Positions 1-64,000 of a stretch of 64,000 bases of DNA are shown piece by piece. Both the position numbers and the translations under genes were made by a program. The first letter of the stretch is position 1, and every line of letters starts with the position of its first letter. The notes under the pieces were generated by a model. It saw only the letters and a program-made list of their open reading frames with translations. It had not been told where the DNA came from and ran no database searches. Source of the stretch: a virus; the IMG/VR virus record IMGVR_UViG_3300027848_000009, positions 32,001 to 96,000 of that record, one strand, 5' to 3'.

Positions 1-159
1 GGCGTCGATCTCGTCACGTTGTGCGGTTGCTCTTGCTGCCATCTTCAGGTGCCAGGATGCACGGTCGAGCGCTTCGGCTGTGCCTTCGGGCATGAGGGCC
101 GGGGTGTCGTAGTCGATGTCCGGCTCGTCGCCGATGGGGATGTCCATGTCTTCGTTCAT
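1..159 (-). CDS. 5' part of a gene running off the window; possibly a Gam-like host-nuclease inhibitor
   Basis: Translated by hand from ATG at 159: MNEDMDIPIGDEPDIDYDTPALMPEGTAEALDRASWHLKMAARATAQRDEIDA...; acidic leader then an A-x-W-x-L-K helix reminiscent of Gam-family N-termini; divergent promoter element upstream. Confidence 0.4.
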   Translation of the reverse strand, partial: MNEDMDIPIGDEPDIDYDTPALMPEGTAEALDRASWHLKMAARATAQRDEIDA

Positions 160-210
160 TGGTTTCTCGTTTCAGGGTTGTCCTCGACGGGGTGCCGAGA
201 TTGGTGGAAC

Positions 211-240
211 AGCCACAGTCTACCCGACCCGAGTCGGTCT
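211..240 (-). promoter_or_regulatory. Divergent copy of the operator/-10 element
   Basis: Minus strand reads GACCGACTCGGGTCGGG-TAGACT, matching the CGACTCGGGTCG-N2-TAGAGT element at 289-308. Confidence 0.55.
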
Positions 241-260
241 GGCTACCTCCAATCTTCCAG

Positions 261-310
261 AATAGTTTCGGGTTGAGGGTTGACGACCCGACTCGGGTCG
301 GATAGAGTGA
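261..310 (+). promoter_or_regulatory. Sigma70-type promoter with palindromic operator (copy 1 of a 50-bp repeat)
   Basis: TTGACG 280-285, 17-bp spacer, TAGAGT 303-308; palindrome CGACCCGA-C-TCGGGTCG at 284-300; ATG at 316. Confidence 0.8.
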
Positions 311-315
311 TTGAC

Positions 316-558
316 ATGACCAACCAGACAAACTCCACCACCCACCAGTTTGCGGCATCGCAGATCGAGGTCGGCGACGAAATCCTGATCCGAGTTCACT
401 CGACGAACCCGAACGACTTCCAGCGTCGCCGCCACTACCTGAAAGTGCTCGCCACCAACGGCGACGGATACAAGGTCAAGGTCTTCACCGACCAGGGCGA
501 GATGTCCTTCCGCAACTCCGACATCGTCGAGATCGTCACCCACGGCTGGACCGCATGA
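316..558 (+). CDS. Hypothetical small beta-rich protein, probably leaderless
   Basis: ORF 280..558; ATG at 316 lies 8 nt after the -10 box. Confidence 0.65.
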   Translation: MTNQTNSTTHQFAASQIEVGDEILIRVHSTNPNDFQRRRHYLKVLATNGDGYKVKVFTDQGEMSFRNSDIVEIVTHGWTA

Positions 559-815
559 TGACCGCCGCAACCACCACCAAAATCGCAGCCGCCAGCCTCG
601 TTCCCGGCGACTTCATCATCAGCCGTATCGGTATCCCTCGCAAGATCATCGCAGTCTGGGGCAACGTTGAGATCGAGTTCGCAGACGGTTCCACTCAGGG
701 AATTCACCCCGATCACACCGTCACGATCATCGCCACCGAAGCCCGAGCGATCTGCGATGGCCTCGGCCACGGCTACCCCGGTGGCGGTCCCTGCCCGCTC
801 GAAGATCGCTGGTAA
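555..815 (+). CDS. Hypothetical protein
   Basis: ATGA overlap with the upstream stop. Confidence 0.6.
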   Translation: MMTAATTTKIAAASLVPGDFIISRIGIPRKIIAVWGNVEIEFADGSTQGIHPDHTVTIIATEARAICDGLGHGYPGGGPCPLEDRW

Positions 816-917
816 GCGAAGCGACCTCGGCTACGGCCGAGCGTTGCGAAGGTCTTCCCGAGTCGGGCGGATCTTCGGAGCGATCCCCGCTTCCACCAAG
901 CAAGAAAGAATGGCACC

Positions 918-2111
918 ATGCCCACCACCGAAGAACTCTCCACCCGACTCCGAAACGAGACGGACCTTTCCAAGATCAGCGGCACCCTCGCCGCTGTCGC
1001 CTCCTCCCGCTTCGATGTCGTCGCCCCACAATCGGCGCTCCACGTCGAGCGTGACACGGCGACGATCGCCGACCCGAGCGGCGAGCCGCAACTCACCGAC
1101 GATGGAGTCACGTCGCCAGTGATCGTCGCCTCGATGACTCGCATGGCGGAACGGCAGATCGCTGGTCGGCTCAAGATCCCGCTCCAGTACCTCGACCGCC
1201 TCCAGAGCAACGAGGACGCCACCCGCGACCTCGCCGACCACTCGATCAACACGCTGGCCGGGATCGACGACCGCAAGGCGCTCTACCGTTTCTTACGGGC
1301 CGACGATGGCCTGGTGCTCCGCTCCGTCCTCTCCGACTCTTATGGACTCTTCGACAACGACCGGGCGCTCCGTGCTCTCATCGAAGGCCTCGGCGCTTCT
1401 GGCCTCGGCCTCGGCGACTGTCAGGTGAAGGGCGACGTGACGCCGGACCGGCTGCGGCTTCGCATCACGGTCCCGGCGATCGAGCTGGCCGTCCCCGATC
1501 TACTCGGCGACTACCGGATGCCGTTCTCGATGAAACCGGAGAACGGCATGCACGACCGACCCGACGTGGGCGAGACACCTCCCGTGCTGTGGGCCGGTAT
1601 CGAAATCGGCAACTCCGAGACAGGCAACGGAACCTTCTTCGTCAGGCCTCGGGCCGAGGTCGCTGTCTGCCGCAACGGTCTTGTCAAGCCGATCGAGTTC
1701 AAGCGTGCTCACCTCGGCGCTCGGCTCGACGACGGCGAGATCAACTGGTCCGGCGAGACTCGTCAGAACGTGTACAAGCTGGTGGCCTCGCAGGTCGCCG
1801 ACGTGGTGCGTACCTACCTCTCGACCGACTACTTGGTGACGATCGCTGCGGAGATGCGTGCTGCGAAGGGAATCGTTATCGACTCGGCGGCTTCTGCCAT
1901 CGAGATCGTGACCGACCAGATCGGGCTGACCGACGACGAGCAGAGAAACGTCTTCGACTGCTTCGCTCGGGGTGGCGACTCGACGCTGTTGGGGCTGGGC
2001 CAAGCGGTCACGGCTGCTTCCCAGCTGGTCGAAGACGGCGATCGTCAGGCCGAGCTGGAAGGCGAGTTCTGGAACGTTGTCAACTCGCCAGCTCGTTACG
2101 CCTCGGTCTGA
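918..2111 (+). CDS. DUF932/DUF945-like phage protein
   Basis: 397 aa; motifs RSVLSDSY, GIEIGNSETGNG, VCRNG, H-L-G typical of this family. Confidence 0.6.
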   Translation: MPTTEELSTRLRNETDLSKISGTLAAVASSRFDVVAPQSALHVERDTATIADPSGEPQLTDDGVTSPVIVASMTRMAERQIAGRLKIPLQYLDRLQSNEDATRDLADHSINTLAGIDDRKALYRFLRADDGLVLRSVLSDSYGLFDNDRALRALIEGLGASGLGLGDCQVKGDVTPDRLRLRITVPAIELAVPDLLGDYRMPFSMKPENGMHDRPDVGETPPVLWAGIEIGNSETGNGTFFVRPRAEVAVCRNGLVKPIEFKRAHLGARLDDGEINWSGETRQNVYKLVASQVADVVRTYLSTDYLVTIAAEMRAAKGIVIDSAASAIEIVTDQIGLTDDEQRNVFDCFARGGDSTLLGLGQAVTAASQLVEDGDRQAELEGEFWNVVNSPARYASV

Positions 2112-2122
2112 CCCGATAAGCA

Positions 2123-2168
2123 AACCTGCCCGGCCACCTCGCAATCGTGCGGAGTGGCCGGGCAGGTT
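2123..2168 (+). terminator. Strong hairpin, probable terminator
   Basis: AACCTGCCCGGCCAC ... GTGGCCGGGCAGGTT 15-bp stem right after the stop at 2111. Confidence 0.6.
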
Positions 2169-2247
2169 AGGGTTGTCGCCCTACCAAGAACTCGAACCGA
2201 GGAGAAGAAGTGTACCAAGAAGTGAATGAACTGGCAGAGGTCGTGGC

Positions 2248-3045
2248 GTGAGCATCGAGCGTGTCGCCCTCGTCCTGAAGAAATCGTGGGGAGTGCCCGG
2301 CACCGCCAAGCTGATCTTGATTGGCATTGCCAACCATGACGGCGACGGTGGGGCGTGGCCGTCGATCGACACGCTGGCGGCATACGCCGAGGTCGATCGA
2401 CGTGGAGTGCAGCGGCACCTCTCGACGATGTCCGAGAAGGGCATCCTGACCGTCCACACCAATCGGGGTGGCACTGATGCCACCCCGGTCGATCGTCGCC
2501 CGAATCGCTACGAGATCGACTACGGATACGAGGCGGCGCGAGCGTCGCCTCGCGGGGCGGTGTCTACGACGGCACGGGGCGGTGTAGAAGGCGCGAACGG
2601 GGCGGTGTCTACGACCGAACGGGGCGGTGTGTGCGCCGCCCTAACCTTCCTTGAACCATCCATAGAACCGTCCATAGAACTGTTTACCTCATCGCAAGCG
2701 ATCGAGGTGCTGCCGCTGGCGAGAGTGCTGGCGTATTCGCTCGACGAAGAGTTCGATCTCTTCTGGCAGACATACGGCCGAGTCGGTTCGAAGAAGAAGG
2801 CTCGCGAATGCTGGGAGCTGGCAATCCGCAAGGCAGCACCCGAGGTCATCCAGGCTGGCTTGGAGCGATGGACAGAATACTGGCTGTCGCCCGACGCCGC
2901 GAATCAGAAGTGGCCGCAAGGATGGCTCAGCGAAGAGCGGTGGAGCGACGAGCCGCCGTTCGCCTCGAAGAAGTCTGTCGCACCGAAGCTCGCAAACTCC
3001 ACCGCCGCTCTCAAGCAGGCCATGCAGAACAGGATGAACCGATGA
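2248..3045 (+). CDS. HTH phage replication initiator
   Basis: N-terminal AKLILIGIANH..AWPSIDTLA..RRGVQRHL HTH; EPSIEPSIE linker; C-terminal FDLFWQTY..KKKA..W..PQGWLSEERW domain; internal iterons. Confidence 0.75.
   Translation: MSIERVALVLKKSWGVPGTAKLILIGIANHDGDGGAWPSIDTLAAYAEVDRRGVQRHLSTMSEKGILTVHTNRGGTDATPVDRRPNRYEIDYGYEAARASPRGAVSTTARGGVEGANGAVSTTERGGVCAALTFLEPSIEPSIELFTSSQAIEVLPLARVLAYSLDEEFDLFWQTYGRVGSKKKARECWELAIRKAAPEVIQAGLERWTEYWLSPDAANQKWPQGWLSEERWSDEPPFASKKSVAPKLANSTAALKQAMQNRMNR
2553..2630 (+). repeat. Four iteron-like direct repeats (putative origin)
   Basis: CGGGGCGGTGT at 2553, 2575, 2598 and 2620 (spacing 22/23/22). Confidence 0.7.
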
Positions 3046-3476
3046 CCGAAGAAGAATCTTGGCTACTGGTCGGTGATCTCGCCGTTGAGACAAGCGGGTG
3101 GGATGACATCAACATCGAGGCCACTCGTAAACGCATCGAGGGATGGCCCGACTTCAATTGCGGGCGCGAGGCGGTCGAGACTGTCATCGAAACACACGAC
3201 GGTTACGGCCGTCCTCTGTGGGGCGCTCTGAACAATGCGTACCGCTCCTCGGCCCGACGGCGGACGATGGCTGCTCCGGCGCTTCTTTCGGGCGCTGAGG
3301 GACGTATCTTGTCCTTTGCGGAGGGTCGGGTCGTAGCTGCGAAGTCGTACTCTCAATATTGTGTGAAGCGAGATACGAAGACTGACCCGCACATTCTTTC
3401 GGGCTTCCGCTCGACCGAGCCGAACCCGAAGATCCTCGATCAGCTTCTGGGCTTTGTGAAGAGTCCCGAGGAATGA
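3042..3476 (+). CDS. Hypothetical protein, possibly helicase loader/inhibitor-like
   Basis: ATGA overlap with the initiator stop; MTEEESWLLV.. start and position typical of such genes. Confidence 0.5.
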   Translation: MTEEESWLLVGDLAVETSGWDDINIEATRKRIEGWPDFNCGREAVETVIETHDGYGRPLWGALNNAYRSSARRRTMAAPALLSGAEGRILSFAEGRVVAAKSYSQYCVKRDTKTDPHILSGFRSTEPNPKILDQLLGFVKSPEE

Positions 3477-3516
3477 TGCACTCTGAGTTGTCGGCGACCG
3501 AATACCGGAGCTTGCT

Positions 3517-3783
3517 GTGAGCGTGACGCCACGAGCGCGGGCGCTCAACCGAGGCCACATCATGGACGCCGACGTGAAGAAGGCGGAGCGGGCCGAGGCG
3601 AGGAGGAACGCTCCGAAGTCGTTGGCGATCGTGCGTGGGCAGCGCGTCTTCCTCGACGGCGGCGAGTGGGGGATGGTGTGGTGCAGCGTGTCGCAGGTTC
3701 TGGACGCCCACCGGGCTGAGGTCGTGCTCCCTCACGGCGGTCGTTTGATCGTGCCGAGGTCAATGTTGAGCGGAGGCTTGTGA
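3517..3783 (+). CDS. Hypothetical protein
   Basis: ORF preceded by GGAG. Confidence 0.5.
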   Translation: MSVTPRARALNRGHIMDADVKKAERAEARRNAPKSLAIVRGQRVFLDGGEWGMVWCSVSQVLDAHRAEVVLPHGGRLIVPRSMLSGGL

Positions 3784-3810
3784 TTCTCCTGCGATGTCCT
3801 TCCCAACAAC

Positions 3811-3840
3811 ACCCGGCTCGACTCGGGTCGATTAGAGTGA
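3811..3840 (+). promoter_or_regulatory. Degenerate copy of the operator/-10 element
   Basis: CTCGACTCGGGTCGAT-TAGAGTGA upstream of the HNH gene. Confidence 0.55.
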
Positions 3841-3902
3841 AGTCGATCGGTTGCTCTGCGTGGCCGACGTAACGGGCTACGGCCCAGAAAGGTTCCGATG
3901 GC

Positions 3903-4271
3903 GTGATTCGCTCTGGTCCGATCAAACGTAAGAAGTCAGCGGATCGGACCAGAGCAGGGTCGCCCGCACAGGGTGCTCAGAGGCCATCTAAGCAACGATC
4001 CCGCCCGAGGAGGGCCGGTGTCGCCCCTGATACCGCTGAGGCTGTGAAGGAGCGAGACCAAGAATGCCAGGCGTGGCCGCTCGGCTTCGCTCTCGATCGC
4101 CGATGTTCGGGCCGAGGCCACATTCACCATCGTGTGCTGAGATCGCAAGGAGGCGAGCACACCGCCGAGAATCTGCTACTGCTATGCGAGGCGCATCACG
4201 ACCTCGCTCATAACTCACGACGGGCCGAGGCTGAGGCAGCGGGCGTCATCATCAGAAGGGGTATCAAATGA
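3903..4271 (+). CDS. HNH endonuclease
   Basis: ERDQECQ..C..HIHHRVLRSQGG..ENLLLLCEAHH. Confidence 0.85.
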   Translation: MIRSGPIKRKKSADRTRAGSPAQGAQRPSKQRSRPRRAGVAPDTAEAVKERDQECQAWPLGFALDRRCSGRGHIHHRVLRSQGGEHTAENLLLLCEAHHDLAHNSRRAEAEAAGVIIRRGIK

Positions 4272-4702
4272 ACAACATGAGTTTGTTCGACGGAGACGGC
4301 GACGACGAAGGCGACAAGAAGGACGACCGGCTGGCGACGCTAGTGGCCAGAGTGTTCTTCTTGATGAGCGATCGTCACTGGCGTTCGCTCGGCGACATCG
4401 GCGAGAAGGCGGGAGGGTCGGAAGCGTCCGTGTCGGCTCGGCTCCGAGATCTACGGAAGCCACGTTTCGGTGGGCACACCGTCGAGCGTCGCCTGGTTGG
4501 CGGCGGGCTGTACGCCTACCGGCTCCAGCCGAGCGATCTTGGTCTGCTCGACGGCCGGGCCGAGCGGTCGCCGAAAGCCGACGCTCGACGCCGGGTGACC
4601 GAATACCTCGACAAGCGGGAAGGCCAGCTCCAGGCTGATCTGATCGACTGGGCTTGGTCCGGCGAAACACTGTTGATGTCCGATCTTCGGGTGCTGCTGT
4701 GA
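4268..4702 (+). CDS. HTH DNA-binding protein
   Basis: WRSLGDI..GSEASVSARLRDLRKPRFGGHTVERR. Confidence 0.65.
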   Translation: MNNMSLFDGDGDDEGDKKDDRLATLVARVFFLMSDRHWRSLGDIGEKAGGSEASVSARLRDLRKPRFGGHTVERRLVGGGLYAYRLQPSDLGLLDGRAERSPKADARRRVTEYLDKREGQLQADLIDWAWSGETLLMSDLRVLL

Positions 4703-5094
4703 ACGATCACATCCGGCCGGTCATGTCGCAGGCCCAAATCGAACATCAGATCATGGACACCGCCGATGCGTTGGAGCTGCTCGTCGAGCAGTACGCCGAG
4801 ATCGCCGAGGCGGCTGGACTGTCCACGGCGGAGCATCTGAAACAGCAGGCGCTGATGACCTTGGCCGTCATCGAGCATCCGCCGCGCAACGAAAACGGAC
4901 TGGCAATAAAGCAGGATGCGAAGTCTCGTGACGCACGGATCGAGCTGGCATCAAACGACGAGCGGAAGGCGGCTGCGATTGCTGGCGCTCGTCGAGAGTT
5001 CCAGCGAGAAGCGATGTCGATGCAACGGTCACGGCTCGACGCTCTCCGCACCCTCGCCGCCAACGTGCGATACCAGTTGAGTAACAACGGATGA
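4699..5094 (+). CDS. Coiled-coil hypothetical protein, homolog of 54341..54685
   Basis: GTGA overlap; SQAQIE.. and LDALRTLAANVR match SQVEIE.. and IDAMRTLNANVR. Confidence 0.65.
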   Translation: MNDHIRPVMSQAQIEHQIMDTADALELLVEQYAEIAEAAGLSTAEHLKQQALMTLAVIEHPPRNENGLAIKQDAKSRDARIELASNDERKAAAIAGARREFQREAMSMQRSRLDALRTLAANVRYQLSNNG

Positions 5095-5123
5095 GCACGA
5101 CCGTAGTCGGGTATGGTGTTGGC

Positions 5124-5357
5124 ATGACCGAGAACGAATCCAAGAAGCTGTCCGCTCTCCAGCTCTCCGTGTGCCGGGGCAACCTGGCGATGCTCGAACG
5201 TAATGCGTTTCTCAAAACGCTGTACGAGAAGGGTGCCACGCAGCCCGAGCTGGCGATCACACTCAACGTAGTGTCACGCACAGTGGGCGACAAGGAGATC
5301 ACGCCGGACGCCGTGTACCGGGCGATCAAACGCATCAACGATCGGAGCGGATCATGA
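5124..5357 (+). CDS. Small putative DNA-binding protein
   Basis: GATQPELAITL..ITPDAVYRAIKR is HTH-like; TATGGT box just before ATG 5124. Confidence 0.5.
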   Translation: MTENESKKLSALQLSVCRGNLAMLERNAFLKTLYEKGATQPELAITLNVVSRTVGDKEITPDAVYRAIKRINDRSGS

Positions 5358-5983
5358 GTGGCTTCACAGTCAACCAAGAGTTCAACGAAGCGATCCCGCT
5401 CAGCCAGCTGACGGAGCACCCCGACAACCCGAGGCGAGGCGACGACGTGGCGGTGGCCGAGTCGGTCGAGGCGAACGGCTTCTACGGCGCGGTCCTCGTC
5501 CACAAGGCGACCGGGCATGTACTCGCCGGTAACACCCGGCTGCGTGTCGCCCGAGAAGCGGGCGAGACAGCGATCCCCGGCTTCTGGATCGACTGCGATG
5601 AGAAGACCGCCAAGCGGATTCTTCTTGCGGACAACCGTGTGTCTGATCTTGCGTACTACGACGACCAGTTGCTGCTCGACATGCTCCGAATGGTGGAGGA
5701 TGAGAGTGGCAACCTGGTCGGCACCGGATACGACAGCTCTTCGATGGAGCTTCTGATGCAGGCTGCTTCGGCGGAAGAGATCATGGGCGGTGTCCGGCAG
5801 GGCGCTACCCCAGAAGACCGTATGGGCGCTTACGTTGCGGCGGACATCCGCTCGCTGATCCTCCCATACGAGCACGACGAGTATGAGATTGTTGCGGACG
5901 GTCTGATTGCTCTTCGCTCGGCGATGAGTTTGGATACGAACGCCGATGTGATCTTGCGGCTCGTCGTCGAAGCCACGGCCTGA
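5354..5983 (+). CDS. ParB/Srx-like N-terminal domain protein
   Basis: LTEHPDNPRRGD..SVEANGF..LAGNTRLRVA..LLADNR. Confidence 0.85.
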   Translation: MSGFTVNQEFNEAIPLSQLTEHPDNPRRGDDVAVAESVEANGFYGAVLVHKATGHVLAGNTRLRVAREAGETAIPGFWIDCDEKTAKRILLADNRVSDLAYYDDQLLLDMLRMVEDESGNLVGTGYDSSSMELLMQAASAEEIMGGVRQGATPEDRMGAYVAADIRSLILPYEHDEYEIVADGLIALRSAMSLDTNADVILRLVVEATA

Positions 5984-6963
5984 TGGAGTTGGCGCAGACA
6001 GTCGTCCCGCGCATCGTTCGCAAACGAACATTGAGTCCGCTCGTCCGCTGCACGTTCGCCGAGTTGGACCAACGAATGTTGAACGATTACGGCTCGTGTG
6101 ACGCAATGATCCCATACAGCCCTCGCCACCCGTGCCCGAACTGCGGACACGTCCAGGTCCAGGCGACCGCCTCGGCTCCGCCACCCGACGCCGAAATCAT
6201 CGAGGGCAACGTTGCGCTCATCGACGCCGACACCGGCGAGGTGTCCGCAGTGCAGGTGATCGCCGTCCCCGATCTGGCGAACCGTTTGGCGGTCGATCTG
6301 GGGCACATCAAATGGGATGCACCGGTCAACGCTCGCGGAAAATCAGCGAACGAGGGACGACTGTCCGGCATGGTCGTGACGCACCGGACCTTCGGATACA
6401 CACCTCCCGTCCCGCTCCGCCGTCGGTATGCGTGTGCGGCCGCAAGGTTCAACTTCGATTACCCTTCTGCCTCGGCGGCGATCTCCGAGTACGTCGTGGC
6501 TGCGGAGCATGTGTTCCGTACACAGGCGGGCGACAAGTATGAGGCGACGGCGACCGAGGTGCTGGCGCAGATCCCGGCTGCGTGGCGTATCGCTGGCAGC
6601 CCGTGGACCTCGGGCATTATCAACAACACGGCGGCTCTCCCGTACCATCGAGACTCGAACAACATCAAAGGTTCTTGGTCGGCGATGCTGGCGATTCGCA
6701 ACAACGTCGAAGGCGGTCTGCTGCACCTCGCCGACTACGACGTGTGGTTACGGGTGCCGAACGGTTCGATCTCGATTTTCGATGGACAGTCGGTTCTTCA
6801 TGGCGTATCACCGTTCAAGCTGTCTGGCCCGAATGCTTACCGGTACACGATCGTGTCGTATGCCCGCCGAGGTCTGCGAGTATGTTGCCCAGACCCGAGG
6901 GGCGAGTCGAGGCGCGCCGCTATCGCAGCGACCGCCGCCGACGACAAGAGACGCAACCGATGA
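5983..6963 (+). CDS. TET/JBP-family 2OG-Fe(II) DNA base dioxygenase
   Basis: TSGIINNTAALPYHRDSNN (HxD), GGLLHLADY, FDGQSVLHGVSP (distal H), RYTIVSY; sits between ParB and glycosyltransferase genes. Confidence 0.8.
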   Translation: MELAQTVVPRIVRKRTLSPLVRCTFAELDQRMLNDYGSCDAMIPYSPRHPCPNCGHVQVQATASAPPPDAEIIEGNVALIDADTGEVSAVQVIAVPDLANRLAVDLGHIKWDAPVNARGKSANEGRLSGMVVTHRTFGYTPPVPLRRRYACAAARFNFDYPSASAAISEYVVAAEHVFRTQAGDKYEATATEVLAQIPAAWRIAGSPWTSGIINNTAALPYHRDSNNIKGSWSAMLAIRNNVEGGLLHLADYDVWLRVPNGSISIFDGQSVLHGVSPFKLSGPNAYRYTIVSYARRGLRVCCPDPRGESRRAAIAATAADDKRRNR

Positions 6964-7808
6964 GGGTCTTCGTTTTCGGTTACGACAGGTTCGAGAACAT
7001 GACGACCTCGCTGCTGTTGGCGGGCGATGGCGTCGAGCACACGGTTCTTTGTCACAGCGACGAGGACCGGGCGAAGTTCTTGGCTGGCGGCGCTGTCGGC
7101 GGCGAGGTCGTGGCGACCGGGTTGGAGCGTGGCCTCGCTGGTCAACGTAACGCTGCTCTGGACATGCTTGGCGACGGCGAGTGGGGAGTGTTCTTAGTGG
7201 ACGATCTGGTGTCGGTGTCGGAGGTGTCGGGTTACGACGAGCGGCGGCGGACGAGGACGACCGAGCTGGGTATCAACATGGACAATCAGGCTGCGTTCAA
7301 GAACGGCATGGAGTCGCCGATCTCGTGGGACCGATTTATGGTCCGGTGTGCGGAGACGGCGGATGCGTGTGACGCAATCGGCGCTCGGCTCGGCGGCTTC
7401 TGCGGGATTGCGAACCCGCCGTGGCGTGACCGTAAGTGGAAGTTCAATGGTCTGGCCGACGGGCGGGCGTGGGTTGTGAAGCAGGAGCCTGGGTTCCGTG
7501 TCGAGGCTGGCGCTGGTTGCATCGACGATTTCGGGTGGACGGCTCAGCAGATCGAGCGGCACGGTGTGGCCGTCGTGAACCAGTGGGTGTTGCCGACTGC
7601 TCAGAGATACAAGCCTGGCGGCTACGGCTCGATCGACGACCGGCTGGTTGAGAAGCTGGCAGCGGTCAAGTATTTGACGGCTCGGCACCCAGGCCTGTTG
7701 CGTGTGGCTGCGAAGAAGAATGAGCCTGCCGGTTCGCATGTGCAGTTCCGAAGAACGCTGAGTAGGGGTCAGCTCGATCGGGCGCGCAGGGTGCTCTCCT
7801 CGAAATAG
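6960..7808 (+). CDS. TET-associated GT-A glycosyltransferase
   Basis: ATGA overlap; GLAGQRNAALD..WGVFLVDD, IDDFGWTAQQIERHG and YKPGG motifs. Confidence 0.7.
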   Translation: MRVFVFGYDRFENMTTSLLLAGDGVEHTVLCHSDEDRAKFLAGGAVGGEVVATGLERGLAGQRNAALDMLGDGEWGVFLVDDLVSVSEVSGYDERRRTRTTELGINMDNQAAFKNGMESPISWDRFMVRCAETADACDAIGARLGGFCGIANPPWRDRKWKFNGLADGRAWVVKQEPGFRVEAGAGCIDDFGWTAQQIERHGVAVVNQWVLPTAQRYKPGGYGSIDDRLVEKLAAVKYLTARHPGLLRVAAKKNEPAGSHVQFRRTLSRGQLDRARRVLSSK

Positions 7809-7853
7809 TTTCGGGTTCAGGGTTGACGACCCGACTCGGGTCGGATAGAGTGA
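7804..7853 (+). promoter_or_regulatory. Promoter/operator copy 2 (49/50 identical to 261-310)
   Basis: TTGACG 7823-7828, 17 bp, TAGAGT 7846-7851, same palindrome; ATG at 7858. Confidence 0.8.
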
Positions 7854-7857
7854 GGGT

Positions 7858-8103
7858 ATGACAACGACGACAACCTCAACCGATACCGCCCGAGTGACCG
7901 AGTTCGCCTTGAACGGCTTCGCCGTTTGCGTCGGAAAGAACGTGGTCACCCGTAACTTCCGAACCCGAGCCGAAGCCGAAGTGGCTCTGGCCGAGTGGAA
8001 CGTGACCGCCGCCGACACGACCGACGGCGAGTGGACCTTCGAGGGTTCCGACCTCGAAGCCGAAGCGCTCGCCGCCGATCTCCGCCGGGCGGCACAGTCA
8101 TGA
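7858..8103 (+). CDS. Hypothetical protein, probably leaderless
   Basis: ATG 7 nt after the -10 box. Confidence 0.65.
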   Translation: MTTTTTSTDTARVTEFALNGFAVCVGKNVVTRNFRTRAEAEVALAEWNVTAADTTDGEWTFEGSDLEAEALAADLRRAAQS

Positions 8104-8396
8104 TCGCCGAGGGTTCCACGGTCTGGATGACCGACGACGTTCACAACTTCCGCAACGTCATCAAGACTCCGCAGGAGATCAAGCACGGCGACGACGAGTT
8201 CGTCATCTGTAGCTTCTTGGGTTACCGCACGATCGGTCGCCTTACCGGCCGCACCCGTCGATTCTTCGGGTGTGCCTGCCCGACGATCGAGCGGTTCGAG
8301 ATAGACACCGTTGTCATCGACGGGGCGCTCTGGGGAGTCAAGGGTGAGCGCATCGCCGGGACCGTTGCGGTTCACCCCGAACGGATCGTGCGATGA
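8100..8396 (+). CDS. Hypothetical protein
   Basis: ATGA overlap. Confidence 0.55.
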   Translation: MIAEGSTVWMTDDVHNFRNVIKTPQEIKHGDDEFVICSFLGYRTIGRLTGRTRRFFGCACPTIERFEIDTVVIDGALWGVKGERIAGTVAVHPERIVR

Positions 8397-8526
8397 GCTT
8401 CATCGACGAGCCTCGGTTCCAAAATCGAGATCACATCGACACCCGCCGAAGCGATGCCGCCGCACCCCGGCGTTACCCCGACGCCGCCCGCCGCAATCGC
8501 GATCACACCGACACAAGGAGAATGAA

Positions 8527-8748
8527 ATGAGCATGACCGCACCCGCCCGAGGCTGGGTCAACAAGCCTCGCTTACACCCCGACGACGATGAGTACAGCGT
8601 CTACGGCTGGGGCCACATCGACTTCCCTGACGATTACAGCCTCGCCCTGTGCGGCATCGTTCTCAACGTCGATGACCTTGCCGAGCACGACGGCGCTGAG
8701 CCGTGCGAGCTGTGCTCCCCCGACCGGTACGAGCGGTGGTCCCGATGA
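8527..8748 (+). CDS. Small Cys/His-containing hypothetical protein
   Basis: AAGGAG RBS upstream; H..ALCG..PCELC. Confidence 0.55.
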   Translation: MSMTAPARGWVNKPRLHPDDDEYSVYGWGHIDFPDDYSLALCGIVLNVDDLAEHDGAEPCELCSPDRYERWSR

Positions 8749-8999
8749 GCTACGACATCGACATGGCTGACGGCGAGTGGCCGACAGCGAGCATCGACTA
8801 CACGCTCGACATCCCGCCGATCGAAGGAACCGTCGCCGCCCACCCGGCACGATGCGATTGCAGCCCCTGCTCCGACCGGGCCGAGTTCGCCGACTGGACA
8901 CGCAAGATGGATGCACTCCGCCCGACCGGCGACTACGGTTCGGTTGCCGACTGGCAGCGAGAGACAGCCCGAGACGACATCGCAAACGGGTTCGGCTGA
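8745..8999 (+). CDS. Hypothetical protein
   Basis: ATGA overlap; H..CDCSPC. Confidence 0.5.
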   Translation: MSYDIDMADGEWPTASIDYTLDIPPIEGTVAAHPARCDCSPCSDRAEFADWTRKMDALRPTGDYGSVADWQRETARDDIANGFG

Positions 9000-9211
9000 T
9001 GAGCGGCACGGACGCCCGCCGCCAATGCCCTTGTGGTCGTTGCCAGACGACAACCGGCCGTCGAGCGGACATTGTTGCAGGTGCCGCAGCCGTCGCCCTC
9101 GGCTTCGTACTGTTCGCCGTCGCTGACGGTGGCTGGGTCGCCCTCACCGGCTGGGTCTGCATGATCGCCGCTGGTGGCTTCGGTGTCCGCTACGTGGGAG
9201 ACGGATCGTGA
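8999..9211 (+). CDS. Small membrane protein
   Basis: TGATG overlap; CPCGRC followed by two hydrophobic stretches. Confidence 0.5.
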   Translation: MSGTDARRQCPCGRCQTTTGRRADIVAGAAAVALGFVLFAVADGGWVALTGWVCMIAAGGFGVRYVGDGS

Positions 9212-9463
9212 ACCGTGAAGTCGTGACCATCGACCAGATGGTCAACGGCGACCTGATCGCACTCGCAGGATGGCCCTCAAACCTGTCGGACACGTTTATT
9301 GAGGAGACAGAATGATCCAGCAGTACGTGACCACGAAATGCGATCACAGAGAACGCGCGGCTTGCACCTGCTGGTCGTGTGGCCCAGCCGACGATCCCGT
9401 ATGGGTATGCCGGTGCGGGATGGAGTTCAATAAGAGGGCGCGAAAGCTGCGGAAGAGGACAGC

Positions 9464-9988
9464 ATGATCCCGCAATTGATCTTCCCGGCAGACGTGGCTA
9501 GCAAGATGTTCCCGGCGGACAGCAAATGGCTGCTACCCAACGAGCCGCCGTCGATCACGTGGCTGGCAGGCCAGGTGGTCTGCGAGGCGTGCGACGGCTG
9601 TGGCGACATCAGTTACCCAGAATGGGAAGGCAGGCGCCAGCCGTGTAGCGACTGCGACACGCTCGGCTATCCGCCCATCGTTGAGATCGTCAGCCAACAT
9701 TTTGGTCATCGTCGGGCTGTCCCTGAATTGGGGATTCAGCAGAACGTTGTCATCACCGTGCACGGTCGGCTTGCACTCGGGGCACCTGTACCGGTCCACG
9801 GTGAGGACGATCAATCGTGGGATTGGGTGCCGTCGATCGAGATAGGGGACGAGGGCGCATGGTACTACTACGACCAGGCGTACTGCGATGACCCGAGCAT
9901 CGAGACAAAGCCATCTGACATCTCGGACACCGTGGCTGGCACGCTCGTGCCTGGCGGTGTCGCCTATCCGGTGACGGTGGCGACATGA
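9464..9988 (+). CDS. Hypothetical protein with DnaJ-like CxxCxGxG zinc motif
   Basis: CEACDGCG..CSDCDTLG; GAGGA RBS. Confidence 0.55.
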   Translation: MIPQLIFPADVASKMFPADSKWLLPNEPPSITWLAGQVVCEACDGCGDISYPEWEGRRQPCSDCDTLGYPPIVEIVSQHFGHRRAVPELGIQQNVVITVHGRLALGAPVPVHGEDDQSWDWVPSIEIGDEGAWYYYDQAYCDDPSIETKPSDISDTVAGTLVPGGVAYPVTVAT

Positions 9989-10221
9989 GCAACGACCGTG
10001 TTTACTTGACTACCAGCCACTACCGCCACCACTCCACAAAGACGCTTGCCGACACTCTGGCGGAAGCCAGCCGGACCGACTGGACGCCGTTCGATGTCTA
10101 CGAAATCGACCTAACCCGACCTGATCGGCCGTCGATCCGTCTTGTCGCTTCACGCAGCAAAGGTGATCCGCCCCCGGTGACGGTGGAGACGCCGCGAGAT
10201 GCGCACACTGTCACCAGTTGA
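9985..10221 (+). CDS. Hypothetical protein
   Basis: ATGA overlap. Confidence 0.45.
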   Translation: MSNDRVYLTTSHYRHHSTKTLADTLAEASRTDWTPFDVYEIDLTRPDRPSIRLVASRSKGDPPPVTVETPRDAHTVTS

Positions 10222-10259
10222 TCTATCACACCCCATCACGCACCAGAAAGGCCAGCACC

Positions 10260-10472
10260 ATGACCACCAACCGAGCAGACACGAAGAACCACTGCGTGCA
10301 TTGCGAACGCCAGATCACCCTCGATACGAGGTGGCCCCGCCCGAAAGGATCATTGGGCATCTGGTATCACGACGACCTTTTGGACTACGACTCCTCAGGC
10401 TATTCGTGCGGCCTCGACGACGGCGAAGACAACGAAGCCGAGCCTTACTCAACCCAGACGATTCCTCGATGA
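10260..10472 (+). CDS. Small zinc-binding hypothetical protein
   Basis: CVHCERQI..WYH..C; GAAAGG upstream of ATG 10260. Confidence 0.5.
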   Translation: MTTNRADTKNHCVHCERQITLDTRWPRPKGSLGIWYHDDLLDYDSSGYSCGLDDGEDNEAEPYSTQTIPR

Positions 10473-10630
10473 GTGCCTTCCGCATGGAGCGCGACATGAG
10501 CGACCCGATCCTCATCGGCGGCGACTGGCTCGAAGACCCTGGCAGTCGTTACGTGCCGGTGGACTACCAGTCGGTGTTGGCGACTGTGACGGCTGGTATG
10601 GGGACACGTCAAGTCGATTACGAAGAAGCG

Positions 10631-10659
10631 TTGCTTTCCCACACAGAGTCAGGTAACCT
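10631..10659 (+). promoter_or_regulatory. Promoter for the leaderless macrodomain gene
   Basis: TTGCTT-17 bp-TAACCT, ATG 7 nt downstream. Confidence 0.55.
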
Positions 10660-10665
10660 GTTGAC

Positions 10666-11112
10666 ATGATCGAATATCATGAATCCACCGACCTGTTCGA
10701 GATCGACGTAGAAGCAATCTGTCACGGGGTGAACACCCGTGGAATTGCTGGCGGTTTAGCCGCATCCGTGTTCAGCCGGTTCCCCGAGAACTATGAGGCG
10801 TACCAGAGAGAGTGCTCCCAAGGGAGGCTCACCCCCGGCATGATGATGAGCCACTACGAGAAAGACCAGTACGTCTACAACCTTGTGACCCAGAAAGAAC
10901 CCGGGCCTGACGCAAAGATCAACCTGATCGAATATGCGTTCACCGCAATGAGAAGCCATGCCATGGAGAACGATGTGAAATCCATCGGATGCCCTCAGGT
11001 AGGGGCCGGTATCGGAGGTCTTCAATGGAAATATGTGGATCAGGCCATCAAGAAGGTGTGGAGTACGGCACAGGGTGTCACCCTCCACATTGTCACCCGT
11101 GATAAGTTCTGA
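10666..11112 (+). CDS. Macrodomain protein (Poa1p/TARG1/DarG-like)
   Basis: DLF..AICHGVNTRG..GGLA..YNLVTQ..IGCPQVGAGIGGLQW. Confidence 0.85.
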   Translation: MIEYHESTDLFEIDVEAICHGVNTRGIAGGLAASVFSRFPENYEAYQRECSQGRLTPGMMMSHYEKDQYVYNLVTQKEPGPDAKINLIEYAFTAMRSHAMENDVKSIGCPQVGAGIGGLQWKYVDQAIKKVWSTAQGVTLHIVTRDKF

Positions 11113-11115
11113 ACC

Positions 11116-11313
11116 ATGAACGAAAAAGAACTCATCGCTCTACTGAATGGCATGTCCGATGAAGCGTCGAGACTGATGCCGACGATTGAAGGACTCGCAG
11201 AGTATGCGCTGGACAACGAAACGCCGGGGCTCGACGCCATGATCGCTGATGTCATGACCTACATGGCGTGGGTGAGGCAGTCTGTGGTGGGGTTGGCGAA
11301 TGCTTCCGGTTGA
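11116..11313 (+). CDS. Hypothetical protein
   Basis: Directly follows the macrodomain gene. Confidence 0.45.
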   Translation: MNEKELIALLNGMSDEASRLMPTIEGLAEYALDNETPGLDAMIADVMTYMAWVRQSVVGLANASG

Positions 11314-11450
11314 GAGGTACTCGATCTGCCTTGAGTGTCCTCGGTTCCGCAAGGGTTTGCGTCAATGCAAGGAATGCGGATGTTTCATGCCTGTGAAGGT
11401 CAAGATCAAATCGCAGTCATGTCCGCTCGGCAAGTGGTGACGGTCACCCG

Positions 11451-12206
11451 CTAGGCCGCCCAGCCTGCGTTGTAGCCGTACAAAAAGTCGATCTGAGGGA
11501 CCGCATCCAGTTGTGCTGTCATGCGTGTCGCACAGATCGGTGTTCCATGTTCGTTGTACTGGTCGAGCCGTGTGATCACGTTCCCGTAGGCGCGTCCTTC
11601 GATCTGGTGTGTCAGGTACACCTTCTCGAAAGCGGCACCAGTGAACCAGTGGGTGACCAGCGACTGGGTTGATCCGAAGCGTCCGACTAGGTGGGCGAGG
11701 TTGATGGTGCCGAAGTCGGCGAGGACTGCTGACGCGGCGAGGTCGATGTCGTGGCCCTCCAGCCACATCATTGCCCCTCCACGTCGGAACCATCCTTTCA
11801 GATAGTCCCAGATGTTGTCAGCGCCACCGATCCCCCAGTCCCATTCGCTTTCACGGAACTGTGGGACGGTCACGGTTGGTGTCACGACACCATCAGGTTG
11901 GCTGTCTGTTGATGAGAGGACGTTGGAATGTGCGATGAGCCGGTCACCCTGTGTGAGAGTCACTACAGTGACCCGTGACGAGTCAATTCGGTTCCGTGTA
12001 ACAGTCACGGGTTCGTCAGGGTTCGCCTTGGCGTAGAAGAACGTCGATGTGTTGACTGGTCGTCCATCTTGAGCACCTGAAATTGTGGCCACCGCATGAA
12101 GGACTCCACCGAAGACGAACGGCTTTGCACCTCCTGTCCAGATCGAATGCTTCGACTCGGGATGAAAGTGCTCGTCTTCAGCGGAGTGCGATATGAACGT
12201 GCTCAT
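11451..12206 (-). CDS. Double-hotdog thioesterase-family protein
   Basis: W..VFGGVL, AVLAD, QSLVTHW, G..ICATRM pattern. Confidence 0.6.
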   Translation of the reverse strand: MSTFISHSAEDEHFHPESKHSIWTGGAKPFVFGGVLHAVATISGAQDGRPVNTSTFFYAKANPDEPVTVTRNRIDSSRVTVVTLTQGDRLIAHSNVLSSTDSQPDGVVTPTVTVPQFRESEWDWGIGGADNIWDYLKGWFRRGGAMMWLEGHDIDLAASAVLADFGTINLAHLVGRFGSTQSLVTHWFTGAAFEKVYLTHQIEGRAYGNVITRLDQYNEHGTPICATRMTAQLDAVPQIDFLYGYNAGWAA

Positions 12207-12523
12207 TGATCCCTGTCCATGGCGTGACCGATGGCTTTCAATATGTACTGTTCGACAGCGGTACTGATCGTGTCGGTGGCTAAAGGCCCGTCGATGGTGG
12301 CCACATGGCTCCCATCAGTCGACATAATGTTGATGGTGTCTACCCGTAGGCTCCTGATCGTTTCAGCCGATTCTCTCAGCAGATGCGACGTGACGTCCAC
12401 ATGGAAGGTGTTTGCGTCCATCACGTCAGCGAGCGCCGTCAAAGTGTCCTCGATCGGTTCGTCACCTACCTCCACCTTGACGACGGATCTCTCGGCAGCC
12501 TGACACTCTCTCGGTTGATTCAT
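12203..12523 (-). CDS. Hypothetical protein
   Basis: Stop/start overlaps on both sides. Confidence 0.55.
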   Translation of the reverse strand: MNQPRECQAAERSVVKVEVGDEPIEDTLTALADVMDANTFHVDVTSHLLRESAETIRSLRVDTINIMSTDGSHVATIDGPLATDTISTAVEQYILKAIGHAMDRDQ

Positions 12524-12798
12524 GGAGTGAATGATAGCGCAATCGACTGACCTACGTAGACGTTCGATGATCCGTTGTTGAGGGTGATCGTGTCATGGAC
12601 GGCGTTCTGGATGTTGCCGTTGCAGTGCTTCTCAACGGTTGACCAGATGGTGGGGTCTTGGTGTGTGACTGTTCCGTATTGGGAGTTGCAGGTGTATGAG
12701 TCGAGGGCTTCGATTCGGTTGAAGATGAATAGGATGGTGAGGAAGGAGGCGGTGAATAGGGCGATGTAGGTGAGGGTGTTGTGGATGCGGTGACTCAT
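12520..12798 (-). CDS. Membrane-anchored LysM-like protein
   Basis: N-terminal TM segment then TIWSTVEKHC..ITLNN..VYVGQSIAL; TAACCT box shortly before ATG. Confidence 0.55.
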   Translation of the reverse strand: MSHRIHNTLTYIALFTASFLTILFIFNRIEALDSYTCNSQYGTVTHQDPTIWSTVEKHCNGNIQNAVHDTITLNNGSSNVYVGQSIALSFTP

Positions 12799-12958
12799 GG
12801 TGGTTAGGTTATCGCCTCTTCGACTCTAACCTTCCAACAGGCGCCATGCTGCTACATGTCTCTCTTATGCCACGACAGTCACCACGACGTCCATAGCTAC
12901 CCGTGGGCCTCTTGAGCCATCACACACGCCACCACGCTCGACACAGGCGCACACAGGG

Positions 12959-13093
12959 CCACACCTGACCCCTCCATCGCACATCAACCCCAGCACACAC
13001 CGCAGACCCCACACCCCCACCCCCACACCTGACCCCTCCATCGCACATCAACCCCAGCACACACCGCAGACCCCACACCCCCACCCCCACACC
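12959..13093. repeat. 64-bp C/A-rich tandem duplication
   Basis: ACACCTGACCCCTCCATCGCACATCAACCCCAGCACACACCGCAGACCCCACACCCCCACCCCC starts at 12961 and again at 13025. Confidence 0.9.
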
Positions 13094-13130
13094 CACAGCC
13101 CCGACAAACTTTTTCGATCACACAAACAAC

Positions 13131-13145
13131 CAGCGGGGGCCGCTG
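13131..13145. other. Short inverted repeat at the skew flip point
   Basis: CAGCGG-GGG-CCGCTG; C/A-rich to the left, G/T-rich to the right. Confidence 0.6.
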
Positions 13146-13260
13146 TGTGGGGTTTTTGTTTTGGGGGGGTTGTGTTTAGTTTTATCTGGGTGGTGTTAGT
13201 GGGTGTAGGGGGGTTTGTGTTTTTTTGTGATGTGGTTCCAGATGTGTTTGATCTATTGTT

Positions 13261-13951
13261 TTATTGTCGTGGGGTTGGTTGTGTGTGGTGTGTTTTGGGG
13301 TGGTTGGTTGGGGTTTGTGGGTTTTGGGGGTTGTGGGGGTGTGGGTGTTTTCGTTGTGGGTGGTGGTGGGGGTGGTGTTTTTTTGTTTGGTCTGGTGGGT
13401 GTTGTTTAAATTTGTGGGCGGTTTTTTGGTGTGTGTGGTGGTTGCGGGTGGTGGGGTTGTACCAGTTTGGTTGGTTGTGGTTGTTGTGGGTTGCCCATGA
13501 TTGTGTGATGTCGGGGAGGCGGATGTGGGTGTGTTTGGGTGTTCCCCAGTGGTGGGTGTGGTTGTGGATGATTTGGATGGTTTGGGCGATTGATGCTCCG
13601 GGCCAGCCGATGTTGTTGAGTGTTTGGTTGGTGTGGTTGGCGAGGATGTGGGGCCATGTGTGTTGGTGGTTGAGGGCGTATCCGGCGGTGATTGAGTTTC
13701 TTGCGGTGGGGAGGTCGGGGTTGGTGGTGGAGTTGGTGTCGTGCCAGTTTTGTTGGTTGACGGTGTAGGTGTGGTTGGGGATGGGGGTGTGCCAGTTTTG
13801 GCCTTGTGTTGTTTTTGTTCCGTTTAGATTTGTTTGTATGTGTGGGGGGGGTGAAGTGTTGGTATTGGATGTTTTTGTGGTGTTCTCATGCGGTGTGGTA
13901 GTCGAAGTCGATGATTGTTGGGGTGGTTTGTTTTAGGTATTCGGAGAGCAT
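13261..13951 (-). pseudogene. Eroded SGNH/GDSL-like gene
   Basis: Minus frame reads YTVNQQNWHD..PDLPTARNSITAGYAL..TWPHILA..NNIGWPGASI..WGTPKH..LPD; upstream ATG 13951 (AGGA RBS) is in another frame with an in-frame TGA and a C8 run. Confidence 0.6.
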
Positions 13952-13995
13952 GGTTTGTCCTGTGGGTTTTGCCGTCGTGTTGGTTGGGTTTAGAT

Positions 13996-14181
13996 TTATC
14001 TGTTCTGTTTGGTTGGTGGGGGTCCGTGTTCGAGGGCCTCTTCCAGAAGTTTCCCGTCAATTGAAAATGTATTTTTTTCCTTGTTGTATCTTTCGCTGTG
14101 GGCGGCGAAAACTATCTCTCCGTCTTCAACGATGGAGAGTGCGGCGTCGTGGCTCGAATCGTTGATGCCGTAGATCCTCAT
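13996..14181 (-). pseudogene. Truncated NodU/CmcH-type carbamoyltransferase N-terminus
   Basis: MRIYGINDSSHDAALSIVEDGEIVFAAHSERYNKEKN; stops after 61 aa on entering the low-complexity tract. Confidence 0.75.
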
Positions 14182-14924
14182 CGCGGATCGTCGATATTCC
14201 AGTCGGGCGGAATTTTTTGTGGGTCGACATTTGGGATTTGTTCGGAGGGAATCATGTTTATAATTTCCCTGTAGTTGCTGAATCGTTTCCACCAGTCGTT
14301 GGGTAGATTTGGCAGGAGGTTGTGAATCAGGGTGCGGGCGTGTGGCCAGAATGATGTCATGACGAAACGTTCGCCTGAGGTGACCTCTGTGACTCCATGT
14401 AGGTATTGATGTGAGGCCGGGAACGCGATGAACATTCCGGGTTGTGGCCTGACTTCGATTCCTTGGTGCTCGAAGTAGGTTTGTCCACCTGTGAAGTCGT
14501 TGTTGAAGTAGAGCACGGACGCGATGTCGTATTGGTGGAGGCTGAGCGGGGCGTGTTCGCCCCTGATGGGGCTGAAGATGAGCGTTCCGTCTGAGTGTCC
14601 AACATCTGAGTGTGCTGACTGCTTGTCTCCCTGCACCCATTTACGCATGGCGAAGACGTTTGGTTGGAGAACGGTTTCTCCGAAAAAATCTTCGATGTGT
14701 GTTTTGGCTCGGAGGGAGATTTCCTCAAACAAATCTTGGAGGAAACTCCATTCGTTCTTATCCCTCAGCACGTTGGTGTCTTGTGACCAATGTGAACGCT
14801 CTTGGTAGTCTGCTCCTGCTGGCTGAACCCAAGGACATTCAGTGTTGAAGAAGTGCATGAATGTTCCGCACTCATTCTCTGAGAGGAAATTCGGCGCCAC
14901 GTAAAGTTGGGGGGCGCTACTCAT
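14178..14924 (-). CDS. 2OG-Fe(II) oxygenase, prolyl-hydroxylase-like
   Basis: AHSD, SVLYFNNDFTGG, YLHGVTEVTSGERF. Confidence 0.9.
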   Translation of the reverse strand: MSSAPQLYVAPNFLSENECGTFMHFFNTECPWVQPAGADYQERSHWSQDTNVLRDKNEWSFLQDLFEEISLRAKTHIEDFFGETVLQPNVFAMRKWVQGDKQSAHSDVGHSDGTLIFSPIRGEHAPLSLHQYDIASVLYFNNDFTGGQTYFEHQGIEVRPQPGMFIAFPASHQYLHGVTEVTSGERFVMTSFWPHARTLIHNLLPNLPNDWWKRFSNYREIINMIPSEQIPNVDPQKIPPDWNIDDPR

Positions 14925-14925
14925 G

Positions 14926-15270
14926 TCAGTCGTCTTCTGTTGCGTCGTCTTCTGTTGCGTTTAGGTTGTCATGATAGGAGGCGGCTAGGATTTGCGCCTG
15001 ACGCTCCATCGTGATTGGGTCCAAAATCTTGGGGAGGCTCACTTCAAGATGGCCGATAATTTTGTAGGCGATAACGCTGTTCTCGGTGTCGACGTAGTGG
15101 GGTTGAAGGAGACGAAGGTAGTCCCCGTCCCACATGACCACATAGATGCGTGAATCGTCTCCGTCACCAAACTTGAAGGTACACATTTGCGTGTGCATCG
15201 CATGCCCGGCGGTGCTTAGTTCGGAAATTTGGTCGCTGTCGACGGTTGGGATTTCTGTCTCGTCACTCAT
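14926..15270 (-). CDS. Hypothetical protein
   Basis: In operon; TAGGAT box shortly before ATG. Confidence 0.6.
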   Translation of the reverse strand: MSDETEIPTVDSDQISELSTAGHAMHTQMCTFKFGDGDDSRIYVVMWDGDYLRLLQPHYVDTENSVIAYKIIGHLEVSLPKILDPITMERQAQILAASYHDNLNATEDDATEDD

Positions 15271-15299
15271 ACTTTTATCCTAGATGATGGTTGTGTTGT

Positions 15300-15884
15300 T
15301 CATTGTTGGATAGCATAAAAAATTGAAGCAAGTTGATGGATGTATAGGTTCCAACAGTCGGTCCAGAAAACTGTTCCGTTCGTCGGGTCTTGTTGACCGG
15401 CTTTCCAGAACTTTTTGTGCCTATCGAAAATCTGCCTGTTGGCGACTCCGACGACCCATGCCGTGTTGAACCGTTCGATCTCAGAGGAGTTGTTGGCGCT
15501 CCGTTGGAGAGAAACGAAGGCGTAGTAGTCGGCCATTTGATGTTCGTGGTTGTAGGCCGGAAGCGTTGCCTCGTAGTTGGGTCTAGGGGCGACTGTTCGA
15601 TCTTTTGTTTTGACCTCGATGGTCTTTTTTTCGAGTTCAGCGTTGGTGATTCCGAGGTCGTGCTTCGTGGTGTACATGGGCTCGAATTGTATTTTGTTGT
15701 CCTCAAGTACCCGTTCGGACACGATCTCGCCGAGGCATCCGACGATGTTGGCTTCTTCCTTGCGATGTGATCCTCGAAACACCGGGAGGCTTTCAGCCCT
15801 TTCGGTAGCCTTTCGATACATATCGGGGGTGATATTGACTTTCAGGAAACTGGTGTTTTGTCTGCCGGGCACGTCTCGTATCAA
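15300..15884 (-). CDS. PD-(D/E)xK nuclease-like protein
   Basis: GCLGE..HDL..TIEVKTK. Confidence 0.55.
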   Translation of the reverse strand: MIRDVPGRQNTSFLKVNITPDMYRKATERAESLPVFRGSHRKEEANIVGCLGEIVSERVLEDNKIQFEPMYTTKHDLGITNAELEKKTIEVKTKDRTVAPRPNYEATLPAYNHEHQMADYYAFVSLQRSANNSSEIERFNTAWVVGVANRQIFDRHKKFWKAGQQDPTNGTVFWTDCWNLYIHQLASIFYAIQQ

Positions 15885-15899
15885 CCATACGCAGATCCG

Positions 15900-16592
15900 T
15901 CAACGGTTGTTTTGTTCTGAAGCGAACTGTCCTGTCGTGAGGGCGTAGGGCGGATTGTCGATATGCCATACATTGACCACGATGACCTGCTTGATGCCAG
16001 ACTCGATCGGAGTCGTCTCATGGAGGCGGTGGCCAGCGTCGAATACGACAAGCCGGTCGGGTTTGCACGCGATCCGTTCCCGACGCTCGATCGGAGAGAT
16101 CAAAGATGCGGTGTTTTCCTCTTCGAGTCTCATCGAGCCTTCATCGATGCCGTGTTCGTGAATCTCAAGAAACGACCCTGTTGATTCGCTGAATCCGTAC
16201 CAGACGCAGCCGATCCTCGGACCTTGGAACCATTGAGTGTCCGCGTACAGAAATGTGTCTTCGTCGACGTGCCTAGCAAGAAATTGGCCGTGAACGAAGG
16301 TGCGAACCCAGTATTCGAAGCCTGCCACTTCCTCTTCTGGGAAGGGTAGAAGTCCTGTATCCCGCCATATTTTCTCGATGAGGCGTTGCCGGTTGGTTTG
16401 GGCGGGGGATTCCCACCATCCTGACCAGAAAGCGTATGGCGCGTAGCAGTCAGATTGTTCTGAGTGAAATTCGTTGAGAGTCTTCCCTATGTTTTCTCCG
16501 GGCATTTCCGGAGGGAAGAATGATTGATCTTCTCGTATCGGGTGTTCAAGGTCTGTTCCGGATACGAAATTATCAAAAACGAATAGGGTCAT
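15900..16592 (-). CDS. 2OG-Fe(II) oxygenase
   Basis: GFEYW, HVDEDT, DRLVVFDAGHRLHET, VVNVW. Confidence 0.75.
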   Translation of the reverse strand: MTLFVFDNFVSGTDLEHPIREDQSFFPPEMPGENIGKTLNEFHSEQSDCYAPYAFWSGWWESPAQTNRQRLIEKIWRDTGLLPFPEEEVAGFEYWVRTFVHGQFLARHVDEDTFLYADTQWFQGPRIGCVWYGFSESTGSFLEIHEHGIDEGSMRLEEENTASLISPIERRERIACKPDRLVVFDAGHRLHETTPIESGIKQVIVVNVWHIDNPPYALTTGQFASEQNNR

Positions 16593-16867
16593 TTGTTGAA
16601 GATGGTGACCAGTCGCGCCCGCCAAGATGGCTTCTCAAGGATCGTCACGTAAGTGATTTTTTCCGGCTCGGAAACGGGCGCCGTAACTGTTTCTATGTGT
16701 TGTTTTGGGCGCGGATCGAGGCCAGCGTATGGCCCTACGATCTTCCTAGGTGCAGCTTTTTTTGCGACCGTCTTTTTGACCGTAATCTTCTTAGCGGCAG
16801 ATTTTTTTGCTGCCGGTGTCTTTTTGACCGCTTTCTTGACGGCCTTTTTTTTCTCGCTGTTTGCCAT
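16589..16867 (-). CDS. Lys/Ala-rich histone H1-like protein
   Basis: KKAVKKAVKKTPAAKKSAAKK repeats. Confidence 0.6.
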   Translation of the reverse strand: MANSEKKKAVKKAVKKTPAAKKSAAKKITVKKTVAKKAAPRKIVGPYAGLDPRPKQHIETVTAPVSEPEKITYVTILEKPSWRARLVTIFNK

Positions 16868-16912
16868 TTTGTGTTGCTCCGAATTCTGGTTTATTGAACT
16901 ATTGTACTGGAT

Positions 16913-17542
16913 GTGGATCCGTATTCTGACACATATTCAAAGATCGCGCTGGCACTTACAAGCGCTCAAGTGGCCAAGGAAAGTTTGGTCGCTGAAGAAG
17001 GTGTCGGCAGCGATATTCCCTTCAATTTTTTCGGTTGGAGGGAGTCTGAACTCCTAATGATAGTTCAGTTAGACCCCAGCAAAATGAAAGAGCCAATGGC
17101 CGATCGGTTCGATCTTTGCTGCAGCGCAATGCAGGCCATGAGGCAATATTTCGGATGCACGGAAATAACATTTATTGCAGAAGGTATCCATTCGAGCAAG
17201 CCTGAACTCACCTCGGGGAAAGATCTCGCGCGATTGATGGCTGCCGAGTCTCCGTATGTCCGCGAATGTCTCACCGTGACCCACGTCAAACTGGACGACA
17301 ACTACGTTCCGGAAGCAACATTCGTATCTTGCACTTTCCAGTACCTTGCGGGAGAATTCGTTGTGTGGGACGACGAGAAGGCTTACACCCGTGGTGTTGG
17401 AAAAGTTTTGCGCGAAGTTCCATTCCCGGCTATGATGGCCGCATCCCTACGGATGGGGTTCGAAGATCCTGATGATGAAGAGATAGACAGCATCATGGAG
17501 CACTTCCTTAGTAGGGGATTCAATGTAAATCATTTTGGGTAA
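16913..17542 (+). CDS. Hypothetical protein
   Basis: 209-aa ORF. Confidence 0.65.
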   Translation: MDPYSDTYSKIALALTSAQVAKESLVAEEGVGSDIPFNFFGWRESELLMIVQLDPSKMKEPMADRFDLCCSAMQAMRQYFGCTEITFIAEGIHSSKPELTSGKDLARLMAAESPYVRECLTVTHVKLDDNYVPEATFVSCTFQYLAGEFVVWDDEKAYTRGVGKVLREVPFPAMMAASLRMGFEDPDDEEIDSIMEHFLSRGFNVNHFG

Positions 17543-17565
17543 CCTATAGGTAGTAAGGTGGGGGC

Positions 17566-17877
17566 ATGAATCATCCTTTTTACAATTCGGGGAGCAGGTG
17601 GATCGATGGGCTGGAAGTCTCTTTCTCTCAAGCCACACGCGAGCCATGCATGGTGTGTGGCCATCCGACGGGGGATTGTGCGGGAAGCCTTCCGCCACCA
17701 GAAACAATTGCCGGGTTCAACACCATCGAGTCGCTGGTACCGCAGCAAACATTTCTCTTAGAGGAAAACATTTTCGAAGAACGGCAAATAACACCTTTTA
17801 CTGTTGCTCGCGTTTTGAAGTATCCAAAGGGAAAAATCATCCCGCTTCAAGAAGCAAGAAATCTAGGATTGGCTTAA
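17566..17877 (+). CDS. Hypothetical protein with a CxxCxH..C motif
   Basis: PCMVCGHPTGDC; TAAGGT box shortly before ATG. Confidence 0.6.
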   Translation: MNHPFYNSGSRWIDGLEVSFSQATREPCMVCGHPTGDCAGSLPPPETIAGFNTIESLVPQQTFLLEENIFEERQITPFTVARVLKYPKGKIIPLQEARNLGLA

Positions 17878-17967
17878 CACTTTCCGTATTTTGTTACCTA
17901 GTACAATCAATAAACGGGCGTTACTAACCCGCAAAAAATCATCCAACTAAATTGAAAGAGTCCAATT

Positions 17968-19893
17968 ATGGCCCTGCTCGCAGAGGAATTCCTAGCCTCG
18001 TACGCCTCAAAGTCGCCTCCATGGGGGTTCAATGGGATGGGGGAAATTGTTTACCTCCGCACCTACAGTCGCCCCAAAGGTGATGGAACCAGCGAAACAT
18101 GGCCAGAAACGGTTCAACGAGTCATTGAAGGCGCCGTTGAAATCGGTGTTCCGTACACTCAGAAGCAAGCCGAAGCTCTCTTCGATCACATGTTCAATCT
18201 GCGATGTTCTTTCTCGGGTAGGGCGTTATGGCAGTTGGGAACTCCACTCGTTAAGGCGTTTAACGCAGCGTCGCTGAACAACTGTTACTTCGTGAACATC
18301 GAGAAGGTGGAAGATTTTGAGTTCCTTTTCGATCATCTGATGCTTGGTGGTGGAGTCGGATTCTCCGTCGAGCGTGCAAAGATTCACGAGTTGCCTAAAG
18401 TCAAGGCGTCAGTCGAAATCACCAATGAGCGAAGCGACGATGCGGACATCATCGTTCCCGACAGTAGGCAGGGGTGGTCTCGTCTCGTCCATTCGGTTTT
18501 GAAGTCCTACTTCTATACGGGCAAGTCGTTCTCTTACTCTACGATCCTCATTCGCGAGTATGGGGCTCCACTGAAGACGTTTGGTGGCACCGCGAGCGGC
18601 CCGGGCGCCCTCATTGATGGCATCGTAGATATCTGCAAGGTGATGGACGCGCGAGTGGGGAAGAAGTTGCGTTCCGTTGACGTCCTCGACATCTGCAACA
18701 TCATTGGTCGCATTGTCGTCTCTGGCTCTAGTCGTCGTTCTGCACAGATCGCTATCGGTGACCCCGATGACGTCCTTTTTTTGCGTGCCAAGAACTGGTC
18801 TAGCGGTTCCGTTCCTGCGTGGCGAGCAAACTCGAACAACTCGGTTTATGCGGACTCTTGGGACGAGATCATCCCCGAGGTTTGGAAGGGTTACGACGGT
18901 TCTGGCGAGCCTTACGGTTTCGTGAATCGCAAGTTGGCCCGTCAATACGGGCGCCTTGGACATAAGAAGCCAGATCCGACCATCGAGGGATACAACCCCT
19001 GCGCTGAGATTGCTCTCGGCGATGGAGAGTCTTGCAACTTGTCAACGATCTTCTTGCCGAAAATCGATTCGTTGGCTCAGTTCCGCGAGGTTTCTGAACT
19101 TCTCTACATGTGTCAGAAGCAGATCACACGGATGGATTACCCGTATGAGAAGACAACGAAGATTGTGTCGAAGAACGCCCGTTTGGGTCAGTCTGTCACT
19201 GGAATTTTGCAGTGCTCAGAGAAGCAACTGTCGTGGCTTGATCCGGTCTACGAGTATCTTGAGGGTCTCGACGAGAAATATTCGGAAGAGCACGGTTTCC
19301 CGAAGTCTGTCCGTCTGACAACAGTTCAGCCTTCTGGCACGTTGGCTCTTCTTCCCGGAGTCACTCCCGGGGTTCATCCCGCTTACTCCCAGCATTACAT
19401 CCGTCGTGTTCGGTTTGGTTCGTCTGATCCGCTCGTTGATTCGTGCCGTAAGCGTGGCTATACGGTCAGGTGGGACGTCGGCATTGACGGGCGAGAGGAT
19501 CACACTCGCTACGTTGTGGAGTTCCCCTGCGAGTCGCCGGAGGGCGCTGTCTTGGCCGCAGATATGACTGCTGTGGAGCAGTTGGAGTGGGTGAAGAAGA
19601 TGCAGACCGACTGGGCCGATAATGCCGTTTCGGTAACAGTCTATTACCGGCTTGAAGAGTTGCCGGAAATTAAGCAGTGGATGTCAGAGAACTACACGAA
19701 TGTCCTGAAGTCGGTGTCATTTTTGCTTCACGCTGACCACAACTTCCCGTTGCCTCCTTACGAGGAATGCACGAAGGAAGAGTACGAGAAGATGCTGGCC
19801 AAGATCGATTTCTCGGTTCCATTGGTCCAGTCGACATTTACGGATGAATTGATGATCGATGACTGCGCCACCGGAGCGTGCCCCATCAAGTAG
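17968..19893 (+). CDS. nrdJ: Class II (B12-dependent) monomeric ribonucleotide reductase
   Basis: RTYSR, NNC, GGGVG, RRSAQI, NPCAEI, TTVQPSGT, C-terminal CATGACPIK. Confidence 0.95.
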   Translation: MALLAEEFLASYASKSPPWGFNGMGEIVYLRTYSRPKGDGTSETWPETVQRVIEGAVEIGVPYTQKQAEALFDHMFNLRCSFSGRALWQLGTPLVKAFNAASLNNCYFVNIEKVEDFEFLFDHLMLGGGVGFSVERAKIHELPKVKASVEITNERSDDADIIVPDSRQGWSRLVHSVLKSYFYTGKSFSYSTILIREYGAPLKTFGGTASGPGALIDGIVDICKVMDARVGKKLRSVDVLDICNIIGRIVVSGSSRRSAQIAIGDPDDVLFLRAKNWSSGSVPAWRANSNNSVYADSWDEIIPEVWKGYDGSGEPYGFVNRKLARQYGRLGHKKPDPTIEGYNPCAEIALGDGESCNLSTIFLPKIDSLAQFREVSELLYMCQKQITRMDYPYEKTTKIVSKNARLGQSVTGILQCSEKQLSWLDPVYEYLEGLDEKYSEEHGFPKSVRLTTVQPSGTLALLPGVTPGVHPAYSQHYIRRVRFGSSDPLVDSCRKRGYTVRWDVGIDGREDHTRYVVEFPCESPEGAVLAADMTAVEQLEWVKKMQTDWADNAVSVTVYYRLEELPEIKQWMSENYTNVLKSVSFLLHADHNFPLPPYEECTKEEYEKMLAKIDFSVPLVQSTFTDELMIDDCATGACPIK

Positions 19894-20109
19894 ATCGGTT
19901 GTGTTGTTGGCGGAACAGTTGCTCTTTGTTAGCTGGTTCCGCCAACAGTATGCCTTCTTCGTCGCATAGCCAGCAGGTCCGATTGTCGACCCAAAAAACG
20001 AGACATGGGGCGCAACCGTAAACTGTTGAGGTCCATGACATCATCGCCAGTGCGCTGAATCCAACTTTTATCAGGTGGTCCTTGAGGAATTCGGCGGTCG
20101 GGTTGTCAG

Positions 20110-20472
20110 TCAAGGCTTGACACCGAAATAGTTCGTTGCGTGCCCTGAATCTACGAGTTGTTCGTTTAGGGAAATCTCGCATTTTTCGTCGGCGTAGATG
20201 TTGGCAAGAAGACGACCGTATTTGCCTTTTCCGTCTTTGAATGTCTGGACGAAACAGTCCTTGGTCCGGTCGAACCAGTCCTCGACGTAGGCTTTTGCGG
20301 CAAGGCCTAGTTCTTTTTCGGCAAGATTTTTGGTTCTGATCTCAGGGGTATTGATGCCGTACAGTCGGCACCTGACTTTGTGGTGAATGTTGAAACCTAA
20401 ATCGATGGTCAGATCTACTGTGTCACCATCGACAACTCGTTGGAGTTTTGCTTTGTAGGTGTACAGGTTCAT
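20110..20472 (-). CDS. Thermonuclease (SNase) family protein
   Basis: RVVDGDT, RLYGINTPE, GKYGRLLA. Confidence 0.9.
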   Translation of the reverse strand: MNLYTYKAKLQRVVDGDTVDLTIDLGFNIHHKVRCRLYGINTPEIRTKNLAEKELGLAAKAYVEDWFDRTKDCFVQTFKDGKGKYGRLLANIYADEKCEISLNEQLVDSGHATNYFGVKP

Positions 20473-20639
20473 TCGTCGACAAACTTTTCAATCGAGTCCT
20501 TGTTCTTTTTGCGTAAAAAGCGGACACTGTCGTTCTCCACAACAATTTCTTCAAGGTCCTCTGGGGTTCCACGGAAATCTTTTCCGTGACGTTTGTACTC
20601 TTCCCAGTAGTCATTGTCAGCATTACTGTTTCTCGTCAT
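20469..20639 (-). CDS. Small hypothetical protein (56 aa, not in the ORF track)
   Basis: MTRNSNADNDYWEEYKRHGK..; TATAAT shortly upstream; stop overlaps the nuclease start. Confidence 0.5.
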   Translation of the reverse strand: MTRNSNADNDYWEEYKRHGKDFRGTPEDLEEIVVENDSVRFLRKKNKDSIEKFVDE

Positions 20640-20656
20640 ACAATAACATTATACAT

Positions 20657-20693
20657 AAAAAGAAAATCCCCCGGGTGTTACCCCGGGGGAAAT
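20657..20693 (-). terminator. Intrinsic terminator after the capsid gene
   Basis: Minus strand: TCCCCCGGG-GTAACA-CCCGGGGGA-TTTTCTTTT. Confidence 0.8.
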
Positions 20694-20739
20694 TCCACAT
20701 GGTGCGGCATGAATGCCGCCGGTTACGTACCGTTAAACG

Positions 20740-22065
20740 TTAGGCGTCTGCTGGTGCGGAGTTGAAGCTGACGGAGACGAAGGCCTCCGGACGCTTGACC
20801 GCGAGGGCCAGACGCTGCTCTGCGAGCACCACGATCGCGTTGCGAACGAAGAAGTCCGAGTGCTGCTCGGAGATCCGGATGTTCGCTTGCTCTCGATCGT
20901 ACAACTGGGCGCCGGTACCGAACGCACCGACGAGAGCGGTGCCCTCATCGATGGCCGGGGTCTCGACGACCGGGAGACGCCACACACGCGGTTCGCCACC
21001 AAGGGCGACCGAGATGGCTACGAGGTACTGACCGTTGCTGTCCTTGGTCAACTCGATGTCTTCCCAGTCGTTCGGGTGAAGAACGACGCCGGTCGGCTCG
21101 TAGTAGGCAAGGAACGACAGCGTGGCGGCGCGACGAATCGCGTCAGCCTTGGTGTCGGGAACCGGTAAGGTTGCGCCGCTGGACCAGTTGTATGTCTGGA
21201 TGCCAGCAGTGTTCAGCACACCCTCAAGGTTCTCGCCGGTGCCGTCACCAGAGAGGATTTGAGCGTCCTCCTGAAGGCGGAGGCCGTACATCAACTCGTT
21301 GTCGATGATCGAACGCAACTGCGGCTCGTCGGCGAGCACGTTGCGGTGAGCGGCTTCCCAGTGAGCAATGGTCCGCACGGGCGCCTGAACGCCAGTGAAG
21401 GTCATAGCGGACTGCGGCTTGACGCCGAACACGTTAGGCGTACCTGCCGTGCGTTCTGCCACGGTGGCGGCGTTGTTCGTGAATCCTGTCATCCGGAAGT
21501 ACTCGACAATTGCTGCCGAGGTGGTTCGTACCGGGAACAGGTCGCGAACACGCTTGGTGCGCATCGGCGGGATGACGATGGGGTCACGATCGATCGTACC
21601 GAACTGCCCGGGGGTGCCTGAAGGCATAGCCGAGTAGAGGTCCTTGACGTCGTAGCCGTTGGCTGTGGTGAGGGCACCCTTGTACTGGAAGGGCGACGGC
21701 ATGTTGGCGCCGTTACGTCCACCCTGAAGGGTCTTGAACTCTTCTGAGCCGAGGAATGCTTCGCCAACGGACTTGTACCTGGTGCGAGCCTCGCGGAGGC
21801 CCTCTCCGGCGGCGGCGGCGGCGGCGATGGAGTCGCCTTCAGCCTCGGAAGCCCATGCTTCGACGCTCTCAAGCGACTGAAGGCCGGTGATCAATGACTT
21901 GATCTCCTTGATTTCCGTCATGTTGCTGTCGAATGCCGACTTCTGGGCCTGATCGACAATGACAACGCCGTCTTCGATCTGGAATGAATCTGCGATCGCC
22001 TTGTTTGAGGCGGTCTTTTCTCGGAGCGCGGACTGCAACTCCTTGATGCGGTTTGCATCTTCCAT
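20740..22065 (-). CDS. HK97-fold major capsid protein
   Basis: Coiled-coil delta domain; VRTIAHW, LADEPQL, EDAQILSGDG, KDSNGQY, FVRNAIVVLAEQRLALAVKRPEAF. Confidence 0.95.
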   Translation of the reverse strand: MEDANRIKELQSALREKTASNKAIADSFQIEDGVVIVDQAQKSAFDSNMTEIKEIKSLITGLQSLESVEAWASEAEGDSIAAAAAAGEGLREARTRYKSVGEAFLGSEEFKTLQGGRNGANMPSPFQYKGALTTANGYDVKDLYSAMPSGTPGQFGTIDRDPIVIPPMRTKRVRDLFPVRTTSAAIVEYFRMTGFTNNAATVAERTAGTPNVFGVKPQSAMTFTGVQAPVRTIAHWEAAHRNVLADEPQLRSIIDNELMYGLRLQEDAQILSGDGTGENLEGVLNTAGIQTYNWSSGATLPVPDTKADAIRRAATLSFLAYYEPTGVVLHPNDWEDIELTKDSNGQYLVAISVALGGEPRVWRLPVVETPAIDEGTALVGAFGTGAQLYDREQANIRISEQHSDFFVRNAIVVLAEQRLALAVKRPEAFVSVSFNSAPADA

Positions 22066-22176
22066 ATGAATCTCCTCCTTGGAGAAATAATTTGGGTGAA
22101 CGTGGTTGCAAAGACTACGTGAGCACGCGCCCTCTTACATAAAATAATAGACCAACCACAAGGGTTAATATTGCAA

Positions 22177-23844
22177 CTACAGGATTTTTTCTGATTTACC
22201 TTGCGGGGGATTTTGTTGGGCACTTTTCCAACGATTCCTTACATAGTTGGAACCGGTCGACCCAAAGAAGTCATCAAACGACTTGTCATCATTGATCTCA
22301 AAAGCACCATCTCGCGTACGCTTGGCAATGAGCGACGGTGGCTGAACACTATTGTTCCACAGGTAGAAGTCATCAAACATATTGGACGTAATCTGACGTG
22401 GAACAATAGGCTGCAACTCTCCAGCAATTTGGCTACCGAACCACCCCGGGAGAACCGGACCACCAGAAGCCTTATTTATTGCATTGCGAGAAGCTAAGCG
22501 TCGATCGGCCTCAGCGCCCGGAATGTAGACAAAGTGCCCAACCGTCGCGTAACCGTTGTTTCTCGCCCACTTCAGGTGCTCTGTCCGCTTACCCGTTCCG
22601 GTAACGACCACGTCCGTGCCCGCCTCACGGGCAGCATCCATCGCCCTGTCCGTGACGGCCCTCGAAGCAGGGTGAACTGCCGCAGCGCCACGACCACCGT
22701 CCCACCCCTCAAGTTGAGTCTTGATCCAGTCCGGATCAATGAAGGCAGCTGCATTGGACGCTGGAACATCCAGAGTCCCATCCTCGACAAGAGTGGTTTT
22801 TCCTGAGCCGGTTGTTCCGCCAACAAAATGTAGCGTCCTAGCGCCGCCCGGCTTGTTTCTGTGCTCAGGGGCGACCCGATTGATGATTTTAGATGTCGCT
22901 TCTCGGCCACCAGAACCGACCCTGCCGGACCTCATGCCTGAACGGAGTTCTCTATACTTATCTACCGTGTCGCCACTCAACGCCTTTCGGACGCTAGGGG
23001 GAGCCTCTGAGTACCAGCCGGGATCACTGGCGATCAGTTTCTCCCAAGACGCCGCTGACGACTTCTTCGTCTTCGTTGCTTTCTTGACCGCTTTCCCAAC
23101 TTTTCGTACCACTGCAGGTCGCTCGAAAGCTGTTGAGTCCTGAATCAGGCCGTCGTTGTCCCCATCGAGGGCCTTGGGGTCGTATGGCTGAGCGGAGCGG
23201 AGCGCCCTGCCGAGAGACTTGCCATACAACTCTTCGTTGAGAGAAACCTTGCGGCGCGGCTTTTTCTTACCGAGCCTGTCCTGCTCTTCTTCAAGGATTC
23301 GACGGGCCCTTTGACGTTCTAGCCGATCCCGGTATCTCCTGCCCAGCGCGGTCGATCCAGTGCGTCGAGCGTAATCGGTGATATTGCTACACGGTGTCCA
23401 TACTGTATTTCCGCCGGTGGAGCGGCGACGAGCTACCCCGATGCAGCCCATTTGGCGAGCACGCCTGCGGGCGGAGTTTATGTCAGTGAAAACGTCCTCG
23501 TCTCCATCGAATGGAATGGAGGACGCAGCTTTGCCTCCAACTGCTCCTGAAACAAGGCCGCCGCCAGACATTGTGTCGATTGCAATGACGCCACGCTCGC
23601 TGAGTTCTTCCCAGTTCTTTTTGTTCTTAGATTTCTTTTTGCGGCCCTTGCGTTCGCGAACGCTTTCGTAATCACGCATTCTAGAAAGGACAGACTTTTT
23701 TTCCTGTTCGTTTTCGAGACGCTCGTACTCTTCGTGGGTTTTGCAAGCCATCCACGTTCCGTTTGGGTGTTGATGAGCACCAGCACAGCCGAGTTCTTTG
23801 GCTCGGCGCAGAGCCGCTGCCCTGTTTGCGGTGTCTCCGGACAT
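22177..23844 (-). CDS. Head-module protein with C-terminal zeta-toxin-like P-loop kinase
   Basis: GGTTGSGKTT, IDPDWIK, VHPAS; two N-terminal GC..W..C modules; DGDNDG motif. Confidence 0.75.
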   Translation of the reverse strand: MSGDTANRAAALRRAKELGCAGAHQHPNGTWMACKTHEEYERLENEQEKKSVLSRMRDYESVRERKGRKKKSKNKKNWEELSERGVIAIDTMSGGGLVSGAVGGKAASSIPFDGDEDVFTDINSARRRARQMGCIGVARRRSTGGNTVWTPCSNITDYARRTGSTALGRRYRDRLERQRARRILEEEQDRLGKKKPRRKVSLNEELYGKSLGRALRSAQPYDPKALDGDNDGLIQDSTAFERPAVVRKVGKAVKKATKTKKSSAASWEKLIASDPGWYSEAPPSVRKALSGDTVDKYRELRSGMRSGRVGSGGREATSKIINRVAPEHRNKPGGARTLHFVGGTTGSGKTTLVEDGTLDVPASNAAAFIDPDWIKTQLEGWDGGRGAAAVHPASRAVTDRAMDAAREAGTDVVVTGTGKRTEHLKWARNNGYATVGHFVYIPGAEADRRLASRNAINKASGGPVLPGWFGSQIAGELQPIVPRQITSNMFDDFYLWNNSVQPPSLIAKRTRDGAFEINDDKSFDDFFGSTGSNYVRNRWKSAQQNPPQGKSEKIL

Positions 23845-23846
23845 GA

Positions 23847-24215
23847 TTAGGACTCGTTATAGTTGTAGTCCATCGAAAGACGAGCTACTTTCGGGTCGCT
23901 GATCTTCAGTTTCTCAAGTTTCGCTGCAGCCTTTTGAGCCTCAAAGGTCTCGTAGCCGTATCGCTTCCGGTACATCTCTGCTTCTTCAATTTGATCTTCG
24001 TAGTCTTCCCCAATGGCTGCGAACAAATCGTTATCTGGCGGATATGGCTTACCTGCCTCTCGTATTCGCATGATGAACTTTTGACGCATTTCTTGGTCAA
24101 TCGAAAAAGGCGGGTAGTCGATCGCGTGCGAGAAGCGTTTGTGGTAGTCACCGAACTTTTTGCGCTCCTCTACCTCCTCGTCGGTCAGATCAAGATCGTA
24201 GGTATTTACTGTCAT
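23847..24215 (-). CDS. Hypothetical protein (candidate immunity protein)
   Basis: Small gene tightly packed between two effector-like genes. Confidence 0.55.
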   Translation of the reverse strand: MTVNTYDLDLTDEEVEERKKFGDYHKRFSHAIDYPPFSIDQEMRQKFIMRIREAGKPYPPDNDLFAAIGEDYEDQIEEAEMYRKRYGYETFEAQKAAAKLEKLKISDPKVARLSMDYNYNES

Positions 24216-24217
24216 GG

Positions 24218-27200
24218 TTATCCTCTGGCTGCTTTGATCATTACTCTTGCTTCGATACCATCTATCGGCTGAGAGATATCAAGTACTGCGACCGTTCCGC
24301 GGTTATGGACAAGCACAACTTCGCCGTGATCGACGTAGTCGTATCCTAACATAGGGGCATAATAGCCAGCGTCGTGGGCGGACAATGACTGCATGTACCC
24401 CAGCGCATCCCACATTGGTTCGCGACGAGGGTCGTCTGGTTTCAACTTTGAATACTGATCAATCCATTGGTCATAAATTCTGCCCATATCTGACTGCTCA
24501 AGAAGTCCGGCAACTCCAAGACGAGTTTCTGCTTCTTTCAGACGTTTTGTTATTGCCGCCGCAGCGTTTGCTGGATCCTCATTTTTGAGAACATCGGTAC
24601 CCTGCTCAGAGATGAGCGATTCGACCTCTCTGGCCAACTTTTTGTGATCGTTCTGGATGTCATTGAGGTCTTTGCTGTCGATTCCGTTGCCGTCAGGATC
24701 AACGAATCCGACCATTCCCGTACCGTAAGCACCCCAGTGGCTACTCTTTTCTGAAGCCCAGTATTCTCCCACGCCGTAAGCACGAGCACCCTGACCCGGG
24801 ATGAAACGATCGTCGTCCTCCTTGTAGGAGTTGATGTAGCCGAGGGCCTTACTGTTCTCACGGCCGACGCCACGGTGGATGGGCGTCCATCCAGCATCAA
24901 TCAATGTTTCGAATTCGTTCTCCGATAGAAGCACCGGCTTACCGTTCATTTCCCCGTTCTCCCAAAGATTCAGGAGAAGATCGTCAAACGTTTCCTTGTC
25001 GATTTCGCCTTTGTCTCGCCCGATGATCCGAGTCTGAACAAAGGCGAGGAAGTCAATGAAATTGTCATCGACCTTCGGTTTTCCGCCTGCGTCACGGGCA
25101 AGTGGAGTTTTCTGACGTCGATCCTCGAACAGTTTGCGAATACTCTTCTCGGTACGCTCTCCACGCAACTTGCGTCGCGCCCTGCGGAGCAATCGCGCGA
25201 GCTTACGACGCGCCTTTTCGGTGGCAGCAATGTCGGACTGGGTGGCGGTACGACCGAGCAGAGAGTTCCGACGCATACGTCGGTTTTGGCGGCGCTGTTC
25301 GCGATCTGCATCGGGTTGCATGATGCGGTCGGCGAAGTCCCTCCGACGTTTGCCGGCCTTCTTCGCTGCCCTTTCGGAAATTGCACCCCCTACGGCGCTG
25401 GCACTTGATGAACGCTCATCGTTATAGAAGGTCGATTCCTGACCGAGGCCCACCGATGCCGCTGTTGGGACGTCCTTGTTTTCTTTGCGAGCGTCCGTCA
25501 TCACCCGCTTCTGCGTCGTGTCGTGGAGATGCTCCAGCATTGAGTAGTCGCCACGTAAGCGCATCTCGGCAAGAGTCTTGATGTCGTCTAGCTGCTTCCG
25601 CTTACTGGCGTAAACTTCGGGTGTGATTTCACCGTCTCCAAGACTTGAGTCAAGTGCTGACTGCAAAGTTTCCAGTAGGTCATTTTCCGGTACAATTTGA
25701 CGCATCTCGTCTGGCGTCATGCCGACTGTATATAGGCCGTCATCGAGCATGTTTTGACGAGCCCCATCGAGCGGGCCGTTTTTCGTGAGGTCGTAGAACA
25801 AGGCACCTTCTCGCGCCCTTGCTGCATCACGGACAGATGCTTTCTGAGCATCATTCAAGTTGCCCCAAACCTGACCGTCTCTGTCGTTGACCTTGGTTAT
25901 ACCAGCGACGCCTCCGCGTTTCTTCCGTGAGCGCATGCCGCCACCAAGGCCGCGTGTTGCAGTGACGTCCATTTGTGCTGCTTGGCGGTCGGCCCTATCA
26001 ATTCCTCTGTCGGGGGAAAAGCGGGGGGCCGCTTGGCGTGCTGAACGCATTCCATTTCCGGAGGGATCCTTTGGGGGTATCGAGTCGACCTTGCCGACCT
26101 TGCCGACACCACGATCCTTTCCGTTCTTCTTTGCGTTTCGTTCAAGATCGACGATTGCATCGCTGCCCCAGATCCGTCTGATCCAACGTTCGACATCGTG
26201 TTTTAAGGGCTTTCTGGGATTCCAATGCGTTCCCCGAAATAAAATACCTACTCCGATTTTTTCCTCGAACTTTGGGCTATTCGGTCCGGGCCACGTGCTG
26301 GTCACGTCGGTCCCCTGCTTCTTGGTCCAGTCGTACAGGCGGTCGGGAACAATAATTACCGACCCATTTCCGCCCGCATCGTGCAGAACAAAACCATTGG
26401 CCTCAAGCATTTTGAAGAAATTTTGGTCACCGGCCTCGATGCGTTTGTGTTGCGGACGTTTCGCCTCGCCGTTGAGGCCGAAGTAAAGTTCAACCGTCCG
26501 CTTGTTTGAGGTGTCGGTAATTTTGGGTAATTTTTCACTACTGACATTCGATGGATTGCCACTCGTTGGGTTCTTCGGGCTCTTCGGCGCCTTCGGCTTC
26601 TTCGGCCCCCTCCTTGATTGCAACCCGCTGATACTGCTAGAGCGACGCTCAGTCAGCGTGTCGAGAGTGTCATTCAGTATCTGAGAAAGACTAGAACGAT
26701 CCGAATTAGACATGCCATCCAAAGGCCCATCGAGTTCGAGTTGGCGCAGGGCTGCCCGGAGGCGCCCCATGAACTCTGCGTTCGAACCGTAAACACCCTT
26801 TCCATCGAGGACCGTAGCGGCTTCCACGACGGCACTACTAATTCCGTTATTCATTTGCGCGTAGCCACCAAAATTAACGTCGACGCCATCGAGTAGTTCC
26901 CGTACTTCTTTTCCGGTTGCGCGCTCCTTGGAAGGGCGCATGCCCTTCGATTTCCTTATCGATTCGAGACCAAGAGAGTCTTCGACACCACCACCGAATT
27001 CGTAGGTGTTGCCGCTGGGGGTTTCAACGAAAAGCGAATGGTGACCGCCACCGTAGTCGCCGCGGTTACCCCAACTTGCCTCTCGAAAATATTCGTATCT
27101 TGCACCTTTGAGAGGCCCCTTTGTGATGCGTCCACGAACGGTTTCGTCTTCTCCGGGTAGTTGTGCGTCCCAGCCGGTGCGGCGACGGGCTGGTGTGTAA

Positions 27201-29119
27201 TTGTTTGCGTTCTGCAAAATTTCGCCGGGGAATTCGCCGTAGAACTCTCGCACGTTTTCGAGAACTTCGTCGAAAACCATTTCCGTTTCATCGGGGTCAA
27301 ACCCGTCGCGCTCAGCCGTACGCCGCATGTAGTCGACGTTACGGTTGTGTGGGAAGATGTTGTCTGACTCACGTTGCTGCGTTGACCGTCTTCCTCGTAG
27401 GTCGCGTTGGAGTGCTCGCTGGCGACGAAGTTCGTCGGCGACAACCATTCCGTCGCGATAGTCGCCATCAAAATTATTGTCAACCCACTTTTCCCACTTT
27501 TGTGGAAACCATTGGTTTTCTATTTCGGTGGACGGGTCGATGCCGAGTTCGTCTCTAAGTTCTGCGAGGCGTTCATCCGTGGCGCTAATGTACGCGTCCA
27601 TCTCTTCGGGGGCTATGTCGTCAAGTGTGCGACGGCTACGAAGACCCGAGTACAGCTGGGCAATTTGGTCGTCGTCGAATCCAAGTTCGCGGAGACGCTC
27701 CTCGCGTCGATCCGCCATCCGCTTTATCCGTTCGGGGTCCTCAGGGATGATGTTGCCCTTAGAGTCTCGCTTGACTTGCCCGTCTGAGCGGGATAGGCGC
27801 TGTGAGCGCATACCGCCCGCCAGCAGCGGTTGCTCCCTGACCCACCGCTCCAACTCCGCGCCTGTCAGCAGCGGCCTATTTGGGTCCCTTGCCTCATCCG
27901 CTTCCATTTCCGCTAGCGATCGTCGAATTCCGGCGGCGGCGGCGGCGGCGAGCTTCTCGATCTCGTCGAACGGGAGGTCACCGGGGAGGTTGTCCCCGTA
28001 CTTCTCGGGGAGTCCGAGATTTGTCGGGTCGTCCCTGCGCCTCCGCGCCGTCTCCGCTCTCACCCCGGCGCCTCTGCGGGCCTCTTGTTCGGCTGTCAGA
28101 CCGAGGCTGCCGATTTTACCATCATCCCGTTGGCGCCGTTCGGAGCGACGGCCCTGAATCGATGAGCCATCAATGCGGCGAACCAAACTCGACTGATCCC
28201 CAAGCAGCTCCCGCAAGCGGTTCTCGTCGAGGGCCGCGGCCGGATTCCCGGCACGACGCTCCTTTTCGATTTCCATTGAATCGCCGTCAACAAGGGCGGA
28301 GACCCGTCGAGCCATATTCTTTGGGACAGTGAACCGTGGGATGATTGGACGTTCCATTCCGGGCACGCCCTCAAATACGATCCCGTCACTGTCCCCATCG
28401 ACCCGTCCGGTGATGTCAACGAAAGACATTCCTCGCGGTGCGGAACGAAGACCGCCTCCAACTTTTGGTCCAAGCGCTTTGACCTCTGGTTCGAATGGGC
28501 TCAGGCTGTATCCGCCGTGATTTAGGAGGGACTCAGATTTTGCTTTGAGTACTTCCTTGACTGTGCGGCGAAGAATCCCTGTTCCGTTCGCCATATTGGA
28601 AAGATCGCTACCTAGGTGCGGGTTATTGTCCCTCGACTTGAATCGCATTCCCTTGGTCTCGATTCCGAGACCATCAACCCGAACCTTGGCCATAACCGAC
28701 GAACGTGCGGTTTCGTTGAGCAGCGAGCGGACCTTGAATTCGACTGCGGTTTGGAAATGCTCGTCAGGGAAGAACGAGAGAGGGACGCCCGACATGTCGA
28801 GAATTTTGGTGTTCGCCCGAGTTTTAAATGAAGCCACGTGGACCATGTCATCTCGGTTTGGGAGCCTGACATCGAGATTCCCATCGATCATTTCGGCAAG
28901 AAGAGGCTCTTCCGACGCCGACAAGCCTCGGAAGGCGCCGACTTCGATCCCGTATGGGAGTTCGTCTTCGATGCTTTTTGTTTGGATGTCGTTATACGCT
29001 TCCGCCCATGCTTCGCCTTTCGCCGAAAGGCCATAACAGGTTTCAGCAACTTCATCTCGAACGACTAAGCCAAACAGCTTTCCCGAAATTTTGTCTTTTA
29101 CGATTGCGTACTGTTTCAC
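24218..29119 (-). CDS. 1633-aa multidomain protein with C-terminal ADP-ribosyltransferase-like domain
   Basis: IHRG..YGVGEYWA..GYDYV..VHNR at the C-terminus; DGDSDG motif; five G[LM]RS. Confidence 0.6.
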   Translation of the reverse strand: MKQYAIVKDKISGKLFGLVVRDEVAETCYGLSAKGEAWAEAYNDIQTKSIEDELPYGIEVGAFRGLSASEEPLLAEMIDGNLDVRLPNRDDMVHVASFKTRANTKILDMSGVPLSFFPDEHFQTAVEFKVRSLLNETARSSVMAKVRVDGLGIETKGMRFKSRDNNPHLGSDLSNMANGTGILRRTVKEVLKAKSESLLNHGGYSLSPFEPEVKALGPKVGGGLRSAPRGMSFVDITGRVDGDSDGIVFEGVPGMERPIIPRFTVPKNMARRVSALVDGDSMEIEKERRAGNPAAALDENRLRELLGDQSSLVRRIDGSSIQGRRSERRQRDDGKIGSLGLTAEQEARRGAGVRAETARRRRDDPTNLGLPEKYGDNLPGDLPFDEIEKLAAAAAAGIRRSLAEMEADEARDPNRPLLTGAELERWVREQPLLAGGMRSQRLSRSDGQVKRDSKGNIIPEDPERIKRMADRREERLRELGFDDDQIAQLYSGLRSRRTLDDIAPEEMDAYISATDERLAELRDELGIDPSTEIENQWFPQKWEKWVDNNFDGDYRDGMVVADELRRQRALQRDLRGRRSTQQRESDNIFPHNRNVDYMRRTAERDGFDPDETEMVFDEVLENVREFYGEFPGEILQNANNYTPARRRTGWDAQLPGEDETVRGRITKGPLKGARYEYFREASWGNRGDYGGGHHSLFVETPSGNTYEFGGGVEDSLGLESIRKSKGMRPSKERATGKEVRELLDGVDVNFGGYAQMNNGISSAVVEAATVLDGKGVYGSNAEFMGRLRAALRQLELDGPLDGMSNSDRSSLSQILNDTLDTLTERRSSSISGLQSRRGPKKPKAPKSPKNPTSGNPSNVSSEKLPKITDTSNKRTVELYFGLNGEAKRPQHKRIEAGDQNFFKMLEANGFVLHDAGGNGSVIIVPDRLYDWTKKQGTDVTSTWPGPNSPKFEEKIGVGILFRGTHWNPRKPLKHDVERWIRRIWGSDAIVDLERNAKKNGKDRGVGKVGKVDSIPPKDPSGNGMRSARQAAPRFSPDRGIDRADRQAAQMDVTATRGLGGGMRSRKKRGGVAGITKVNDRDGQVWGNLNDAQKASVRDAARAREGALFYDLTKNGPLDGARQNMLDDGLYTVGMTPDEMRQIVPENDLLETLQSALDSSLGDGEITPEVYASKRKQLDDIKTLAEMRLRGDYSMLEHLHDTTQKRVMTDARKENKDVPTAASVGLGQESTFYNDERSSSASAVGGAISERAAKKAGKRRRDFADRIMQPDADREQRRQNRRMRRNSLLGRTATQSDIAATEKARRKLARLLRRARRKLRGERTEKSIRKLFEDRRQKTPLARDAGGKPKVDDNFIDFLAFVQTRIIGRDKGEIDKETFDDLLLNLWENGEMNGKPVLLSENEFETLIDAGWTPIHRGVGRENSKALGYINSYKEDDDRFIPGQGARAYGVGEYWASEKSSHWGAYGTGMVGFVDPDGNGIDSKDLNDIQNDHKKLAREVESLISEQGTDVLKNEDPANAAAAITKRLKEAETRLGVAGLLEQSDMGRIYDQWIDQYSKLKPDDPRREPMWDALGYMQSLSAHDAGYYAPMLGYDYVDHGEVVLVHNRGTVAVLDISQPIDGIEARVMIKAARG

Positions 29120-31080
29120 TTTTTACCTCCAAGCGCGATTACAATTTGTTCACGCTGGTTTTGAAGAATATCGATTCTATTTTCTACAATAGTCGAAACA
29201 ATATTCAGGTGGGTTTTCTCGGCGGTACTCAACGACCCATCCGAATAGAGCCGATTCCGGTATCGCGTGAAACTAAACTTTCGCGCTTTTTCCAAAAGTT
29301 GAAATACTTGCTGCTGCATCTGACGTTTTTGCGACTCCTTCAACTCTCTATAATACTTGCTGTACACGCCTTCAATATTGACCGATTGAAACTTTCGTAT
29401 GCGGGCTTTTGTTCTCTCGCTGATTTTGATTTCATCCAAATCGTAAAGTTCCGACTGAGCAAACAGTGGAACAGCAGTAGCCGTGTCGCCCTTTTTGAGA
29501 ATGGCGATCGAATTTAGTTTCCGATTGGTAACGTCAGAAAGTAGGTCTGCGACCAGAAGTGCTGCCACTTGGTTCGTGTCAATGTCAGAAAGCGCAATAT
29601 CTGTTGTCAGTTTGGAGCCATCTACGACCGACTCTGGCGACTCGATCAACAGATTTTTCTTTGCCCCAGTGCCGGTAATCCCGTAGTCGGGTGTATCGAT
29701 GCCCAAAAACTTCTGCACTTCAGCGGAAAACCCGTGATTAATATGATCGTTGGGACGTGTCGACTTGCGAAGAGCGTAAGACTTTCCTGATGTCGAGGTG
29801 TACAGATTCCCTTCTCTCTTGAAGATATTTGCTTCGCGAAGTGCTGCCTGCAGGATCGACGGACTGATTTGCGAAAGAGGCCCACCTTTTTTGATGATTG
29901 CAGCAGCTTGGCTTACATCTGTCACATCGTCCGTCGGCGAAGCAGGCTTCTTGGAGGCAGCCGTCTTTGGCTTTTTTGCTTTCTTGAACATGTCCCCGAT
30001 AGTTTTACCTGTGGGGAGTTTCTCCGTGTAGGACATCCCGTCGCCGGTTTCTTCAACTAGGTATTTTAGTCGCGCTGCCGGGTCTGAACTGTTGTCTGTT
30101 TTGATTGCCTTGTTTACTGTTCGACCAAGTTTTCGACGTTCACCAACAGTAAGTTTTCGAACCTTTTTGATTTCGACGACCCCACCGTTGTTCAGGACAT
30201 ACGTCACGTTGGTTACACCAGTATTCGACATCAGGCCAAGTTCTTCCCCACCGAAATTGTCGACCGACTGCAACCGCATGACATAGGTTGCATCCTCCAT
30301 GTCACGGTTGTCTGGAATTGTTCGTAGAACCGCGCTACTCACAACTGGTTCCAGAACGAAACTGTCTCGTCGGACAAGGCGAACAGCGTCTCCATCAACT
30401 TTGCTCATCCCTTTGATGATTTCGCCAACCGCCTTATCGCGGGCGACCGCATTCGTTTTTGGCGAGACCCGAGGAATTTGTGGACGTCGAACCGTCGTTA
30501 CATTGCCCACGCCCGGGGAGCCAGTGATTGGATCGCCCTCAACGGTGTCGACTTGCATAGCACGCGGACCCCTGAGCGCCCTGCGAATGGCGGAAATTGC
30601 CCGACCGAGCGGTCCGGGAAGACCGAACAGTTTTGCTCCACACGTCGACAAACGGTTATCGGTGAAACGGCCACCATACTGGTATCCCTCTGGACATCTG
30701 CTTGTTCCGTTGCCGGGAGACCTGCGCCGTCTCCCACCCCCGCCGCCGGGAGTAAGTGCCCGCGCGATTCCGGAGCGAATGGGGCTCCTGTAGGGGGAAA
30801 TGTTTCCCGGAAGGATTGCTGATCCGACCGACTGGGCGGCCTGTCCGGCCCGGCTACTTGACCCGATGAGCCCAACGCGCTTTACTCGGTAGTTGCCATT
30901 GCGGACCGAAAGACCCTTGTACTCGATGACTTCTTCTAGTCGGGCGCCGACTCCACGCAGATACGGCGTGTTGACTTTCGTGTTCAGATCGACCAGTATC
31001 ACCCTTTTCACGCTGATGGCTGGACACGCCTCGCATCCTGTTTCTTTGTCGTACAAGAATGACTCAACCATCATGCGCAC
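29116..31080 (-). CDS. 654-aa protein with a degenerate HipA/PI3K-like kinase fold at the C-terminus
   Basis: LGIDTPDY..DLLSDVTNRKLNSI; N-terminal RCPEGYQYGGRFTD..C. Confidence 0.5.
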   Translation of the reverse strand: MRMMVESFLYDKETGCEACPAISVKRVILVDLNTKVNTPYLRGVGARLEEVIEYKGLSVRNGNYRVKRVGLIGSSSRAGQAAQSVGSAILPGNISPYRSPIRSGIARALTPGGGGGRRRRSPGNGTSRCPEGYQYGGRFTDNRLSTCGAKLFGLPGPLGRAISAIRRALRGPRAMQVDTVEGDPITGSPGVGNVTTVRRPQIPRVSPKTNAVARDKAVGEIIKGMSKVDGDAVRLVRRDSFVLEPVVSSAVLRTIPDNRDMEDATYVMRLQSVDNFGGEELGLMSNTGVTNVTYVLNNGGVVEIKKVRKLTVGERRKLGRTVNKAIKTDNSSDPAARLKYLVEETGDGMSYTEKLPTGKTIGDMFKKAKKPKTAASKKPASPTDDVTDVSQAAAIIKKGGPLSQISPSILQAALREANIFKREGNLYTSTSGKSYALRKSTRPNDHINHGFSAEVQKFLGIDTPDYGITGTGAKKNLLIESPESVVDGSKLTTDIALSDIDTNQVAALLVADLLSDVTNRKLNSIAILKKGDTATAVPLFAQSELYDLDEIKISERTKARIRKFQSVNIEGVYSKYYRELKESQKRQMQQQVFQLLEKARKFSFTRYRNRLYSDGSLSTAEKTHLNIVSTIVENRIDILQNQREQIVIALGGKK

Positions 31081-31721
31081 TCTCTGCAGTCGTCGTCTCG
31101 CGTGAACTCGTTTACGAGTTTTGTTCCATCAGACATCTCGACCTCAAGTTCCCAGTTATCGTAATCGCGGAGATAGTTGGCAAAGGTTGGCTCCATTGCG
31201 ACAAAGTCGGTTAGCACAGAAAATGCATGCTTGTAATCCATTTCGGTTACGACAGGTGGAATACCGTCGTCGAATCCAAGGCTTTTCATTTCTTGAAAAT
31301 CGCTAAAGAAGACATCATCGCTGTCTTCCCAGTATCCTTCGAGAGACTTCTTGCCCTTTTTGAACCGTTTCTTCATCCTGCGATTGAAGTCGCCGTCGCT
31401 CCAATTCTTCAGTTTCTTGAGTTTCCCTTTACAGTTCTTCATGGTTGGATGGTGGCAGCCTTCATTCGGCCACAAACCAGTAGTTTCATGATGAAGCCAA
31501 GCGCATATTCTGCTCAACGGATACAACTCCGGATGGTTCTTCAGGATTACCCTGCAGCGCGTGAAGCCTCCCGGCTTCCTCATGATTGGGCGCCAGTAGC
31601 GAAGAAGTCGCTCTAGGTTGCCGCGTCTTGGTCCACGTCCGCGAAGGACGTCGCCAGTGATACGCTCCTGAGGGAGGTCCAAAAGTATATCTTGAATTGC
31701 TTTGATCTCTAGATCAATCAT
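31071..31721 (-). CDS. Head-module hypothetical protein
   Basis: LLRYW..PGGFTRC..ICAWLHHETTGLWP. Confidence 0.6.
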   Translation of the reverse strand: MIDLEIKAIQDILLDLPQERITGDVLRGRGPRRGNLERLLRYWRPIMRKPGGFTRCRVILKNHPELYPLSRICAWLHHETTGLWPNEGCHHPTMKNCKGKLKKLKNWSDGDFNRRMKKRFKKGKKSLEGYWEDSDDVFFSDFQEMKSLGFDDGIPPVVTEMDYKHAFSVLTDFVAMEPTFANYLRDYDNWELEVEMSDGTKLVNEFTRDDDCRECA

Positions 31722-31738
31722 GATACCTACAGTTTAGT

Positions 31739-32140
31739 TTATTCAGTGCCTTCTTCGGCGTTGGAACCCGAAGTCAACCGCTTGTGCCGCTCTTGTGATG
31801 CAATGCGTTCTTCGAGGGATCGAGTTGCTATAAGTTTTTTTGGGCGCTGCGATTTAGGTACATTTAGAAAACCGTACCTGAAACTGTTCCAAATCTGCTC
31901 ATCTGTCTCGTCCCTGAATAGATTGGTATGAGAAGTGTAAGAAATGTTGTAATCGTTATACATTTCTCGAATCAGAGTTATACGTTTTTCTGTATGCGGA
32001 TCGCTACCAAACTCAATTTTGCGGAAAGCACCAATAATTTGGTCGCGCGACAAAACCTTTTCGGCCTGCGATCGGGTCACGCCAAGCACTTTTTCCACTT
32101 TCTCGTTCCAGTCAATTAACCACTTTGGTTCTGAACCCAT
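31739..32140 (-). CDS. Hypothetical protein (candidate immunity protein)
   Basis: Small, more AT-rich gene directly after the zincin gene. Confidence 0.55.
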   Translation of the reverse strand: MGSEPKWLIDWNEKVEKVLGVTRSQAEKVLSRDQIIGAFRKIEFGSDPHTEKRITLIREMYNDYNISYTSHTNLFRDETDEQIWNSFRYGFLNVPKSQRPKKLIATRSLEERIASQERHKRLTSGSNAEEGTE

Positions 32141-32147
32141 AAAATCC

Positions 32148-34646
32148 TCAATTAATCCTCATGTCGGCGTCCGGGAAAAGCCACTTCTGTACCTTCGCTA
32201 CCACCGCCAGCTCTTCGTCGTTCAGGCCGCGGGTGCTATCTCCCCACTTAATAAATATTTCGTTGCCAAGAGCGTTCGCTGCCCCAAGTTCAGCAAACAA
32301 CTCCATGTCATGAAAGTCAAACAATATATCCGCGTCGCGGGCTATGTGCGCAGCCATATAGCTGGCCCATGGACCTTGTGATCCAAGTTTTGCGATCATT
32401 CGAACGAGTTCCCGCTCCCGTTCTGTCAGGTCATCGAAACGTTTTGTCCCAGCAAAGAATTGTTCGAGCAATGCGCGTAGCGCTGCTAGGTCGCCTATGC
32501 TCATCTTTCCCTGTAGATCACTTAGGATGATCGCCAGATCGTCGTACGCCGCTTTGGTAAGAGCTTCTCGAACGTTGATCGAACCGAGGCTGGAATCCAG
32601 AAGTTGCCGAACCGTAATGGCACCATCTGTTCCGGGTACCCGAAGTGGCCTAACGGTGTCAACTTCTCCCCGCTGTTTGGCCATGTCGCCGAGTCGTATC
32701 ATTGCTTCGACGATTGGCTTTACATCCTCAGCGGTAACAGCTGGCGTATCCTTGGTTTTGGGCAGGCCATGTTCGAGCATCAACGCCAAGTCGGGCACGG
32801 GGATTGGGGTCCCGTCCGAGAGTTTTAGGATTGGTGCAACGACCCTGCCATTCCATGGCGTCTTACTCATGTAAGACATTGGGGTTGAAAATAACTCGCT
32901 ATTTTGACCCACCAGTTTAGCGAAAAACATTTGGTGGATTTGATCCCACGCGATTGGATCGCCAGCCTTCCACGAGTGGCCAGTTGGGTTGGGGAAAACC
33001 CGACGACCCAGTGCGTTAAAAAAGTCTGCGATCCCCTGCGACGCTCCAATTTTCTGACCGCTCCCATCGGCTTTCGCGATCGGATTGTTCCAGAGGCCAT
33101 CGAGGCGGGGATTCTCGGAGTCCATCCCGGCCAACAAATGCTGCATAACGGCGTAATCCCCATACTTTCGCACCAATATTTGTTCTCTGAGCGCCCGTTT
33201 TACTTCCGTGTCCGACATCGATTTTTCGATATGTTCTTTTACTCTGTTGTGTACGTCTAGAACGGTTAGTCCTTCATCTCGATCGAAGCCCGCAGCAGAA
33301 AGAGCGTCATCCATCGACATTGTCATGTGGGCAACGTGCGTCATTTCATGACTGGTGATAGCGCGTTGAGCCATAGCCCGGGCCTCCTGCCATGCTTGCA
33401 CCGATTCAGCGTCGCCGAAGTCGCCGGGAGTGTCTTCCAGCATGGTGAAAAACATTTTGTTTACTTCCAACTGGAAATTGCCGAAATCATCCAAATTCCC
33501 GCGTTTGTCGTAACTCGTCTCCTCTTGATATTTTACCTTAAACATCATCGATGGTGTGTCATCGGGTCCGACCGGGACGAAGTCGAAGCCATTGGTGAAT
33601 TTCGCGAGCCTCTGCCTTCCCTTATACTCGATCGATCCATCGGCGGTATTGAATCCGGGCTGATTTAGACTATAAGCGGAAATGTCGAATCTCATGTCGT
33701 TGAGTCGCTGGTTCCAACTCAATGCCAACATGAAGCCCATCGCGTGCTCGTAATGCGCTGGAAGAAGCTCATTATTGGCTAACTTGTCAGCAAAATAGTC
33801 TGCTTTTGAAACTCCGCTAATAAAGTTTGGGTGCGCTTGGTTCATCGCTGAACGAAGGTCTCCGTACGTTTTGATTGGTTTTCCGCCATGGAACATGTCG
33901 AGAACGCGCTTCGTATCCTTCTCGTAAATGTTACTGTAATGCTCCTTTGATCGCTGCACCCAACGGTCACTCGGAGTACTAGGCAGATAATTCCGAATAG
34001 AGGCCATTCCGGTTACTTGCCGTGCCTCAATACGGTTTTGTGCCCGCCGAAACTTTTTTGCTCGCCTCACCTGACGAGAGGAAACGTCCGCAACCGCACC
34101 CGAAACGCGTCGAGCAAACTGTGTTCCCTCCTGCACGAAACCGTCACCGTCCGCATCTCCCGAATCGGGATCGAACGTTGCCCCACGAACGAAACCGCGA
34201 ACGGCGCCCGTCGCCCGATCACCAATGCGCCCTGCTCCGCGCCTAAGCGCCCGACCGAGGGCTTTCTCGTGATTGCCGCTGGACATCAGCGACTTCAACT
34301 CGCTCGCGCGCACTTCCTTTTCTTCGATGATCTCTTCTGCCGATTTCGAGTTTGTCTTGGGAAACTTTAAAATGGTTTCAGTTCCAGCCAGCATGCTGTC
34401 GGGGATTGGCTGCACTCGGCTTTCGATGATGTTCCGCCAACGATCATTAGGGGAATCGACACCAGACCACAGGAATTCGTGAAAATCTGACGTCAAGATG
34501 CGCTTTACCGGCTTGTGCGCGATGAAGGATAAAAAATTTACGTTATGGGTTTTCCGTTCCTTGTCGACGAGCACACCATCTGACTCTCCATCGATAACAA
34601 AATAAAGTGTTCCTACACTGGTTCTACCTACGGGGATCGCTTTCAT
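32148..34646 (-). CDS. 832-aa protein with a zincin metallopeptidase motif
   Basis: ITSHEMTH plus downstream ELFAE; DADGDG motif. Confidence 0.65.
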   Translation of the reverse strand: MKAIPVGRTSVGTLYFVIDGESDGVLVDKERKTHNVNFLSFIAHKPVKRILTSDFHEFLWSGVDSPNDRWRNIIESRVQPIPDSMLAGTETILKFPKTNSKSAEEIIEEKEVRASELKSLMSSGNHEKALGRALRRGAGRIGDRATGAVRGFVRGATFDPDSGDADGDGFVQEGTQFARRVSGAVADVSSRQVRRAKKFRRAQNRIEARQVTGMASIRNYLPSTPSDRWVQRSKEHYSNIYEKDTKRVLDMFHGGKPIKTYGDLRSAMNQAHPNFISGVSKADYFADKLANNELLPAHYEHAMGFMLALSWNQRLNDMRFDISAYSLNQPGFNTADGSIEYKGRQRLAKFTNGFDFVPVGPDDTPSMMFKVKYQEETSYDKRGNLDDFGNFQLEVNKMFFTMLEDTPGDFGDAESVQAWQEARAMAQRAITSHEMTHVAHMTMSMDDALSAAGFDRDEGLTVLDVHNRVKEHIEKSMSDTEVKRALREQILVRKYGDYAVMQHLLAGMDSENPRLDGLWNNPIAKADGSGQKIGASQGIADFFNALGRRVFPNPTGHSWKAGDPIAWDQIHQMFFAKLVGQNSELFSTPMSYMSKTPWNGRVVAPILKLSDGTPIPVPDLALMLEHGLPKTKDTPAVTAEDVKPIVEAMIRLGDMAKQRGEVDTVRPLRVPGTDGAITVRQLLDSSLGSINVREALTKAAYDDLAIILSDLQGKMSIGDLAALRALLEQFFAGTKRFDDLTERERELVRMIAKLGSQGPWASYMAAHIARDADILFDFHDMELFAELGAANALGNEIFIKWGDSTRGLNDEELAVVAKVQKWLFPDADMRIN

Positions 34647-37600
34647 TCGCCAACCTCACGTAATGCCGCTTCGTACACTGGGCTATGACTATCTAAGGAT
34701 TTGGAACCACGCATGTTTCGCATCCCCTGTTGAACGATGGGTCGGAGGGTGGCTTGGCGTGCGGAAACTTCATCGTCCAAGCGAACAAGCAGTGCTTCCT
34801 CGACGTTACGGACACGACCGATTCGTGCGCCAGAATCCGTTGAGGAGGTGAGGTCTCTTCTACTGAAGAGATCGATGCCATCCGCGTTCGTGTACCTGAC
34901 GTTTACGCCCGCACGATCAAATCGAATCCGATCGGCATTTGCGGCGCGATGCTGGCGAAGCAGGTTTGCGCTTTTGATGTTTGGTAGGCGACCGTTTGAA
35001 AGCGACTCTAACAAGAAGTCGATTTCTGCATCGGACCATCCTGCTCTTTTTAGATTCTGTGCGGTTCCGCTCGCTTGGAAGTCGATATCTCCGCGACGCA
35101 ATTCGAGCCTCTTCCAGCCAAGGGAATCGATCGGAACATCAATCCGCTCGATGTCCGCAATGTCGAATCCGCCAGCGATTGCTGTTTCCATTGGAATGTC
35201 TGCCGAACCAAAACTTCTTGGAAGACGTGTCATCATCCCGTTTTGTTCGACTTCGGGCGGCATGTCACGCATCTGCACGCCACGAAAATCGCCGGTAAGT
35301 CCAGCGTGTAAAAGATTTCCCATCCGTAAGGCTGTATCGCCTTCGCCTCGTCTAGAAACTGCCAACTGGGAAGCGTAGCGACGAGGGTCGGTGTCGTTCA
35401 GGCGGGTCATCGCGGCGGGATCTCGGAGAATGTCGCCAAGAGCGTATGCCGACCTCATCGACACTTCCGGTCGGAGAACGATGTCTGACTCCCCATACGG
35501 GGAAAGAGGTCCATGTGGAGAGTCGCCACTGTGGTCGAAGAAGCCGGAGCGACGCAATGCGGGGAATCCGCCACGTCCGCTTCGCTCTAGGAGGTCGTCG
35601 ACAATATTATCGTGTACGGCATGGGTGGCGTGTCCAATGAGTGGTCGACTATCGGGTGGCGCACCCGTCGGCCAGCCATTGTTCCGTTCGAATTCGGCCA
35701 TCATCATTGAACGATCCGCCCGCGTTGGACTTCCTGTTTCAAGCAGGTCATTCAACTCGTCGGAAGAAACGCGGCTGCGAACCCGGCGGTCAACGCCCTC
35801 ATGCCATTGCTCTGCCGCCTCGGCAACCTTTTTGGTGACAGCGTCGCTTCCTGATCGCTCGATGAAATCGCGAGTTTCCGGCGTCATCGAAAATTCACGA
35901 CCATCTGCGGTGCGTAGGTTGTCGCTGAGGTCGCCGTCTGCAAGTCTGTCGGCGGTGAGGATCATGCTTGTCGCGGTGGAGCGGTCGAGCGTCTGGTCGC
36001 GGGCCGAAAAGTCTGGGTTGAACGGCTCGATGGAGTTGTCCGCAAAGCCTCGATCCATGTCATTGCGACGCTTGATCATTTTTGTTCGGACAGCAGAATC
36101 TTGGCTGAAGTGAGACCTGACGTGACGGGGTTGTTCAACCTGCCGACCACGAAGGACTCTTTCTAGGTCAGAGCGTTCACGCATTTCGGCGACGCTTCCC
36201 GGATTGCCCCATTCGGACATGTCTCCGAGTAGCCGACCAGCGAAGTCGGAGGATGATTCCTGACGCGAAGGAATCATGGTTTGGACTCCGTCGACGTCTT
36301 CGACGACGTCGAACGAGCCGGGGGGCAGGGTGAGTTTAGAATTTTCTCCGTCCTCATTTTCGCGCCACATTCCACGCGATCCCTTCGGCACAACTATTTT
36401 TGTGCGGTTTCCGGAATTCGCGTAGTCGATGTTGCTTTCCTCGCGGGAAGAAACTACTTGCAGTTCTACGAAACCTCTGGACCTCTTTGACCGCAGTCCA
36501 TCGAGTAGGAGTTGGAAACTCCGTCCGTCCTCCGCTTCGATGTAGGTGTCGATCGGGATCAGGTCGTCGCCGTCGTCAAATATGACGTATCCTTCAACAG
36601 TTTCAGATACTGGGTTCCGTTCCATCGCATCCAAAACAGGAAGAATGGTTTCGGCAATTTCTTTTGAAGGAGATGGATGTGGGCCAGTGTTGTCCACTTC
36701 CTGCCCGCGAACCTCTGCCGCTCGCTTAACCGCATCTTCGAGGTCGGTTCCACCATGAACGTAACTTTTGTTCCGTTCCTTTAGGTCTTTGGTCATTGCG
36801 GCTTGTTCGACATTGTTCATGGAGCGCATCGCTTCCATCGACTGCTCCGAACCGTGCCCTGCTGGATCCTCTGTCCACGATTTTGGCGCATCCGGGTAGC
36901 GTCCGGGAATGCTTTGTTCGGTTTGGATCATCGCCTGCCGATAGCGGTCATCGTCGTAAATTTCGTCGTCGTCGCCAGCATTCTTTTTGTAAGGCTTCTT
37001 CGACTTGCGGAAAATTTTTCCAGAATCGTTCCGTTCAAATTTGCTGGAACGTTCTTGCCTGATTTTATCGCTGGCGTTACGGCGTCGAGCATTCTCGTCG
37101 GCGATCTGCGCCATTCCCTTTGACGCCATCCACAGGCGTGCGGTGTCGTCGTCGTCTAATTGCTCTCCGGCGTCAATTCGTTCGAGCAGTTGATCGGCGT
37201 CAGTCTGTAAGACCTTAAATCTGCCATCTAGGCCGTCGGCGCCCAACTGACTGTAAGGGACGTCAGGCCATCCCCATGTTCTGGCAATTGATTTGCGTGG
37301 AATCTCTTGGTTGCCGCCTCTCTTGTCATCAGGTCGACCGCCGTGGCGGGCAATGAAGTAACGCTCCATGAGATCCCATGGTCCCTGAGTCGAAAGAATT
37401 TCTCCCGTTTCCTTATCAACCATCCATGTAATTTCACTTGGAATGATGCTCAGTTCCGTGTCGTCCGGAACGGGTGAGCCCGGAGGGCTGTTCGGTGGAT
37501 TCGTGGCAGGGATGTTGGGTGGGGTTGGCGGGGGTGTATTTCCCGGAGGTGCAGGCGACCATTTCGGAGGTCCGGATGGAGTTACGGGCGAGTTGATATC

Positions 37601-39685
37601 CGACTTCCCATTCATCCACTCGATTTGCTGATCAATCAGATCACTGTCGATGACGCCCATTTTCTGAAGAGCACGAAGTTCGGTCATGCCCTCCATGAGC
37701 ATGACTGCAAGGGTGATCCCTGATTCTTGTCTGAGCGGGCCCTCTCCGTTTTCTCCCCAGAATTCCTTGACTTTGTCTTGGTAGTATTTACCGGACAGGA
37801 TGTGAAGCATGCTTCCTTCGAAGGCATGGATGCCGACGGGAGGAAAACCCTCCGGCAGGTATTCCGCTGGAAGGAGACCCTGTATGACGCTGTTCAATGC
37901 CTCCCCCCACTGCTCGTTACTCCACTGATCAGGTGGATCCGTCAAAGCCACCACCCCATTTTTACCCACCGCATAGGTGACACCACGATTGTTCCAATCG
38001 TCAATGACCAGTTTCTGAACAGCGGCGTACTGCTGCAGATGGCCCATTTCGTGGTAACCAATATGTCGCGCCTGCGCTTGGAGCGATCCATGCCGCGCGG
38101 CAGAAAGGTCAGACGCGTACCTGTCCTTCCAACGCTCTAGATCGATCTCGCCCTGAAAGAATTCTTGAAGCGCCTGCCATTGCTGACCCTCGCTGCCGGT
38201 TCCATCCGTTGAGACGATCCTGATCTTTCCGTCGTCCAGATAGAAGGCTCCATCATCATCGATCATTGGTCGCAGAACTTGGACGAGCGGGTTGACCTCC
38301 ATGGTCATGCCGAAACCAGTAGTGTTTTGGTAACTAATTGGAGAGAGTTCCGCTTCGGTCAACCAGTAATTTTCGAGATTCCCATTTTCGCGACCGGCAT
38401 CGTATGGCCTGAAAGTTATTTTTTTGAGGAGGCGCACTGATTCAGGGTCGTCATGGAACTCGTGGAGGATGGACTCAAGAGTCCCTCTGAGTACATCGTG
38501 ATGTCGATCAACGAGGATCTCCACCATCTTTGCCGCGTCCGCTGGGTCAACTGACGGATCAACGTAGTCGAGGTAATCCTGACGAAGCCTCGCATCCAGA
38601 TTCTGGAGATTCTCCAAAAGAGTTTTGTTCGGGTCGTAGACGGAATCTCCAAAAATGCCGGAGAACAAGCCTTCGAATTCGACATCCCACATGCCGTTGT
38701 TCCTCAGACCCAAAATGGTGTCCCACAAGTCTGCGTTTAGGTCGGTATCACCAGTTGCAGACACCATCTTTCGCAACGTGTCCAGCGCTGCATCTTTTTC
38801 CGCAAGCCGTTGATCGAAAACGCTTTTTGGGGCAAGCATCTGCGAGGCCGCTTCCATTGCGCGCCTGTTGGAAGCAAAACGCGGATCATCCGCATCAGCT
38901 TCCAGCATCTCCATGTACCGCCCCATCGCTACATGGTTGTTGAACCAACTACCTACACGACCAAGCCGTCGGATGGCGGATACTGGGGCCACGAAACAGT
39001 TGGTCCCGAACTCGTCCGTGAACTGGTTTGCTGCCGGAGTTCCGGGAGGACAACGGAATTTTCCTAGTTCGTCGACGATGACACCAATTGCTCTCGCTGA
39101 GCGGGAACCGAGACTGCCGCCGGGGACAACTGAGCCGATGCTCCTACCGAGAGCTTTCGTTTCCACTCCGTCAGGAAGAGACTTGACGTTTACCGTTCGC
39201 TTCGAATCTTCGATCCTTGCGCCAGTTCTTGGGTCCGCTTCGTATTCGTTGACAATAATTTTCGGCGTCTTTTTTTTGAAGGCAAGCGCCTCCATCATCC
39301 CCAATCGCCGCTCGTCTGGTCGAAGTTCCTTGGGGGGAGAAACCCACCCGAAGTTTGGTTCATCGCCCTTGCGGAGCATATCCTTTGCGGTCACATGCAA
39401 TTTTAGAACATCGCCGGGTTGACGCGTCTTGTTCGGCGCAAACCTTACTTCTGGTATGGTCTCCTTGACACCGGAACCGGCGGTCCTCTTCTGGGACTCC
39501 TTGTCGTTCCCGCCGACGGCGTCGCCGATGAGCGCTTTGACGGACCACTCTGCATCAATCTCTGATCTGGTGCTGGAGATTGCAGCGTGAATACGGAACT
39601 GTTGGCCTAGCCACTCGTAATCACGACGGTGGGTGCCTAAAACTCGTTCCGAATGTATATATCTGGTGGCTCGGGTTAGGGCCAT
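34643..39685 (-). CDS. 1680-aa polyvalent protein: zincin, degenerate VIP2-like ART and DUF3626-like regions
   Basis: GYHEMGH..EGMTE; IVVPKGSRG..LTLPPGSF; RPLIG..YG..VLRPEV..GD. Confidence 0.6.
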   Translation of the reverse strand: MALTRATRYIHSERVLGTHRRDYEWLGQQFRIHAAISSTRSEIDAEWSVKALIGDAVGGNDKESQKRTAGSGVKETIPEVRFAPNKTRQPGDVLKLHVTAKDMLRKGDEPNFGWVSPPKELRPDERRLGMMEALAFKKKTPKIIVNEYEADPRTGARIEDSKRTVNVKSLPDGVETKALGRSIGSVVPGGSLGSRSARAIGVIVDELGKFRCPPGTPAANQFTDEFGTNCFVAPVSAIRRLGRVGSWFNNHVAMGRYMEMLEADADDPRFASNRRAMEAASQMLAPKSVFDQRLAEKDAALDTLRKMVSATGDTDLNADLWDTILGLRNNGMWDVEFEGLFSGIFGDSVYDPNKTLLENLQNLDARLRQDYLDYVDPSVDPADAAKMVEILVDRHHDVLRGTLESILHEFHDDPESVRLLKKITFRPYDAGRENGNLENYWLTEAELSPISYQNTTGFGMTMEVNPLVQVLRPMIDDDGAFYLDDGKIRIVSTDGTGSEGQQWQALQEFFQGEIDLERWKDRYASDLSAARHGSLQAQARHIGYHEMGHLQQYAAVQKLVIDDWNNRGVTYAVGKNGVVALTDPPDQWSNEQWGEALNSVIQGLLPAEYLPEGFPPVGIHAFEGSMLHILSGKYYQDKVKEFWGENGEGPLRQESGITLAVMLMEGMTELRALQKMGVIDSDLIDQQIEWMNGKSDINSPVTPSGPPKWSPAPPGNTPPPTPPNIPATNPPNSPPGSPVPDDTELSIIPSEITWMVDKETGEILSTQGPWDLMERYFIARHGGRPDDKRGGNQEIPRKSIARTWGWPDVPYSQLGADGLDGRFKVLQTDADQLLERIDAGEQLDDDDTARLWMASKGMAQIADENARRRNASDKIRQERSSKFERNDSGKIFRKSKKPYKKNAGDDDEIYDDDRYRQAMIQTEQSIPGRYPDAPKSWTEDPAGHGSEQSMEAMRSMNNVEQAAMTKDLKERNKSYVHGGTDLEDAVKRAAEVRGQEVDNTGPHPSPSKEIAETILPVLDAMERNPVSETVEGYVIFDDGDDLIPIDTYIEAEDGRSFQLLLDGLRSKRSRGFVELQVVSSREESNIDYANSGNRTKIVVPKGSRGMWRENEDGENSKLTLPPGSFDVVEDVDGVQTMIPSRQESSSDFAGRLLGDMSEWGNPGSVAEMRERSDLERVLRGRQVEQPRHVRSHFSQDSAVRTKMIKRRNDMDRGFADNSIEPFNPDFSARDQTLDRSTATSMILTADRLADGDLSDNLRTADGREFSMTPETRDFIERSGSDAVTKKVAEAAEQWHEGVDRRVRSRVSSDELNDLLETGSPTRADRSMMMAEFERNNGWPTGAPPDSRPLIGHATHAVHDNIVDDLLERSGRGGFPALRRSGFFDHSGDSPHGPLSPYGESDIVLRPEVSMRSAYALGDILRDPAAMTRLNDTDPRRYASQLAVSRRGEGDTALRMGNLLHAGLTGDFRGVQMRDMPPEVEQNGMMTRLPRSFGSADIPMETAIAGGFDIADIERIDVPIDSLGWKRLELRRGDIDFQASGTAQNLKRAGWSDAEIDFLLESLSNGRLPNIKSANLLRQHRAANADRIRFDRAGVNVRYTNADGIDLFSRRDLTSSTDSGARIGRVRNVEEALLVRLDDEVSARQATLRPIVQQGMRNMRGSKSLDSHSPVYEAALREVGE

Positions 39686-39708
39686 TGGGACCCACTCTTT
39701 CCCGGCGC

Positions 39709-41061
39709 TCAGGCGAGACCGTCGACGTCGCCGTCCTCGTTGGTTAGCATTTCGAACTCCGCAATCGACTGCATGAACGCGGCATCAACGTCCGAAAGGA
39801 CATCTGCCTTCTTTGAGGCCGACCAGTTGGCGGGAAGCATGTCTTCCTTGCCCATTTCACGAGCGCGCTTCATGATGTGCTTCTTCGCCGTCTCCTTGTC
39901 GGCTGCGCGACCGTGGGCCATGATGGCGTTACGGAGATCGTCGACGTTGGAGATAGGGAACGAACCGTCAGACATGGCGAGGCCCTCTTTGGCCATCTCC
40001 TCACGCTGTTCCTCGTTGAAGGCGCGCTTGAGGGCGATCTCTGCGGCTTCCGCCTCGATTTCTTCTGCCTCGTCCGGCTCGTAAGCGTCGTATCCAAGAA
40101 CCTCGCCGTCGAGGGCGACGAACACGTCGTACGACTTTCCGTCAATTCCATCAATCTCGACTGCGTAGCAGTCAAAACCTTCGAAGGTGTCTGGTTCGAC
40201 CGCCATCACTGAACCATCGAGCCCGTCGAGGCTTTTCACTGCGATATCGCATGCCTCGGTGAAGCCGATAAGTTCCGTTTCCTCGTACAAAGACTTCTGC
40301 TCGAAAACTGAATCGTCGAGGCGATGGAAGGCGAGAACTTCGCCCGTAGTTCCTTCCATGTAGACCTCGATCGCTCGCCCATCCTTGACTTGAAGATCGA
40401 CGATGTAGACGTCGCTGCTCTGGGCGTAGCCGGAATCAATAACCGTTCCGTCGAACTCGGCCTCCGCTTTGCCTTCAATCTCGATGAGACCCGGCATCCC
40501 CTTCTCCGACATGCACCCGCCCGGGCAGTCGTCGCACATGCCGCTGCTTCCGGAGTAAACCTTGCGATCGATTGCGCAAAGGAATCCGGATTTACCGACG
40601 TTTGCTGTTTTCTTGCCCATCGTATTCAGGCGACGCTTGCGGGCATCACCCATCCAGCGCTTGGCGACGGGGGCGTCCTCTTCGTCTTCGTCGTCTTCGT
40701 CGTCTTCGTCGTCTACGGCGGTGTCGTCGTCGGTCTCGGGATCTGACTCGACGTCGGTGGCGTCTTCCTCGTCGGCCTCGGGATCAACGTCGGGGGCGTC
40801 CTCGTCTTCCTCTTCTTCGTCGTCAATTTCAGAGCCAACGGCGGCGAGTGCCTTTTCCACCAACTCGTCCTCGTCGTCGATTTCTTCCATTTCCTCATCG
40901 GAAACTGGAACCATCTTCATGGAAACGGGTATTGCTCCGCACTTTCCACAGACTTTCGCGCCCGCCGTGTATCCGCACTCATCTCCACTGAGACCTTTTG
41001 CGCACTTAAGAACACCACCGTCAGCGTCAATCTTGACAACTGCTTTCTCGTCGTAACTCAT
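39709..41061 (-). CDS. Acidic protein with PepSY-like repeats and a phage head-associated C-terminal domain
   Basis: AAGGAG RBS; Cys clusters; Y-x-V-E/D..GEVL twice; DGSFPISNVDDLRNAI..GRA..KKHI. Confidence 0.6.
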   Translation of the reverse strand: MSYDEKAVVKIDADGGVLKCAKGLSGDECGYTAGAKVCGKCGAIPVSMKMVPVSDEEMEEIDDEDELVEKALAAVGSEIDDEEEEDEDAPDVDPEADEEDATDVESDPETDDDTAVDDEDDEDDEDEEDAPVAKRWMGDARKRRLNTMGKKTANVGKSGFLCAIDRKVYSGSSGMCDDCPGGCMSEKGMPGLIEIEGKAEAEFDGTVIDSGYAQSSDVYIVDLQVKDGRAIEVYMEGTTGEVLAFHRLDDSVFEQKSLYEETELIGFTEACDIAVKSLDGLDGSVMAVEPDTFEGFDCYAVEIDGIDGKSYDVFVALDGEVLGYDAYEPDEAEEIEAEAAEIALKRAFNEEQREEMAKEGLAMSDGSFPISNVDDLRNAIMAHGRAADKETAKKHIMKRAREMGKEDMLPANWSASKKADVLSDVDAAFMQSIAEFEMLTNEDGDVDGLA

Positions 41062-41245
41062 CGTTGCTGGCTCCTTACAGTGCATGTTCTTGAGTAGACA
41101 ATCATTTTGAAAATACTACACCTTCACATGGCATCATAGCCTTAAGGCGTGGAGACCACGCAGAAGTATTTGGGGTAATTTTCACTAAGACCGTTTGTCA
41201 AATTGTACCCTAGATTGGTGTTGGTTGAGGGGAAAGCCCAAATAA

Positions 41246-44200
41246 TCAATTGTTCGGGATGCTGACAGTCCTTCCTTGAGAGTTTGTCCTCTCCTGTGTC
41301 CGGCTAGTTATTTCTTCAGTTGTCCCCGTTATGAATGTTCCCATCGCTGCTTCAGCAAAAATATCAAGGAGCCTCGTGAAAATGTCTACCCTTGATCCGC
41401 CTGTTTCCATTTGTCGATCGACCACGACCATGAGGGCGTCCATTATCTGGTCTACCTCGTCTTGGGTGACCGTAACTGTTCCGACGTTCGTCCTGCGGTC
41501 ACCAAGTTTTCCGGAGTCTTGACGGCCCATAATGCCCTGCAAGAGTCTAAGCGCGTCAGATGTTTGTCTGTCGCTGCTTGAGCGTGCTTCTCTAATTTCC
41601 TTGTCGAGAGAATCTTCAATCTTTTTGAAGAATGTTGCCTCTTCAATAATCTGGGTGCGACCCTTTTTCTCGGAGCGAAGGCCGCCAACGCTTCTCGAAT
41701 TCGCATATTCCTGAACAGATTCACTTGGCTTATAGTTGCGCATTGAGCGCATGCCAGCCTCTGAAAGGAAACGCGCAGCCCCCGTTCCGGTATTAGGGAT
41801 ATCGTCTTCATCAATCCCGCCGACCCGGAGGGCAGCGGCCGAGTCGCCCTGCTCGATGGCGCCATTACGTTGGTAGCCGTCGACCATCTCGCCAATAACC
41901 GTATTCAACGATCGTGCCGCTTGCATACTCGCAGACTCTTTTGCTGTGAGTTCCCTGCCTTGGAACTGCTCCATGTATTCATCGAGCGTGGCTTGCATTG
42001 ATTCGAGCATCGTCATCGTGACCTCGTCGCCCTCGTTGGTAAGATCAGAAAGAGCATCCCAAACCTCTTGATGATCCTCTGATGCATCACCGTCAGCAAC
42101 GGCGTCGGCGAGACGTGTTTGGTTCCCTGAGACACGTTTGTCAACTTTAGATAGATCCCGTTTGCGTTGTTCCGTCCATTGGGCCGGGGAGATTTCTGGC
42201 GACTGTTCCTCTGGAACTGCGTCTCCAGTGGGCTGTTCGGGTGGAGCGGATGGACTTGGTGCTGGCGGAGTATTGGCCAATTCCTGAGTGATTTGACGTC
42301 GCCGAGACTGGCGTTCTTCCCTGCGCTCCTGCTCCTCTATCTTCTTGCCTATTTCTGTGGAAAGGCGCCGGAAATCGACTTCCTTCATGCCGCTCTTCTT
42401 GGGAGAATAAAAAGCATAGAGTTCGTCAAACTGCTGATCTGGGGGTAGTTCATCCCATCCTTCGGGTTTGATTTCTTCCCACTTTTTGCCCACATTTTGG
42501 CTGTTTGCAATTCTGGTACCCATTGGGCGCCCGGGCCGGTTGGCTGTTTCTGCTACAGCCGACGAACGCTCCTCCGGGCCGGGTCGCTTACTGGAACGGA
42601 GACCGCTTCCGCGCGCCGACTGCGCTCCGTCAAGAATTGACCACCCCTTGGGGGAGATGTCGTCAACTTCTAGACCAGCAAACCGATCCCTGATGGGCGG
42701 CTCGGATTCAGACTGGCCCCATTCCAGAAGGCTGGACATGTTGCGCTTTGTCATGCCGGGAGGTGTTGGTCTTTTACCAGCAAAACCACCGCCCTTCTTG
42801 AGATTGGGTGATTCGTATGTCCCATTTGGCGACAGGGCGGCAAAGTCGATTATGTCTTTTGCCGCACGCATGGGGGCTGGGACTTCGCTGGACTCGTTCC
42901 GCTTTGCGTACTCGTTGAACCCTGACTGAATTCTTTGAGCCAAATCTTGAGGCATCTTTTCAGAGTTGCCTTGGAGCCATTTGTCGAGTTCGGAAAACGC
43001 TGTAATTCCCTGAGCATTTTTCTGCTCCCGTTCCAATGAGCGACGAATGTCGCCGCGCTCATCAGCGTTGAGTTTCAGGGAGACGCCGTTTTCTGGAATC
43101 CGAGAGTTGCTCCGGGGTCCCATGGAGTTCATTTTCTGACGGTCCGGGTCGAGATTGCCGTCAACCCATTTTCCGTTCCTTGCTCCACCCTTCATCCGTG
43201 AAAGAAAGTCCGACAGTTCAAGGATGGAACCCGAATCATCGTCGCCAATGCGAGAGTTCAGGGTGTCGATAGCAATCTGCAAATTTGAACGATCAATTAT
43301 CGACGGTCCTGTTTTGGGGTCGATCTGAGATGCGAGCGATCGCAGCGTATCTGCTACCGGTCGGTCAAGTGATGCGTTGTCGACAAAATCCTGAAGCGTC
43401 TCAGCGTAGGAGATACGATCACGTGCAGGCGCCGCCAATTCGATCTGATCGCTGTTCTTCCGCGACCTCATTCCACGTCCACGATTTTTCCGAGTAAACC
43501 ACTCTGCCGCCTCGTTCACTCCGTCGCGAAGTTTTTTGCTTTTATCTCTAGTGCTGTAAGGGCTATTGTTTGCGGCGCCGGTCAAGGTTGGTTGTTGGAC
43601 GAATTCTCTCGCCTCGTCAGCCGACGGGATTCTTTCATTGATCCAACTGATGTCCTCTTCAAGAATGGACCGCTCGACTCGATTGTCATCAAGATCGTTG
43701 ATCGCCTCAAGCGTCTGATCCATGTAGTAGGCGTAGTCGCCCTCTTCGATCACGTCGGCGTCGAAGTTGTCTTTTAGCCACTTTTCTGCCGCCGCCTCCG
43801 GATTACTTGAGTTGCGGATCTCATCAAGTTCATATTTGTTCATTGACAGAGAGCGAGTAGCGGAACGCAGTTGATCGCGCATATCGCTTTCGTCTTTATT
43901 CAGATCACTGAGTTTCTCCTCGACCTGCTCTGCGTAATCAGCCAAGTCGTCAACGTGATTGCTGATTGAAGAAATTCGATCTTCGGATTCCCCAAGTTCG
44001 GACAAGTCGTCTAGGAACCATGATTCGTAATTATCTGAAAGGCGTTGAGCGTCTTCTGGGGTGAACTTGTCTGCTCCACCCAATCGATTTGCCAATATGG
44101 CTGTCGCCAGTTCCGTATTGGAACGACCTTGTTCTGTTTCAAGAATAGACATTGCCCATAAGTCGTCGTACGACTTTCCGGCACGCTTCTTCATGGCTTC

Positions 44201-46177
44201 GACTTGTGAAGAAACGATCTCTTTAGCTTCGTCAAGCTCGTCCTTGATTTCGGCGAAATCCATTTTTTCAAGACGATTCTTATATGTGTTTTTACGCATA
44301 GACCGAAGACCTTCATCTCCGGTTCCAGTGTTTGCGGATGGCGCCTGCGGAAGGTTCGGTAACTTTGGTGTTGACGGCGTGGCTGGGCGCTCAAAGGGCG
44401 AGCCCTCCTGAACCAAGCCATCGTTGTCGCCGTCTATTGCGTTTGGATCGAACCGTTGCGTTACGGCCCGCAGGGACCTAAGTGCTTTTTTTGAACCACC
44501 CCCAAAGATGTTCTTGCTGGCATTATAGATTGCCTGCATGAACTCTTCGGTTGTCCCTGAGAGCACTTTGATTCCGTGCTCGGTCACCTCGACTTCGGTT
44601 TTGTGATACTCGAAGATTGGATCGAGGGCTTCTTTGACCCTGAAAACCTGCGAGGGGTCGCACTCAATGATGACGTTTTGCTGTTCCTCATTGAAACCCG
44701 ACATTTCTGACATGTATTCGAGTGACTTCTCGTCGTCGTCGTGATGCTTCTCTCGCTGACGGAAAATGTCGGCCATCGTCGGCTCGGGCGTTTCCTGAGC
44801 GTAAGCCCTACTCGTGGAATGATTCGGCTTTGTCCGCATAGAGATCGCTGGCATCCGGGGAGGGACAACGGCACTCATGGGCTGGAAGGTCATCTGAGGA
44901 ACGACCCTTTCCGGCTTTCCGAACATGTACTGCTGCGTTTCCCGGTCCCAATGATACGGAAGGCGGTAGTACTTCTTCATTCCTTCTTTCATCTTCGCAA
45001 AGACGACGAGGTTCCCGGTTGCGGTCATCAATTGGATTGGAGCCTGAACCCGTGAAGCGATCTCTATTTCAAGAGAATTTCGCTTTTCTGGGCTAAGAGG
45101 CTGAGCCGCTCCGTCGGAGAAGATGTCACGATTCGGTTCCGGCTTCCTTGCCGAAATCATCTGCATCATCATGTGATTCTTCTCGGAGACATCCGTGATC
45201 TCGTCATCAAAATCGATTTCGTCGCCCCAGACGCTCTTCACTTGCTCAAGTACGTGATCGAGAGCAATTTCCTCAAACTCTTCCTCGAAAAATGATTCGT
45301 AATCAGAGAAATCGAACTCTTGTTTCCATTCAGCATCTTTTTTCTTTGAGCTTTCGTAGCGCTCAAGGAGTCGGCGACCCTTTGCGGCAAGTTTTGCGGC
45401 ATCGCTACGGTCCTGAGGGGATGGTTCTCCCCATGCTGCAGCAGAAAGCGCTAGTCGGGTCGGCTTGCCGTCCGGTTTCTTCATTGGGCCCGAAGGATTC
45501 GTGAAGAATCGCGTCAAGAAAGAGCCCTTCCTGCACATCTTCTGCGGCGTGTTTGCGGCTCCGCGAACTCCCGGCTTCAGGTTTGCGCCATCCGTCTGAG
45601 CGAAGTGACTGCGCCCCTCGGCGGTCAGACCACCCTCAGGGTCTTTGAGTTTGGCTTGCTTGATTGAGATCGTTCCAGTCAACTGGTTCGCTCCGTGGAG
45701 AACCGGGCTGACCTCGTAAAGTTCGACTTCCTTTAGGACGTTCGCCTGCTTTGAAGGGTCGAAAACTGCGTCGAGCGTTTTGTATCCAATTGACCATTCC
45801 TGCTCAAGGCCGAAGAATTGGACATTGGAAAACGCCTCGCGACCTTTTTCTGAGTTCAGGTTGAACTGAACCTTCGCGTACAGTCCGCCAATTCCTGCCC
45901 TTTTCATCTTTTCTGGGAGACGAGGGTCGGAGGCTGGAACCTCATAAATCTCAAGGATTTTCCCGATTGGGTCGTTCCAGTTGTGTCCCCATACGACGCG
46001 CGGCTTCCTGCGCTTCAGGCTTCCGTCGAACACTCCGGGTGCGCAAATATCACCGACGGAGTCCTTGTTGCCGATTCCGGCGACGAAACACTCCACGATG
46101 CCCTTGGCATCATTTACGGAAACTTGACCGGCGGGTGCCGCTTTGAACTCGATATCATCGAATTGTGAATCAGGCAT
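41246..46177 (-). CDS. HK97-type prohead protease fused to a ~1450-aa extension
   Basis: GNKDSVGD, WGHNWNDPIG, EWSIGY, LYEVSPVLHGAN in the first ~170 aa. Confidence 0.85.
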   Translation of the reverse strand: MPDSQFDDIEFKAAPAGQVSVNDAKGIVECFVAGIGNKDSVGDICAPGVFDGSLKRRKPRVVWGHNWNDPIGKILEIYEVPASDPRLPEKMKRAGIGGLYAKVQFNLNSEKGREAFSNVQFFGLEQEWSIGYKTLDAVFDPSKQANVLKEVELYEVSPVLHGANQLTGTISIKQAKLKDPEGGLTAEGRSHFAQTDGANLKPGVRGAANTPQKMCRKGSFLTRFFTNPSGPMKKPDGKPTRLALSAAAWGEPSPQDRSDAAKLAAKGRRLLERYESSKKKDAEWKQEFDFSDYESFFEEEFEEIALDHVLEQVKSVWGDEIDFDDEITDVSEKNHMMMQMISARKPEPNRDIFSDGAAQPLSPEKRNSLEIEIASRVQAPIQLMTATGNLVVFAKMKEGMKKYYRLPYHWDRETQQYMFGKPERVVPQMTFQPMSAVVPPRMPAISMRTKPNHSTSRAYAQETPEPTMADIFRQREKHHDDDEKSLEYMSEMSGFNEEQQNVIIECDPSQVFRVKEALDPIFEYHKTEVEVTEHGIKVLSGTTEEFMQAIYNASKNIFGGGSKKALRSLRAVTQRFDPNAIDGDNDGLVQEGSPFERPATPSTPKLPNLPQAPSANTGTGDEGLRSMRKNTYKNRLEKMDFAEIKDELDEAKEIVSSQVEAMKKRAGKSYDDLWAMSILETEQGRSNTELATAILANRLGGADKFTPEDAQRLSDNYESWFLDDLSELGESEDRISSISNHVDDLADYAEQVEEKLSDLNKDESDMRDQLRSATRSLSMNKYELDEIRNSSNPEAAAEKWLKDNFDADVIEEGDYAYYMDQTLEAINDLDDNRVERSILEEDISWINERIPSADEAREFVQQPTLTGAANNSPYSTRDKSKKLRDGVNEAAEWFTRKNRGRGMRSRKNSDQIELAAPARDRISYAETLQDFVDNASLDRPVADTLRSLASQIDPKTGPSIIDRSNLQIAIDTLNSRIGDDDSGSILELSDFLSRMKGGARNGKWVDGNLDPDRQKMNSMGPRSNSRIPENGVSLKLNADERGDIRRSLEREQKNAQGITAFSELDKWLQGNSEKMPQDLAQRIQSGFNEYAKRNESSEVPAPMRAAKDIIDFAALSPNGTYESPNLKKGGGFAGKRPTPPGMTKRNMSSLLEWGQSESEPPIRDRFAGLEVDDISPKGWSILDGAQSARGSGLRSSKRPGPEERSSAVAETANRPGRPMGTRIANSQNVGKKWEEIKPEGWDELPPDQQFDELYAFYSPKKSGMKEVDFRRLSTEIGKKIEEQERREERQSRRRQITQELANTPPAPSPSAPPEQPTGDAVPEEQSPEISPAQWTEQRKRDLSKVDKRVSGNQTRLADAVADGDASEDHQEVWDALSDLTNEGDEVTMTMLESMQATLDEYMEQFQGRELTAKESASMQAARSLNTVIGEMVDGYQRNGAIEQGDSAAALRVGGIDEDDIPNTGTGAARFLSEAGMRSMRNYKPSESVQEYANSRSVGGLRSEKKGRTQIIEEATFFKKIEDSLDKEIREARSSSDRQTSDALRLLQGIMGRQDSGKLGDRRTNVGTVTVTQDEVDQIMDALMVVVDRQMETGGSRVDIFTRLLDIFAEAAMGTFITGTTEEITSRTQERTNSQGRTVSIPNN

Positions 46178-46275
46178 GGTTTCTCTCCCTTTGATCATTA
46201 TCAATGATAAACGACTGGAGAGTAGGCTGATGCAACTACGGCATTGTAATTATTCTGTTTACGGAAACAGGGGTG

Positions 46276-48273
46276 CTATTTACGTAAACGCCATGCCCGT
46301 CGTGCCTCGGCTTCAGCGACCTTGGAAGGAGAATTAGCCAGAAGATTTACAAAATGGCTAGTGACGGATGCTTTTACAACCGTATTCCTGATCTCGGGAG
46401 AAGAAATTCCGTACGAGGAACGAATTTCCATTGTCAATTCTTCTCGCGACTGATCGACGATTGACCTGATTCGACCAAGAGCGGCATTCGCTGCCACGAC
46501 CATTTCTTCGCTGAAGTTGACAGACTTGCCTTCCATATTTTCCTTCATGATCGCCATAAGTACAGGACGAATGTCTTCGTCATATTGCTTGTACCAAACA
46601 TCTGCTGGCATGAACATGTCGACATCGAGAGTTCCTTCGAGCAACGCCTTCCTGCACTTCGACCCGGAAGCCTTCTCGATGACCACCCTTTGCTGACGCT
46701 CCATCAACCGCTCAATGCTTCGTTCAAGAATCTGAGTCCAACGCTCAAGCCCTTGTTCTTCCGCGACCTTGATTTCAATATTTTTGAATGCCGGGTCCGC
46801 CAATTGACCGTCCGGCTGTGCGGCAACAGCCGCTTGAGGTGACCCCTGCTCCGACGCCATTGATCCCTGCATCGTATTTGGATCCAATGGCGGCTGGTTC
46901 TGTGCAGCGACTTCACCCACCCCGCCCATCTCTGGGTCGCCGGACTGTTCTCCGCCCGGGTCGGCACCCGGAGGCATCCCGGGAACTCCCGGCTGAGGCC
47001 CGCCCATCTGCATCTCTGGCTTGGGCATTTCCTTTTCGGTATTGGCAACTGGCGTCAAGTTGGGGTTCATGAGCAGCGAGTCAGCAAGATCAGACTTGAC
47101 CTTCTTCTTCCCTGTTGCCGTGCGGTATTCGTTGGGGCTAATGAGGCCCTGCTGGAGTTCCTGAAGCAAATACTGCTCTCGCTCCTGCTTGTAGATCACG
47201 AGGATCGGCACTTCACTGGTGTCGAAATCGATGTAATGCTCATCGTCGAGTTCATCCAGCGACCGGGCAAGCGGCTCCAAGTGCGGCATCATGGTTTCGA
47301 TCCAGAAGACGCGGATTTCCTCTGCGGCATTCGAGAAAGTCCTGCCAGAAGCATTACCGATAACGGACTCCGGCACGCCGAAGGAGGCAAGGATCTCCTC
47401 CTTGGTTATTTGGCGCATCTGGATATAGGAAGCATCACGAGGGTTCGAAGATGTGTCCACGTAATCGACGCCATCTTCGGACGCGATTACCGTGGTTCCA
47501 CCAACGCGACCAAGGTTTCCGCGGAAGCGGTTCGCAAGTTCTGCCTTGTCGTCCTCGTCAATGTCCCCCTTGAGGACCAGCAGGCCACCCGGACGTCCAT
47601 CGTTGAGCAGGTAGTTCCGGTTGTAAAGTTTCGCCAAGTTCTCAATCTCGATAGCAACACCAGCGGATTCCATCGGAGTCAAGGAAAGGTATGGGTCAAG
47701 TGGGTGCGGTTTCCTGACCCAAATAACTTCACTAGGGGGAAGTATGATCTTGTCACCGCTTGGCATCGAAACCTCGTACCCGGAGACGAATGTCTTCGGG
47801 TCGGGGATGGGTGCCGTGTGCTGTGGCGGCAGGAGGTTGATGCCAATAATTCGCCCATCACGACCGCGAACTTTTTCGATAAAGGCCCCACGGCTACTCA
47901 TCAGCAATTGCGACGACAAGCGGTAACGGAAAGCGAACGAATTTTCACCAATATTGCTCTTGACGTTCAGTAAATCAAGGACCGAGGAGTTTTTCGCCTT
48001 AGATTTGGTGACGATTTCGCCTTCGGGGTCATTGTTTTTACGTAGCACTACCGGCAGCCGGGCTTGGTTTCCGGCGATCGCATCAATACACCGAGACACC
48101 CATACGACTTTCGCCATACCTTCTCGGTACGCCCGCTCGATGTCCCACGAATCTCGATACGCCCTGCCTGCAAAGTTGACGTTATTGGCGACAGGTGCCC
48201 CCACGCCAACTTTGGCAGCCTTGCTCGCCGAGTTTCCACCAAGCGACTTATTCTCCGTTGAGTTCCATGCCAT
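46276..48273 (-). CDS. HK97-family portal protein
   Basis: VSRCIDAIA, LTPMESAG, NDGRPGGLL, EILASFGVPES, ISPNEYR. Confidence 0.9.
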   Translation of the reverse strand: MAWNSTENKSLGGNSASKAAKVGVGAPVANNVNFAGRAYRDSWDIERAYREGMAKVVWVSRCIDAIAGNQARLPVVLRKNNDPEGEIVTKSKAKNSSVLDLLNVKSNIGENSFAFRYRLSSQLLMSSRGAFIEKVRGRDGRIIGINLLPPQHTAPIPDPKTFVSGYEVSMPSGDKIILPPSEVIWVRKPHPLDPYLSLTPMESAGVAIEIENLAKLYNRNYLLNDGRPGGLLVLKGDIDEDDKAELANRFRGNLGRVGGTTVIASEDGVDYVDTSSNPRDASYIQMRQITKEEILASFGVPESVIGNASGRTFSNAAEEIRVFWIETMMPHLEPLARSLDELDDEHYIDFDTSEVPILVIYKQEREQYLLQELQQGLISPNEYRTATGKKKVKSDLADSLLMNPNLTPVANTEKEMPKPEMQMGGPQPGVPGMPPGADPGGEQSGDPEMGGVGEVAAQNQPPLDPNTMQGSMASEQGSPQAAVAAQPDGQLADPAFKNIEIKVAEEQGLERWTQILERSIERLMERQQRVVIEKASGSKCRKALLEGTLDVDMFMPADVWYKQYDEDIRPVLMAIMKENMEGKSVNFSEEMVVAANAALGRIRSIVDQSREELTMEIRSSYGISSPEIRNTVVKASVTSHFVNLLANSPSKVAEAEARRAWRLRK

Positions 48274-48275
48274 AC

Positions 48276-48494
48276 TTACTCAAGTCCTAGTAACAGGCCA
48301 AATGCGCCGCTCGCAACTCCAGCGACAACAAGCCCCCATCCCGTAGAAATGGAGATGGCGACACCTGCGCTGGTAAGCACTATAAATGATAGCATCAAGA
48401 GGTTGGCGGCATTCTTTCTAGTGAATAATCTTCGAAAAAAAATTGCCAGCCGCATTCTAATTATCGCGACCTTCTTCGGTCCTTCTTTAGGCAT
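48276..48494 (-). CDS. Small membrane protein upstream of the portal gene
   Basis: Two TM helices; typical pre-portal position. Confidence 0.65.
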   Translation of the reverse strand: MPKEGPKKVAIIRMRLAIFFRRLFTRKNAANLLMLSFIVLTSAGVAISISTGWGLVVAGVASGAFGLLLGLE

Positions 48495-48554
48495 GGGTCA
48501 CAACTTAGCGCATCTTCCTACAGTATGGTAGGAACAACCACGAAGAGGTAAGCA

Positions 48555-50987
48555 ATGGCCGAACCAGACTGGGGCAAGGTTCTGGAATACCTAGAACCCA
48601 AGAAGCCCCAATACTGCCCAGAAGAAGCATCGTTGACACAGAAGGTGTTCCTGCGGACATACGCCCTTGAGGCGTTTTTTGGCGGAGCAGCTGGTGGTGG
48701 GAAAGCTGTTTCGGTAGACACACCCATACCCACACCCGAAGGTTTCAAACCAATCAAGGACATCCACCCCGGCGACGAAATCTTTGGCCTAGACGGTAAA
48801 CCATACTACGTCCTAGCCGAGTCTGAGATACACAAGAAGCCGACGTACCGTCTAACCTTTGACGACGGGTCCAGTGTCGCCGCCGCTGACGACCATGAAT
48901 GGCTCACATACGACGCCAAAGACATGGAAAGGCTCACCAAAGGAACCGACGAATACAGAGCTACCCGTAGAGCTACAAGAGAATCACGGGCCACTATGTC
49001 CCAAGGCCCCCGTAAATCGCTAGCCGTAGCCGAACGAAACAGGGTGGAATCCGCTAAGAATATCAAACCGCAACCTACCGGCAGCATCCGTACCACACAA
49101 GAAATTGTGGACACGCTCACGGTCCGCGGCGGGCGAGCTAACCACGCTATCCCTGTAGCCGCAGCTATCCAAACCCCACACGTAGACCTACCCATCGACC
49201 CCTACACGCTAGGGGCGTGGCTTGGAGACGGCTACTCTTCTGCTGGATCGATATGTGGCGAAGACCCTGAAATATGGGATGAGTGCCCATACGCAATCAA
49301 GTCTGTACGCCACCCCATTACAGACAACGCCAACTATGCCATAGTCCTGTTTGACGGCTTAAGAACACTTCTACGAACTAATAACCTCCTCAACAACAAG
49401 CATATTCCTCACGCTTACCTGTGGGCCTCTGAAGAACAACGTGTCGCAATACTCCAAGGCCTCATGGACACTGACGGAAACGTGAATGGAGCTAGCGTCG
49501 AATTCGTAAACACAAACAAAAACTTGGTAGAAGGCGTGGCGCATCTTGCACGCTCACTCGGAATGAAAGTTAATGTTCGAGAAGGACAGTCCACCCTTTA
49601 CGGTATTGTAAAGGGACTCAAATGGACGGTAAAGTTTGCTGCCAACAGGACTGTGTTCAAACTGGCACGAAAGGCCAACACGCAGAAAATTGCTGCACGC
49701 CGCACAAACAGGTTCCGCTACATCAAGGGTGTCGAACTTCTTGGGGACACCAACGTCAAATGTATCAAAGTTTCGTCCCCCGACAACCTGTTCCTATGCG
49801 ACGAGCACTTTATCCCAACACACAATTCGTCGGCCCTTCTGATGGCTGCCCTTCAGTACGTCGACGTTCCGGGCTACAGCGCGATTCTCTTCCGTCGAAC
49901 GTACGCCGACCTCGCTCTCCCCGGAGCCATCATGGACCGTTTTCAGTCGTGGCTCGCGAATGAAGAGGATGTCAGGTGGAACGCCAACAATTACACGGCG
50001 ACCTTTCCTAGTGGTGCCCGCATCACCTTCGGCTATCTAAACAATGTGAACGATTATTTACGCTATAAGGGATCAGAGTTTCAGTTTATTGGGGTGGACG
50101 AGGTGACGGAAATCAGGGAATCTGATTACCGGTACCTATTCTCTCGCCTCCGTCGCCCGGCGAGCGGCCCGCTGGCAAAGGTTCCGCTGAGGATGAGGGC
50201 GGCATCAAACCCTGCTCCCAACTGGGTCCGTCAACGGTTCATCGTTGAGGGAATGGCAGCTGGGAGAATTTTTGTCCCATCGAAACTTACCGACAACCCG
50301 GGAATTGACGCAGAGTCGTACCGTCAGTCACTGAGTGAGCTTGATCCCGTCGAGCGACGTCGGCTAGAAGAGGGCGATTGGTGGTCGACGACCCTTGGCT
50401 CGCTGTTCGAGAGGGAGAGTATCGTCCTGCTGGACCCTCACGAAGTGCCAGAAATTACGTCGGCGGCAAGGGCTGTTCGTTTTTGGGACTTGGCGGCATC
50501 GGAGCCATCTCCCTCTTATCCTGATCCGGACTGGACGGTCGGAACCTTGATGCTTTTCGATAAAGGGATCGCCCATATTTTGGATGTCCAGAGGGCGAGG
50601 GTGAAGGGCGAGAAGGTCGAGCAGCTGATCGCCCAGACCGCATACGAGGATGGTCACGCCGTTGCGATCAGGATGGAGCAGGAGCCGGGTTCGGCGGGCA
50701 AGGCGCTGGTGGATCAGTACGCCCGATATGTGCTTTCCGGTTTCGACTTTGGGGGGATTCGCTCGACGGGAGATAAATTGACTCGCGCTCGTCCGTTTGC
50801 TGCCGCGGTTGCAAATGGGAACGTGCGCTGTGTAAGATCAGTGTGGCTGACGGATTGGCTTGACGAATTGTCATCCTTTCCTGAAGCCGCGAACCACGAC
50901 GACCAAGTCGACTCCGCTGTCGGCGCTTTTACATTTTTAACCGGATTGGGTTTGCCTCAGCGGAAAAGAATCGCTATAGTCGTCTAG
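48555..50987 (+). CDS. terL: Terminase large subunit containing an intein
   Basis: GGAAGGGK|S Walker A, IGVDEVTE Walker B, ASNP, WDLAA, HDDQVD. Confidence 0.92.
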   Translation: MAEPDWGKVLEYLEPKKPQYCPEEASLTQKVFLRTYALEAFFGGAAGGGKAVSVDTPIPTPEGFKPIKDIHPGDEIFGLDGKPYYVLAESEIHKKPTYRLTFDDGSSVAAADDHEWLTYDAKDMERLTKGTDEYRATRRATRESRATMSQGPRKSLAVAERNRVESAKNIKPQPTGSIRTTQEIVDTLTVRGGRANHAIPVAAAIQTPHVDLPIDPYTLGAWLGDGYSSAGSICGEDPEIWDECPYAIKSVRHPITDNANYAIVLFDGLRTLLRTNNLLNNKHIPHAYLWASEEQRVAILQGLMDTDGNVNGASVEFVNTNKNLVEGVAHLARSLGMKVNVREGQSTLYGIVKGLKWTVKFAANRTVFKLARKANTQKIAARRTNRFRYIKGVELLGDTNVKCIKVSSPDNLFLCDEHFIPTHNSSALLMAALQYVDVPGYSAILFRRTYADLALPGAIMDRFQSWLANEEDVRWNANNYTATFPSGARITFGYLNNVNDYLRYKGSEFQFIGVDEVTEIRESDYRYLFSRLRRPASGPLAKVPLRMRAASNPAPNWVRQRFIVEGMAAGRIFVPSKLTDNPGIDAESYRQSLSELDPVERRRLEEGDWWSTTLGSLFERESIVLLDPHEVPEITSAARAVRFWDLAASEPSPSYPDPDWTVGTLMLFDKGIAHILDVQRARVKGEKVEQLIAQTAYEDGHAVAIRMEQEPGSAGKALVDQYARYVLSGFDFGGIRSTGDKLTRARPFAAAVANGNVRCVRSVWLTDWLDELSSFPEAANHDDQVDSAVGAFTFLTGLGLPQRKRIAIVV
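48705..49826 (+). mobile_element. Class 3 intein with LAGLIDADG homing endonuclease (374 aa)
   Basis: Starts with Ala (AVSVDTPIPT), ends PTHN|S; DHEW, VKCIKV and PTHN supply the W-C-T triplet; LGAWLGDG and LQGLMDTDG. Confidence 0.88.
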
Positions 50988-51022
50988 TAATCCACCCACT
51001 CCAACTACTACCGGAGACATAA

Positions 51023-51523
51023 ATGACTACTAACCCGATTGAGGACGTGAAGACTCTTCGTCGCCTCATCATGACACTTGACAAAATCGTCACCGATTAC
51101 ATCGAGGGAGATCCGGACCCAGCCGAAGCAGCCGGTCTGTTCCTTGAAATGAACCTCGCAAAGCTCGACGTTTCATACCTGTATTCGTCCGTCGAGGGTC
51201 GATTGATCTCTCTCTTGAAGGACGACATCATGACGTTGCGTGACGGAGCCATAATCGAGCGCAGGACCGCTTCGTCTCGAACCAAATGGCAGCACAAAGA
51301 GATTGCGTCAGCCGTAGTTGACCGCATCATCCGCTCGTCCGTCGACGTCGATACCGGTGAAGTGATGCTCGCTCCGACGGATATCGCCATGAAAATTCTG
51401 GACTATGTCCAGCCTTCGTACTGGCGTGCAAAAAAACTCGGAGAAATTGGGATCAACCCAGACATGTACTGCGAGTCCGAACACAAAACCAACATCGTCG
51501 TTCGAAAGGGGAACGCAGAATGA
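51023..51523 (+). CDS. Hypothetical protein
   Basis: GGAG RBS; first gene of the recombination cluster. Confidence 0.65.
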   Translation: MTTNPIEDVKTLRRLIMTLDKIVTDYIEGDPDPAEAAGLFLEMNLAKLDVSYLYSSVEGRLISLLKDDIMTLRDGAIIERRTASSRTKWQHKEIASAVVDRIIRSSVDVDTGEVMLAPTDIAMKILDYVQPSYWRAKKLGEIGINPDMYCESEHKTNIVVRKGNAE

Positions 51524-52185
51524 CCGTCAGTCACCTACTCCAACAATTTTCGGAACCATTTCCGAAAGAAGTTGAACGAAGCCTCAAAAAGGGTGGAGTC
51601 AACCTCATCTACATCCCAGTCAGCGAAGTGATCACTCGCCTCAATAATGTTCTGGGTCCTGACAACTGGACCTCGGAAATCATCCGTTGCGAACGCGATT
51701 CGCTTGATCCCGAGTTCGTCGTCGCCCATGTCCGACTTGTCATAACATTCGAGGGCGAAGACGGCTTCCAGAAAATGGTTGCAAAGGATGGCGTCGGAGG
51801 TCAGAAGATTAAGCGCACGAAGCAGGGCGACATTGTCGACCTTGGTGACGAATTCAAGGGCGCTGTTTCCGATGCTCTCAAAAAAACCGCCCAGCAGTTA
51901 GGCATCGGTCTCTACCTTGCTCGCACCGGCGAGTCTCTAGCCATCGAAGTCGAAGCGTCGCGTCCTGTTATCGACGAAGCAACAGTTGAGTTGTGGACCA
52001 AATTCTTGGGCTACACGAAAGAGATGAACGCTGACCAAAAGGCCGAGTTGGGTAACGTTTGGTCGGAGTTCTCTGACGGAGCACCAAAACCGACCCTCGA
52101 TACGGCTACGGCAGAAGATTTGGAGTTCCTGATCGTTGAGTCCACCCGCATCTCGCTTGGGGGCGAATGGACTGAACAGGAATGA
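51520..52185 (+). CDS. Rad52/Rad22-like (Sak) single-strand annealing protein
   Basis: YIPVSEVITRLNNVLG, KDGVG, KGAVSDALKK..GIGLYL. Confidence 0.85.
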   Translation: MTVSHLLQQFSEPFPKEVERSLKKGGVNLIYIPVSEVITRLNNVLGPDNWTSEIIRCERDSLDPEFVVAHVRLVITFEGEDGFQKMVAKDGVGGQKIKRTKQGDIVDLGDEFKGAVSDALKKTAQQLGIGLYLARTGESLAIEVEASRPVIDEATVELWTKFLGYTKEMNADQKAELGNVWSEFSDGAPKPTLDTATAEDLEFLIVESTRISLGGEWTEQE

Positions 52186-52967
52186 CGAATTTGGTGGTCG
52201 AGCCACTCGTTCCCCCTCCGCATCTTTCTCCATCGTCAATGGGGACGTTCAATCAGTGCCCGCAGAAATTTAGGTACAGCAAGATTGAACAAATATCCGA
52301 TGAGCCAACTTCTGCAACCCTGATGGGCAACTTCGTACACGAAGTCCTCGAATATTTTTACGCCGCCCAAAGCGAACACAGGACAATCGGAACGCTTAAG
52401 ACTTTGGCGAGTACAACGTGGGAGAAGAGCGATTGGCTGGATCGAGTCACCCCTTGGATCGGCAATGACGCTGAAGTGATCAGAATGTTCCGTTGGAACT
52501 CTTGGTGGTGTCTGGAAAACATCTTCAAGGTCGAACAACCAGAGACCGTAGATCCAACCTATATCGAATACGAACTGAATGGCGATCTCGCAGGGGTGAG
52601 GTTGAAGGGATTCATTGACCGTCTGACGATCAACGACACAGAGACGGTCATCGCCGATTACAAGACAGGCAAAACTCCGCAACCGAAGTGGGTTGCCGAC
52701 AAGTTTTTGCAGTTGAAGATTTATGGTTCCCTAACTGTCGAACTTGGTGTTGGGCGACCCGATTATCTTTCCCTGTTGTATCTAAAAGACGGAACCCTTT
52801 TCCGTCACGAATTCACGGATGACGACATCGAGGAGACTCGCGTCTACGTCAGGACAACAAAAGATGCCATCGATAAGGCGTGCGCCACTCACGAGTTCGA
52901 AACCCGAAAGTCACGATTGTGTGACTGGTGCGCATACAAGCGCATCTGCCCAGCATGGAGACGTTAA
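52182..52967 (+). CDS. RecB/Cas4-like PD-(D/E)xK exonuclease
   Basis: LSPSS..CP, GNFVHEVLE, GFIDRL, DYKTGK, QLKIY, CDWC..CP. Confidence 0.88.
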   Translation: MTNLVVEPLVPPPHLSPSSMGTFNQCPQKFRYSKIEQISDEPTSATLMGNFVHEVLEYFYAAQSEHRTIGTLKTLASTTWEKSDWLDRVTPWIGNDAEVIRMFRWNSWWCLENIFKVEQPETVDPTYIEYELNGDLAGVRLKGFIDRLTINDTETVIADYKTGKTPQPKWVADKFLQLKIYGSLTVELGVGRPDYLSLLYLKDGTLFRHEFTDDDIEETRVYVRTTKDAIDKACATHEFETRKSRLCDWCAYKRICPAWRR

Positions 52968-53470
52968 TGCTTACCGATGACATTTTTGCGCAGATGGTCG
53001 CCGAGGAAGTGAAGAACAAACTTACACCATCGCGAAGATCAGAGTTGATGCAAAAAGAGAATTGGGACAGGTGGAAGCGCGCCCTAGGAGGTCTCATGAA
53101 CAACATCAACGAACAGATCGACTCCCTAAAAATTGACGCCGAGGCGGACCATTCCCGCTATCGGGCAATGGGTAGCGATGGCAAGAATCTTGTGGAGATG
53201 GCGGAGGCTGCATATTCGCAGCGGTTAAAGAAAATCAATCGCTTTAGATTCCATGTAGAGAATCGTCTCGCTCAAGTTGACAGCATGATTCAGGGTAAGG
53301 GATTGGTTGAGGAGGCGTCATCTAATGATGTCGAGTTCTACAGGAACGCGATTGAAGAGCATCGAAAGCTGCTAGACCAGCACGACATAGAGGCAACGGC
53401 GGTGGATAAAGCCCTGTGGGCGGCTCTTGAGCGCAGATGGGAATTCGATCAGATTAAGGTGGATTGGTAA
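52967..53470 (+). CDS. Hypothetical helical protein
   Basis: TAATG overlap. Confidence 0.65.
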   Translation: MLTDDIFAQMVAEEVKNKLTPSRRSELMQKENWDRWKRALGGLMNNINEQIDSLKIDAEADHSRYRAMGSDGKNLVEMAEAAYSQRLKKINRFRFHVENRLAQVDSMIQGKGLVEEASSNDVEFYRNAIEEHRKLLDQHDIEATAVDKALWAALERRWEFDQIKVDW

Positions 53471-53823
53471 TGAAAAGAACTCCCTTGAATAAGAAATCCT
53501 CCCTAAAGCGAAGTGGCTTTTCTCGCCGCCGGAGCAAGAAAATGGAGGAGACTTACAAGGAGCGTCGAAAGCTGGTGGAACGCATGTTGGGCGAGCAGCC
53601 GTATTGCCAAGCGTGCCCTGTTTTCGCCAGACATGATGGAGTTGCTACATATGTCAGGAATGGGAGCGTTGACATCCATGAACTTGTTCGACGAAGTCAG
53701 GGTGGATCGATCTTGGATGAGTCGAACTGTATGGCTGTGTGTCGGCCTTGTCATATGCGTATTGGAAATAACCCACAACTTGCTTTCGATTTAGGTCTCG
53801 CTAAAAAGAGTTGGGAAAGATGA
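53470..53823 (+). CDS. HNH endonuclease
   Basis: CQAC..DIHELVRRSQGG..NCMAVCRPCH. Confidence 0.82.
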   Translation: MKRTPLNKKSSLKRSGFSRRRSKKMEETYKERRKLVERMLGEQPYCQACPVFARHDGVATYVRNGSVDIHELVRRSQGGSILDESNCMAVCRPCHMRIGNNPQLAFDLGLAKKSWER

Positions 53824-54332
53824 TTCCTTTAGGTATCGATCCTTCGCTTACGTCATCTGGTTTCTGTGTTGGGGACAAGATGTTTAGCTATAACCCTAAA
53901 ACGAAAGGCGTGGAGAGACTTATCGAGATCCGGGATTTGATGATTTCGCTGATCGAAGATGAATCTGTTGATGCCGTAGTAATCGAAGGTTACGCCTTTG
54001 GCGCACGCAACTCTCATGCGCATGGGCTTGGAGAACTTGGCGGAGTGCTGCGGGTTGCTGTACGCGAAGCAGATATTTGCTTGGTGGACGTCCCACCCAC
54101 TCTTCGCGCGAAGTTTGCTACTGGTAGAGGAAACGCAAGTAAATCTGAGGTCGTCAGCGCCGTTTCTGCTCGAACCGGAATCCTTTTCGAGGGCAGAGGC
54201 GCTGATGACATGTGTGACGCTTGGCTGTTTAGGGAGATGGCGTGGGCGGCGAAGGGTAGAAGCAAATATGAGTGGCCAAAACTGAACTTGGACGCTTTGG
54301 AAAAAATTGACTGGACCGAACTTCCATTTTAA
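53820..54332 (+). CDS. ruvC: RuvC-like Holliday junction resolvase
   Basis: LGIDPSLTSSG, VVIEG, KFATGRGNASK, DDMCDA. Confidence 0.85.
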   Translation: MIPLGIDPSLTSSGFCVGDKMFSYNPKTKGVERLIEIRDLMISLIEDESVDAVVIEGYAFGARNSHAHGLGELGGVLRVAVREADICLVDVPPTLRAKFATGRGNASKSEVVSAVSARTGILFEGRGADDMCDAWLFREMAWAAKGRSKYEWPKLNLDALEKIDWTELPF

Positions 54333-54340
54333 GGAGCATT

Positions 54341-54685
54341 ATGAACAGGCGATCACAACCTATTAGTCAAGTTGAGATTGAAGAAAGTCTTTTGCGTCTC
54401 GTAGACGATCTGGAAGATGAGACTGAAGCATTCGAAGTCCTCTCAGAAGATCTCGCAAAGAAAGAGTCGCTCTACAAAGCAAATTGGGCGAAAGAGTACC
54501 TTGGTGCAAAAGGCTCCATCAAGGAACGCGAGTCATGGGCTGATTACAAAATGGCTGACGCTCACTACGACTACAAGATTGCCGAGGCTCTACTGAAGGC
54601 AAAGCGTGAAAAATTGTTGTCGTTGCGGACGGCTATCGACGCCATGAGAACACTGAATGCAAATGTTCGCGCTCAGGTTGTGTGA
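54341..54685 (+). CDS. Coiled-coil hypothetical protein, homolog of 4699..5094
   Basis: AAGGAG RBS; shared terminal motifs. Confidence 0.7.
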   Translation: MNRRSQPISQVEIEESLLRLVDDLEDETEAFEVLSEDLAKKESLYKANWAKEYLGAKGSIKERESWADYKMADAHYDYKIAEALLKAKREKLLSLRTAIDAMRTLNANVRAQVV

Positions 54686-55302
54686 TGAGTTCTGATCGTT
54701 ACAACTCGTTCCCTATAGTGTCGCTGAATGGGTACGTTGCAGATTTAAGTTCCGGCTACGGCATCAAAAATGACGTAATTGTTTCTCAGATCATCGACTA
54801 TGACCAAGTGGTTGATCCAACCGGAAAGATGTCGCTAGAGAACAACCACACCTATTACGAGGACAACCTTCTCCCTGACACCGAAGAAATAGAGCATCTG
54901 AAGAGTGTCATCGTTGAAATCATGTCGGACATAACCGGGCGAGATTATCTGATCACCGAAAGTTGGTCGATCATTCTCGAATCGGGCCAATCGATATCCG
55001 CTCACTCTCATAACGTCCACGCCGCGGTCGACCTGAACGAATATTTCGCTTTTGCATACTATCCGTTCGCTCCCGCCGGGTCGTGCTCCCTGCAGTTTCT
55101 TTCGACCCACAGCAACACGATCAGCACGACTGTTTCAGCGGGAATCAAAACTGGGACTTTGTTGATCTTCAACTCCTACCTCCTCCACTGGACCAACCGT
55201 CAAATGGGTGGATCGGACAGGGTCAGCGTGAGTGGCAATCTTGCTCCAGTTTCCCCGACTACGGTGCCAATGGACGACTGGTCGAAATACTCTAAAGGAT
55301 AA
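54685..55302 (+). CDS. Putative 2OG-Fe(II) oxygenase
   Basis: SW..GQSISAHSH, FAYYP, GTLLIFNSYLLH, RVSVSGN. Confidence 0.8.
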   Translation: MSSDRYNSFPIVSLNGYVADLSSGYGIKNDVIVSQIIDYDQVVDPTGKMSLENNHTYYEDNLLPDTEEIEHLKSVIVEIMSDITGRDYLITESWSIILESGQSISAHSHNVHAAVDLNEYFAFAYYPFAPAGSCSLQFLSTHSNTISTTVSAGIKTGTLLIFNSYLLHWTNRQMGGSDRVSVSGNLAPVSPTTVPMDDWSKYSKG

Positions 55303-55312
55303 ATACTTAGCC

Positions 55313-56098
55313 ATGATTGAAAACATCGATAAATCTCTCAAAAGTTTACTCGTCGACATCGACGGCCTTCGCCCCTTGGAAGGTAATCCTCGAAAGGGAA
55401 ACGTGGATGCGATCATGGCGTCGTACCGAGAGTTCGGTCAGATGAAACCCATCGTGATTCACGTAAGTGACGATGGTTCCAAAACCGTGAAAACCGTGAT
55501 TGCGGGCAACCATCAGTTGGAGGCGGCGCGACGACTGGGCTGGACGCAAATAGCGGCCGTCCAAATGGATGTCGATCCAGAAAAAGCCGTAGCGTTTGCT
55601 CTTGCTGACAATAGGACGACGGAAATGGGTCACAGCGATTCCGCTCTCGTCTACGATTTGATGCAGACGATTCAAGAGTCCGACTACGATGATCTTTTTG
55701 AAAATCTTGGGTGGGACGAATTCGAAATTGCTGTTCTCGAAGAATTTTCCTACAGCCAGTCAGGCGATGTTGCTTCCTCTGGCGGTTTCACGCCGCCGGT
55801 AATCACTGTTCCGGATCCCTTCCAGTTCAACGTTGAGCCCGCCGTTGACGGCGAGGAAGCGCGAATCGTTGCTGGCCCAGACGTCGACCACAAGCAGGTC
55901 GCGATTCAAGGGAGTACCGTGGCATCGCCGGGCTCTGCACCTCAAGCGGTCGTTCAATACACACTTGTTTTTGATGACCCGGCCCAGCAGCGACGATGGT
56001 ACGACTTTATTCGTTGGCTGCGGAACGACGTTGGTTACGACGGTGACACTACGGCTCAAAAAATAATTTCGTTCATCGATGCGCACTCGGAAGTGTGA
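55313..56098 (+). CDS. ParB/Srx-like N-terminal domain protein
   Basis: NPRKGNVDAI, FGQMKPIV, IAGNHQLEAA, ALADNRT. Confidence 0.85.
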   Translation: MIENIDKSLKSLLVDIDGLRPLEGNPRKGNVDAIMASYREFGQMKPIVIHVSDDGSKTVKTVIAGNHQLEAARRLGWTQIAAVQMDVDPEKAVAFALADNRTTEMGHSDSALVYDLMQTIQESDYDDLFENLGWDEFEIAVLEEFSYSQSGDVASSGGFTPPVITVPDPFQFNVEPAVDGEEARIVAGPDVDHKQVAIQGSTVASPGSAPQAVVQYTLVFDDPAQQRRWYDFIRWLRNDVGYDGDTTAQKIISFIDAHSEV

Positions 56099-56215
56099 TG
56101 TGGTTTACGAATATGGATTTGTTGAACTCGATGACGCGATGGCAGATGAAGCATTCTTCAAGAAAAAAACTCCGGTAACATTTGCATCTTGGGTGGGAAA
56201 CGGTACAGTTGGTCC

Positions 56216-57364
56216 ATGACTCGACAGAGAATGTTCTTAGACATGAGTTGCGTAGACGCCGCTCGCGAGCGCATCCGTCACGTCTACGACACGTTCGACA
56301 CTGTCTGCGTCCAGTTTTCCGGAGGCAAAGATTCGACGGCTGTCCTGTACCTTGCCAAGGAGCTTCACGAAGAGCGTGGCCTCGGTCCGGTCAAGGTTAT
56401 TTTTAGAGACGAGGAGATGGTCTCGCCCGTCGTCCTTGATTACGTCGAAAAGGTACGCAACTTCGACTGGATTGACATGGAGTGGTACTGCCTCCCATAC
56501 GGAGCAGAGATCTGGGTTCTGGGCCGTCGCGAACCAATCCTTCTCTGGGACGAAAAACGCCGCAAAAACGGGCGCCTCGTGCGGGATTTCCCCGAAGGTG
56601 CAATTACTGGATACCACTTCGGTATTGATCACACCGAGGGCTTGCCTGAGTCGGTTGACTATTACACGATGCAGGGCAAAAAGGGTTCAACCGCATTCAT
56701 TACTGGCGTTCGCGCCGCGGAGTCAATGGTTCGCTATAGATCATGTGTTCAGAAGTTGCATGAAAATTACATCGTGAAGCCGTATCGGATGAAGAGCAGC
56801 ATTCCGATGAAATTTGCAAAGATTATCTACGACTGGAACACGAACGACGTTTTTAAATTCATCTCGGAAGAGCATGACGCCCCCTATTGTGAGTACTACG
56901 ACTTGGCGGCGATTACGGGGTCGAACACCAGAGTTGGCATCCCACTCCACTCCGTGGCAATCAGGAGAATCGGTGATCTCGTAGCGACTGAGCCAGATTT
57001 CTACGATCGGCTATGGGAGTGCTTCCCCCAGATCGACGCTCAGCGCAGATGGTGGAAGGATTATGACATCGAGGCTGTTATTGAGAACTATTCCCAGATG
57101 GGCTGGGATGGGGTCAAGCAGGTTATCGATACGTTAATGCTTGGATCCGCCGAGCGTTCGCGGGCGCAGGCGTATACGGCTGATTTTCGTCGCAAGCACG
57201 CTAAGGACCCATATTCGTATCCAATGAACTGGCTAATACGAAACCTGATACTGAATGAAATTACAGTTGCTGCTGCAGCGCCAGTAGGACCGGGGACGAG
57301 GGCCGATACCCTGCGTAAGAAGGCTCGTCAAAAACTAGCGGAAGAGCAAATTAATGCAAATTGA
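56216..57364 (+). CDS. PAPS-reductase/PP-loop family protein (IbrA/DUF3440-like)
   Basis: VQFSGGKDS, FRDEE, WYCLP, GVRAAES..R, IYDW. Confidence 0.85.
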   Translation: MTRQRMFLDMSCVDAARERIRHVYDTFDTVCVQFSGGKDSTAVLYLAKELHEERGLGPVKVIFRDEEMVSPVVLDYVEKVRNFDWIDMEWYCLPYGAEIWVLGRREPILLWDEKRRKNGRLVRDFPEGAITGYHFGIDHTEGLPESVDYYTMQGKKGSTAFITGVRAAESMVRYRSCVQKLHENYIVKPYRMKSSIPMKFAKIIYDWNTNDVFKFISEEHDAPYCEYYDLAAITGSNTRVGIPLHSVAIRRIGDLVATEPDFYDRLWECFPQIDAQRRWWKDYDIEAVIENYSQMGWDGVKQVIDTLMLGSAERSRAQAYTADFRRKHAKDPYSYPMNWLIRNLILNEITVAAAAPVGPGTRADTLRKKARQKLAEEQINAN

Positions 57365-57905
57365 AATGGTTCCAACCGAAGAGTTGAACATTCCATCTTG
57401 GAACGCAACACATATTCTTAGACCGGATCTTCTGGTTTTAGCGGAGTCGATGGCCACTGACGGAGCGCTTTCGCCCTTGATCGTTCAGCGTTCTGGCTCG
57501 AACATCATTGATGGCTCTCAACGGCTAAAGTTGATTCTTGGCAACAAGCACCTTTTAGAGATGTTTCCTGAGGTTCCGGTTCTCTGGAAAGATGTTTCAG
57601 ACACAAAGGCCATGGTTATGCACGTCCAACTCAATCGCGGTCGCGGTTCAGTTGTGGCGAAACGATTGTCGGCGATTGTTCGGACCTTGTTTCGCAGCCG
57701 GGCCATGAATGTTGTCGACTTTAAAAATAGTTTTTGCATGAAGGGCGATGAATTGGAACTGCTGCTTGATGGAACAATTCTCAAGCAGCGGAAAGTCGCA
57801 AACCATAGATATTCTCGTGCTTGGGTTCCCGTCGAAGCACCTCCGGGGACGATTGAGTCGGAAGGGTCCTTTAGGGCCGAGGTGCCTCCAAATCAGGACC
57901 GGTAA
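57354..57905 (+). CDS. ParB-like protein (IbrB-like)
   Basis: WNA, PLIV, IIDGSQR, QLNRGRG, YSRAW. Confidence 0.75.
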   Translation: MQIEMVPTEELNIPSWNATHILRPDLLVLAESMATDGALSPLIVQRSGSNIIDGSQRLKLILGNKHLLEMFPEVPVLWKDVSDTKAMVMHVQLNRGRGSVVAKRLSAIVRTLFRSRAMNVVDFKNSFCMKGDELELLLDGTILKQRKVANHRYSRAWVPVEAPPGTIESEGSFRAEVPPNQDR

Positions 57906-57973
57906 AAACCCGACGAAGTCTTTATTGGTGCTACAATTGGCATGTAACAACCACTTTTCGAAAGGGGTGCAAC

Positions 57974-58126
57974 ATGAATCAACCGAAGAAAAGAAGTCGA
58001 GCCTTTAGACGTTCTGGTAAAAAGCGTCGTGTAGCCCGCTCAATTCGTCAGCTTCTAACACGCAAGCTGACACGAGATAAACGGATTCGAGATATCGTCA
58101 AAAAACGTCGTTTGAAGATAGTCTAA
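57974..58126 (+). CDS. Very basic 50-aa protein (not in the ORF track)
   Basis: MNQPKKRSRAFRRSGKKRRVARSIRQLLTRKLTRDKRIRDIVKKRRLKIV; AAAGGGG RBS, TACAAT upstream. Confidence 0.55.
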   Translation: MNQPKKRSRAFRRSGKKRRVARSIRQLLTRKLTRDKRIRDIVKKRRLKIV

Positions 58127-58129
58127 TTT

Positions 58130-58756
58130 GTGCTCGTTTCAATTTACGATTTGACGACTTATATGGACATCACGTTTTCGCTGCGTCAACAAGATGCGGC
58201 GGAAATGGTGTTGGATGGTCTTCAGAGTGAAATGGAGACCTATCTTCGTCGCCCAATCGAGGCATCCAGTTCTGTAGAGGAGCACACGCTCGACAACAAC
58301 CATGTTGGCGTTCCGATGTCGTCGTTTTTCTACAATACGTCTCTTGGTGCGACGATGTCGCCGATCAGTTATACCCAGCCGCCCACCACCCTCTACCTTG
58401 CGAACACTCCGATTGTTGGCGTTTCTCAAGTTCGGATCAAGCAGAATCTCCAAACTGAGTGGGTTGTAATGGAGAACGAACGTGACTATGTCGTCCGGCG
58501 TTATGGTCTAGATTTATACAGAGGCTGGGCAGATGATCGCGTCGAGATCACCTACAGCGCCGGTCTAGATGGTGAAAATATCAAGGTTTTCAAGTTGATG
58601 ATCTTGCGTGCCGCTACTCGGGAAATGCAAAACATGCATGACGATGTCGTGGGCGTCAAAGATCTCGAACCAAGAAATGTTGCAGTCGCAGAAACTGGCT
58701 TCCTTGACAGAGAACTTATGATCTTGAAGAAGTATCGACGTGTGCGAGTTGGCTGA
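58130..58756 (+). CDS. Head-tail adaptor/connector protein
   Basis: LVSIYDL..Y, ETYLRR, PIVGV, VEITYSAG; position. Confidence 0.7.
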   Translation: MLVSIYDLTTYMDITFSLRQQDAAEMVLDGLQSEMETYLRRPIEASSSVEEHTLDNNHVGVPMSSFFYNTSLGATMSPISYTQPPTTLYLANTPIVGVSQVRIKQNLQTEWVVMENERDYVVRRYGLDLYRGWADDRVEITYSAGLDGENIKVFKLMILRAATREMQNMHDDVVGVKDLEPRNVAVAETGFLDRELMILKKYRRVRVG

Positions 58757-59214
58757 TGGGTAAAATCCACATCGATCTCGATTGGGATCCGACGGACATG
58801 CGAGATCAGGTCACCGACATGGATGACAGATCTGACGAATTCAAACCTATTTTCCGAAAAATGCAGCGATACTTTGAAAACGAATGGTCTGAGAATATAA
58901 TGGCGAACGGCCTAAAAGTCGGTGGGTGGAAACCTCTCGATGCAGAATATGCTGCATGGAAATCTAAGCATGTTCCCGGCGCTCCACCCATGATCAGATC
59001 TGGATCCCTTTTCTCAAGCCTTCGAGACCTTCGCGGAGCCCCAAACGAAATAAACAAAACCTCAGCCACGTTCGGGACAAACATAAAATACGCCAAGTTC
59101 CATCAATACGGTACAACCAAAATGTCGAAGCGTGAAATTGTTTACGAACCAGTCGAGTTCCGCAGAGACTGGGGAGACAAGATCGCTAGATACATCGCGG
59201 ACGGGCAAGTCTAA
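58756..59214 (+). CDS. Virion morphogenesis (tail completion) protein
   Basis: WKPL, IRSGSL, GTNIKYAKFHQYGT. Confidence 0.75.
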   Translation: MGKIHIDLDWDPTDMRDQVTDMDDRSDEFKPIFRKMQRYFENEWSENIMANGLKVGGWKPLDAEYAAWKSKHVPGAPPMIRSGSLFSSLRDLRGAPNEINKTSATFGTNIKYAKFHQYGTTKMSKREIVYEPVEFRRDWGDKIARYIADGQV

Positions 59215-59813
59215 TGTTTCTCATGCATGGCGCACATTTCGCCAAATCCTATGTTTCAACATATCTTAATAACGATATTCCGACACGGATCGTCTCCTAT
59301 CGGAACGGATGGAACTTGGATAGCGAACAACTTCCTTCTCCGGAAAAATACCTCACGTACGAGCCGATAGCACTGGATGCGTGGCCAACGATTATCACGG
59401 TCGCAATCTCAATGTCTGGGATGGAGAGGGACGGCTGGTATAAAGGCAACCCTGAGTATCGGGTCAAATACAGTATGCGTACATACGTATGGGTGCGTGA
59501 CGAGGGCTCCGATGCAGCAACAATGATGCGCGACAGGTTGACGACAGTTGTTCGTTCTGCTCTTCTTGATCGCCCGTGCTTGAAGGCCACCGATCCTAGA
59601 GAAACTTTCATGGCGTTGATTGACGAGGGAACCTTGCGGGAGGAGTACTCGGACCTCACGCTCCTGAAGGGTGACAGGGTTCTCGCTGGGGCGTATCTTT
59701 CTTACGATCTTGAAATCAATGAGATCGTTGCTCGCGAGGACGTTGGGACCGTCTCCGAATTCCAGTTGATGGAAGTTGTTGCTGGCCCGACTGGGGGGGC
59801 GTTTGATTTATGA
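59214..59813 (+). CDS. Probable tail terminator/neck protein
   Basis: Size and position between neck and sheath genes. Confidence 0.55.
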   Translation: MFLMHGAHFAKSYVSTYLNNDIPTRIVSYRNGWNLDSEQLPSPEKYLTYEPIALDAWPTIITVAISMSGMERDGWYKGNPEYRVKYSMRTYVWVRDEGSDAATMMRDRLTTVVRSALLDRPCLKATDPRETFMALIDEGTLREEYSDLTLLKGDRVLAGAYLSYDLEINEIVAREDVGTVSEFQLMEVVAGPTGGAFDL

Positions 59814-60067
59814 GTGACTGTTCGTGCATCAAGTTGATGAATGGGCTTTCTGACGTGTTTGGCTTCGATCACGCACGACAGAATTGTTTCGTCATCGCAA
59901 ATTCAAGTCAAAACCCTGTTGAACTCTGCGGCGGTGGCCATAGCGCCGCACCCGGTGACATTTGGCTGATTTTTAAAGACGACTACGTATCTGGGGTTTC
60001 GAGTTCGAACTCGAAGGTGAAGGTTTTAGCAAAATTTGGCGCAAAATCCCAATTGCTCAAGTCCTAG
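59810..60067 (+). CDS. Hypothetical protein
   Basis: ATGA overlap. Confidence 0.45.
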   Translation: MSDCSCIKLMNGLSDVFGFDHARQNCFVIANSSQNPVELCGGGHSAAPGDIWLIFKDDYVSGVSSSNSKVKVLAKFGAKSQLLKS

Positions 60068-60084
60068 TACGGTACAATAAATAG

Positions 60085-60432
60085 ATGGCGAAAAATATTT
60101 TCAAACAGGTCTCTAAAGCTGAGTGCCTTGCAGCAGCAGCAGAGGGAAATATTGGTATCTGCAATTTGACGTCACAAAAAGTCGAAATCGACGATGAAGG
60201 CCATTTCGTCGAGGCGCGAGGTCACGCAATCGTTGGCAAAACGAACCCGATGATTGAAGTTCTTTCCGCTAGGGGAACCATCGCAGTCAACGAAAAGAAG
60301 GCCGAGGATTCGAAAAAAGTCTTCAAGTCTTCCAAGCGGACTGATACAAAGGAATTGGAAGTAGAAAGTGCGGTTGAAGACGATCCCGCAATTTCCGAGG
60401 AAGAAGTATCGTCAAAGATCGATAACGTCTGA
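60085..60432 (+). CDS. Hypothetical protein
   Basis: TACAAT shortly before ATG. Confidence 0.55.
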   Translation: MAKNIFKQVSKAECLAAAAEGNIGICNLTSQKVEIDDEGHFVEARGHAIVGKTNPMIEVLSARGTIAVNEKKAEDSKKVFKSSKRTDTKELEVESAVEDDPAISEEEVSSKIDNV

Positions 60433-60517
60433 TAATCTATAAGTGACAGTTCAGTTTCAGAGCATAAAGTTCTGAAACTTAAATCAGTCGCCAGCAAACG
60501 GAAGAAAAGGAAGCCCT

Positions 60518-61993
60518 ATGCCGGGAGTCGTAATCAGCACAGCAGTCCGCACGGGTCCCGCCGGGAACACCGTTCGGGAAACATCGCAGGCCTTCTTCGT
60601 CGGCTTGTCCGATCGTGGATCCTCGACGCGGGCGGTGAAAGTAACCAGCACCGAGGAATTTCAGAACGTCTATGGCGGATATGTCAGTTATGCATATCTC
60701 CATGACACTGTTCAGACTTTCTTCGAAGAGGGCGGAACACAGTGCTACATCGGTCGCGCTGTCGGCCCTGGTGCCACTACCGGCTTCCTGACGCTCGAAG
60801 ACGACGCGCAGACAGATTCCCTCACCATCACCGCAAATGGTGCTGGTGCATGGAGCGCCAATGTCAGGGTGGCCGTCATCGCTGGCCTCGCCGCTGGATC
60901 CCGTCAGCTTCAGTTGACCTACGCCAACGTCATCATCTTCAACACTGGCGATATTCTCACCGTTGCGGAAATGGCCGGAAAGATCAACCGAGACACGACC
61001 GCGTCCCACTACATCACAGCAGAAGTCGTCGGTGCAAACCTTCCCGCAATTCTCACGGCCACGGCGATTTCGACCGGCGATGATGATCGCGCGAATGTGA
61101 CACACGCCGAGTACAACAGCGCGCTCACGCTTTTCCTTGACTCATACGGCGCTGGCGTTGTAGCCAACCCTGAGAGCACGGTCGATCAGGTCAAGGCCGG
61201 ATTGATTACGCACGCGAATTCATACAACCGAATCTGCTACATCCACCTCCCGGCCGGAACGCCGGTCGCGGACGACGGGGCAGACAATGTCGCAGATGTG
61301 GCGCGTTCGCTGACGGCTTCGACGGAAAACGCCGAGCATGCTCAGCTGATTTTCCCTTGGGTATACAAGCCGACAGACATCGCTGGCGTCAACCGTATGA
61401 TCCCGCCGGTCGGCTATGCCGCCGGTTGTCGGTCACGGGCACACAACCAGATTGGTGCCCAGCAGGCCGGTGCAGGAATCATTTCAAGCGCCCGCTACAT
61501 CAACGGACTTGAGTATGACCTCGACAAGGCGAATGGCGATCGACTCGATAGCGCAAACGTTGTCGCTATCCGCCGAATCAACAATGCGATTCGCATCTAC
61601 GGGGCTCGCACACTGTCTTCCGACACGTCGAACTTCCGGTACATCACCGGACAAGACTTGGTCAACCATGTGGTCGTTGAGGCCAACCGTTCGCTTGAGG
61701 ATCTCCTGTTCAGTGTGATCGACGGGCGGAACAACATTTTTGCCAGCGTCGAAGCCAAGATGATCGCAATTCTTGAGCCTCTTCGTCTCGCTGGAGCACT
61801 GTATGAGGCGTTCGACCTCTACGGGAAGCGGATCGACTACGGATACACCGTCAAGTGTGACAAATCCCTGAACCCAGTCACCCAGTTGGCTGATGGTCTC
61901 GTTAAAGCTAAGGTCGGAATCCGCGTGTCAAGCGTCGGAGACAAGATCGAGGTCGACATCGTCAAGAGCAACTTGACGGCGTCGGTCGTCTAA
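60518..61993 (+). CDS. Contractile tail sheath protein
   Basis: MPGV, AFFVG..RG, FFEEGG, FPWV, PPVGYAAG, IYGARTL. Confidence 0.92.
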   Translation: MPGVVISTAVRTGPAGNTVRETSQAFFVGLSDRGSSTRAVKVTSTEEFQNVYGGYVSYAYLHDTVQTFFEEGGTQCYIGRAVGPGATTGFLTLEDDAQTDSLTITANGAGAWSANVRVAVIAGLAAGSRQLQLTYANVIIFNTGDILTVAEMAGKINRDTTASHYITAEVVGANLPAILTATAISTGDDDRANVTHAEYNSALTLFLDSYGAGVVANPESTVDQVKAGLITHANSYNRICYIHLPAGTPVADDGADNVADVARSLTASTENAEHAQLIFPWVYKPTDIAGVNRMIPPVGYAAGCRSRAHNQIGAQQAGAGIISSARYINGLEYDLDKANGDRLDSANVVAIRRINNAIRIYGARTLSSDTSNFRYITGQDLVNHVVVEANRSLEDLLFSVIDGRNNIFASVEAKMIAILEPLRLAGALYEAFDLYGKRIDYGYTVKCDKSLNPVTQLADGLVKAKVGIRVSSVGDKIEVDIVKSNLTASVV

Positions 61994-62008
61994 TCGGAGG
62001 AATAACAA

Positions 62009-62473
62009 ATGTCTAAGACTTCACAGCGACAGATTCTCGCCGACATCGCGCCGGTGGACAGCAATCATCCCAAGTGGGAGGGCTTCCGCTTCGCTCAAGT
62101 TTCGGGTGGAGAGATCACCGCTTCAGTTGAGAAGATCTATGAGGGGGGTGCGAAGTTCCCATCCGTGCTTTGCGCGCCTTTCGAGATTGGTGACATCACG
62201 CTGACGGCTCACTTCGACGACGATTACACTGAGAGCGACGGAGCCAGCGGAATTGCCAGAAAGTTGGCTTCGCTCCGCCCTCTCGTTGGTCAGGCGTACT
62301 ACAACGTCAACATCAAGACGTACGACTGCGACATCGAGGTGCTTGGCACCGACCGGGTGTACACCAGCGCCCTGCTTGTTGGGCTCACCGAGCCAGAAGG
62401 TGACTCGTCCTCTGGGGCGCCAGCGACATTCGCGCTGACGTTTGCAATCCAGAGCGTCAACTCCACCACCTGA
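62009..62473 (+). CDS. Tail tube protein
   Basis: Follows the sheath gene; SGGEIT, DITLT, ALTFAI; GGAGG RBS. Confidence 0.8.
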   Translation: MSKTSQRQILADIAPVDSNHPKWEGFRFAQVSGGEITASVEKIYEGGAKFPSVLCAPFEIGDITLTAHFDDDYTESDGASGIARKLASLRPLVGQAYYNVNIKTYDCDIEVLGTDRVYTSALLVGLTEPEGDSSSGAPATFALTFAIQSVNSTT

Positions 62474-62505
62474 TTTATCCGCGTCTGGCTTCGGCCTAGC
62501 ACTTT

Positions 62506-62547
62506 AGAGACCCTTTTCCTTCGCTGGAGAGGGGTCTCTTTATTTTA
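62506..62547 (+). terminator. Intrinsic terminator
   Basis: AGAGACCC..GGGTCTCT stem followed by TTATTTT. Confidence 0.7.
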
Positions 62548-62592
62548 TGAGGAGTTCCGTTCGGGGTAACTCCGATGTGCTAATTTTTCAGC

Positions 62593-63111
62593 ATGACCGA
62601 AAGCCTTTACATCGAAGAAAATGAGCCCTCCGCTGAGCCCGCAAAGGCCTCAAAAGCGAAGGCTTCCATCGTTTCCCCTCTCTCCCGTTTGAAGGAAACC
62701 ATTTCAAAGAAGGTGGAGCGATCAGTGATCCACCTTGAGGTGCCGGACCGCAAGGGGGTTTACCTCATTATCAGCCCCAACGTAGCGCAGAATCAGATGA
62801 AGAGCTGGCGGCGCAACGCTGGCGAAGATTCCAAAAAGGGCATGGATCCAACGAAGTTTGCCGCTTACGTCGTTGGCCATACGACCACCGGAATCATTAT
62901 GGATGGCGAGGAAGTGTTTGATGCGGACGGCAATTCTCTGAACTTTGCATCCAAAGACGTTTTGGAGTCGACGGACACAACGAGGCCTGTACCTGACGCC
63001 GTTTTGGCATTTTTCAATCTTGACCCACACGTCGAGCAGGGTGCTCTAGCGATTCTGGAGGCAGCTGGCTACGGTGACACCGTTGAAGCGGTGGACCCTA
63101 CGAAGGACTGA
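62593..63111 (+). CDS. Tail assembly chaperone
   Basis: Between tube and tape measure genes; ends VDPTKD. Confidence 0.7.
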   Translation: MTESLYIEENEPSAEPAKASKAKASIVSPLSRLKETISKKVERSVIHLEVPDRKGVYLIISPNVAQNQMKSWRRNAGEDSKKGMDPTKFAAYVVGHTTTGIIMDGEEVFDADGNSLNFASKDVLESTDTTRPVPDAVLAFFNLDPHVEQGALAILEAAGYGDTVEAVDPTKD

Positions 63112-63296
63112 TTGACGATTTAGCCGATGATGGCTACGTAATCAGTGCTGCGCGACTAGCGGAATTGTGGGGAACTAGCCCTATCGACTTGTTATCTGTA
63201 GATGATGACGAATGGTTGGTACTTATGGCATGTGCTAAAGTGGTAGAGCGCGATCGTGAAGAATCGGAGCGTAAGCGCAAGCATAATAATCGCTAA
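63096..63296 (+). CDS. Minus-1 frame extension of the tail assembly chaperone
   Basis: Open -1 frame PYEGLIDDLADDGYVISAARLAELWGTSPIDLL..NNR* overlapping GAC CCT ACG. Confidence 0.6.
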   Translation, partial: PYEGLIDDLADDGYVISAARLAELWGTSPIDLLSVDDDEWLVLMACAKVVERDREESERKRKHNNR

Positions 63297-63313
63297 CCTG
63301 AGGGTTGAGACCT

Positions 63314-64000
63314 ATGGCTGATGCAAGTCTAGTAATCAAGATTAGTGCGACTGGTGAACGCAACCTCAAGTCGATCCGTAGAGACCTTGACAGGATTAGC
63401 GCCTCCGCTGTAACTACTTCTGCAGCCCTGCAGGCTTTCGCCCGGAGTTACAACGACGCTTGGGACAAACACCTCAAGAACGTCGAAAAGAACTTCACAC
63501 GGCACTTCGACGACCTCGATCGGATGGTCTCAATGGCCGGTGGCACGCTGCTGAAAGGGCTCGGCTTGGCGCTCAAGGCAACCGCTGCCGAGTTTGTCCT
63601 AATGGGCGCATCAATGCTTGGTGTTCACGCACTGTTTGCTACCGGCAACTGGTTGATGAAGGGTTACCGGGGGGCAATGGCCCTGTTGGCTGGAGCGGCA
63701 GCGTCGACTGCCGTGGCTCTTGCTTCTGTGGCGGCCGCAATCCGCGAACAGAGCGCCGCAATGTACGCTTACAAGGCGACCGGATACAAGCAGTTTGGAG
63801 ACAACCTGAATCGCGTCCGTGTAGTTATGCGCGGTCTAGAAACAGATACCCGTTTCGCTTCCGTTGGGGTGGAGAACTTAAACGCAGCGTACGCAGCAGT
63901 CTCCCAGAGGTCGACGTTCACGGCAGGTTCTCAGGGCCTACTGAGTGGTCTTATGGACTTTGCTTCAGCAGGTCAGCCATTAGAGCAAGGGGTCAAGGCC
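63314..64000 (+). CDS. Tape measure protein, N-terminal part (runs off the window)
   Basis: MADASLVIKISATG.., Ala/Gly-rich helical; open to the window end; position. Confidence 0.8.
   Translation, partial: MADASLVIKISATGERNLKSIRRDLDRISASAVTTSAALQAFARSYNDAWDKHLKNVEKNFTRHFDDLDRMVSMAGGTLLKGLGLALKATAAEFVLMGASMLGVHALFATGNWLMKGYRGAMALLAGAAASTAVALASVAAAIREQSAAMYAYKATGYKQFGDNLNRVRVVMRGLETDTRFASVGVENLNAAYAAVSQRSTFTAGSQGLLSGLMDFASAGQPLEQGVKA

Follow-up and report, generated by a model that had tools for sequence, protein, structure and literature searches.

A skew island of fixed polarity and the one-way decay of an esterase-like gene in a phage genome from freshwater metagenomes

The window, a stretch of 64,000 nucleotides comprising bases 32001-96000 of a single phage record of 155,887 bp, contains a short island in which the two DNA strands differ sharply in composition. 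The island probably arose through a strand-asymmetric process that acts on DNA from a point at 13.13 kb and recodes the genes residing there, with one esterase-like pseudogene decaying in a single direction after a deletion of 3.27 kb. On alignment with its intact orthologs this gene is dead, and its changes run one way. The skew changes sign at a defined point and is independent of transcription and translation. Its cause is probably mutational, or a bias of repair, and not selective; contig-level data are compatible with biased gene conversion and with selection on DNA composition alike.

The G/T-rich tract extended from 13148 to 14050 on the plus strand, the minus strand being A/C-rich. Between 13201 and 14000, G+T reached 78-98% per 100 bp, compared with a genome-wide mean of 50.6% (standard deviation 7%, 200-bp windows over all 155,887 bp), confirming that the tract is not random, as stated in a preliminary description of this DNA. 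GC skew was +0.64 and AT skew -0.61 at 13501-14000. A+C on the minus strand amounted to 96-100% at 13301-13400 and to 8-20% at 12951-13100. The amplitude was maximal beside the flip and fell with distance on both sides, the steep part being approximately 1 kb long. The centre of the skew, described before as near 13.1 kb, was placed at about 13.13 kb. The skew peak adjoined a hairpin at 13131-13145, with a 6-bp stem (5 G-C pairs) and a 3-nt loop, which marks the exact point of the flip and resembles a terminator on the minus strand. Folding of the 91-nt centre was not exceptional (z = -1.7). An A/C-rich stretch at 132400-132950 of the genome was rejected as a skew island, being an in-gene Thr/Pro-rich linker of ACG/ACT/CCG repeats.

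The tract was present in freshwater metagenome runs. Contigs of four runs showed zero base differences wherever they covered it, in a comparison made on assembled contigs. The only variants among the run contigs were G9 for G8 in one low-depth contig and a missing copy of a 64-bp repeat in three runs. The genome encodes a WhiB protein. Its closest ribonucleotide reductase in the public phage collection was only 47% identical, indicating that this collection holds no close relative.

Sequence searches of Pfam, PHROGs and PDB with the window peptide alone gave no meaningful match, and blastn and tblastn searches of the INPHARED phage collection returned nothing for the tract. A homolog of the minus-frame peptide exists but was reached only via relatives. 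The related IMG/VR contig L001 was found in a scan with the neighbouring 2OG-Fe oxygenase (79% identical protein). In L001 the oxygenase is followed by an intact carbamoyltransferase of 485 aa, two paralogs of normal composition (416 and 271 aa), an intact 280-aa ortholog at 10169-11011 and an HNH endonuclease. This ortholog has G-D-S, TGG and no frameshift. Window positions 13959 to 13269 aligned with L001 10161-10858 at 84.6% nucleotide identity, and the window gene is the third paralog of a family standing in tandem in the relatives. Three more intact orthologs were found, two as proteins (P0001 and P0002) and one in record G001, which is complete at 137 kb. The more distant record G004 contains a syntenic ortholog of ordinary composition, with 31% A+C at third positions.

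The pseudogene, of a predicted SGNH-fold, esterase-like accessory protein, was delimited by nucleotide and protein alignments on the minus strand from an ATG at 13951 to 13261, with the original stop at 13263-13261. An in-frame TGA at codon 22 (13888 to 13886) replaces a TGG (Trp) found in all intact orthologs, which agrees with the suggested origin of this stop. The frameshift proposed near a C8 run was located as a +1 shift relative to the orthologs, which lack it, at the homopolymer itself (13844-13851; G8 on the plus strand). C9 instead of C8 occurred in one other run and in protein P0003, which represents the same dead gene from another assembly; neither length restores the frame. The SGNH-like reading of the minus strand was present, and the nucleophile motif reads R-N-S (AGA AAC TCA) at 13701 to 13693, a site at which the skewed intact orthologs carry G-D-S and the family at large G-C-S. 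Gly and Asp of the motif were lost and Ser was retained. Alignment with L001 placed two window-specific deletions within 13296-13365, one of about 108 nt and one of about 45 nt, the second removing a conserved His block (HPG.H.H.H.AE). Cys144 to Arg and Trp279 to Arg were further changes of the window copy relative to all intact orthologs. A+C was 82, 81 and 95% at codon positions 1, 2 and 3. Judged from these alignments, the window copy is dead and its lesions are derived.

The protein family comprised 1,676 representatives at E <= 0.001, approximately 300 aa long and clustered at 50% identity. Its consensus contains a G-C-S nucleophile block, a Gly block and a D-x-x-H-P-G block. The nine best PDB matches of the family profile were all GDSL or TesA proteins (E 8e-4 to 0.05, blocks I and II). 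The AlphaFold model of the recoded L001 protein had a mean pLDDT of 90.5, and its top Foldseek matches were SGNH folds only (TesA, CE2 esterases and PAF-AH; probability 1.00, TM 0.3-0.45). In Pfam, only 4 of 63 scanned members matched a model at E <= 0.01. The L001 ortholog scored 20.7 bits against the Lipase_GDSL_2 gathering cut-off of 32.9, and the window peptide did not match this model. The Pfam threshold was not reached. The name SGNH-fold, esterase-like accessory protein is predictive and is based on the PDB profile matches and the AlphaFold and Foldseek results. The family resembles the SGNH/GDSL hydrolases, such as E. coli TesA and CE2 acetyl-xylan esterases, in the predicted SGNH alpha/beta fold and a Ser nucleophile motif of the G-D-S/G-C-S type. 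It differs in being divergent and about 300 aa long, in having mostly G-C-S instead of G-D-S and in its modest TM-scores. The D-x-x-H of block V was present in the unskewed orthologs, P0002 and G001, and its Asp was lost in P0001 and L001; part of the segment is missing from L001 and all of it from the window. The recoded intact orthologs keep an open frame and are putative esterases, the predicted fold being that of the L001 model.

Esterase-like genes stood in tandem after the carbamoyltransferase and 2OG-Fe oxygenases (L001:8153-10187; L034:7414-9608; family of P0004-P0151). In record G004, a minus-strand fusion of ADP-ribosylglycohydrolase and dual-specificity phosphatase (524 aa, L034:5722-7296) was located after the esterase-like genes. 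A gene of the tryptophan-halogenase family (Pfam E 2e-101) was present at 124413-125897 of the phage genome (L035:7413-8897).

The three intact orthologs in relatives allowed the direction of change to be read directly. In the unpolarised comparison with L001, 63 sites were G/T in L001 and A/C in the window and 8 the reverse (p ~1e-11), with G/A differences of 28 versus 0 and T/C differences of 19 versus 4. When the window, L001 and L003 were compared over 236 columns, 27 changes fell on the window branch, of which 18 went from G/T to A/C and 0 the opposite way, and the branches of L001 and L003 had 9 and 7 changes, which were balanced. L003 covers only the first 236 columns, and polarisation beyond them rests on the protein sequences P0001 and P0002. 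With these two proteins, 28 residues derived in the window were obtained for the whole gene. They held 26 base changes from G/T to A/C and 0 reverse: 11 G-to-A, 12 T-to-C, 1 G-to-C and 2 T-to-A. G-to-A and T-to-C thus made up 23 of the 26 polarised changes, and the spectrum was asymmetric before (63:8) and after (26:0) polarisation, in accordance with the strand-specific pressure suggested at first.

Intact orthologs and pseudogene were not separated by dN/dS (0.63 versus 0.59), a ratio that is uninformative here because the bias compresses the synonymous ceiling. Between relatives, pS was 0.17-0.18 inside the island and 0.68-0.81 in flanking genes. The low values may represent a two-state compositional ceiling or could stem from recent exchange of the island between phages.

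In the intact L001 ortholog A+C at third positions was 92.5%, and in the adjoining HNH gene 94.2%, with 66-75% at positions 1 and 2. Since intact orthologs are already at about 92% A+C at third positions, the bias predates the death of the gene. The first impression of a gene caught being erased by directional mutation is supported, with refinements: the gene is dead and its changes are one-directional, but the bias is older than its death, which accompanies the 3.27-kb and the two internal deletions. Just past the flip, a co-oriented intact DUF5872-like gene showed only 10.9% (L001) and 6% (G001) third-position A+C. Because neighbours in the same orientation are skewed in opposite senses, explanations at the level of transcript or protein are excluded; the process that makes the skew acts on DNA. 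The unskewed syntenic ortholog of G004 implies that the recoding arose in place.

The HNH homing-type endonuclease gene is situated in the A/C-rich arm directly before the flip (L001:11082-11594; L033:6100-6588), with 93-94% A+C at third positions. It was missing from the window's genome. As a general cause of islands the endonuclease was rejected, with none in the window's genome nor at a second island in any relative.

The junction of the 3.27-kb deletion was located at 13960-14033. The missing segment corresponds to L001 6893-10160, that is, most of the carbamoyltransferase gene and the two paralogs of normal composition, and was kept in L001, G001 and G004. An N-terminal remnant of the carbamoyltransferase, full length 480-486 aa in relatives, was found on the minus strand at 14008-14190, with approximately 55 homologous codons from 14190 to 14033. 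Farther on, three minus-strand genes at 14178-16625, two 2OG-Fe oxygenases and one unknown, had third-position A+C of 69, 66 and 62%, only 1-1.8 standard deviations above the genome mean of 52.7% (standard deviation 9.2), and polarised counts detected no ongoing A/C gain in them. That the deletion had exposed these genes to extra A/C gain seemed supported by unpolarised counts. Polarisation with G001 assigned the asymmetry mainly to the L001 lineage, and the idea was dropped.

Directly left of the hairpin the skew was inverted for about 250 bp. This mirror tract (12860-13110), A/C-rich on the plus strand with minus-strand A+C down to 8%, is non-coding in the window. At its position, relatives carry the intact DUF5872-like gene with G/T-rich third positions, which is gone from the window. 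A weak alignment was obtained between the hairpin region and the L001 intergenic region that follows the HNH gene. At 12959-13086 the A/C-rich arm contains a 64-bp sequence twice in perfect tandem, with one copy fewer in three other runs. Each 64-bp unit contains a CAGGTGT-like word, read on the minus strand, and the word occurs three times in the L001 intergenic region (around 11671, 11733 and 11750), beside a 7-bp inverted repeat. The words could be binding sites. Imperfect inverted repeats between the arms (73-79% complementary) were discounted as evidence, because an A/C-only arm facing a G/T-only arm gives roughly such levels (about 50% by chance, our own estimate). Beyond the inverted arm, a minus-strand gene for a small membrane-type protein (12520-12798) had 83% third-position A+C, and its orthologs in L001 and G001 were unskewed or weakly skewed (63% in G001). 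These A/C-rich third positions do not fit a single mirror-symmetric source. A scan of viral contigs gave no relative of the left-hand neighbour gene at 11451-12206. The view that the bias fades over several kb on both sides held for the weak tail in the flanking genes, but the steep part spans only about 1 kb, the left side inverts for about 250 bp and polarised counts detected no continuing gain in the tail.

A second island was located outside the window at 137800-140000 of the genome (L004:2800-5000), where the plus strand is A/C-rich and then G/T-rich. It contains intact proteasome-like and WhiB genes with 98% and 92% third-position A+C, respectively. The end of a metallophosphoesterase gene was recoded as well, within the same third-position range of 92-98% A+C, and beyond it the flip leads into minus-strand genes where the composition is G/T-rich. 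Among 20 related contigs, the island at this locus ranged from absent (L008-L010, L016-L018, L024) to extreme (L021, L022), and in every relative that had it, the plus strand, oriented by the phosphoesterase gene, was A/C-rich and became G/T-rich downstream. In relatives the flip can fall within a gene. A+C at third positions of one small gene family was 63% in L008, 2% in L013 and 97% in L021 and switched mid-gene in L022, tracking the position of the gene relative to the flip. That one family is recoded to A/C, to G/T or half to each, depending on the side of the flip, again means that the process acts on DNA. G004 has an extreme island at this locus and none at the first one, so islands are gained and lost independently. 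No common sequence motif or hairpin was found at the second-island flips, and Pfam scans around this island revealed no replication module. A copy of the esterase-like family was also located inside the second island of L022 (6249-7037).

The preferred reading is the following. A process radiating from a fixed point, at the first locus the hairpin at 13.13 kb, would deplete G and T on the strand that points to it with its 3' end, and so form an island of about 1 kb. Equivalently, G and T would be enriched on the strand running 5' to 3' away from the flip. The island would predate the phage lineage and recode whichever gene occupies the site. In relatives, the third paralog would have survived with an open frame, A/C-saturated third positions and many Thr, His, Asn, Gln and Pro residues. 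In the lineage of the window, the 3.27-kb deletion would have taken most of the carbamoyltransferase and the two sister paralogs, and the remaining paralog would have lost its constraint. From then on it would have decayed one way, by G-to-A and T-to-C changes (TGG to TGA, G-D-S to R-N-S), a homopolymer frameshift and two internal deletions.

Viewed on the G/T-rich strand, C-to-T and A-to-G were about equally frequent, and C-to-G and A-to-T formed a minority. Two cases might produce them. An origin firing at the flip would leave the lagging-strand template, with its 5' end at the flip, repeatedly single-stranded. Alternatively, a strand might be remade repeatedly from the flip by break-induced or repair synthesis and be damaged while single-stranded or copied with G-T mispairs. 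The observed polarity is expected from exposure of the lagging-strand template or of a newly made strand, and damage to resected 3' tails would give the opposite polarity. Direct signs of replication initiation, a nick or a break were not found at 13.13 kb. The ratio of 26:0 is very strong for spontaneous damage alone. Tentatively, and with considerable doubt, the flips may be fixed sites at which DNA synthesis starts recurrently (origins, recombination or break hotspots), and the island their mutational footprint. If so, the sequence by itself would suffice to map initiation sites in phages that have not been cultured, and there would be a simple, comparative and testable model for the mechanism of GRINS-type skews, one that includes the opposite recoding of one family.

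An unlikely alternative that deserves weight is a bias of repair or of gene conversion in the vicinity of a recombination hotspot. A heteroduplex of fixed polarity would be corrected so that G/T remains on one strand, which is a drive and not a raw mutation bias. This would produce the same mirror polarity and a decay over about 1 kb, as conversion tracts do, and it agrees with the low synonymous divergence between relatives inside islands (0.17-0.18), with the link between GRINS and gene conversion (PMC8256042) and with the HNH homing endonuclease gene within the island in L001 and G001. However, the tract has no second copy in the genome, an HNH gene is absent from the window's genome and from the second island of every relative, and the changes of the pseudogene are lineage-specific singletons, not blocks held in common with a relative.

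Selection on the composition of the nucleic acid appears improbable. The selected product would be an unstructured, C-rich and G-poor RNA for Rho loading or a palindrome-free DNA that escapes restriction. In its favour, RNA of A and C only is unable to form base pairs and is similar to a Rho loading site, a terminator-like hairpin closes the tract, and several phage lineages keep islands at syntenic positions. Against this, co-oriented neighbour genes have opposite skews, one family is A/C-recoded in one phage and G/T-recoded in another, flips fall inside genes and many close relatives lack any island. Opposite recoding, intragenic flips and island-free relatives make a purpose at the level of sense-strand RNA unfitting.

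Horizontal transfer of a foreign segment of odd composition, without change in place, is very improbable. The mobile HNH endonuclease gene in the island of L001 and G001 would suit it, as would the nucleotide identity between relatives, which is higher in the island than in the flanks. Yet the syntenic G004 ortholog and some 1,700 family representatives have normal composition, the amplitude grades with distance from the flip irrespective of gene borders and derived directional changes occurred within the window lineage itself. An assembly or base-calling artefact, despite the low-complexity sequence, the homopolymer length differing in one low-depth contig and assemblies that break at the 64-bp repeat, can be dismissed almost entirely, as contigs of four runs reproduced an identical sequence, homologous islands occur in contigs of other metagenomes, the skew follows codon position and frames are open in relatives.

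Among known systems, vertebrate mitochondrial DNA has a genome-wide strand asymmetry of one sign, with a gradient attributed to single-stranded time. The phage islands are alike in C-to-T and A-to-G changes on the G/T-rich strand and in proteins of A/C-sense genes rich in Thr, Pro, His, Asn and Gln. They differ in being islands of 1-2 kb with a mirror flip and in third positions that are far more saturated (92-98%). In yeast and cancer, strand-coordinated clusters of mutations are reported around double-strand breaks and for break-induced replication; they are of kilobase scale, affect one strand per side and are attributed to long single-stranded DNA (PMC9262586, PMC6786661). They share with the islands the kilobase scale and the restriction to one strand on each side of a start point. 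They are single events, whereas the phage islands represent an evolutionary steady state, and damage to resected 3' tails would give the opposite polarity, so that only exposure of the newly made strand, as in break-induced replication, fits the phage. A diversity-generating retroelement was rejected: the tract has no repeat partner, the changes are G-to-A and T-to-C, not A-to-N, and no reverse transcriptase was found among the neighbours scanned.

The islands also carry a warning for annotation, in that such tracts hide real genes; Pfam was blank on the window copy. An open frame and a recognisable fold can persist at 92-98% third-position A+C. In a freshly dead gene, where most of the protein constraint is relaxed, the direction of change becomes visible (26 to 0). 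At the same syntenic genes, close relatives extend from unskewed to saturated. The islands occur in single copy, which frees them of confounding by repeats, and their polarity around a point is fixed.

GRINS are regions of intense, correlated GC and TA skews of more than 500 bp, strongest at third codon positions, whose proteins are recoded to Pro, Thr, His and Gln on one side and to Gly, Val, Cys and Trp on the other (Nivina et al. 2021, PMC8256042). Their sign changes are abrupt, within 1 kb; they are common in Actinobacteria and overlap endonuclease and phage genes (PMC8256042). Their cause is not known, and an idea of tautomers and error-prone synthesis was offered, which fits the case of a remade strand (PMC8256042). 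[quoted passage not shown] The phage tract corresponds in length (about 900 bp) and in skew (GC +0.64, AT -0.61). The emphasis on third positions is likewise shared, with 92-98% A+C in intact genes versus 65-75% at positions 1 and 2, and so are the correlated GC and TA skews and the way in which amino acids are recoded. When both islands were compared with the 155,887-bp genome by blastn, the 64-bp tandem repeat was the only duplication. Single copy, fixed syntenic points, one constant polarity and a pseudogene that exposes the direction of change set the phage islands apart. By this comparison they would be filed beside GRINS, as working alike, and not as members under the definition of that paper. 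The phage case is a well-documented instance of a known, unexplained skew phenomenon, with features that make it easier to test.

Follow-up and report, generated by a model that had tools for sequence, protein, structure and literature searches.

Cut sites of herpesvirus assemblin and T4 gp21 follow a hydrophobic-x-small logic. In T4 and in phages of the phiKZ/SPN3US type, many internal head proteins are cleaved by the prohead protease, which recognises a short consensus (PMC10052503). Capsid packaging and processing have also been inferred for the polyvalent-protein class, with a zincin proposed as the processor (Iyer et al. 2017, PMC5512222). Large virion proteins can go unprocessed as well, the N4 virion RNA polymerase being packaged in that state (cited in PMC5512222). 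Our literature search found no published description of capsid-cargo polyproteins punctuated by a recurring motif.

Here we consider such a candidate in a window of 64,000 nucleotides, taken from a 156-kb metagenomic virus record (IMGVR_UViG_3300027848_000009). The source is an uncultured lake phage. Its family is large, likewise uncultured, and made up of ~140-kb phages whose hosts are probably freshwater actinobacteria. We give an even chance to the reading that its portal-to-capsid interval is a head-internal module of MuF-independent, polyvalent-type capsid-cargo polyproteins, which would be cut at a short motif and ejected with the DNA. That the products are packaged, cut and ejected, and which enzyme cuts them, are all things we infer, packaging and host delivery by analogy from gene position, polyvalent proteins and the internal proteins of T4 and phiKZ.

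The portal-to-capsid interval

Ten co-oriented minus-strand ORFs, g1-g10, occupy 22177-46204, about 24 kb, with gaps or overlaps of -10 to +160 bp between them (Table 1). The ORF map and the Pfam matches of the flanking genes bear out an earlier note on this DNA, which had described ten packed genes between portal and capsid. That note had also proposed a MuF-independent system, and this stands: no MuF domain is found in the block, and the sole PF04233 (MuF) match of the record lies in its first 43 kb, which is foreign and has 62% GC. The portal protein carries a C-terminal extension of ~280 aa and is 55-77% identical to those of five related genomes.

Table 1. Coordinates of the block, its borders and its internal features within the window
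Feature	Position	Strand	Remarks
Portal protein, 665 aa	46276..48273	-	Phage_portal E 3.9e-49; upstream border of block
g1, 1652 aa (1643 from ATG at 46177)	41246..46204	-	protease-headed polyprotein, five G[ML]RS sites
g1 HK97-family prohead protease domain, aa 36-179	45668..46099	-	Peptidase_S78 42.9 bits, cut-off 21; phrog_80 E 6.5e-29
g1 DUF6321 domain, aa 187-258	45431..45646	-	Pfam E 4.1e-26
g1 DGD module core	44378..44434	-	
g1 GLRS, aa 632	44300..44311	-	
g1 GMRS, aa 911	43463..43474	-	
g1 GLRS, aa 1201	42593..42604	-	
g1 GMRS, aa 1484	41744..41755	-	
g1 GLRS, aa 1508	41672..41683	-	
g2, 458 aa	39709..41085	-	scaffold-like; N-terminal Cys cluster, acidic tract
g2 tail, aa 332-423	39817..40092	-	
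g3, 1680 aa	34643..39685	-	N-terminal ~1060 aa with RCP motif and zincin, then GLRS and variable C-terminal module
g3 RCPxG..FTD..C	38996..39052	-	invariant in g3 family of six genomes
g3 modelled zincin segment, aa 230-700	37586..38998	-	HEMGH at aa 545
g3 GLRS, aa 1063	36488..36499	-	
g4, 832 aa	32148..34646	-	DGD module aa 164; variant site GMAS aa 213; HEMTH aa 433
g4 DGD module core	34101..34157	-	
g5, 133 aa	31739..32140	-	small variable protein
g6, 216 aa	31071..31721	-	Cys/His-rich backbone protein
g7, 654 aa	29116..31080	-	backbone protein with RCP motif
g7 RCPxG..FTD..C	30640..30696	-	invariant in g7 family of six genomes
g8, 1633 aa	24218..29119	-	polyprotein; also GLQS at aa 832
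g8 GLRS, aa 223	28442..28453	-	inside DGD module
g8 DGD module core	28343..28399	-	
g8 GMRS, aa 436	27803..27814	-	
g8 GLRS, aa 492	27635..27646	-	
g8 GMRS, aa 1023	26042..26053	-	aligned with dialect variants in relatives
g8 GMRS, aa 1061	25928..25939	-	
g8 C-terminal module, aa 1250-1633	24221..25372	-	candidate ADP-ribosyltransferase fold with helical insert
g9, 122 aa	23847..24215	-	small variable protein
g10, 555 aa	22177..23844	-	conserved N-terminal aa 1-194, DGD module aa 227
g10 DGD module core	23110..23166	-	
g10 GMRS, aa 303	22927..22938	-	28 aa before zeta kinase domain
g10 zeta-toxin-like P-loop kinase, aa 331-455	22480..22854	-	Zeta_toxin 37.3 bits, cut-off 22.3
Major capsid protein, 441 aa	20740..22065	-	Phage_capsid E 2.5e-45; HK97-type; N-terminal delta-like domain

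At the same place, between a scaffold-like gene and the capsid gene, hundreds of related metagenomic phages have a block of 22-35 kb. Their blocks combine a conserved backbone with giant proteins that are shuffled and reach 4736 aa. Across these loci domain content is strongly rearranged and not invariant, as the module swapping anticipated in the earlier note would have it. Identity to relatives is 45-80% for g2 and 37-62% for g7, both present in all of them, and 59-84% for g6 (5/5 relatives), which gave no match in family searches. Of 664 g7 homologues (E <= 0.001), 120 were listed, and these have neither a name nor a Pfam domain. Directly upstream of the capsid gene, g10 is found in 75 of 80 related loci; neither g8 nor g10 has a carrier among cultured phages.

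The N-terminus of g1 recurs in over 1500 protein clusters, with lengths of 455-2000 aa. The prohead protease located there, which the earlier note overlooked, retains the conserved motifs WGHNW (aa 72) and WSIGY (aa 137) and is 40% identical to the protease of Gordonia phage ChisanaKitsune. The DUF6321 domain that follows is a stand-alone gene adjoining the capsid gene in G003. The final 145-aa piece of g1, immediately after its last GLRS site, is also conserved. The g2 tail has a homologue at the end of the Gordonia phages' protease-scaffold fusion, with 45% identity to the C-terminus of ChisanaKitsune gp30 (E 4e-21). An ancestral protease-scaffold gene may have split, leaving the S78 domain at the head of g1 and the former C-terminal tail on g2. 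Judging from the gene fusion, the protease would give g1 a plausible route into the prohead.

Recurrent motifs in the giant proteins

The earlier note had pointed to short motifs shared among the giants, and these are real. G[ML]RS occurs 12 times in g1, g3, g8 and g10, whereas 2000 shuffles gave 0.38 copies on average and never more than 4; outside the block, ORFs of at least 150 aa across the record hold 3 copies. No G[ML]RS site is present anywhere in g2. The DGDxDG..F.RP module, an Excalibur/EF-hand-like DxDxDG loop, is found in g1, g4, g8 and g10 and nowhere else in the record. Within-block BLAST aligns g1 aa 566-609 with g10 aa 206-245 at 50% identity (E ~1e-7). RCPxG..FTD..C is confined to g3 and g7 record-wide. 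A common N-terminal targeting domain or packaging signal was searched for among the cargo proteins and none was detectable. In the proposed mechanism, g1, g3, g4, g8 and g10 would be co-assembled into the procapsid, g1 by means of its protease head and the other four possibly through the shared DGD and RCP modules.

Across six genomes, codons vary synonymously at every position of G[ML]RS, which indicates selection on the peptide. The site at g8 aa 1061 has positional homologues in 17 relatives, reading GMRA, GLAS, GFAS, GMAS or GLQS, and alignment of these with GMRS gives the common core G-hydrophobic-x-S-R. Among ~50 related loci, every locus keeps to a single dialect, be it G[ML]RS, G[LFM]AS, [FLM]SSG, LGSR, ISGRM or GPVG. 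None of 47 sites falls within a Pfam envelope, a result equalled by random placement in 1 of 20,000 trials. Helicase, RNase T, ArdC-N+MPTase, KTSC and zeta domains have their edges 8-50 aa away from sites. The giants behave as punctuated polyproteins, with selection at the peptide level, positions kept in diverged relatives and sites between domains. On these patterns, G[ML]RS most likely marks where the chains would be cut into separate head-carried enzymes.

The segments surrounding the sites are basic and enriched in Gly, Ser and Arg, raising the possibility that the motifs are flexible-linker elements or multivalent docking elements that bind, for example, scaffold, capsid interior or DNA. 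The giants would then be packaged and ejected uncut, in the manner of the N4 polymerase. We consider this improbable. A pure linker needs no fixed word of four to six residues under purifying selection with synonymous codon turnover, nor its retention at homologous positions with the third residue alone changing. A tail channel is unlikely to let through single chains of 3500-4700 aa, and the G[ML]RS word resembles the hydrophobic-x-small sites of the protease clan that includes assemblin and T4 gp21.

The capsid junction and candidate cutters

Homology of the capsid protein to capsid proteins without a delta domain begins at aa 96-98. The probable maturation junction, Y97-K98-S99, is placed by its coincidence with that start, and six genomes show the pattern hydrophobic-[KE]-[ST] there. 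Under the cut-cargo reading, the chains would be cut in the procapsid at G-[ML]-R-S or, family-wide, at the core given above. The most likely cutter would be the prohead protease, whose probable site in the capsid protein, Y-K-S, is likewise of hydrophobic-basic-Ser form. Set against the G003, G004 and G005 dialects, however, the junction has the loose hydrophobic-x-S core alone in common.

The S78 catalytic domain is 75-90% identical across lineages with different dialects, and a domain so nearly invariant would fit a strictly dialect-specific enzyme poorly. Few of its positions track dialect (aa 102, 152 and 158), a signal inseparable from phylogeny. The earlier note had the polyproteins cut by the resident protease. 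The selected, conserved, inter-domain sites support the polyprotein half of that claim, while S78 is a candidate cutter. The cutter would be either S78 or a lethal-factor-like zincin, which every lineage has and which is equally available as a candidate.

The zincin lies in g3 and was found in all six genomes with HExxH, a downstream G.Y and a Glu-rich helix conserved; 18 homologues show no change at H, E, H, G and Y. Structure comparison of its AF2 model ranks the anthrax lethal factor catalytic domain first (Z 7.4 over 184 aligned residues) and Pro-Pro endopeptidases next (PPEP, Z 5.4), both of them sequence-specific endopeptidases. Mean pLDDT of the model is 67, and we call the zincin lethal-factor-like on a moderate match. 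It is possible, though unlikely, that this enzyme cuts the same packaged polyproteins; the place could be the procapsid, the cytoplasm ahead of assembly, or the new host once they have been ejected. It evolves fast, with ~25% identity between dialect groups and 39-41% within one group, as against the almost invariant S78. Its own module is free of sites, and sites come after it in every lineage. Dialect motifs in the tape measure proteins of some relatives (two RLSSG in G005) hint at cutting outside the capsid, and a zincin is the processor that Iyer et al. proposed. However, the Z score is moderate, and by co-variation the zincin could not be told apart from phylogeny. The enzyme might just as well be an effector that targets host proteins. 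Motifs in the tape measure proteins keep no conserved position, the single one of G000 being missing in G001. A core common to all dialects and a matching capsid junction require no fast-evolving enzyme.

A second HExxH motif is carried by g4, so that both motifs listed in the earlier note are present. Homologues of g4 were found in G001 and G002 only, and it shows no profile similarity to MPTase-PolyVal beyond HExxH. MPTase-PolyVal itself was rejected as a universal cutter, since sites persist where it is missing, in G000 and in the complete genomes G001 and G004.

Domains and their possible roles

Other domain labels given to these proteins fared unevenly. The zeta-like kinase holds up, its Walker A sequence being GSGKT at aa 346 of g10. 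Upstream of it, Pfam places one DUF3721 (aa 6-37); another stretch like it was recognised by eye at aa 123-158. Of the ART-like regions, the label is weakly favoured for the g8 C-terminus, where ART toxins and PARP domains recur among structural matches (Z 3.5-4.7) to an AF2 model of pLDDT 85 and a protein atlas leads to ART-PolyVal (0.88). No Pfam match was found for this module in 20 homologues, and ART labels elsewhere did not hold. The N- and C-terminal modules of g8 are conserved around a variable middle. The kinase-like fold came down to weak atlas structure leads for g7, whose C-terminal ~250 aa may be HipA-like, and the DUF3626-like region of g3 is sub-threshold (10.4 bits, cut-off 27) and matched in 0 of 15 homologues.

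Giants of the relatives hold ArdC-N plus MPTase, UvrD helicase, RNase T, NUDIX, DnaJ, zeta kinase and sigma-like HTH domains, a set with the hallmarks of polyvalent-type effectors. If the cut-cargo reading is correct, the modules freed here would include the zeta kinase, the lethal-factor-like zincin and the ART-like domain, and in relatives ArdC-N plus MPTase, helicase, exonuclease, NUDIX, DnaJ and sigma-like HTH. They would stay in the head, be ejected with the DNA and act early in infection.

Helicase, exonuclease, NUDIX and DnaJ could also work in the producing cell. The giants might then be late intracellular enzymes for counter-defence, host takeover or assembly, with genes that happen to lie in the head operon, processed in the cytoplasm and never virion cargo. 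The search for a packaging signal, which found none, accords with this, as do related Gordonia phages with non-structural-looking genes (RNA ligase and lysin B) between portal and protease. We regard this reading as improbable. Against it, g1 is covalently headed by a prohead protease, an enzyme that works inside procapsids, and late timing suits enzymes needed at the next infection. The ArdC-N+MPTase, zeta kinase, ART-like and sigma-like HTH set fits the invasion effector class, and the conserved place of the block beside scaffold-like and capsid genes also speaks for cargo. In G004, the zeta domain lies inside a 3462-aa protein and is flanked by two sites of that genome's own dialect.

Gene content of the portal-to-capsid interval

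The window covers bases 32001-96000 of one virus record of 155,887 bp. The 24 kb between the portal and major capsid genes are filled by ten co-oriented open reading frames, g1 to g10, numbered from the portal side and spaced by -10 to +160 bp, in agreement with the earlier note on this DNA. Their products measure 1652 (1643 from the ATG chosen in that note), 458, 1680, 832, 133, 216, 654, 1633, 122, and 555 aa. Both in the record under study, G000, and in five related genomes, G001 to G005, the block sits among the virion late genes in the portal-capsid interval. The insert in the neighboring terminase (approximately aa 285-350) is a homing endonuclease of intein type. The SNase-like gene directly downstream of the capsid gene (120 aa, E 2.2e-10) occupies the same place in 56 of 80 related loci.

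Coordinates of the block, its borders, and other features of the record (window positions unless marked as genome positions)
Feature	Position	Strand	Remark
SNase-like gene	20110-20472	-	
HK97-type major capsid gene	20740-22065	-	downstream border of block
Block g1-g10	22177-46204	-	ten genes
DUF3721 unit of g10 (aa 6-37)	23734-23829	-	
Portal gene	46276-48273	-	upstream border of block
Large terminase, 810 aa	48555-50987	+	divergent from block; LAGLIDADG/Hom_end insert
Tape-measure-like gene (L173), 1375 aa	genome 95302-99429 (from window 63302)	+	Gly/Ala-rich product
PF04233 match	genome 9664-10023		six-frame search
High-GC segment	1 to ~11500 (genome 1 to ~43500)		60-63% GC

The N-terminus of g1 is a prohead protease (Peptidase_S78, PF04586, aa 36-179) followed by DUF6321, a point absent from the earlier note. 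The protease region reaches 42.9 bits (cut-off 21) and matches phrog_80 with an E value of 6.5e-29, while its 47.6 bits against TIGR01543 lie under the equivalog cut-off of 59. WGHNW (aa 72) and WSIGY (aa 137), which we take to be the catalytic His and Ser motifs of the S78 family, are invariant across 24 distinct sequences, and the protease head is present in more than 1500 protein clusters. The next product, g2, is acidic and scaffold-like. Its C-terminal 90 residues are 45% identical (E 4e-21) to the C-terminal tail of gp30 of ChisanaKitsune, the 501-aa protease protein of a Gordonia phage whose N-terminus matches g1 at 40% identity. Because the N-terminus of g1 and the C-terminus of g2 are homologous to the two ends of gp30, an ancestral protease-scaffold gene seems to have been split, with the protease end now heading a giant protein. 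The head module is rearranged between lineages, with DUF6321 fused to the protease in some and encoded on its own in others. Some relatives carry an open reading frame of the protease C-part plus DUF6321 downstream of the capsid gene (e.g., L029:11991-13322), and in G003 (loci L087/L088) DUF6321 stands alone in a 282-aa gene immediately upstream of the capsid gene.

Little else can be recognized in the giants of G000: beyond S78 with DUF6321 there are only a zeta kinase, two HExxH motifs, and an ART-like fold, and searches of Pfam, PHROGs, and NCBIfam return almost nothing besides S78, DUF6321, DUF3721, and Zeta. The zeta-like kinase proposed previously is borne out, with g10 aa 331-455 scoring 37.3 bits against Zeta toxin (PF06414, cut-off 22.3) and a Walker A GSGKT at aa 346; the G004 homologue reaches an E value of 1.9e-20. 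In the conserved N-terminal part of g10 lies a DUF3721 unit (G-C-x-G..W..C; Pfam E 1.8e-12), with a second such stretch at aa 123-158 seen by eye only. The same unit stands at the head of a 3462-aa protein of G004, below the cut-off (E 0.0029).

Both HExxH motifs, in g3 and g4, are present as described. The g3 zincin is kept in all relatives, with H, E, H, G, and Y invariant (HExxH, G403, Y405). Among the structures compared with its AlphaFold model (pLDDT 67), anthrax lethal factor ranks first through its catalytic domain (Z 7.4, 184 residues aligned), ahead of Pro-Pro endopeptidases (PPEP-3, Z 5.4) and thermolysin-type enzymes; the zincin's sequence profile matched no PDB chain. The model gives moderate support to g3 being a probable sequence-specific gluzincin. 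That the g4 zincin is a diverged MPTase was rejected, as hhalign aligned the HExxH stretch only.

The ART-like label is plausible for one module. The C-terminal 384 residues of g8 yield a confident AlphaFold model (pLDDT 85), for which a wide structural search returned more than a dozen ART toxins and PARP domains, all only at Z 3.5-4.7, and a protein atlas gives a lead to ART-PolyVal clusters (0.88). An invariant R167-G168 and G-x-G-E-Y are compatible with a putative ART. Pfam matched none of 20 homologues, and Foldseek against the PDB returned no match at E <= 0.001 for this model or for that of the g3 zincin. With weak Z scores and an atlas lead but no Pfam or Foldseek match, we consider ART-like a plausible description of the g8 module and go no further. 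PDB sequence and profile searches with g3, g8, and alignments A2 and A3 gave nothing usable. The kinase-like fold suggested earlier persists solely as an atlas lead for the g7 C-terminus, and the DUF3626-like region (PF12294) is not upheld: g3 aa ~1388-1426 reaches 10.4 bits against a cut-off of 27, and none of 15 homologues matches. A different protein, from G004, scores 24.6 bits against the same model. No match to MPTase-PolyVal (PF18818) or ART-PolyVal (PF18760) was found in six frames of G000 at E <= 1, nor do its giants match any PolyVal Pfam family.

The absence of MuF, also remarked on earlier, is confirmed, in that neither the ten block proteins nor the portal has a Pfam match to Phage_Mu_F (PF04233). 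The single match in the record lies in the 62%-GC segment that makes up its first ~43 kb, the remainder being ~52% GC. The 10 kb sampled from this segment (window 1-10000) match nothing in three complete relatives, in which window 12000-20000 is matched. Probably two phages were joined in assembly, or the record includes a flank or neighboring element of foreign origin. The atlas also gives a structure lead from g7 to MuF clusters, a weak one at TM 0.32-0.34. An N-terminal targeting domain common to g3, g4, g5, g7, g8, g9, and g10 was likewise considered and rejected, with pairwise hhalign probabilities of at most 1.3%. Two other elements recur in the block and nowhere else: a module of about 45 residues ending in a DxDxDG loop plus F-x-R-P (DGD module; g1, g4, g8, and g10) and the motif R-C-P-x-G..F-T-D..C (RCP; g3 and g7). 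They are the sole candidates for mediating prohead entry of cargo other than g1.

Exchange of modules among related phages

IMG/VR holds 435 relatives of the capsid protein at 70-89% identity. The closest cultured capsids, from Gordonia, Brevibacterium, and Streptomyces phages, are 36-58% identical, and tblastn with g8 and g10 found no match among 50,697 cultured phage records. We compared the whole portal-to-capsid interval in the five relatives, three of which are complete with terminal repeats. The interval spans 22-35 kb in all five. A backbone of portal, protease head, g2, the zincin part of g3, g6, g7, the g10 N-terminus, and capsid protein is conserved, and the giants interspersed with its parts, which reach 3987, 4736, and 3462 aa, vary greatly. 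One such giant combines S78 with five KTSC units, ArdC-N, and MPTase-PolyVal. The 4736-aa protein of G005 carries S78, sigma-70 region 4 (sigma70_r4), KTSC, UvrD helicase, RNase_T, ArdC-N, and MPTase-PolyVal, and the 3462-aa protein of G004 carries DUF3721, NUDIX, HTH, DnaJ, and zeta toxin. PolyVal hallmark domains were matched in G003 and G005 (E 2e-38 and 2.4e-44), and none in G001, G002, or G004. The zeta kinase forms the g10 C-terminus in G000-G002, is missing from G003 and G005, and lies deep within the 3462-aa protein of G004. Modules move between carrier proteins.

One protease-head homologue, P0133, encoded on a contig of 134,991 bp, bears the NCBI label of an Ilumatobacteraceae MAG protein. 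Possibly from a binned phage, it offers a lead to the host group, freshwater Acidimicrobiia.

Recurrent peptide words and candidate proteases

The short motifs that the earlier note saw shared among these proteins are real. G-[ML]-R-S occurs 12 times in g1, g3, g8, and g10, compared with 0.38 on average, and never more than 4, in 2000 shuffles; only three more copies are found in the long open reading frames of all six frames of the 156-kb record. Every codon position of the motif varies synonymously, which indicates that selection acts on the peptide and rules out a DNA-level origin of the word, such as a recombination or restriction site. Neither GMA6 nor ChisanaKitsune, the Gordonia phages that are the closest relatives in culture, contains the motifs.

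De novo k-mer enrichment in the giants, lineage by lineage, recovered a recurrent word specific to each, here called its dialect and regarded as a putative cut site. G000-G002 use G[ML]RS, G003 uses (P)LGSR(S) in 17-21 copies, G004 ISGRM(G) in 13-15 copies, and G005 R-[FLM]-SSG in 23 copies; G[LFM]AS and GPVG occur in further loci. Across approximately 50 loci, each has one word to the exclusion of the others. In an alignment of 18 relatives over the stretch that precedes the C-terminal module of g8, the sites fall at homologous positions, where they read GMRS, GMRA, GLAS, GFAS, GMAS, or GLQS, followed by Arg each time. Judged from this alignment, the family-wide core is G-hydrophobic-x-S-R, and the dialect is mainly a matter of the third residue.

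The sites avoid domains. None of 47 falls inside a Pfam envelope, a result that random placement equals in 1 in 20,000, and they adjoin domain borders. The helicase at aa 1914-2519 lies between sites at 1891 and 2544, RNase T at aa 3181-3368 between sites at 3136 and 3418, and the g10 zeta kinase begins 28 aa past a site. Such words have the features expected of polyprotein cleavage sites, and from the sequences we infer that cleavage occurs there. The block products would then be head-internal cargo, cut into modules and ejected with the DNA. A location inside the head is argued for by the position of the block between scaffold-like and capsid genes, by the protease-headed chain, and by the presence of domains of invasion-effector type.

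The S78 prohead protease is a candidate for the cutting enzyme. It is fused in cis to the cargo, and the probable maturation junction of the capsid protein, Y97-K98-S99, at which homology to capsid proteins without a delta domain begins, has the same hydrophobic-basic-Ser form as the word. This junction is hydrophobic-[KE]-[ST] in all six genomes and [YF]-K-S in the G[ML]RS lineages. In G003, G004, and G005 it has only a hydrophobic-x-S/T core in common with the dialect word; the full word was not found at the capsid junction. A simple S78 cutter is opposed by the catalytic domain, which is 75-90% identical across all dialects and invariant around its catalytic motifs. Just three positions (102, 152, and 158) vary with dialect, a pattern inseparable from shared ancestry. 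These facts would fit together if a conserved S78 read the shared core, yet the uniformity of one word per genome would then go unexplained. The alternative is the g3 zincin, which is present in every lineage, evolves fast, and, by its model, appears structurally nearest to sequence-specific endopeptidases. Two other enzymes were considered and rejected. MPTase-PolyVal cannot be the general cutter because G000, G001, and G004 lack it and keep their sites, and the zeta kinase cannot be the reader of the Ser-containing word, as G003 and G005 have 21-23 sites and no such kinase.

The tape-measure-like protein of G000 contains one GLRS (aa 858-861). Among its homologues, that of G005 has two perfect RLSSG, that of G002 one GMRS, and that of G003 none, at positions that are not homologous. 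A conserved tape-measure site as evidence of cutting outside the capsid was thus rejected; the words themselves weakly hint at such cutting.

A bolder reading, which we regard as improbable, is that a widespread clade of lake phages shares a modular packaging grammar. A module would be appended to the protease or to other carriers and released at a private word that co-evolves with S78 (positions 102, 152, and 158) or with the zincin. Since word and reader would co-evolve, co-infecting relatives could not process each other's cargo. If true, this grammar would provide natural orthogonal protease/site pairs and a new MuF-independent route of effector delivery.

Comparison with known head-internal cargo

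The closest published class is that of polyvalent proteins, defined for phages and conjugative elements by Iyer, Burroughs, Anand, de Souza, and Aravind in 2017 (PMC5512222), for which packaging, processing, and injection are predicted, for most members by prediction only. In common with that class, the block encodes giant multi-domain proteins among virion late genes, with effector-type domains shuffled between relatives. Unrelated effector-type domains are joined in one chain, as the giants of G005 and G004 show, and the relatives' giants include the ArdC-N and MPTase-PolyVal pair, zeta kinase, NUDIX, helicase, and exonuclease. Polyvalent proteins are anchored through MuF or portal fusions, with MPTase as their proposed processor (PMC5512222), whereas here there is no MuF, the anchor is an N-terminal S78 prohead protease, and the modules are parted by a defined, lineage-specific peptide word. 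In the text of PMC5512222 the term "protease" occurs once, and we found no cleavage motif in it.

Internal head proteins are matured by a prohead protease in T4 (IPI-III and Alt; gp21 protease) and in phiKZ and SPN3US (gp175/gp245 protease, AXE motif) (PMC10052503). There, the protease, of the same clan as that of g1, acts at a short consensus on many head-internal proteins, on the capsid protein, and on itself; the proteins reach the prohead by means of propeptides and, once processed, are ejected into the host (PMC10052503). Those substrates are mostly single proteins losing an N-terminal propeptide, whereas the chains described here have multiple modules and 5-20 internal sites. The T4/phiKZ consensus (x-E) is stable across distant phages, but our word differs between close lineages. 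In T4 and phiKZ, moreover, the protease is not fused to cargo and cleavage has been measured, whereas here it is fused and cleavage inferred. In its fusion, g1 resembles the herpesvirus assemblin-scaffold (pUL26-type) and HK97-like phage fusions such as ChisanaKitsune gp30, in which a clan protease is N-terminal in a longer assembly protein, releases itself by cutting at defined sites, and has a C-terminal tail that binds capsid protein. Sites of herpesvirus-type proteases follow a hydrophobic-x-small/Ser logic, which the words described here may share. Unlike in assemblin-type fusions, the extension here is 1400-4500 aa of enzyme modules rather than scaffold, and the tail that binds capsid protein seems now to be carried by a protein of its own.

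MuF-fused polymorphic toxins of temperate phages, with SPP1 gp7, are a known MuF-anchored system. A head-assembly protein brings their effector domains, zeta-like kinases and ARTs among them, into the capsid, from which they are delivered along with the DNA (PMC5512222). The present system differs in having no MuF in the block or the phage part of the record, and in its several cargo genes with many motif-punctuated modules per chain. The Dar proteins of phage P1 (DarA, DarB, DdrA/B, Hdf, and Ulx) are large, loaded into the head, in some cases processed, and injected to protect DNA (PMC5512222). They are unrelated to the proteins described here, and have no protease fusion, no recurrent inter-module word, and no location between portal and capsid genes. 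By analogy, the system could be described as polyvalent proteins combined with protease maturation of the T4/phiKZ type, in an architecture recalling the herpesvirus protease-scaffold fusion. Four features appear new relative to published systems: the protease as carrier; the absence of MuF and, in G000, of PolyVal hallmarks; the several cargo genes; and the lineage-specific punctuation word. Literature searches found no published description of these four.

If the cargo reading is right, each genome would bring no fewer than 7,000 residues of enzymes into every new host, as pre-made proteins organized like the polyproteins of RNA viruses. Virion cargo would be a major, rapidly shuffled arm of phage counter-defense in freshwater actinobacteria, and the prohead protease would join MuF and portal as a carrier of injected effectors. 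The recurrent words yield a precise prediction for each cut site, and so open to direct test the long-standing idea that processing divides polyvalent proteins into units. Orthogonal protease/site pairs for use as tools could also come from the dialects.

Cultivable phages may possess a simpler form of the same cargo region. ChisanaKitsune (L001, 6445-18319) and GMA6 (L002, 7692-15311) also place approximately 8-12 kb of additional genes, free of any recurrent motif, between their portal and protease genes; the products are an RNA ligase, a VIP2-like ART toxin, a 970-aa "HNH endonuclease", and lysin B.

Follow-up and report, generated by a model that had tools for sequence, protein, structure and literature searches.

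A repeated G-[LM]-R-S tag is a probable endoproteolytic processing site in head-module cargo polyproteins of an uncultured phage

A short tag, G-[LM]-R-S, recurs in giant proteins encoded beside the capsid gene of an uncultured phage, and it is probably an endoproteolytic processing site that splits these head-module cargo polyproteins. The source record is 155,887 bp long (~156 kb); the window that we analyzed is a 64,000-nucleotide stretch of it. The genes from prohead protease to capsid encode five giant tag-bearing proteins (p1652, p1680, p832, p1633, and p555). Gene order is as follows.

46276..48273, minus strand: portal protein, 665 aa (Pfam Phage_portal, E=3.9e-49; no tags in 59 family members)
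41246..46204, minus strand: p1652, S78 prohead-protease fusion polyprotein with five tags (Pfam Peptidase_S78, aa 36-179, and DUF6321, aa 187-258; PHROG head maturation protease)
39709..41085, minus strand: p458, without a tag, C-terminal end DGDVDGLA
34643..39685, minus strand: p1680, cargo protein with orthologues in relatives (no match in Pfam/PHROG search)
32148..34646, minus strand: p832, cargo protein with shared block (34077-34229) and HEMTH (33336-33350)
24218..29119, minus strand: p1633, cargo polyprotein
22177..23844, minus strand: p555, comprising DUF3721, shared block (23101-23229), and Zeta-toxin-like kinase domain (22480-22854) (Pfam)
20740..22065, minus strand: HK97-fold major capsid protein (MCP) with N-terminal scaffold (delta) region (Pfam Phage_capsid, E=2.5e-45)

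The initial annotation had listed 12 copies of G[LM]RS in four of these proteins, and we re-derived all 12 there on the minus strand. From composition, 0.32 copies are expected in the four proteins (5,520 residues; Poisson P = 1.5e-15 for the 12 present); across 1,000 shuffles, the average was 0.32 and the highest count 3. No other tetrapeptide in these proteins is as over-represented as GMRS and GLRS. The enrichment is ~40-fold here and 10- to 20-fold in the orthologue families from 160 related loci (observed/shuffled tags for the same five protein families, 36/2.2, 32/1.8, 19/1.6, 46/4.4, and 3/0.2). No tags occurred in the MCP, portal, p654, p458, p216, and p122 families of those 160 loci. 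As had been noted, the tag is absent from the window's other genes: six-frame ORFs contained no further G[LM]RS in the window, and the three further copies in the whole record (all six-frame ORFs of ≥80 aa) lie outside it. Codons differ from site to site, as claimed, and R or K follows at +2 in 11/12 sites, giving the extended form G-[LM]-R-S-x-[RK]. The annotation's variants GMAS, GLQS, and GMRN stood, being GMRS or GLRS in orthologues, as is GMRP, a further real variant site. GPRS (p1652 aa 1029) was dropped as unconvincing owing to weak orthologue conservation, and the look-alikes QLRS778, TLRS953, and AMRS952 were rejected as one-off occurrences without conservation. The sites are as follows.

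44294..44311, minus strand: GLRS-MR, p1652 aa 632, AF2 coil with pLDDT <50
43457..43474, minus strand: GMRS-RK, p1652 aa 911, AF2 coil with pLDDT <50
42587..42604, minus strand: GLRS-SK, p1652 aa 1201, AF2 coil with pLDDT <50
41738..41755, minus strand: GMRS-MR, p1652 aa 1484, AF2 coil with pLDDT <50
41666..41683, minus strand: GLRS-EK, p1652 aa 1508, immediately N-terminal to the conserved C-terminal domain
36482..36499, minus strand: GLRS-KR, p1680 aa 1063, GMRS in L003; within an insertion that three orthologues lack
34709..34726, minus strand: variant GMRN-MR, p1680 aa 1654, GMRS in orthologues
33993..34010, minus strand: variant GMAS-IR, p832 aa 213, GMRS in three orthologues
28436..28453, minus strand: GLRS-AP, p1633 aa 223, within the shared block (28325-28477)
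27797..27814, minus strand: GMRS-QR, p1633 aa 436
27629..27646, minus strand: GLRS-RR, p1633 aa 492
26927..26944, minus strand: variant GMRP-SK, p1633 aa 726, GMRS/GLRS in orthologues
26609..26626, minus strand: variant GLQS-RR, p1633 aa 832
26036..26053, minus strand: GMRS-AR, p1633 aa 1023
25922..25939, minus strand: GMRS-RK, p1633 aa 1061
22921..22938, minus strand: GMRS-GR, p555 aa 303, between shared block and Zeta-toxin domain

Orthologues from related IMG/VR phage contigs (37-73% identity) have the tag at the same positions, whereas the sequence around it has diverged and contains gaps. The tag had been placed in linkers between blocks, and all 10 strict sites modeled lie in low-confidence coil between folded blocks. 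In the two AlphaFold models, coil with pLDDT <50 between confident blocks holds 5/5 sites of p1652 and 7/7 conserved sites of p1633 (5 strict, 2 variant), with such coil making up 28% and 45% of modeled residues, respectively; with shallow alignments (6 sequences) and mean pLDDT values of 67 and 54, low pLDDT serves only as a proxy for disorder. The suggestion that the tag delimits exchangeable modules gained direct evidence, since whole modules are gained or lost exactly at the tag. In L004, a module of ~134 aa is inserted between tag copies GMRS and GFRS. The p1680 orthologues of L003, L005, and L009 continue for ~650-810 extra residues past the tag, where the window has GMRN and a 23-aa tail. 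Tag-to-tag flanks are unalignable.

Sister lineages have their own tag dialects (G[LF]AS, 14 copies; GFAS, 8 copies; GLSSG, 10 copies; and GLAS), each uniform within a genome and with Ser codons of both the TCN and AGY types. At the orthologous site just N-terminal to the p1652 C-terminal domain, each lineage carries its own dialect. Since dialects are uniform within a lineage, also at one orthologous position, the tag is likely recognized by a reader acting in trans. From these comparisons, G-[LM]-R-S-x-[R/K] appears to be the form taken in this phage by an inter-module tag, G-hydrophobic-x-Ser, that is found throughout the family.

The four proteins with strict tags had been described as unrelated. 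This holds for their bulk, which is unalignable, but a second block of ~45 residues (KALGR...FDPxAxDGDxDG...ERP) is common to all five tag-bearing proteins, 140-610 residues into the chain. In p555 and p1652 it includes ALRS.

44369..44509, minus strand: shared block in p1652 (..ALRS..FDPNAIDGDNDGLVQEG.PFERP), at the end of the family-conserved N-terminal module

The tag had been proposed as either a cleavage site or a packaging/sorting tag. We infer cleavage; the packaging/sorting role suits the ~45-residue block better, and we regard the block as a candidate targeting element.

The explanation that we favor, with moderate confidence as a whole, is that the polyproteins are packaged and cut at the tags, with the S78 protease as the likeliest reader. 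All five would be synthesized as polyproteins and would enter the procapsid. Entry of p1652 would be expected because it is itself the protease and has a conserved C-terminal tail; p1680, p832, p1633, and p555 would perhaps enter via the shared block. Cuts at the tags would yield some 20 fragments (23-1,066 aa), and that in p555 would free the Zeta-toxin-like kinase from the N-terminal 306 residues. The N-terminal serine protease of p1652 (S78, HK97 type) would be the most likely cutter. Its features are as follows.

45668..46099, minus strand: S78 protease domain (Pfam Peptidase_S78)
45983-45985, minus strand: His74, in WGHN
45791-45793, minus strand: Ser138, in WSIG
41249..41674, minus strand: conserved C-terminal domain of p1652, ~140 aa, kept in 9/11 lineages inspected

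WGHN and WSIG align with FNHK and GMSVG in HK97 gp4, and from established knowledge of that protein we take His74 and Ser138 to be the catalytic residues. The C-terminal domain may be a capsid-targeting tail. The first p1652 tag lies ~20 aa past the conserved N-terminal module. HK97 gp5 is cut during maturation between K103 and S104, and T4-type head proteases follow a hydrophobic-x-P1 rule; the scissile bond of the tag could accordingly be R|S, mirroring the K|S of gp5, or follow the Ser, mirroring the T4-type rule. Outside the cargo proteins, the sequence closest to the tag, GLRE-ARTRYK-SV, is at MCP aa 89-100 (21766..21801, minus strand), at the scaffold/shell junction, and adjoins YK|SV, which aligns with HK97 NK|SL. 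This near-match is confined to the window's clade and is missing from other R-type lineages. The MCP junction shows no enrichment of hydrophobic-x-[S/A] (33 versus 27.7 expected).

Assignment of the S78 protease as tag reader is tentative. In several lineages, the S78-headed polyprotein holds nearly all of the tags, which argues against a metallopeptidase reader. Lineages of differing dialect share 73-95% identity in the S78 domain, and no residue among the ~680 of p1652 aa 1-680 tracks dialect among the lineages compared, so coevolution of protease and tag is unsupported. The tape measure protein of sister lineages is also tag enriched (4 GLAS versus 0.21 expected; 2 G[LF]AS versus 0.2), and one orthologous site reads GMSS, GLTP, GLRA, GLAS, or GFAS across lineages. 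These tags count against the S78 protease, because a protease confined to the capsid would not be expected to have access to the tape measure, and they favor a reader outside the capsid. Such a reader could be a zinc metallopeptidase carried by the cargo, with the HExxH domains at aa ~545 of p1680 and aa ~433 of p832 as candidates, singly or together; it would cut either in the cytoplasm, prior to assembly, or in the next host, once ejected.

38039..38053, minus strand: HEMGH, zincin-like motif, p1680 aa 545, conserved in orthologues

In 12 p1680 orthologues that span the dialects, HE(M/L/I)xH, the Q that follows, and two Glu further downstream do not vary; HEM(T/G)HVAH is kept in p832 and its L004 orthologue, and relatives also have ArdC-type HELxHWTG modules. 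The p1680 HExxH domain could account for the dialects more easily, because it diverges between lineages far more than the S78 domain, and MPTase domains have been predicted to process polyvalent proteins (Iyer et al. 2017; PMC5512222). However, the HExxH domains of p1680 and p832 match no Pfam or PDB profile, so that a peptidase fold is suggested by the motif alone, and the domain may just as well be an effector directed at the cell wall or the host. We regard this reader as the main rival to the S78 protease, though an unlikely one.

Less likely still is that the tag is left uncut and serves as a docking, hinge, or packaging element (contacting scaffold, DNA, or a chaperone), with the giant proteins intact in the virion. 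Neither conservation nor linker location in itself demands cleavage, the trailing R/K in the window's lineage could contact DNA, and the giant N4 virion RNA polymerase is packaged unprocessed (PMC5512222). However, the basic trail is missing in other dialects (GLSSG and GFAS-S/T), and the much longer shared block is the better docking or targeting candidate. The tag brackets inserted modules and directly precedes conserved terminal domains, as in polyprotein junctions, and a peptide of 4-6 residues in up to 14 copies per chain is the typical pattern of a protease site. That the pattern is artefactual, arising by chance, from paralogous repeat domains, or from a signal in the DNA, could be suspected from the p1633 aa 223 tag within the shared block and the ALRS in the p555 and p1652 blocks, but this is effectively refuted by P of ~1e-15, unalignable flanks, varied codons (including TCN/AGY Ser in sister lineages), and kept orthologue positions.

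The processing that we favor resembles that of SPN3US, phiKZ, and 201phi2-1 (gp245/gp175), where one short motif occurs in many head-internal proteins, with several copies per substrate and self-processing of the protease (PMC10052503). In SPN3US, N-terminal propeptides of 20-254 aa are removed from head and ejection proteins at (A/S/G)-x-E by the prohead protease, which prefers Ser at P1′ (PMC10052503). That protease is T4 type, is not fused to cargo, and reads a motif ending in Glu; its substrates are individual proteins, most of which are trimmed of a single propeptide, and cleavage is proven by mass spectrometry. In contrast, here a Pfam S78 protease is fused to cargo, the motif is G-[LM]-R-S, the substrates are chains of 2-8 modules, and cleavage is predicted from sequence. 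T4 IPI-III and Alt carry an N-terminal capsid-targeting sequence that gp21 cuts at (L/I)-x-E (PMC9024508), a similar order of targeting element, protease site, and cargo delivered with DNA. However, the T4 sequence is ~10-20 aa at the extreme N terminus, whereas the candidate here is a ~45-aa block 140-610 residues in; protease family and motif also differ, and the substrates here are giant and multimodular.

Polyvalent proteins (Iyer, Burroughs, Anand, de Souza, and Aravind 2017; PMC5512222) are likewise giant multimodule proteins near virion genes, with swappable effectors that include a zeta-toxin-like kinase, and their HExxH peptidase-like domains are predicted to release modules. That paper contains no repeated linear linker tag, lineage dialects, or S78 prohead protease fusion, whereas here no MuF domain appears in the Pfam annotation and the HExxH domains match no peptidase profile. 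HK97 shares the Pfam S78 protease and an HK97-fold capsid protein with N-terminal scaffold, YK|SVGE aligning with NK|SLGS. However, its portal, protease, and capsid genes lie side by side and its 225-aa protease carries no cargo, whereas here ~19 kb of cargo genes lies between protease and MCP, with the protease at the head of a 1,652-aa chain. p1680, p1633, and the shared block had no match in 50,697 GenBank phage records. By MCP, the nearest cultured relatives are the Gordonia phages DalanDe/GMA6 (Bendigovirus; 47-49% identity). Tags are not enriched in DalanDe (3 versus 4.8 expected), and the DGDxDG block is absent. DalanDe gp27 is a similar fusion, a 1,633-aa "capsid maturation protease" adjoining the MCP, but its protease lies near aa 1118-1298, whereas that of p1652 is N-terminal.

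The initial annotation had reported a G-[LM]-R-S motif 12 times in four head-module proteins of the window, and each of these sites was recovered at its reported position. The head module lies on the minus strand and is arranged as follows, with proteins named by their length in amino acids:

46276-48273, minus strand: portal, first in the order of the module
41246-46204, minus strand: p1652, 1,652 aa; N-terminal S78/HK97-type prohead serine protease, then DUF6321
minus strand, in this order between p1652 and p555: p458, p1680, p832, p133, p216, p654, p1633, p122
minus strand: p555; DUF3721 and a Zeta-toxin-like kinase (Pfam Zeta_toxin domain)
20740-22065, minus strand: HK97-fold major capsid protein (MCP), end of the module

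The five tag-bearing (cargo) proteins (p1652, p1680, p832, p1633, and p555; 555-1,680 aa) are all encoded between the protease and the MCP. HK97 has its portal, protease, and capsid genes side by side, whereas in this HK97-type module ~19 kb of genes for giant cargo proteins lie between protease and capsid gene, and the protease forms the N terminus of a polyprotein. The large terminase gene (48555-50987, plus strand) is divergent from the head module and carries a LAGLIDADG/Hom_end homing-endonuclease (intein-like) insert at ~aa285-349. A class II (B12-dependent) ribonucleotide reductase gene (17968-19893, plus strand) adjoins the module.

Composition predicts 0.32 tags in the four proteins with strict sites (p555, p1633, p1680, and p1652; 5,520 residues), compared to the 12 observed (Poisson P = 1.5e-15). 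Shuffling these four sequences gave a mean of 0.32 tags and a maximum of 3, and GMRS and GLRS are their two most over-represented tetrapeptides. Six-frame translation of the record (ORFs of at least 80 aa) yielded three further matches, none of them in the window. Basic residues had been said usually to follow the motif, and Arg or Lys does lie two residues past the Ser in 11 of 12 sites. Codons differ from site to site, as had also been noted; this variation, seen in the window and in three sister lineages, rules out a DNA-level motif. Paralogous repeats were likewise rejected, with all-against-all BLASTP of the head-module proteins returning a short shared block alone and no similarity around the tags. 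The surroundings of the sites cannot be aligned with one another, which identifies the tag as a short linear motif instead of a repeated domain.

Conservation of the tag was assessed in IMG/VR, where 306 contigs encode relatives of the protease fusion and 435 encode relatives of the capsid protein. A position-specific scoring matrix derived from these 12 sites proved over-fitted and missed the conserved variants; hence, it was replaced by orthologue alignments. The five sites of p1652 stay G[LMI][RQA]S-x-R in orthologues with 56-70% identity, while their flanks alter and gap in the same sequences. Sites are likewise kept, with changing flanks, in orthologues of p1633 (37-57% identity), p555, and p1680. 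Among the degenerate forms listed in the initial annotation, GMAS (p832), GLQS (p1633), and GMRN (p1680) are GMRS or GLRS in orthologues, as is GMRP (p1633), and we therefore regard these four as genuine sites; GPRS is doubtful. The look-alikes QLRS, TLRS, and AMRS showed no conservation in the orthologue alignments. In a set of 160 related loci, enrichment of the strict motif is 10- to 20-fold in exactly the p555, p1633, p1680, p832, and p1652 families, and the motif was not found in the MCP, portal, p654, p458, p216, or p122 families.

We compared the sites with AlphaFold2 models of p1652 aa600-1652 (mean pLDDT, 67) and p1633 aa150-1200 (mean pLDDT, 54), built from shallow alignments and moderate to low in confidence, with low pLDDT serving as a proxy for disorder. 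All 12 modelled conserved sites (10 strict and 2 variant) are in coil with a pLDDT of <50. Such coil accounts for 28% of the p1652 model and contains all five of its sites, flanked by confidently predicted helical or alpha/beta blocks. All seven conserved sites of p1633 (five strict and two variant) are in low-confidence segments (45% of the model), whereas GRRS576, a non-conserved look-alike, is within a confident helix. Foldseek searches of the PDB with both models gave no match at E<=0.001 for the cargo modules.

Differences between related phages coincide with the tags. The p1652 orthologue of related locus L004 bears an additional ~134-residue module with GMRS on one side and a further tag copy, GFRS, on the other. 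In the p1680 orthologues of three other related loci (L003, L005, and L009), the protein runs ~650-810 residues past a tag at which the window's protein has GMRN and a 23-residue tail; for the additional L003 residues, the window's genome has no homologue. Thus, the proposal that the motif delimits exchangeable modules is borne out by insertions and deletions bounded by the tag. The family-conserved parts of p1652 are residues 1 to ~612 and ~1511-1652, and the variable middle begins ~20 residues ahead of the first tag.

Sister lineages spell the tag differently. One protease polyprotein of 2,457 aa (related locus L012) has G[LF]AS 14 times; L061 and L082 have GFAS eight times, L064 and L074 have GLAS, L060 has GLSS-G 10 times, and L009 has G[LM]RS not followed by basic residues. 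Each spelling is uniform inside a genome. The sister-lineage tags use TCN as well as AGY codons for Ser; therefore, each spelling is kept by protein-level selection. An orthologous site just before the conserved C-terminal domain is GLRS, GLAS, or GFAS, depending on the lineage. By these comparisons, the general form of the tag is G-hydrophobic-x-Ser, and the re-spelling of so many sites in concert suggests that one reader serves them all in trans.

The probable tape measure, Gly-rich and 1,374 aa long, is encoded just past the window (genome positions 95305-99427, from window position 63305; L163:306-4427) and extends this pattern in some lineages. Sister-lineage tape measures are enriched for their own tag, with 4 GLAS in one (0.21 expected) and 2 G[LF]AS in another (0.2 expected). 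The tape measure of the window's genome has a single GLRS (aa860, outside the window), a number within chance expectation (P = 0.07), and this site is not conserved. One orthologous tape-measure position reads GMSS, GLTP, GLRA, GLAS, or GFAS, with GMSS in the window's genome.

We infer that the tag is probably a processing site. The initial annotation had proposed polyprotein cleavage, and the module borders, linkers, and conservation all fit that part of the proposal; on the other side, no residue among the first ~680 of p1652 tracks the dialect, that is, the lineage's own spelling. The S78 protease of p1652 is the likeliest reader, although we give it slightly less than an even chance. Its domain matches Pfam PF04586 (E = 7.4e-11) and PHROG 80 (E = 6.5e-29), and His74 (WGHN) and Ser138 (WSIG), which we take to be the catalytic His and Ser, are invariant in 13 relatives. 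Protease and tags sit in one chain as a cis fusion, and the tags start right after the conserved module. The best near-match to the tag outside the cargo proteins is GLRE-ARTR of the MCP, at the scaffold/shell junction and adjoining YK/SV, which aligns with NK/SL of HK97 gp5. The maturation cut of gp5 is known to fall between K103 and S104. In two clades the MCP junction matches the lineage, with GLRE accompanying R-type cargo (G[LM]RS) and [HQ]LSS accompanying GLSSG cargo. Only the window's clade has the GLRE match; the correspondence with the lineage breaks down in other R-type lineages and in A-type (GLAS/GFAS) lineages, and hydrophobic-x-[S/A] showed no family-wide enrichment at the MCP junction. 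Lineages with different dialects share 73-95% identity in the S78 domain, and alignments of aa 11-190 and aa 11-690 (20 non-identical sequences) contain no column that separates the R-, A-, and S-type (GLSSG) lineages. A procapsid-confined protease should not meet the tape measure, so the tape-measure tags, together with the lack of a dialect-tracking residue and the clade-limited MCP match, weaken the S78 reading. If the tag is cut, a scissile bond after the Ser would be like that of T4-type head proteases, which follow a hydrophobic-x-P1 rule, and a bond before the Ser would parallel HK97 (K/S) and the preference of the SPN3US head protease for Ser at P1' (PMC10052503).

The cargo itself contains another possible reader, a putative zincin-like domain with conserved HExxH motifs at two positions:

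38039-38053, minus strand: HEMGH in p1680
33336-33350, minus strand: HEMTH in p832

The H, E, and H of the p1680 motif, the following Q, and two downstream Glu residues are invariant in 12 orthologues across dialects. A zincin reader would fit the Zn metallopeptidase (MPTase) domain, the proposed processing enzyme of polyvalent proteins (PMC5512222), and relatives also have ArdC-type HELxHWTG modules. However, the HExxH region had no match in Pfam, PHROGs, or PDB profile searches. We consider it unlikely that this domain reads the tag; to judge from the conserved residues, the p1680 and p832 regions may be a new zincin-like domain. The ArdC-type metallopeptidase modules occur within cargo polyproteins of relatives only (related loci L100, L105, L116, L155, L017, and L080) and link the cargo family to polyvalent proteins.

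A second element is shared by the tag-bearing proteins. It is a block of ~45 residues (KALGR..., a [GA]-L-R-S-like segment, and FDPxAxDGDxDG-x-VQEG-x-PFERP), present in one copy in each of the five:

44369-44509, minus strand: block in p1652, aa566-612
23101-23229, minus strand: block in p555, aa206-248
28325-28477, minus strand: block in p1633, aa215-265
34077-34229, minus strand: block in p832, aa140-190
39038-39148, minus strand: degenerate copy in p1680, aa180-216
39712-39735, minus strand: DGDVDGLA remnant at the end of p458

The block is the most conserved feature ending the N-terminal module in every relative inspected and is constant across tag dialects. It stands ahead of the first tag (in p1633, the strict site at aa223 is inside the block), a position comparable to that of the long propeptides at the N termini of SPN3US ejection proteins. 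A packaging or sorting tag, the alternative proposal of the initial annotation, would suit the block better than G[LM]RS. We consider the block a candidate capsid-loading or Ca-binding element.

In T4 and phiKZ-like jumbo phages, the head protease trims propeptides off separate capsid-internal proteins at motifs ending in Glu. T4 internal proteins and phiKZ/SPN3US ejection proteins follow a common logic of targeting element, protease site, and delivered cargo, which we infer here. Those systems use a T4-type protease and (L/I)-x-E or (A/S/G)-x-E, whereas the window phage has Pfam S78 and G-[LM]-R-S; the likeness to T4 CTS/gp21 and phiKZ-type processing is functional only. Polyvalent proteins are giant multi-domain chains with effector domains in a virion-gene context (Iyer et al. 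2017, PMC5512222), and this protein type is shared; their MuF head-incorporation domain was not found in any head-module protein by Pfam or PHROGs. The window phage differs from T4, SPN3US, and polyvalent systems in protease family, motif, module chaining (up to 8 modules in the window and at least 14 tags in relatives), cargo-protease fusion, and lineage dialects. Among cultured phages, the nearest are Gordonia phages GMA6 and DalanDe (47-49% identity in the MCP), in which a protease fusion is present and the tag and the block are absent. In DalanDe (locus L002, 3943-8844), the fusion is a 1,633-aa "capsid maturation protease" with the protease domain near the C terminus (~aa1118-1298) and long acidic low-complexity tails without the tag. 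Searches of 50,697 GenBank phage records gave no match to p1680, p1633, or the block, and a full-text literature search of incomplete coverage returned no description of the tag or of protease-headed cargo polyproteins.

One short tag in predicted disordered linkers marks units gained and lost between related phages, with a spelling that changes by lineage. Tentatively, we propose a clade-wide, genome-specific "cleavage code" that, with the loading block, could form a plug-and-play system. The code would be a linker peptide of 4-6 residues, with one spelling across the cargo polyproteins of a genome and in some lineages also the tape measure, re-spelt between lineages; its users would be a large clade of uncultured ~100-170-kb phages (at least 300 IMG/VR contigs). 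Any module flanked by two tags would enter the capsid, be released by cutting, and reach the next host, and the tag would evolve jointly with a private reader, either the S78 protease or the new zincin. If cutting does occur at the tags, it provides a rule to parse thousands of "hypothetical giant protein" residues into functional units, a natural case of a private protease/site code in phages, and possibly a principle for designing capsids that carry foreign proteins. The proteolytic module release predicted by the polyvalent-protein hypothesis becomes directly testable with defined peptides.

The window (bases 32,001-96,000 of one 155,887-bp virus record) changes in composition within that single record. 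G+C content falls from ~62% in 1-12000 to ~52% in 12000-64000, switching at ~12 kb, and there is strong GC/AT skew at 12-16 kb. The GC-rich part contains a Tet/JBP-type 2OG-Fe dioxygenase gene (5983-6963), which suggests DNA base modification.
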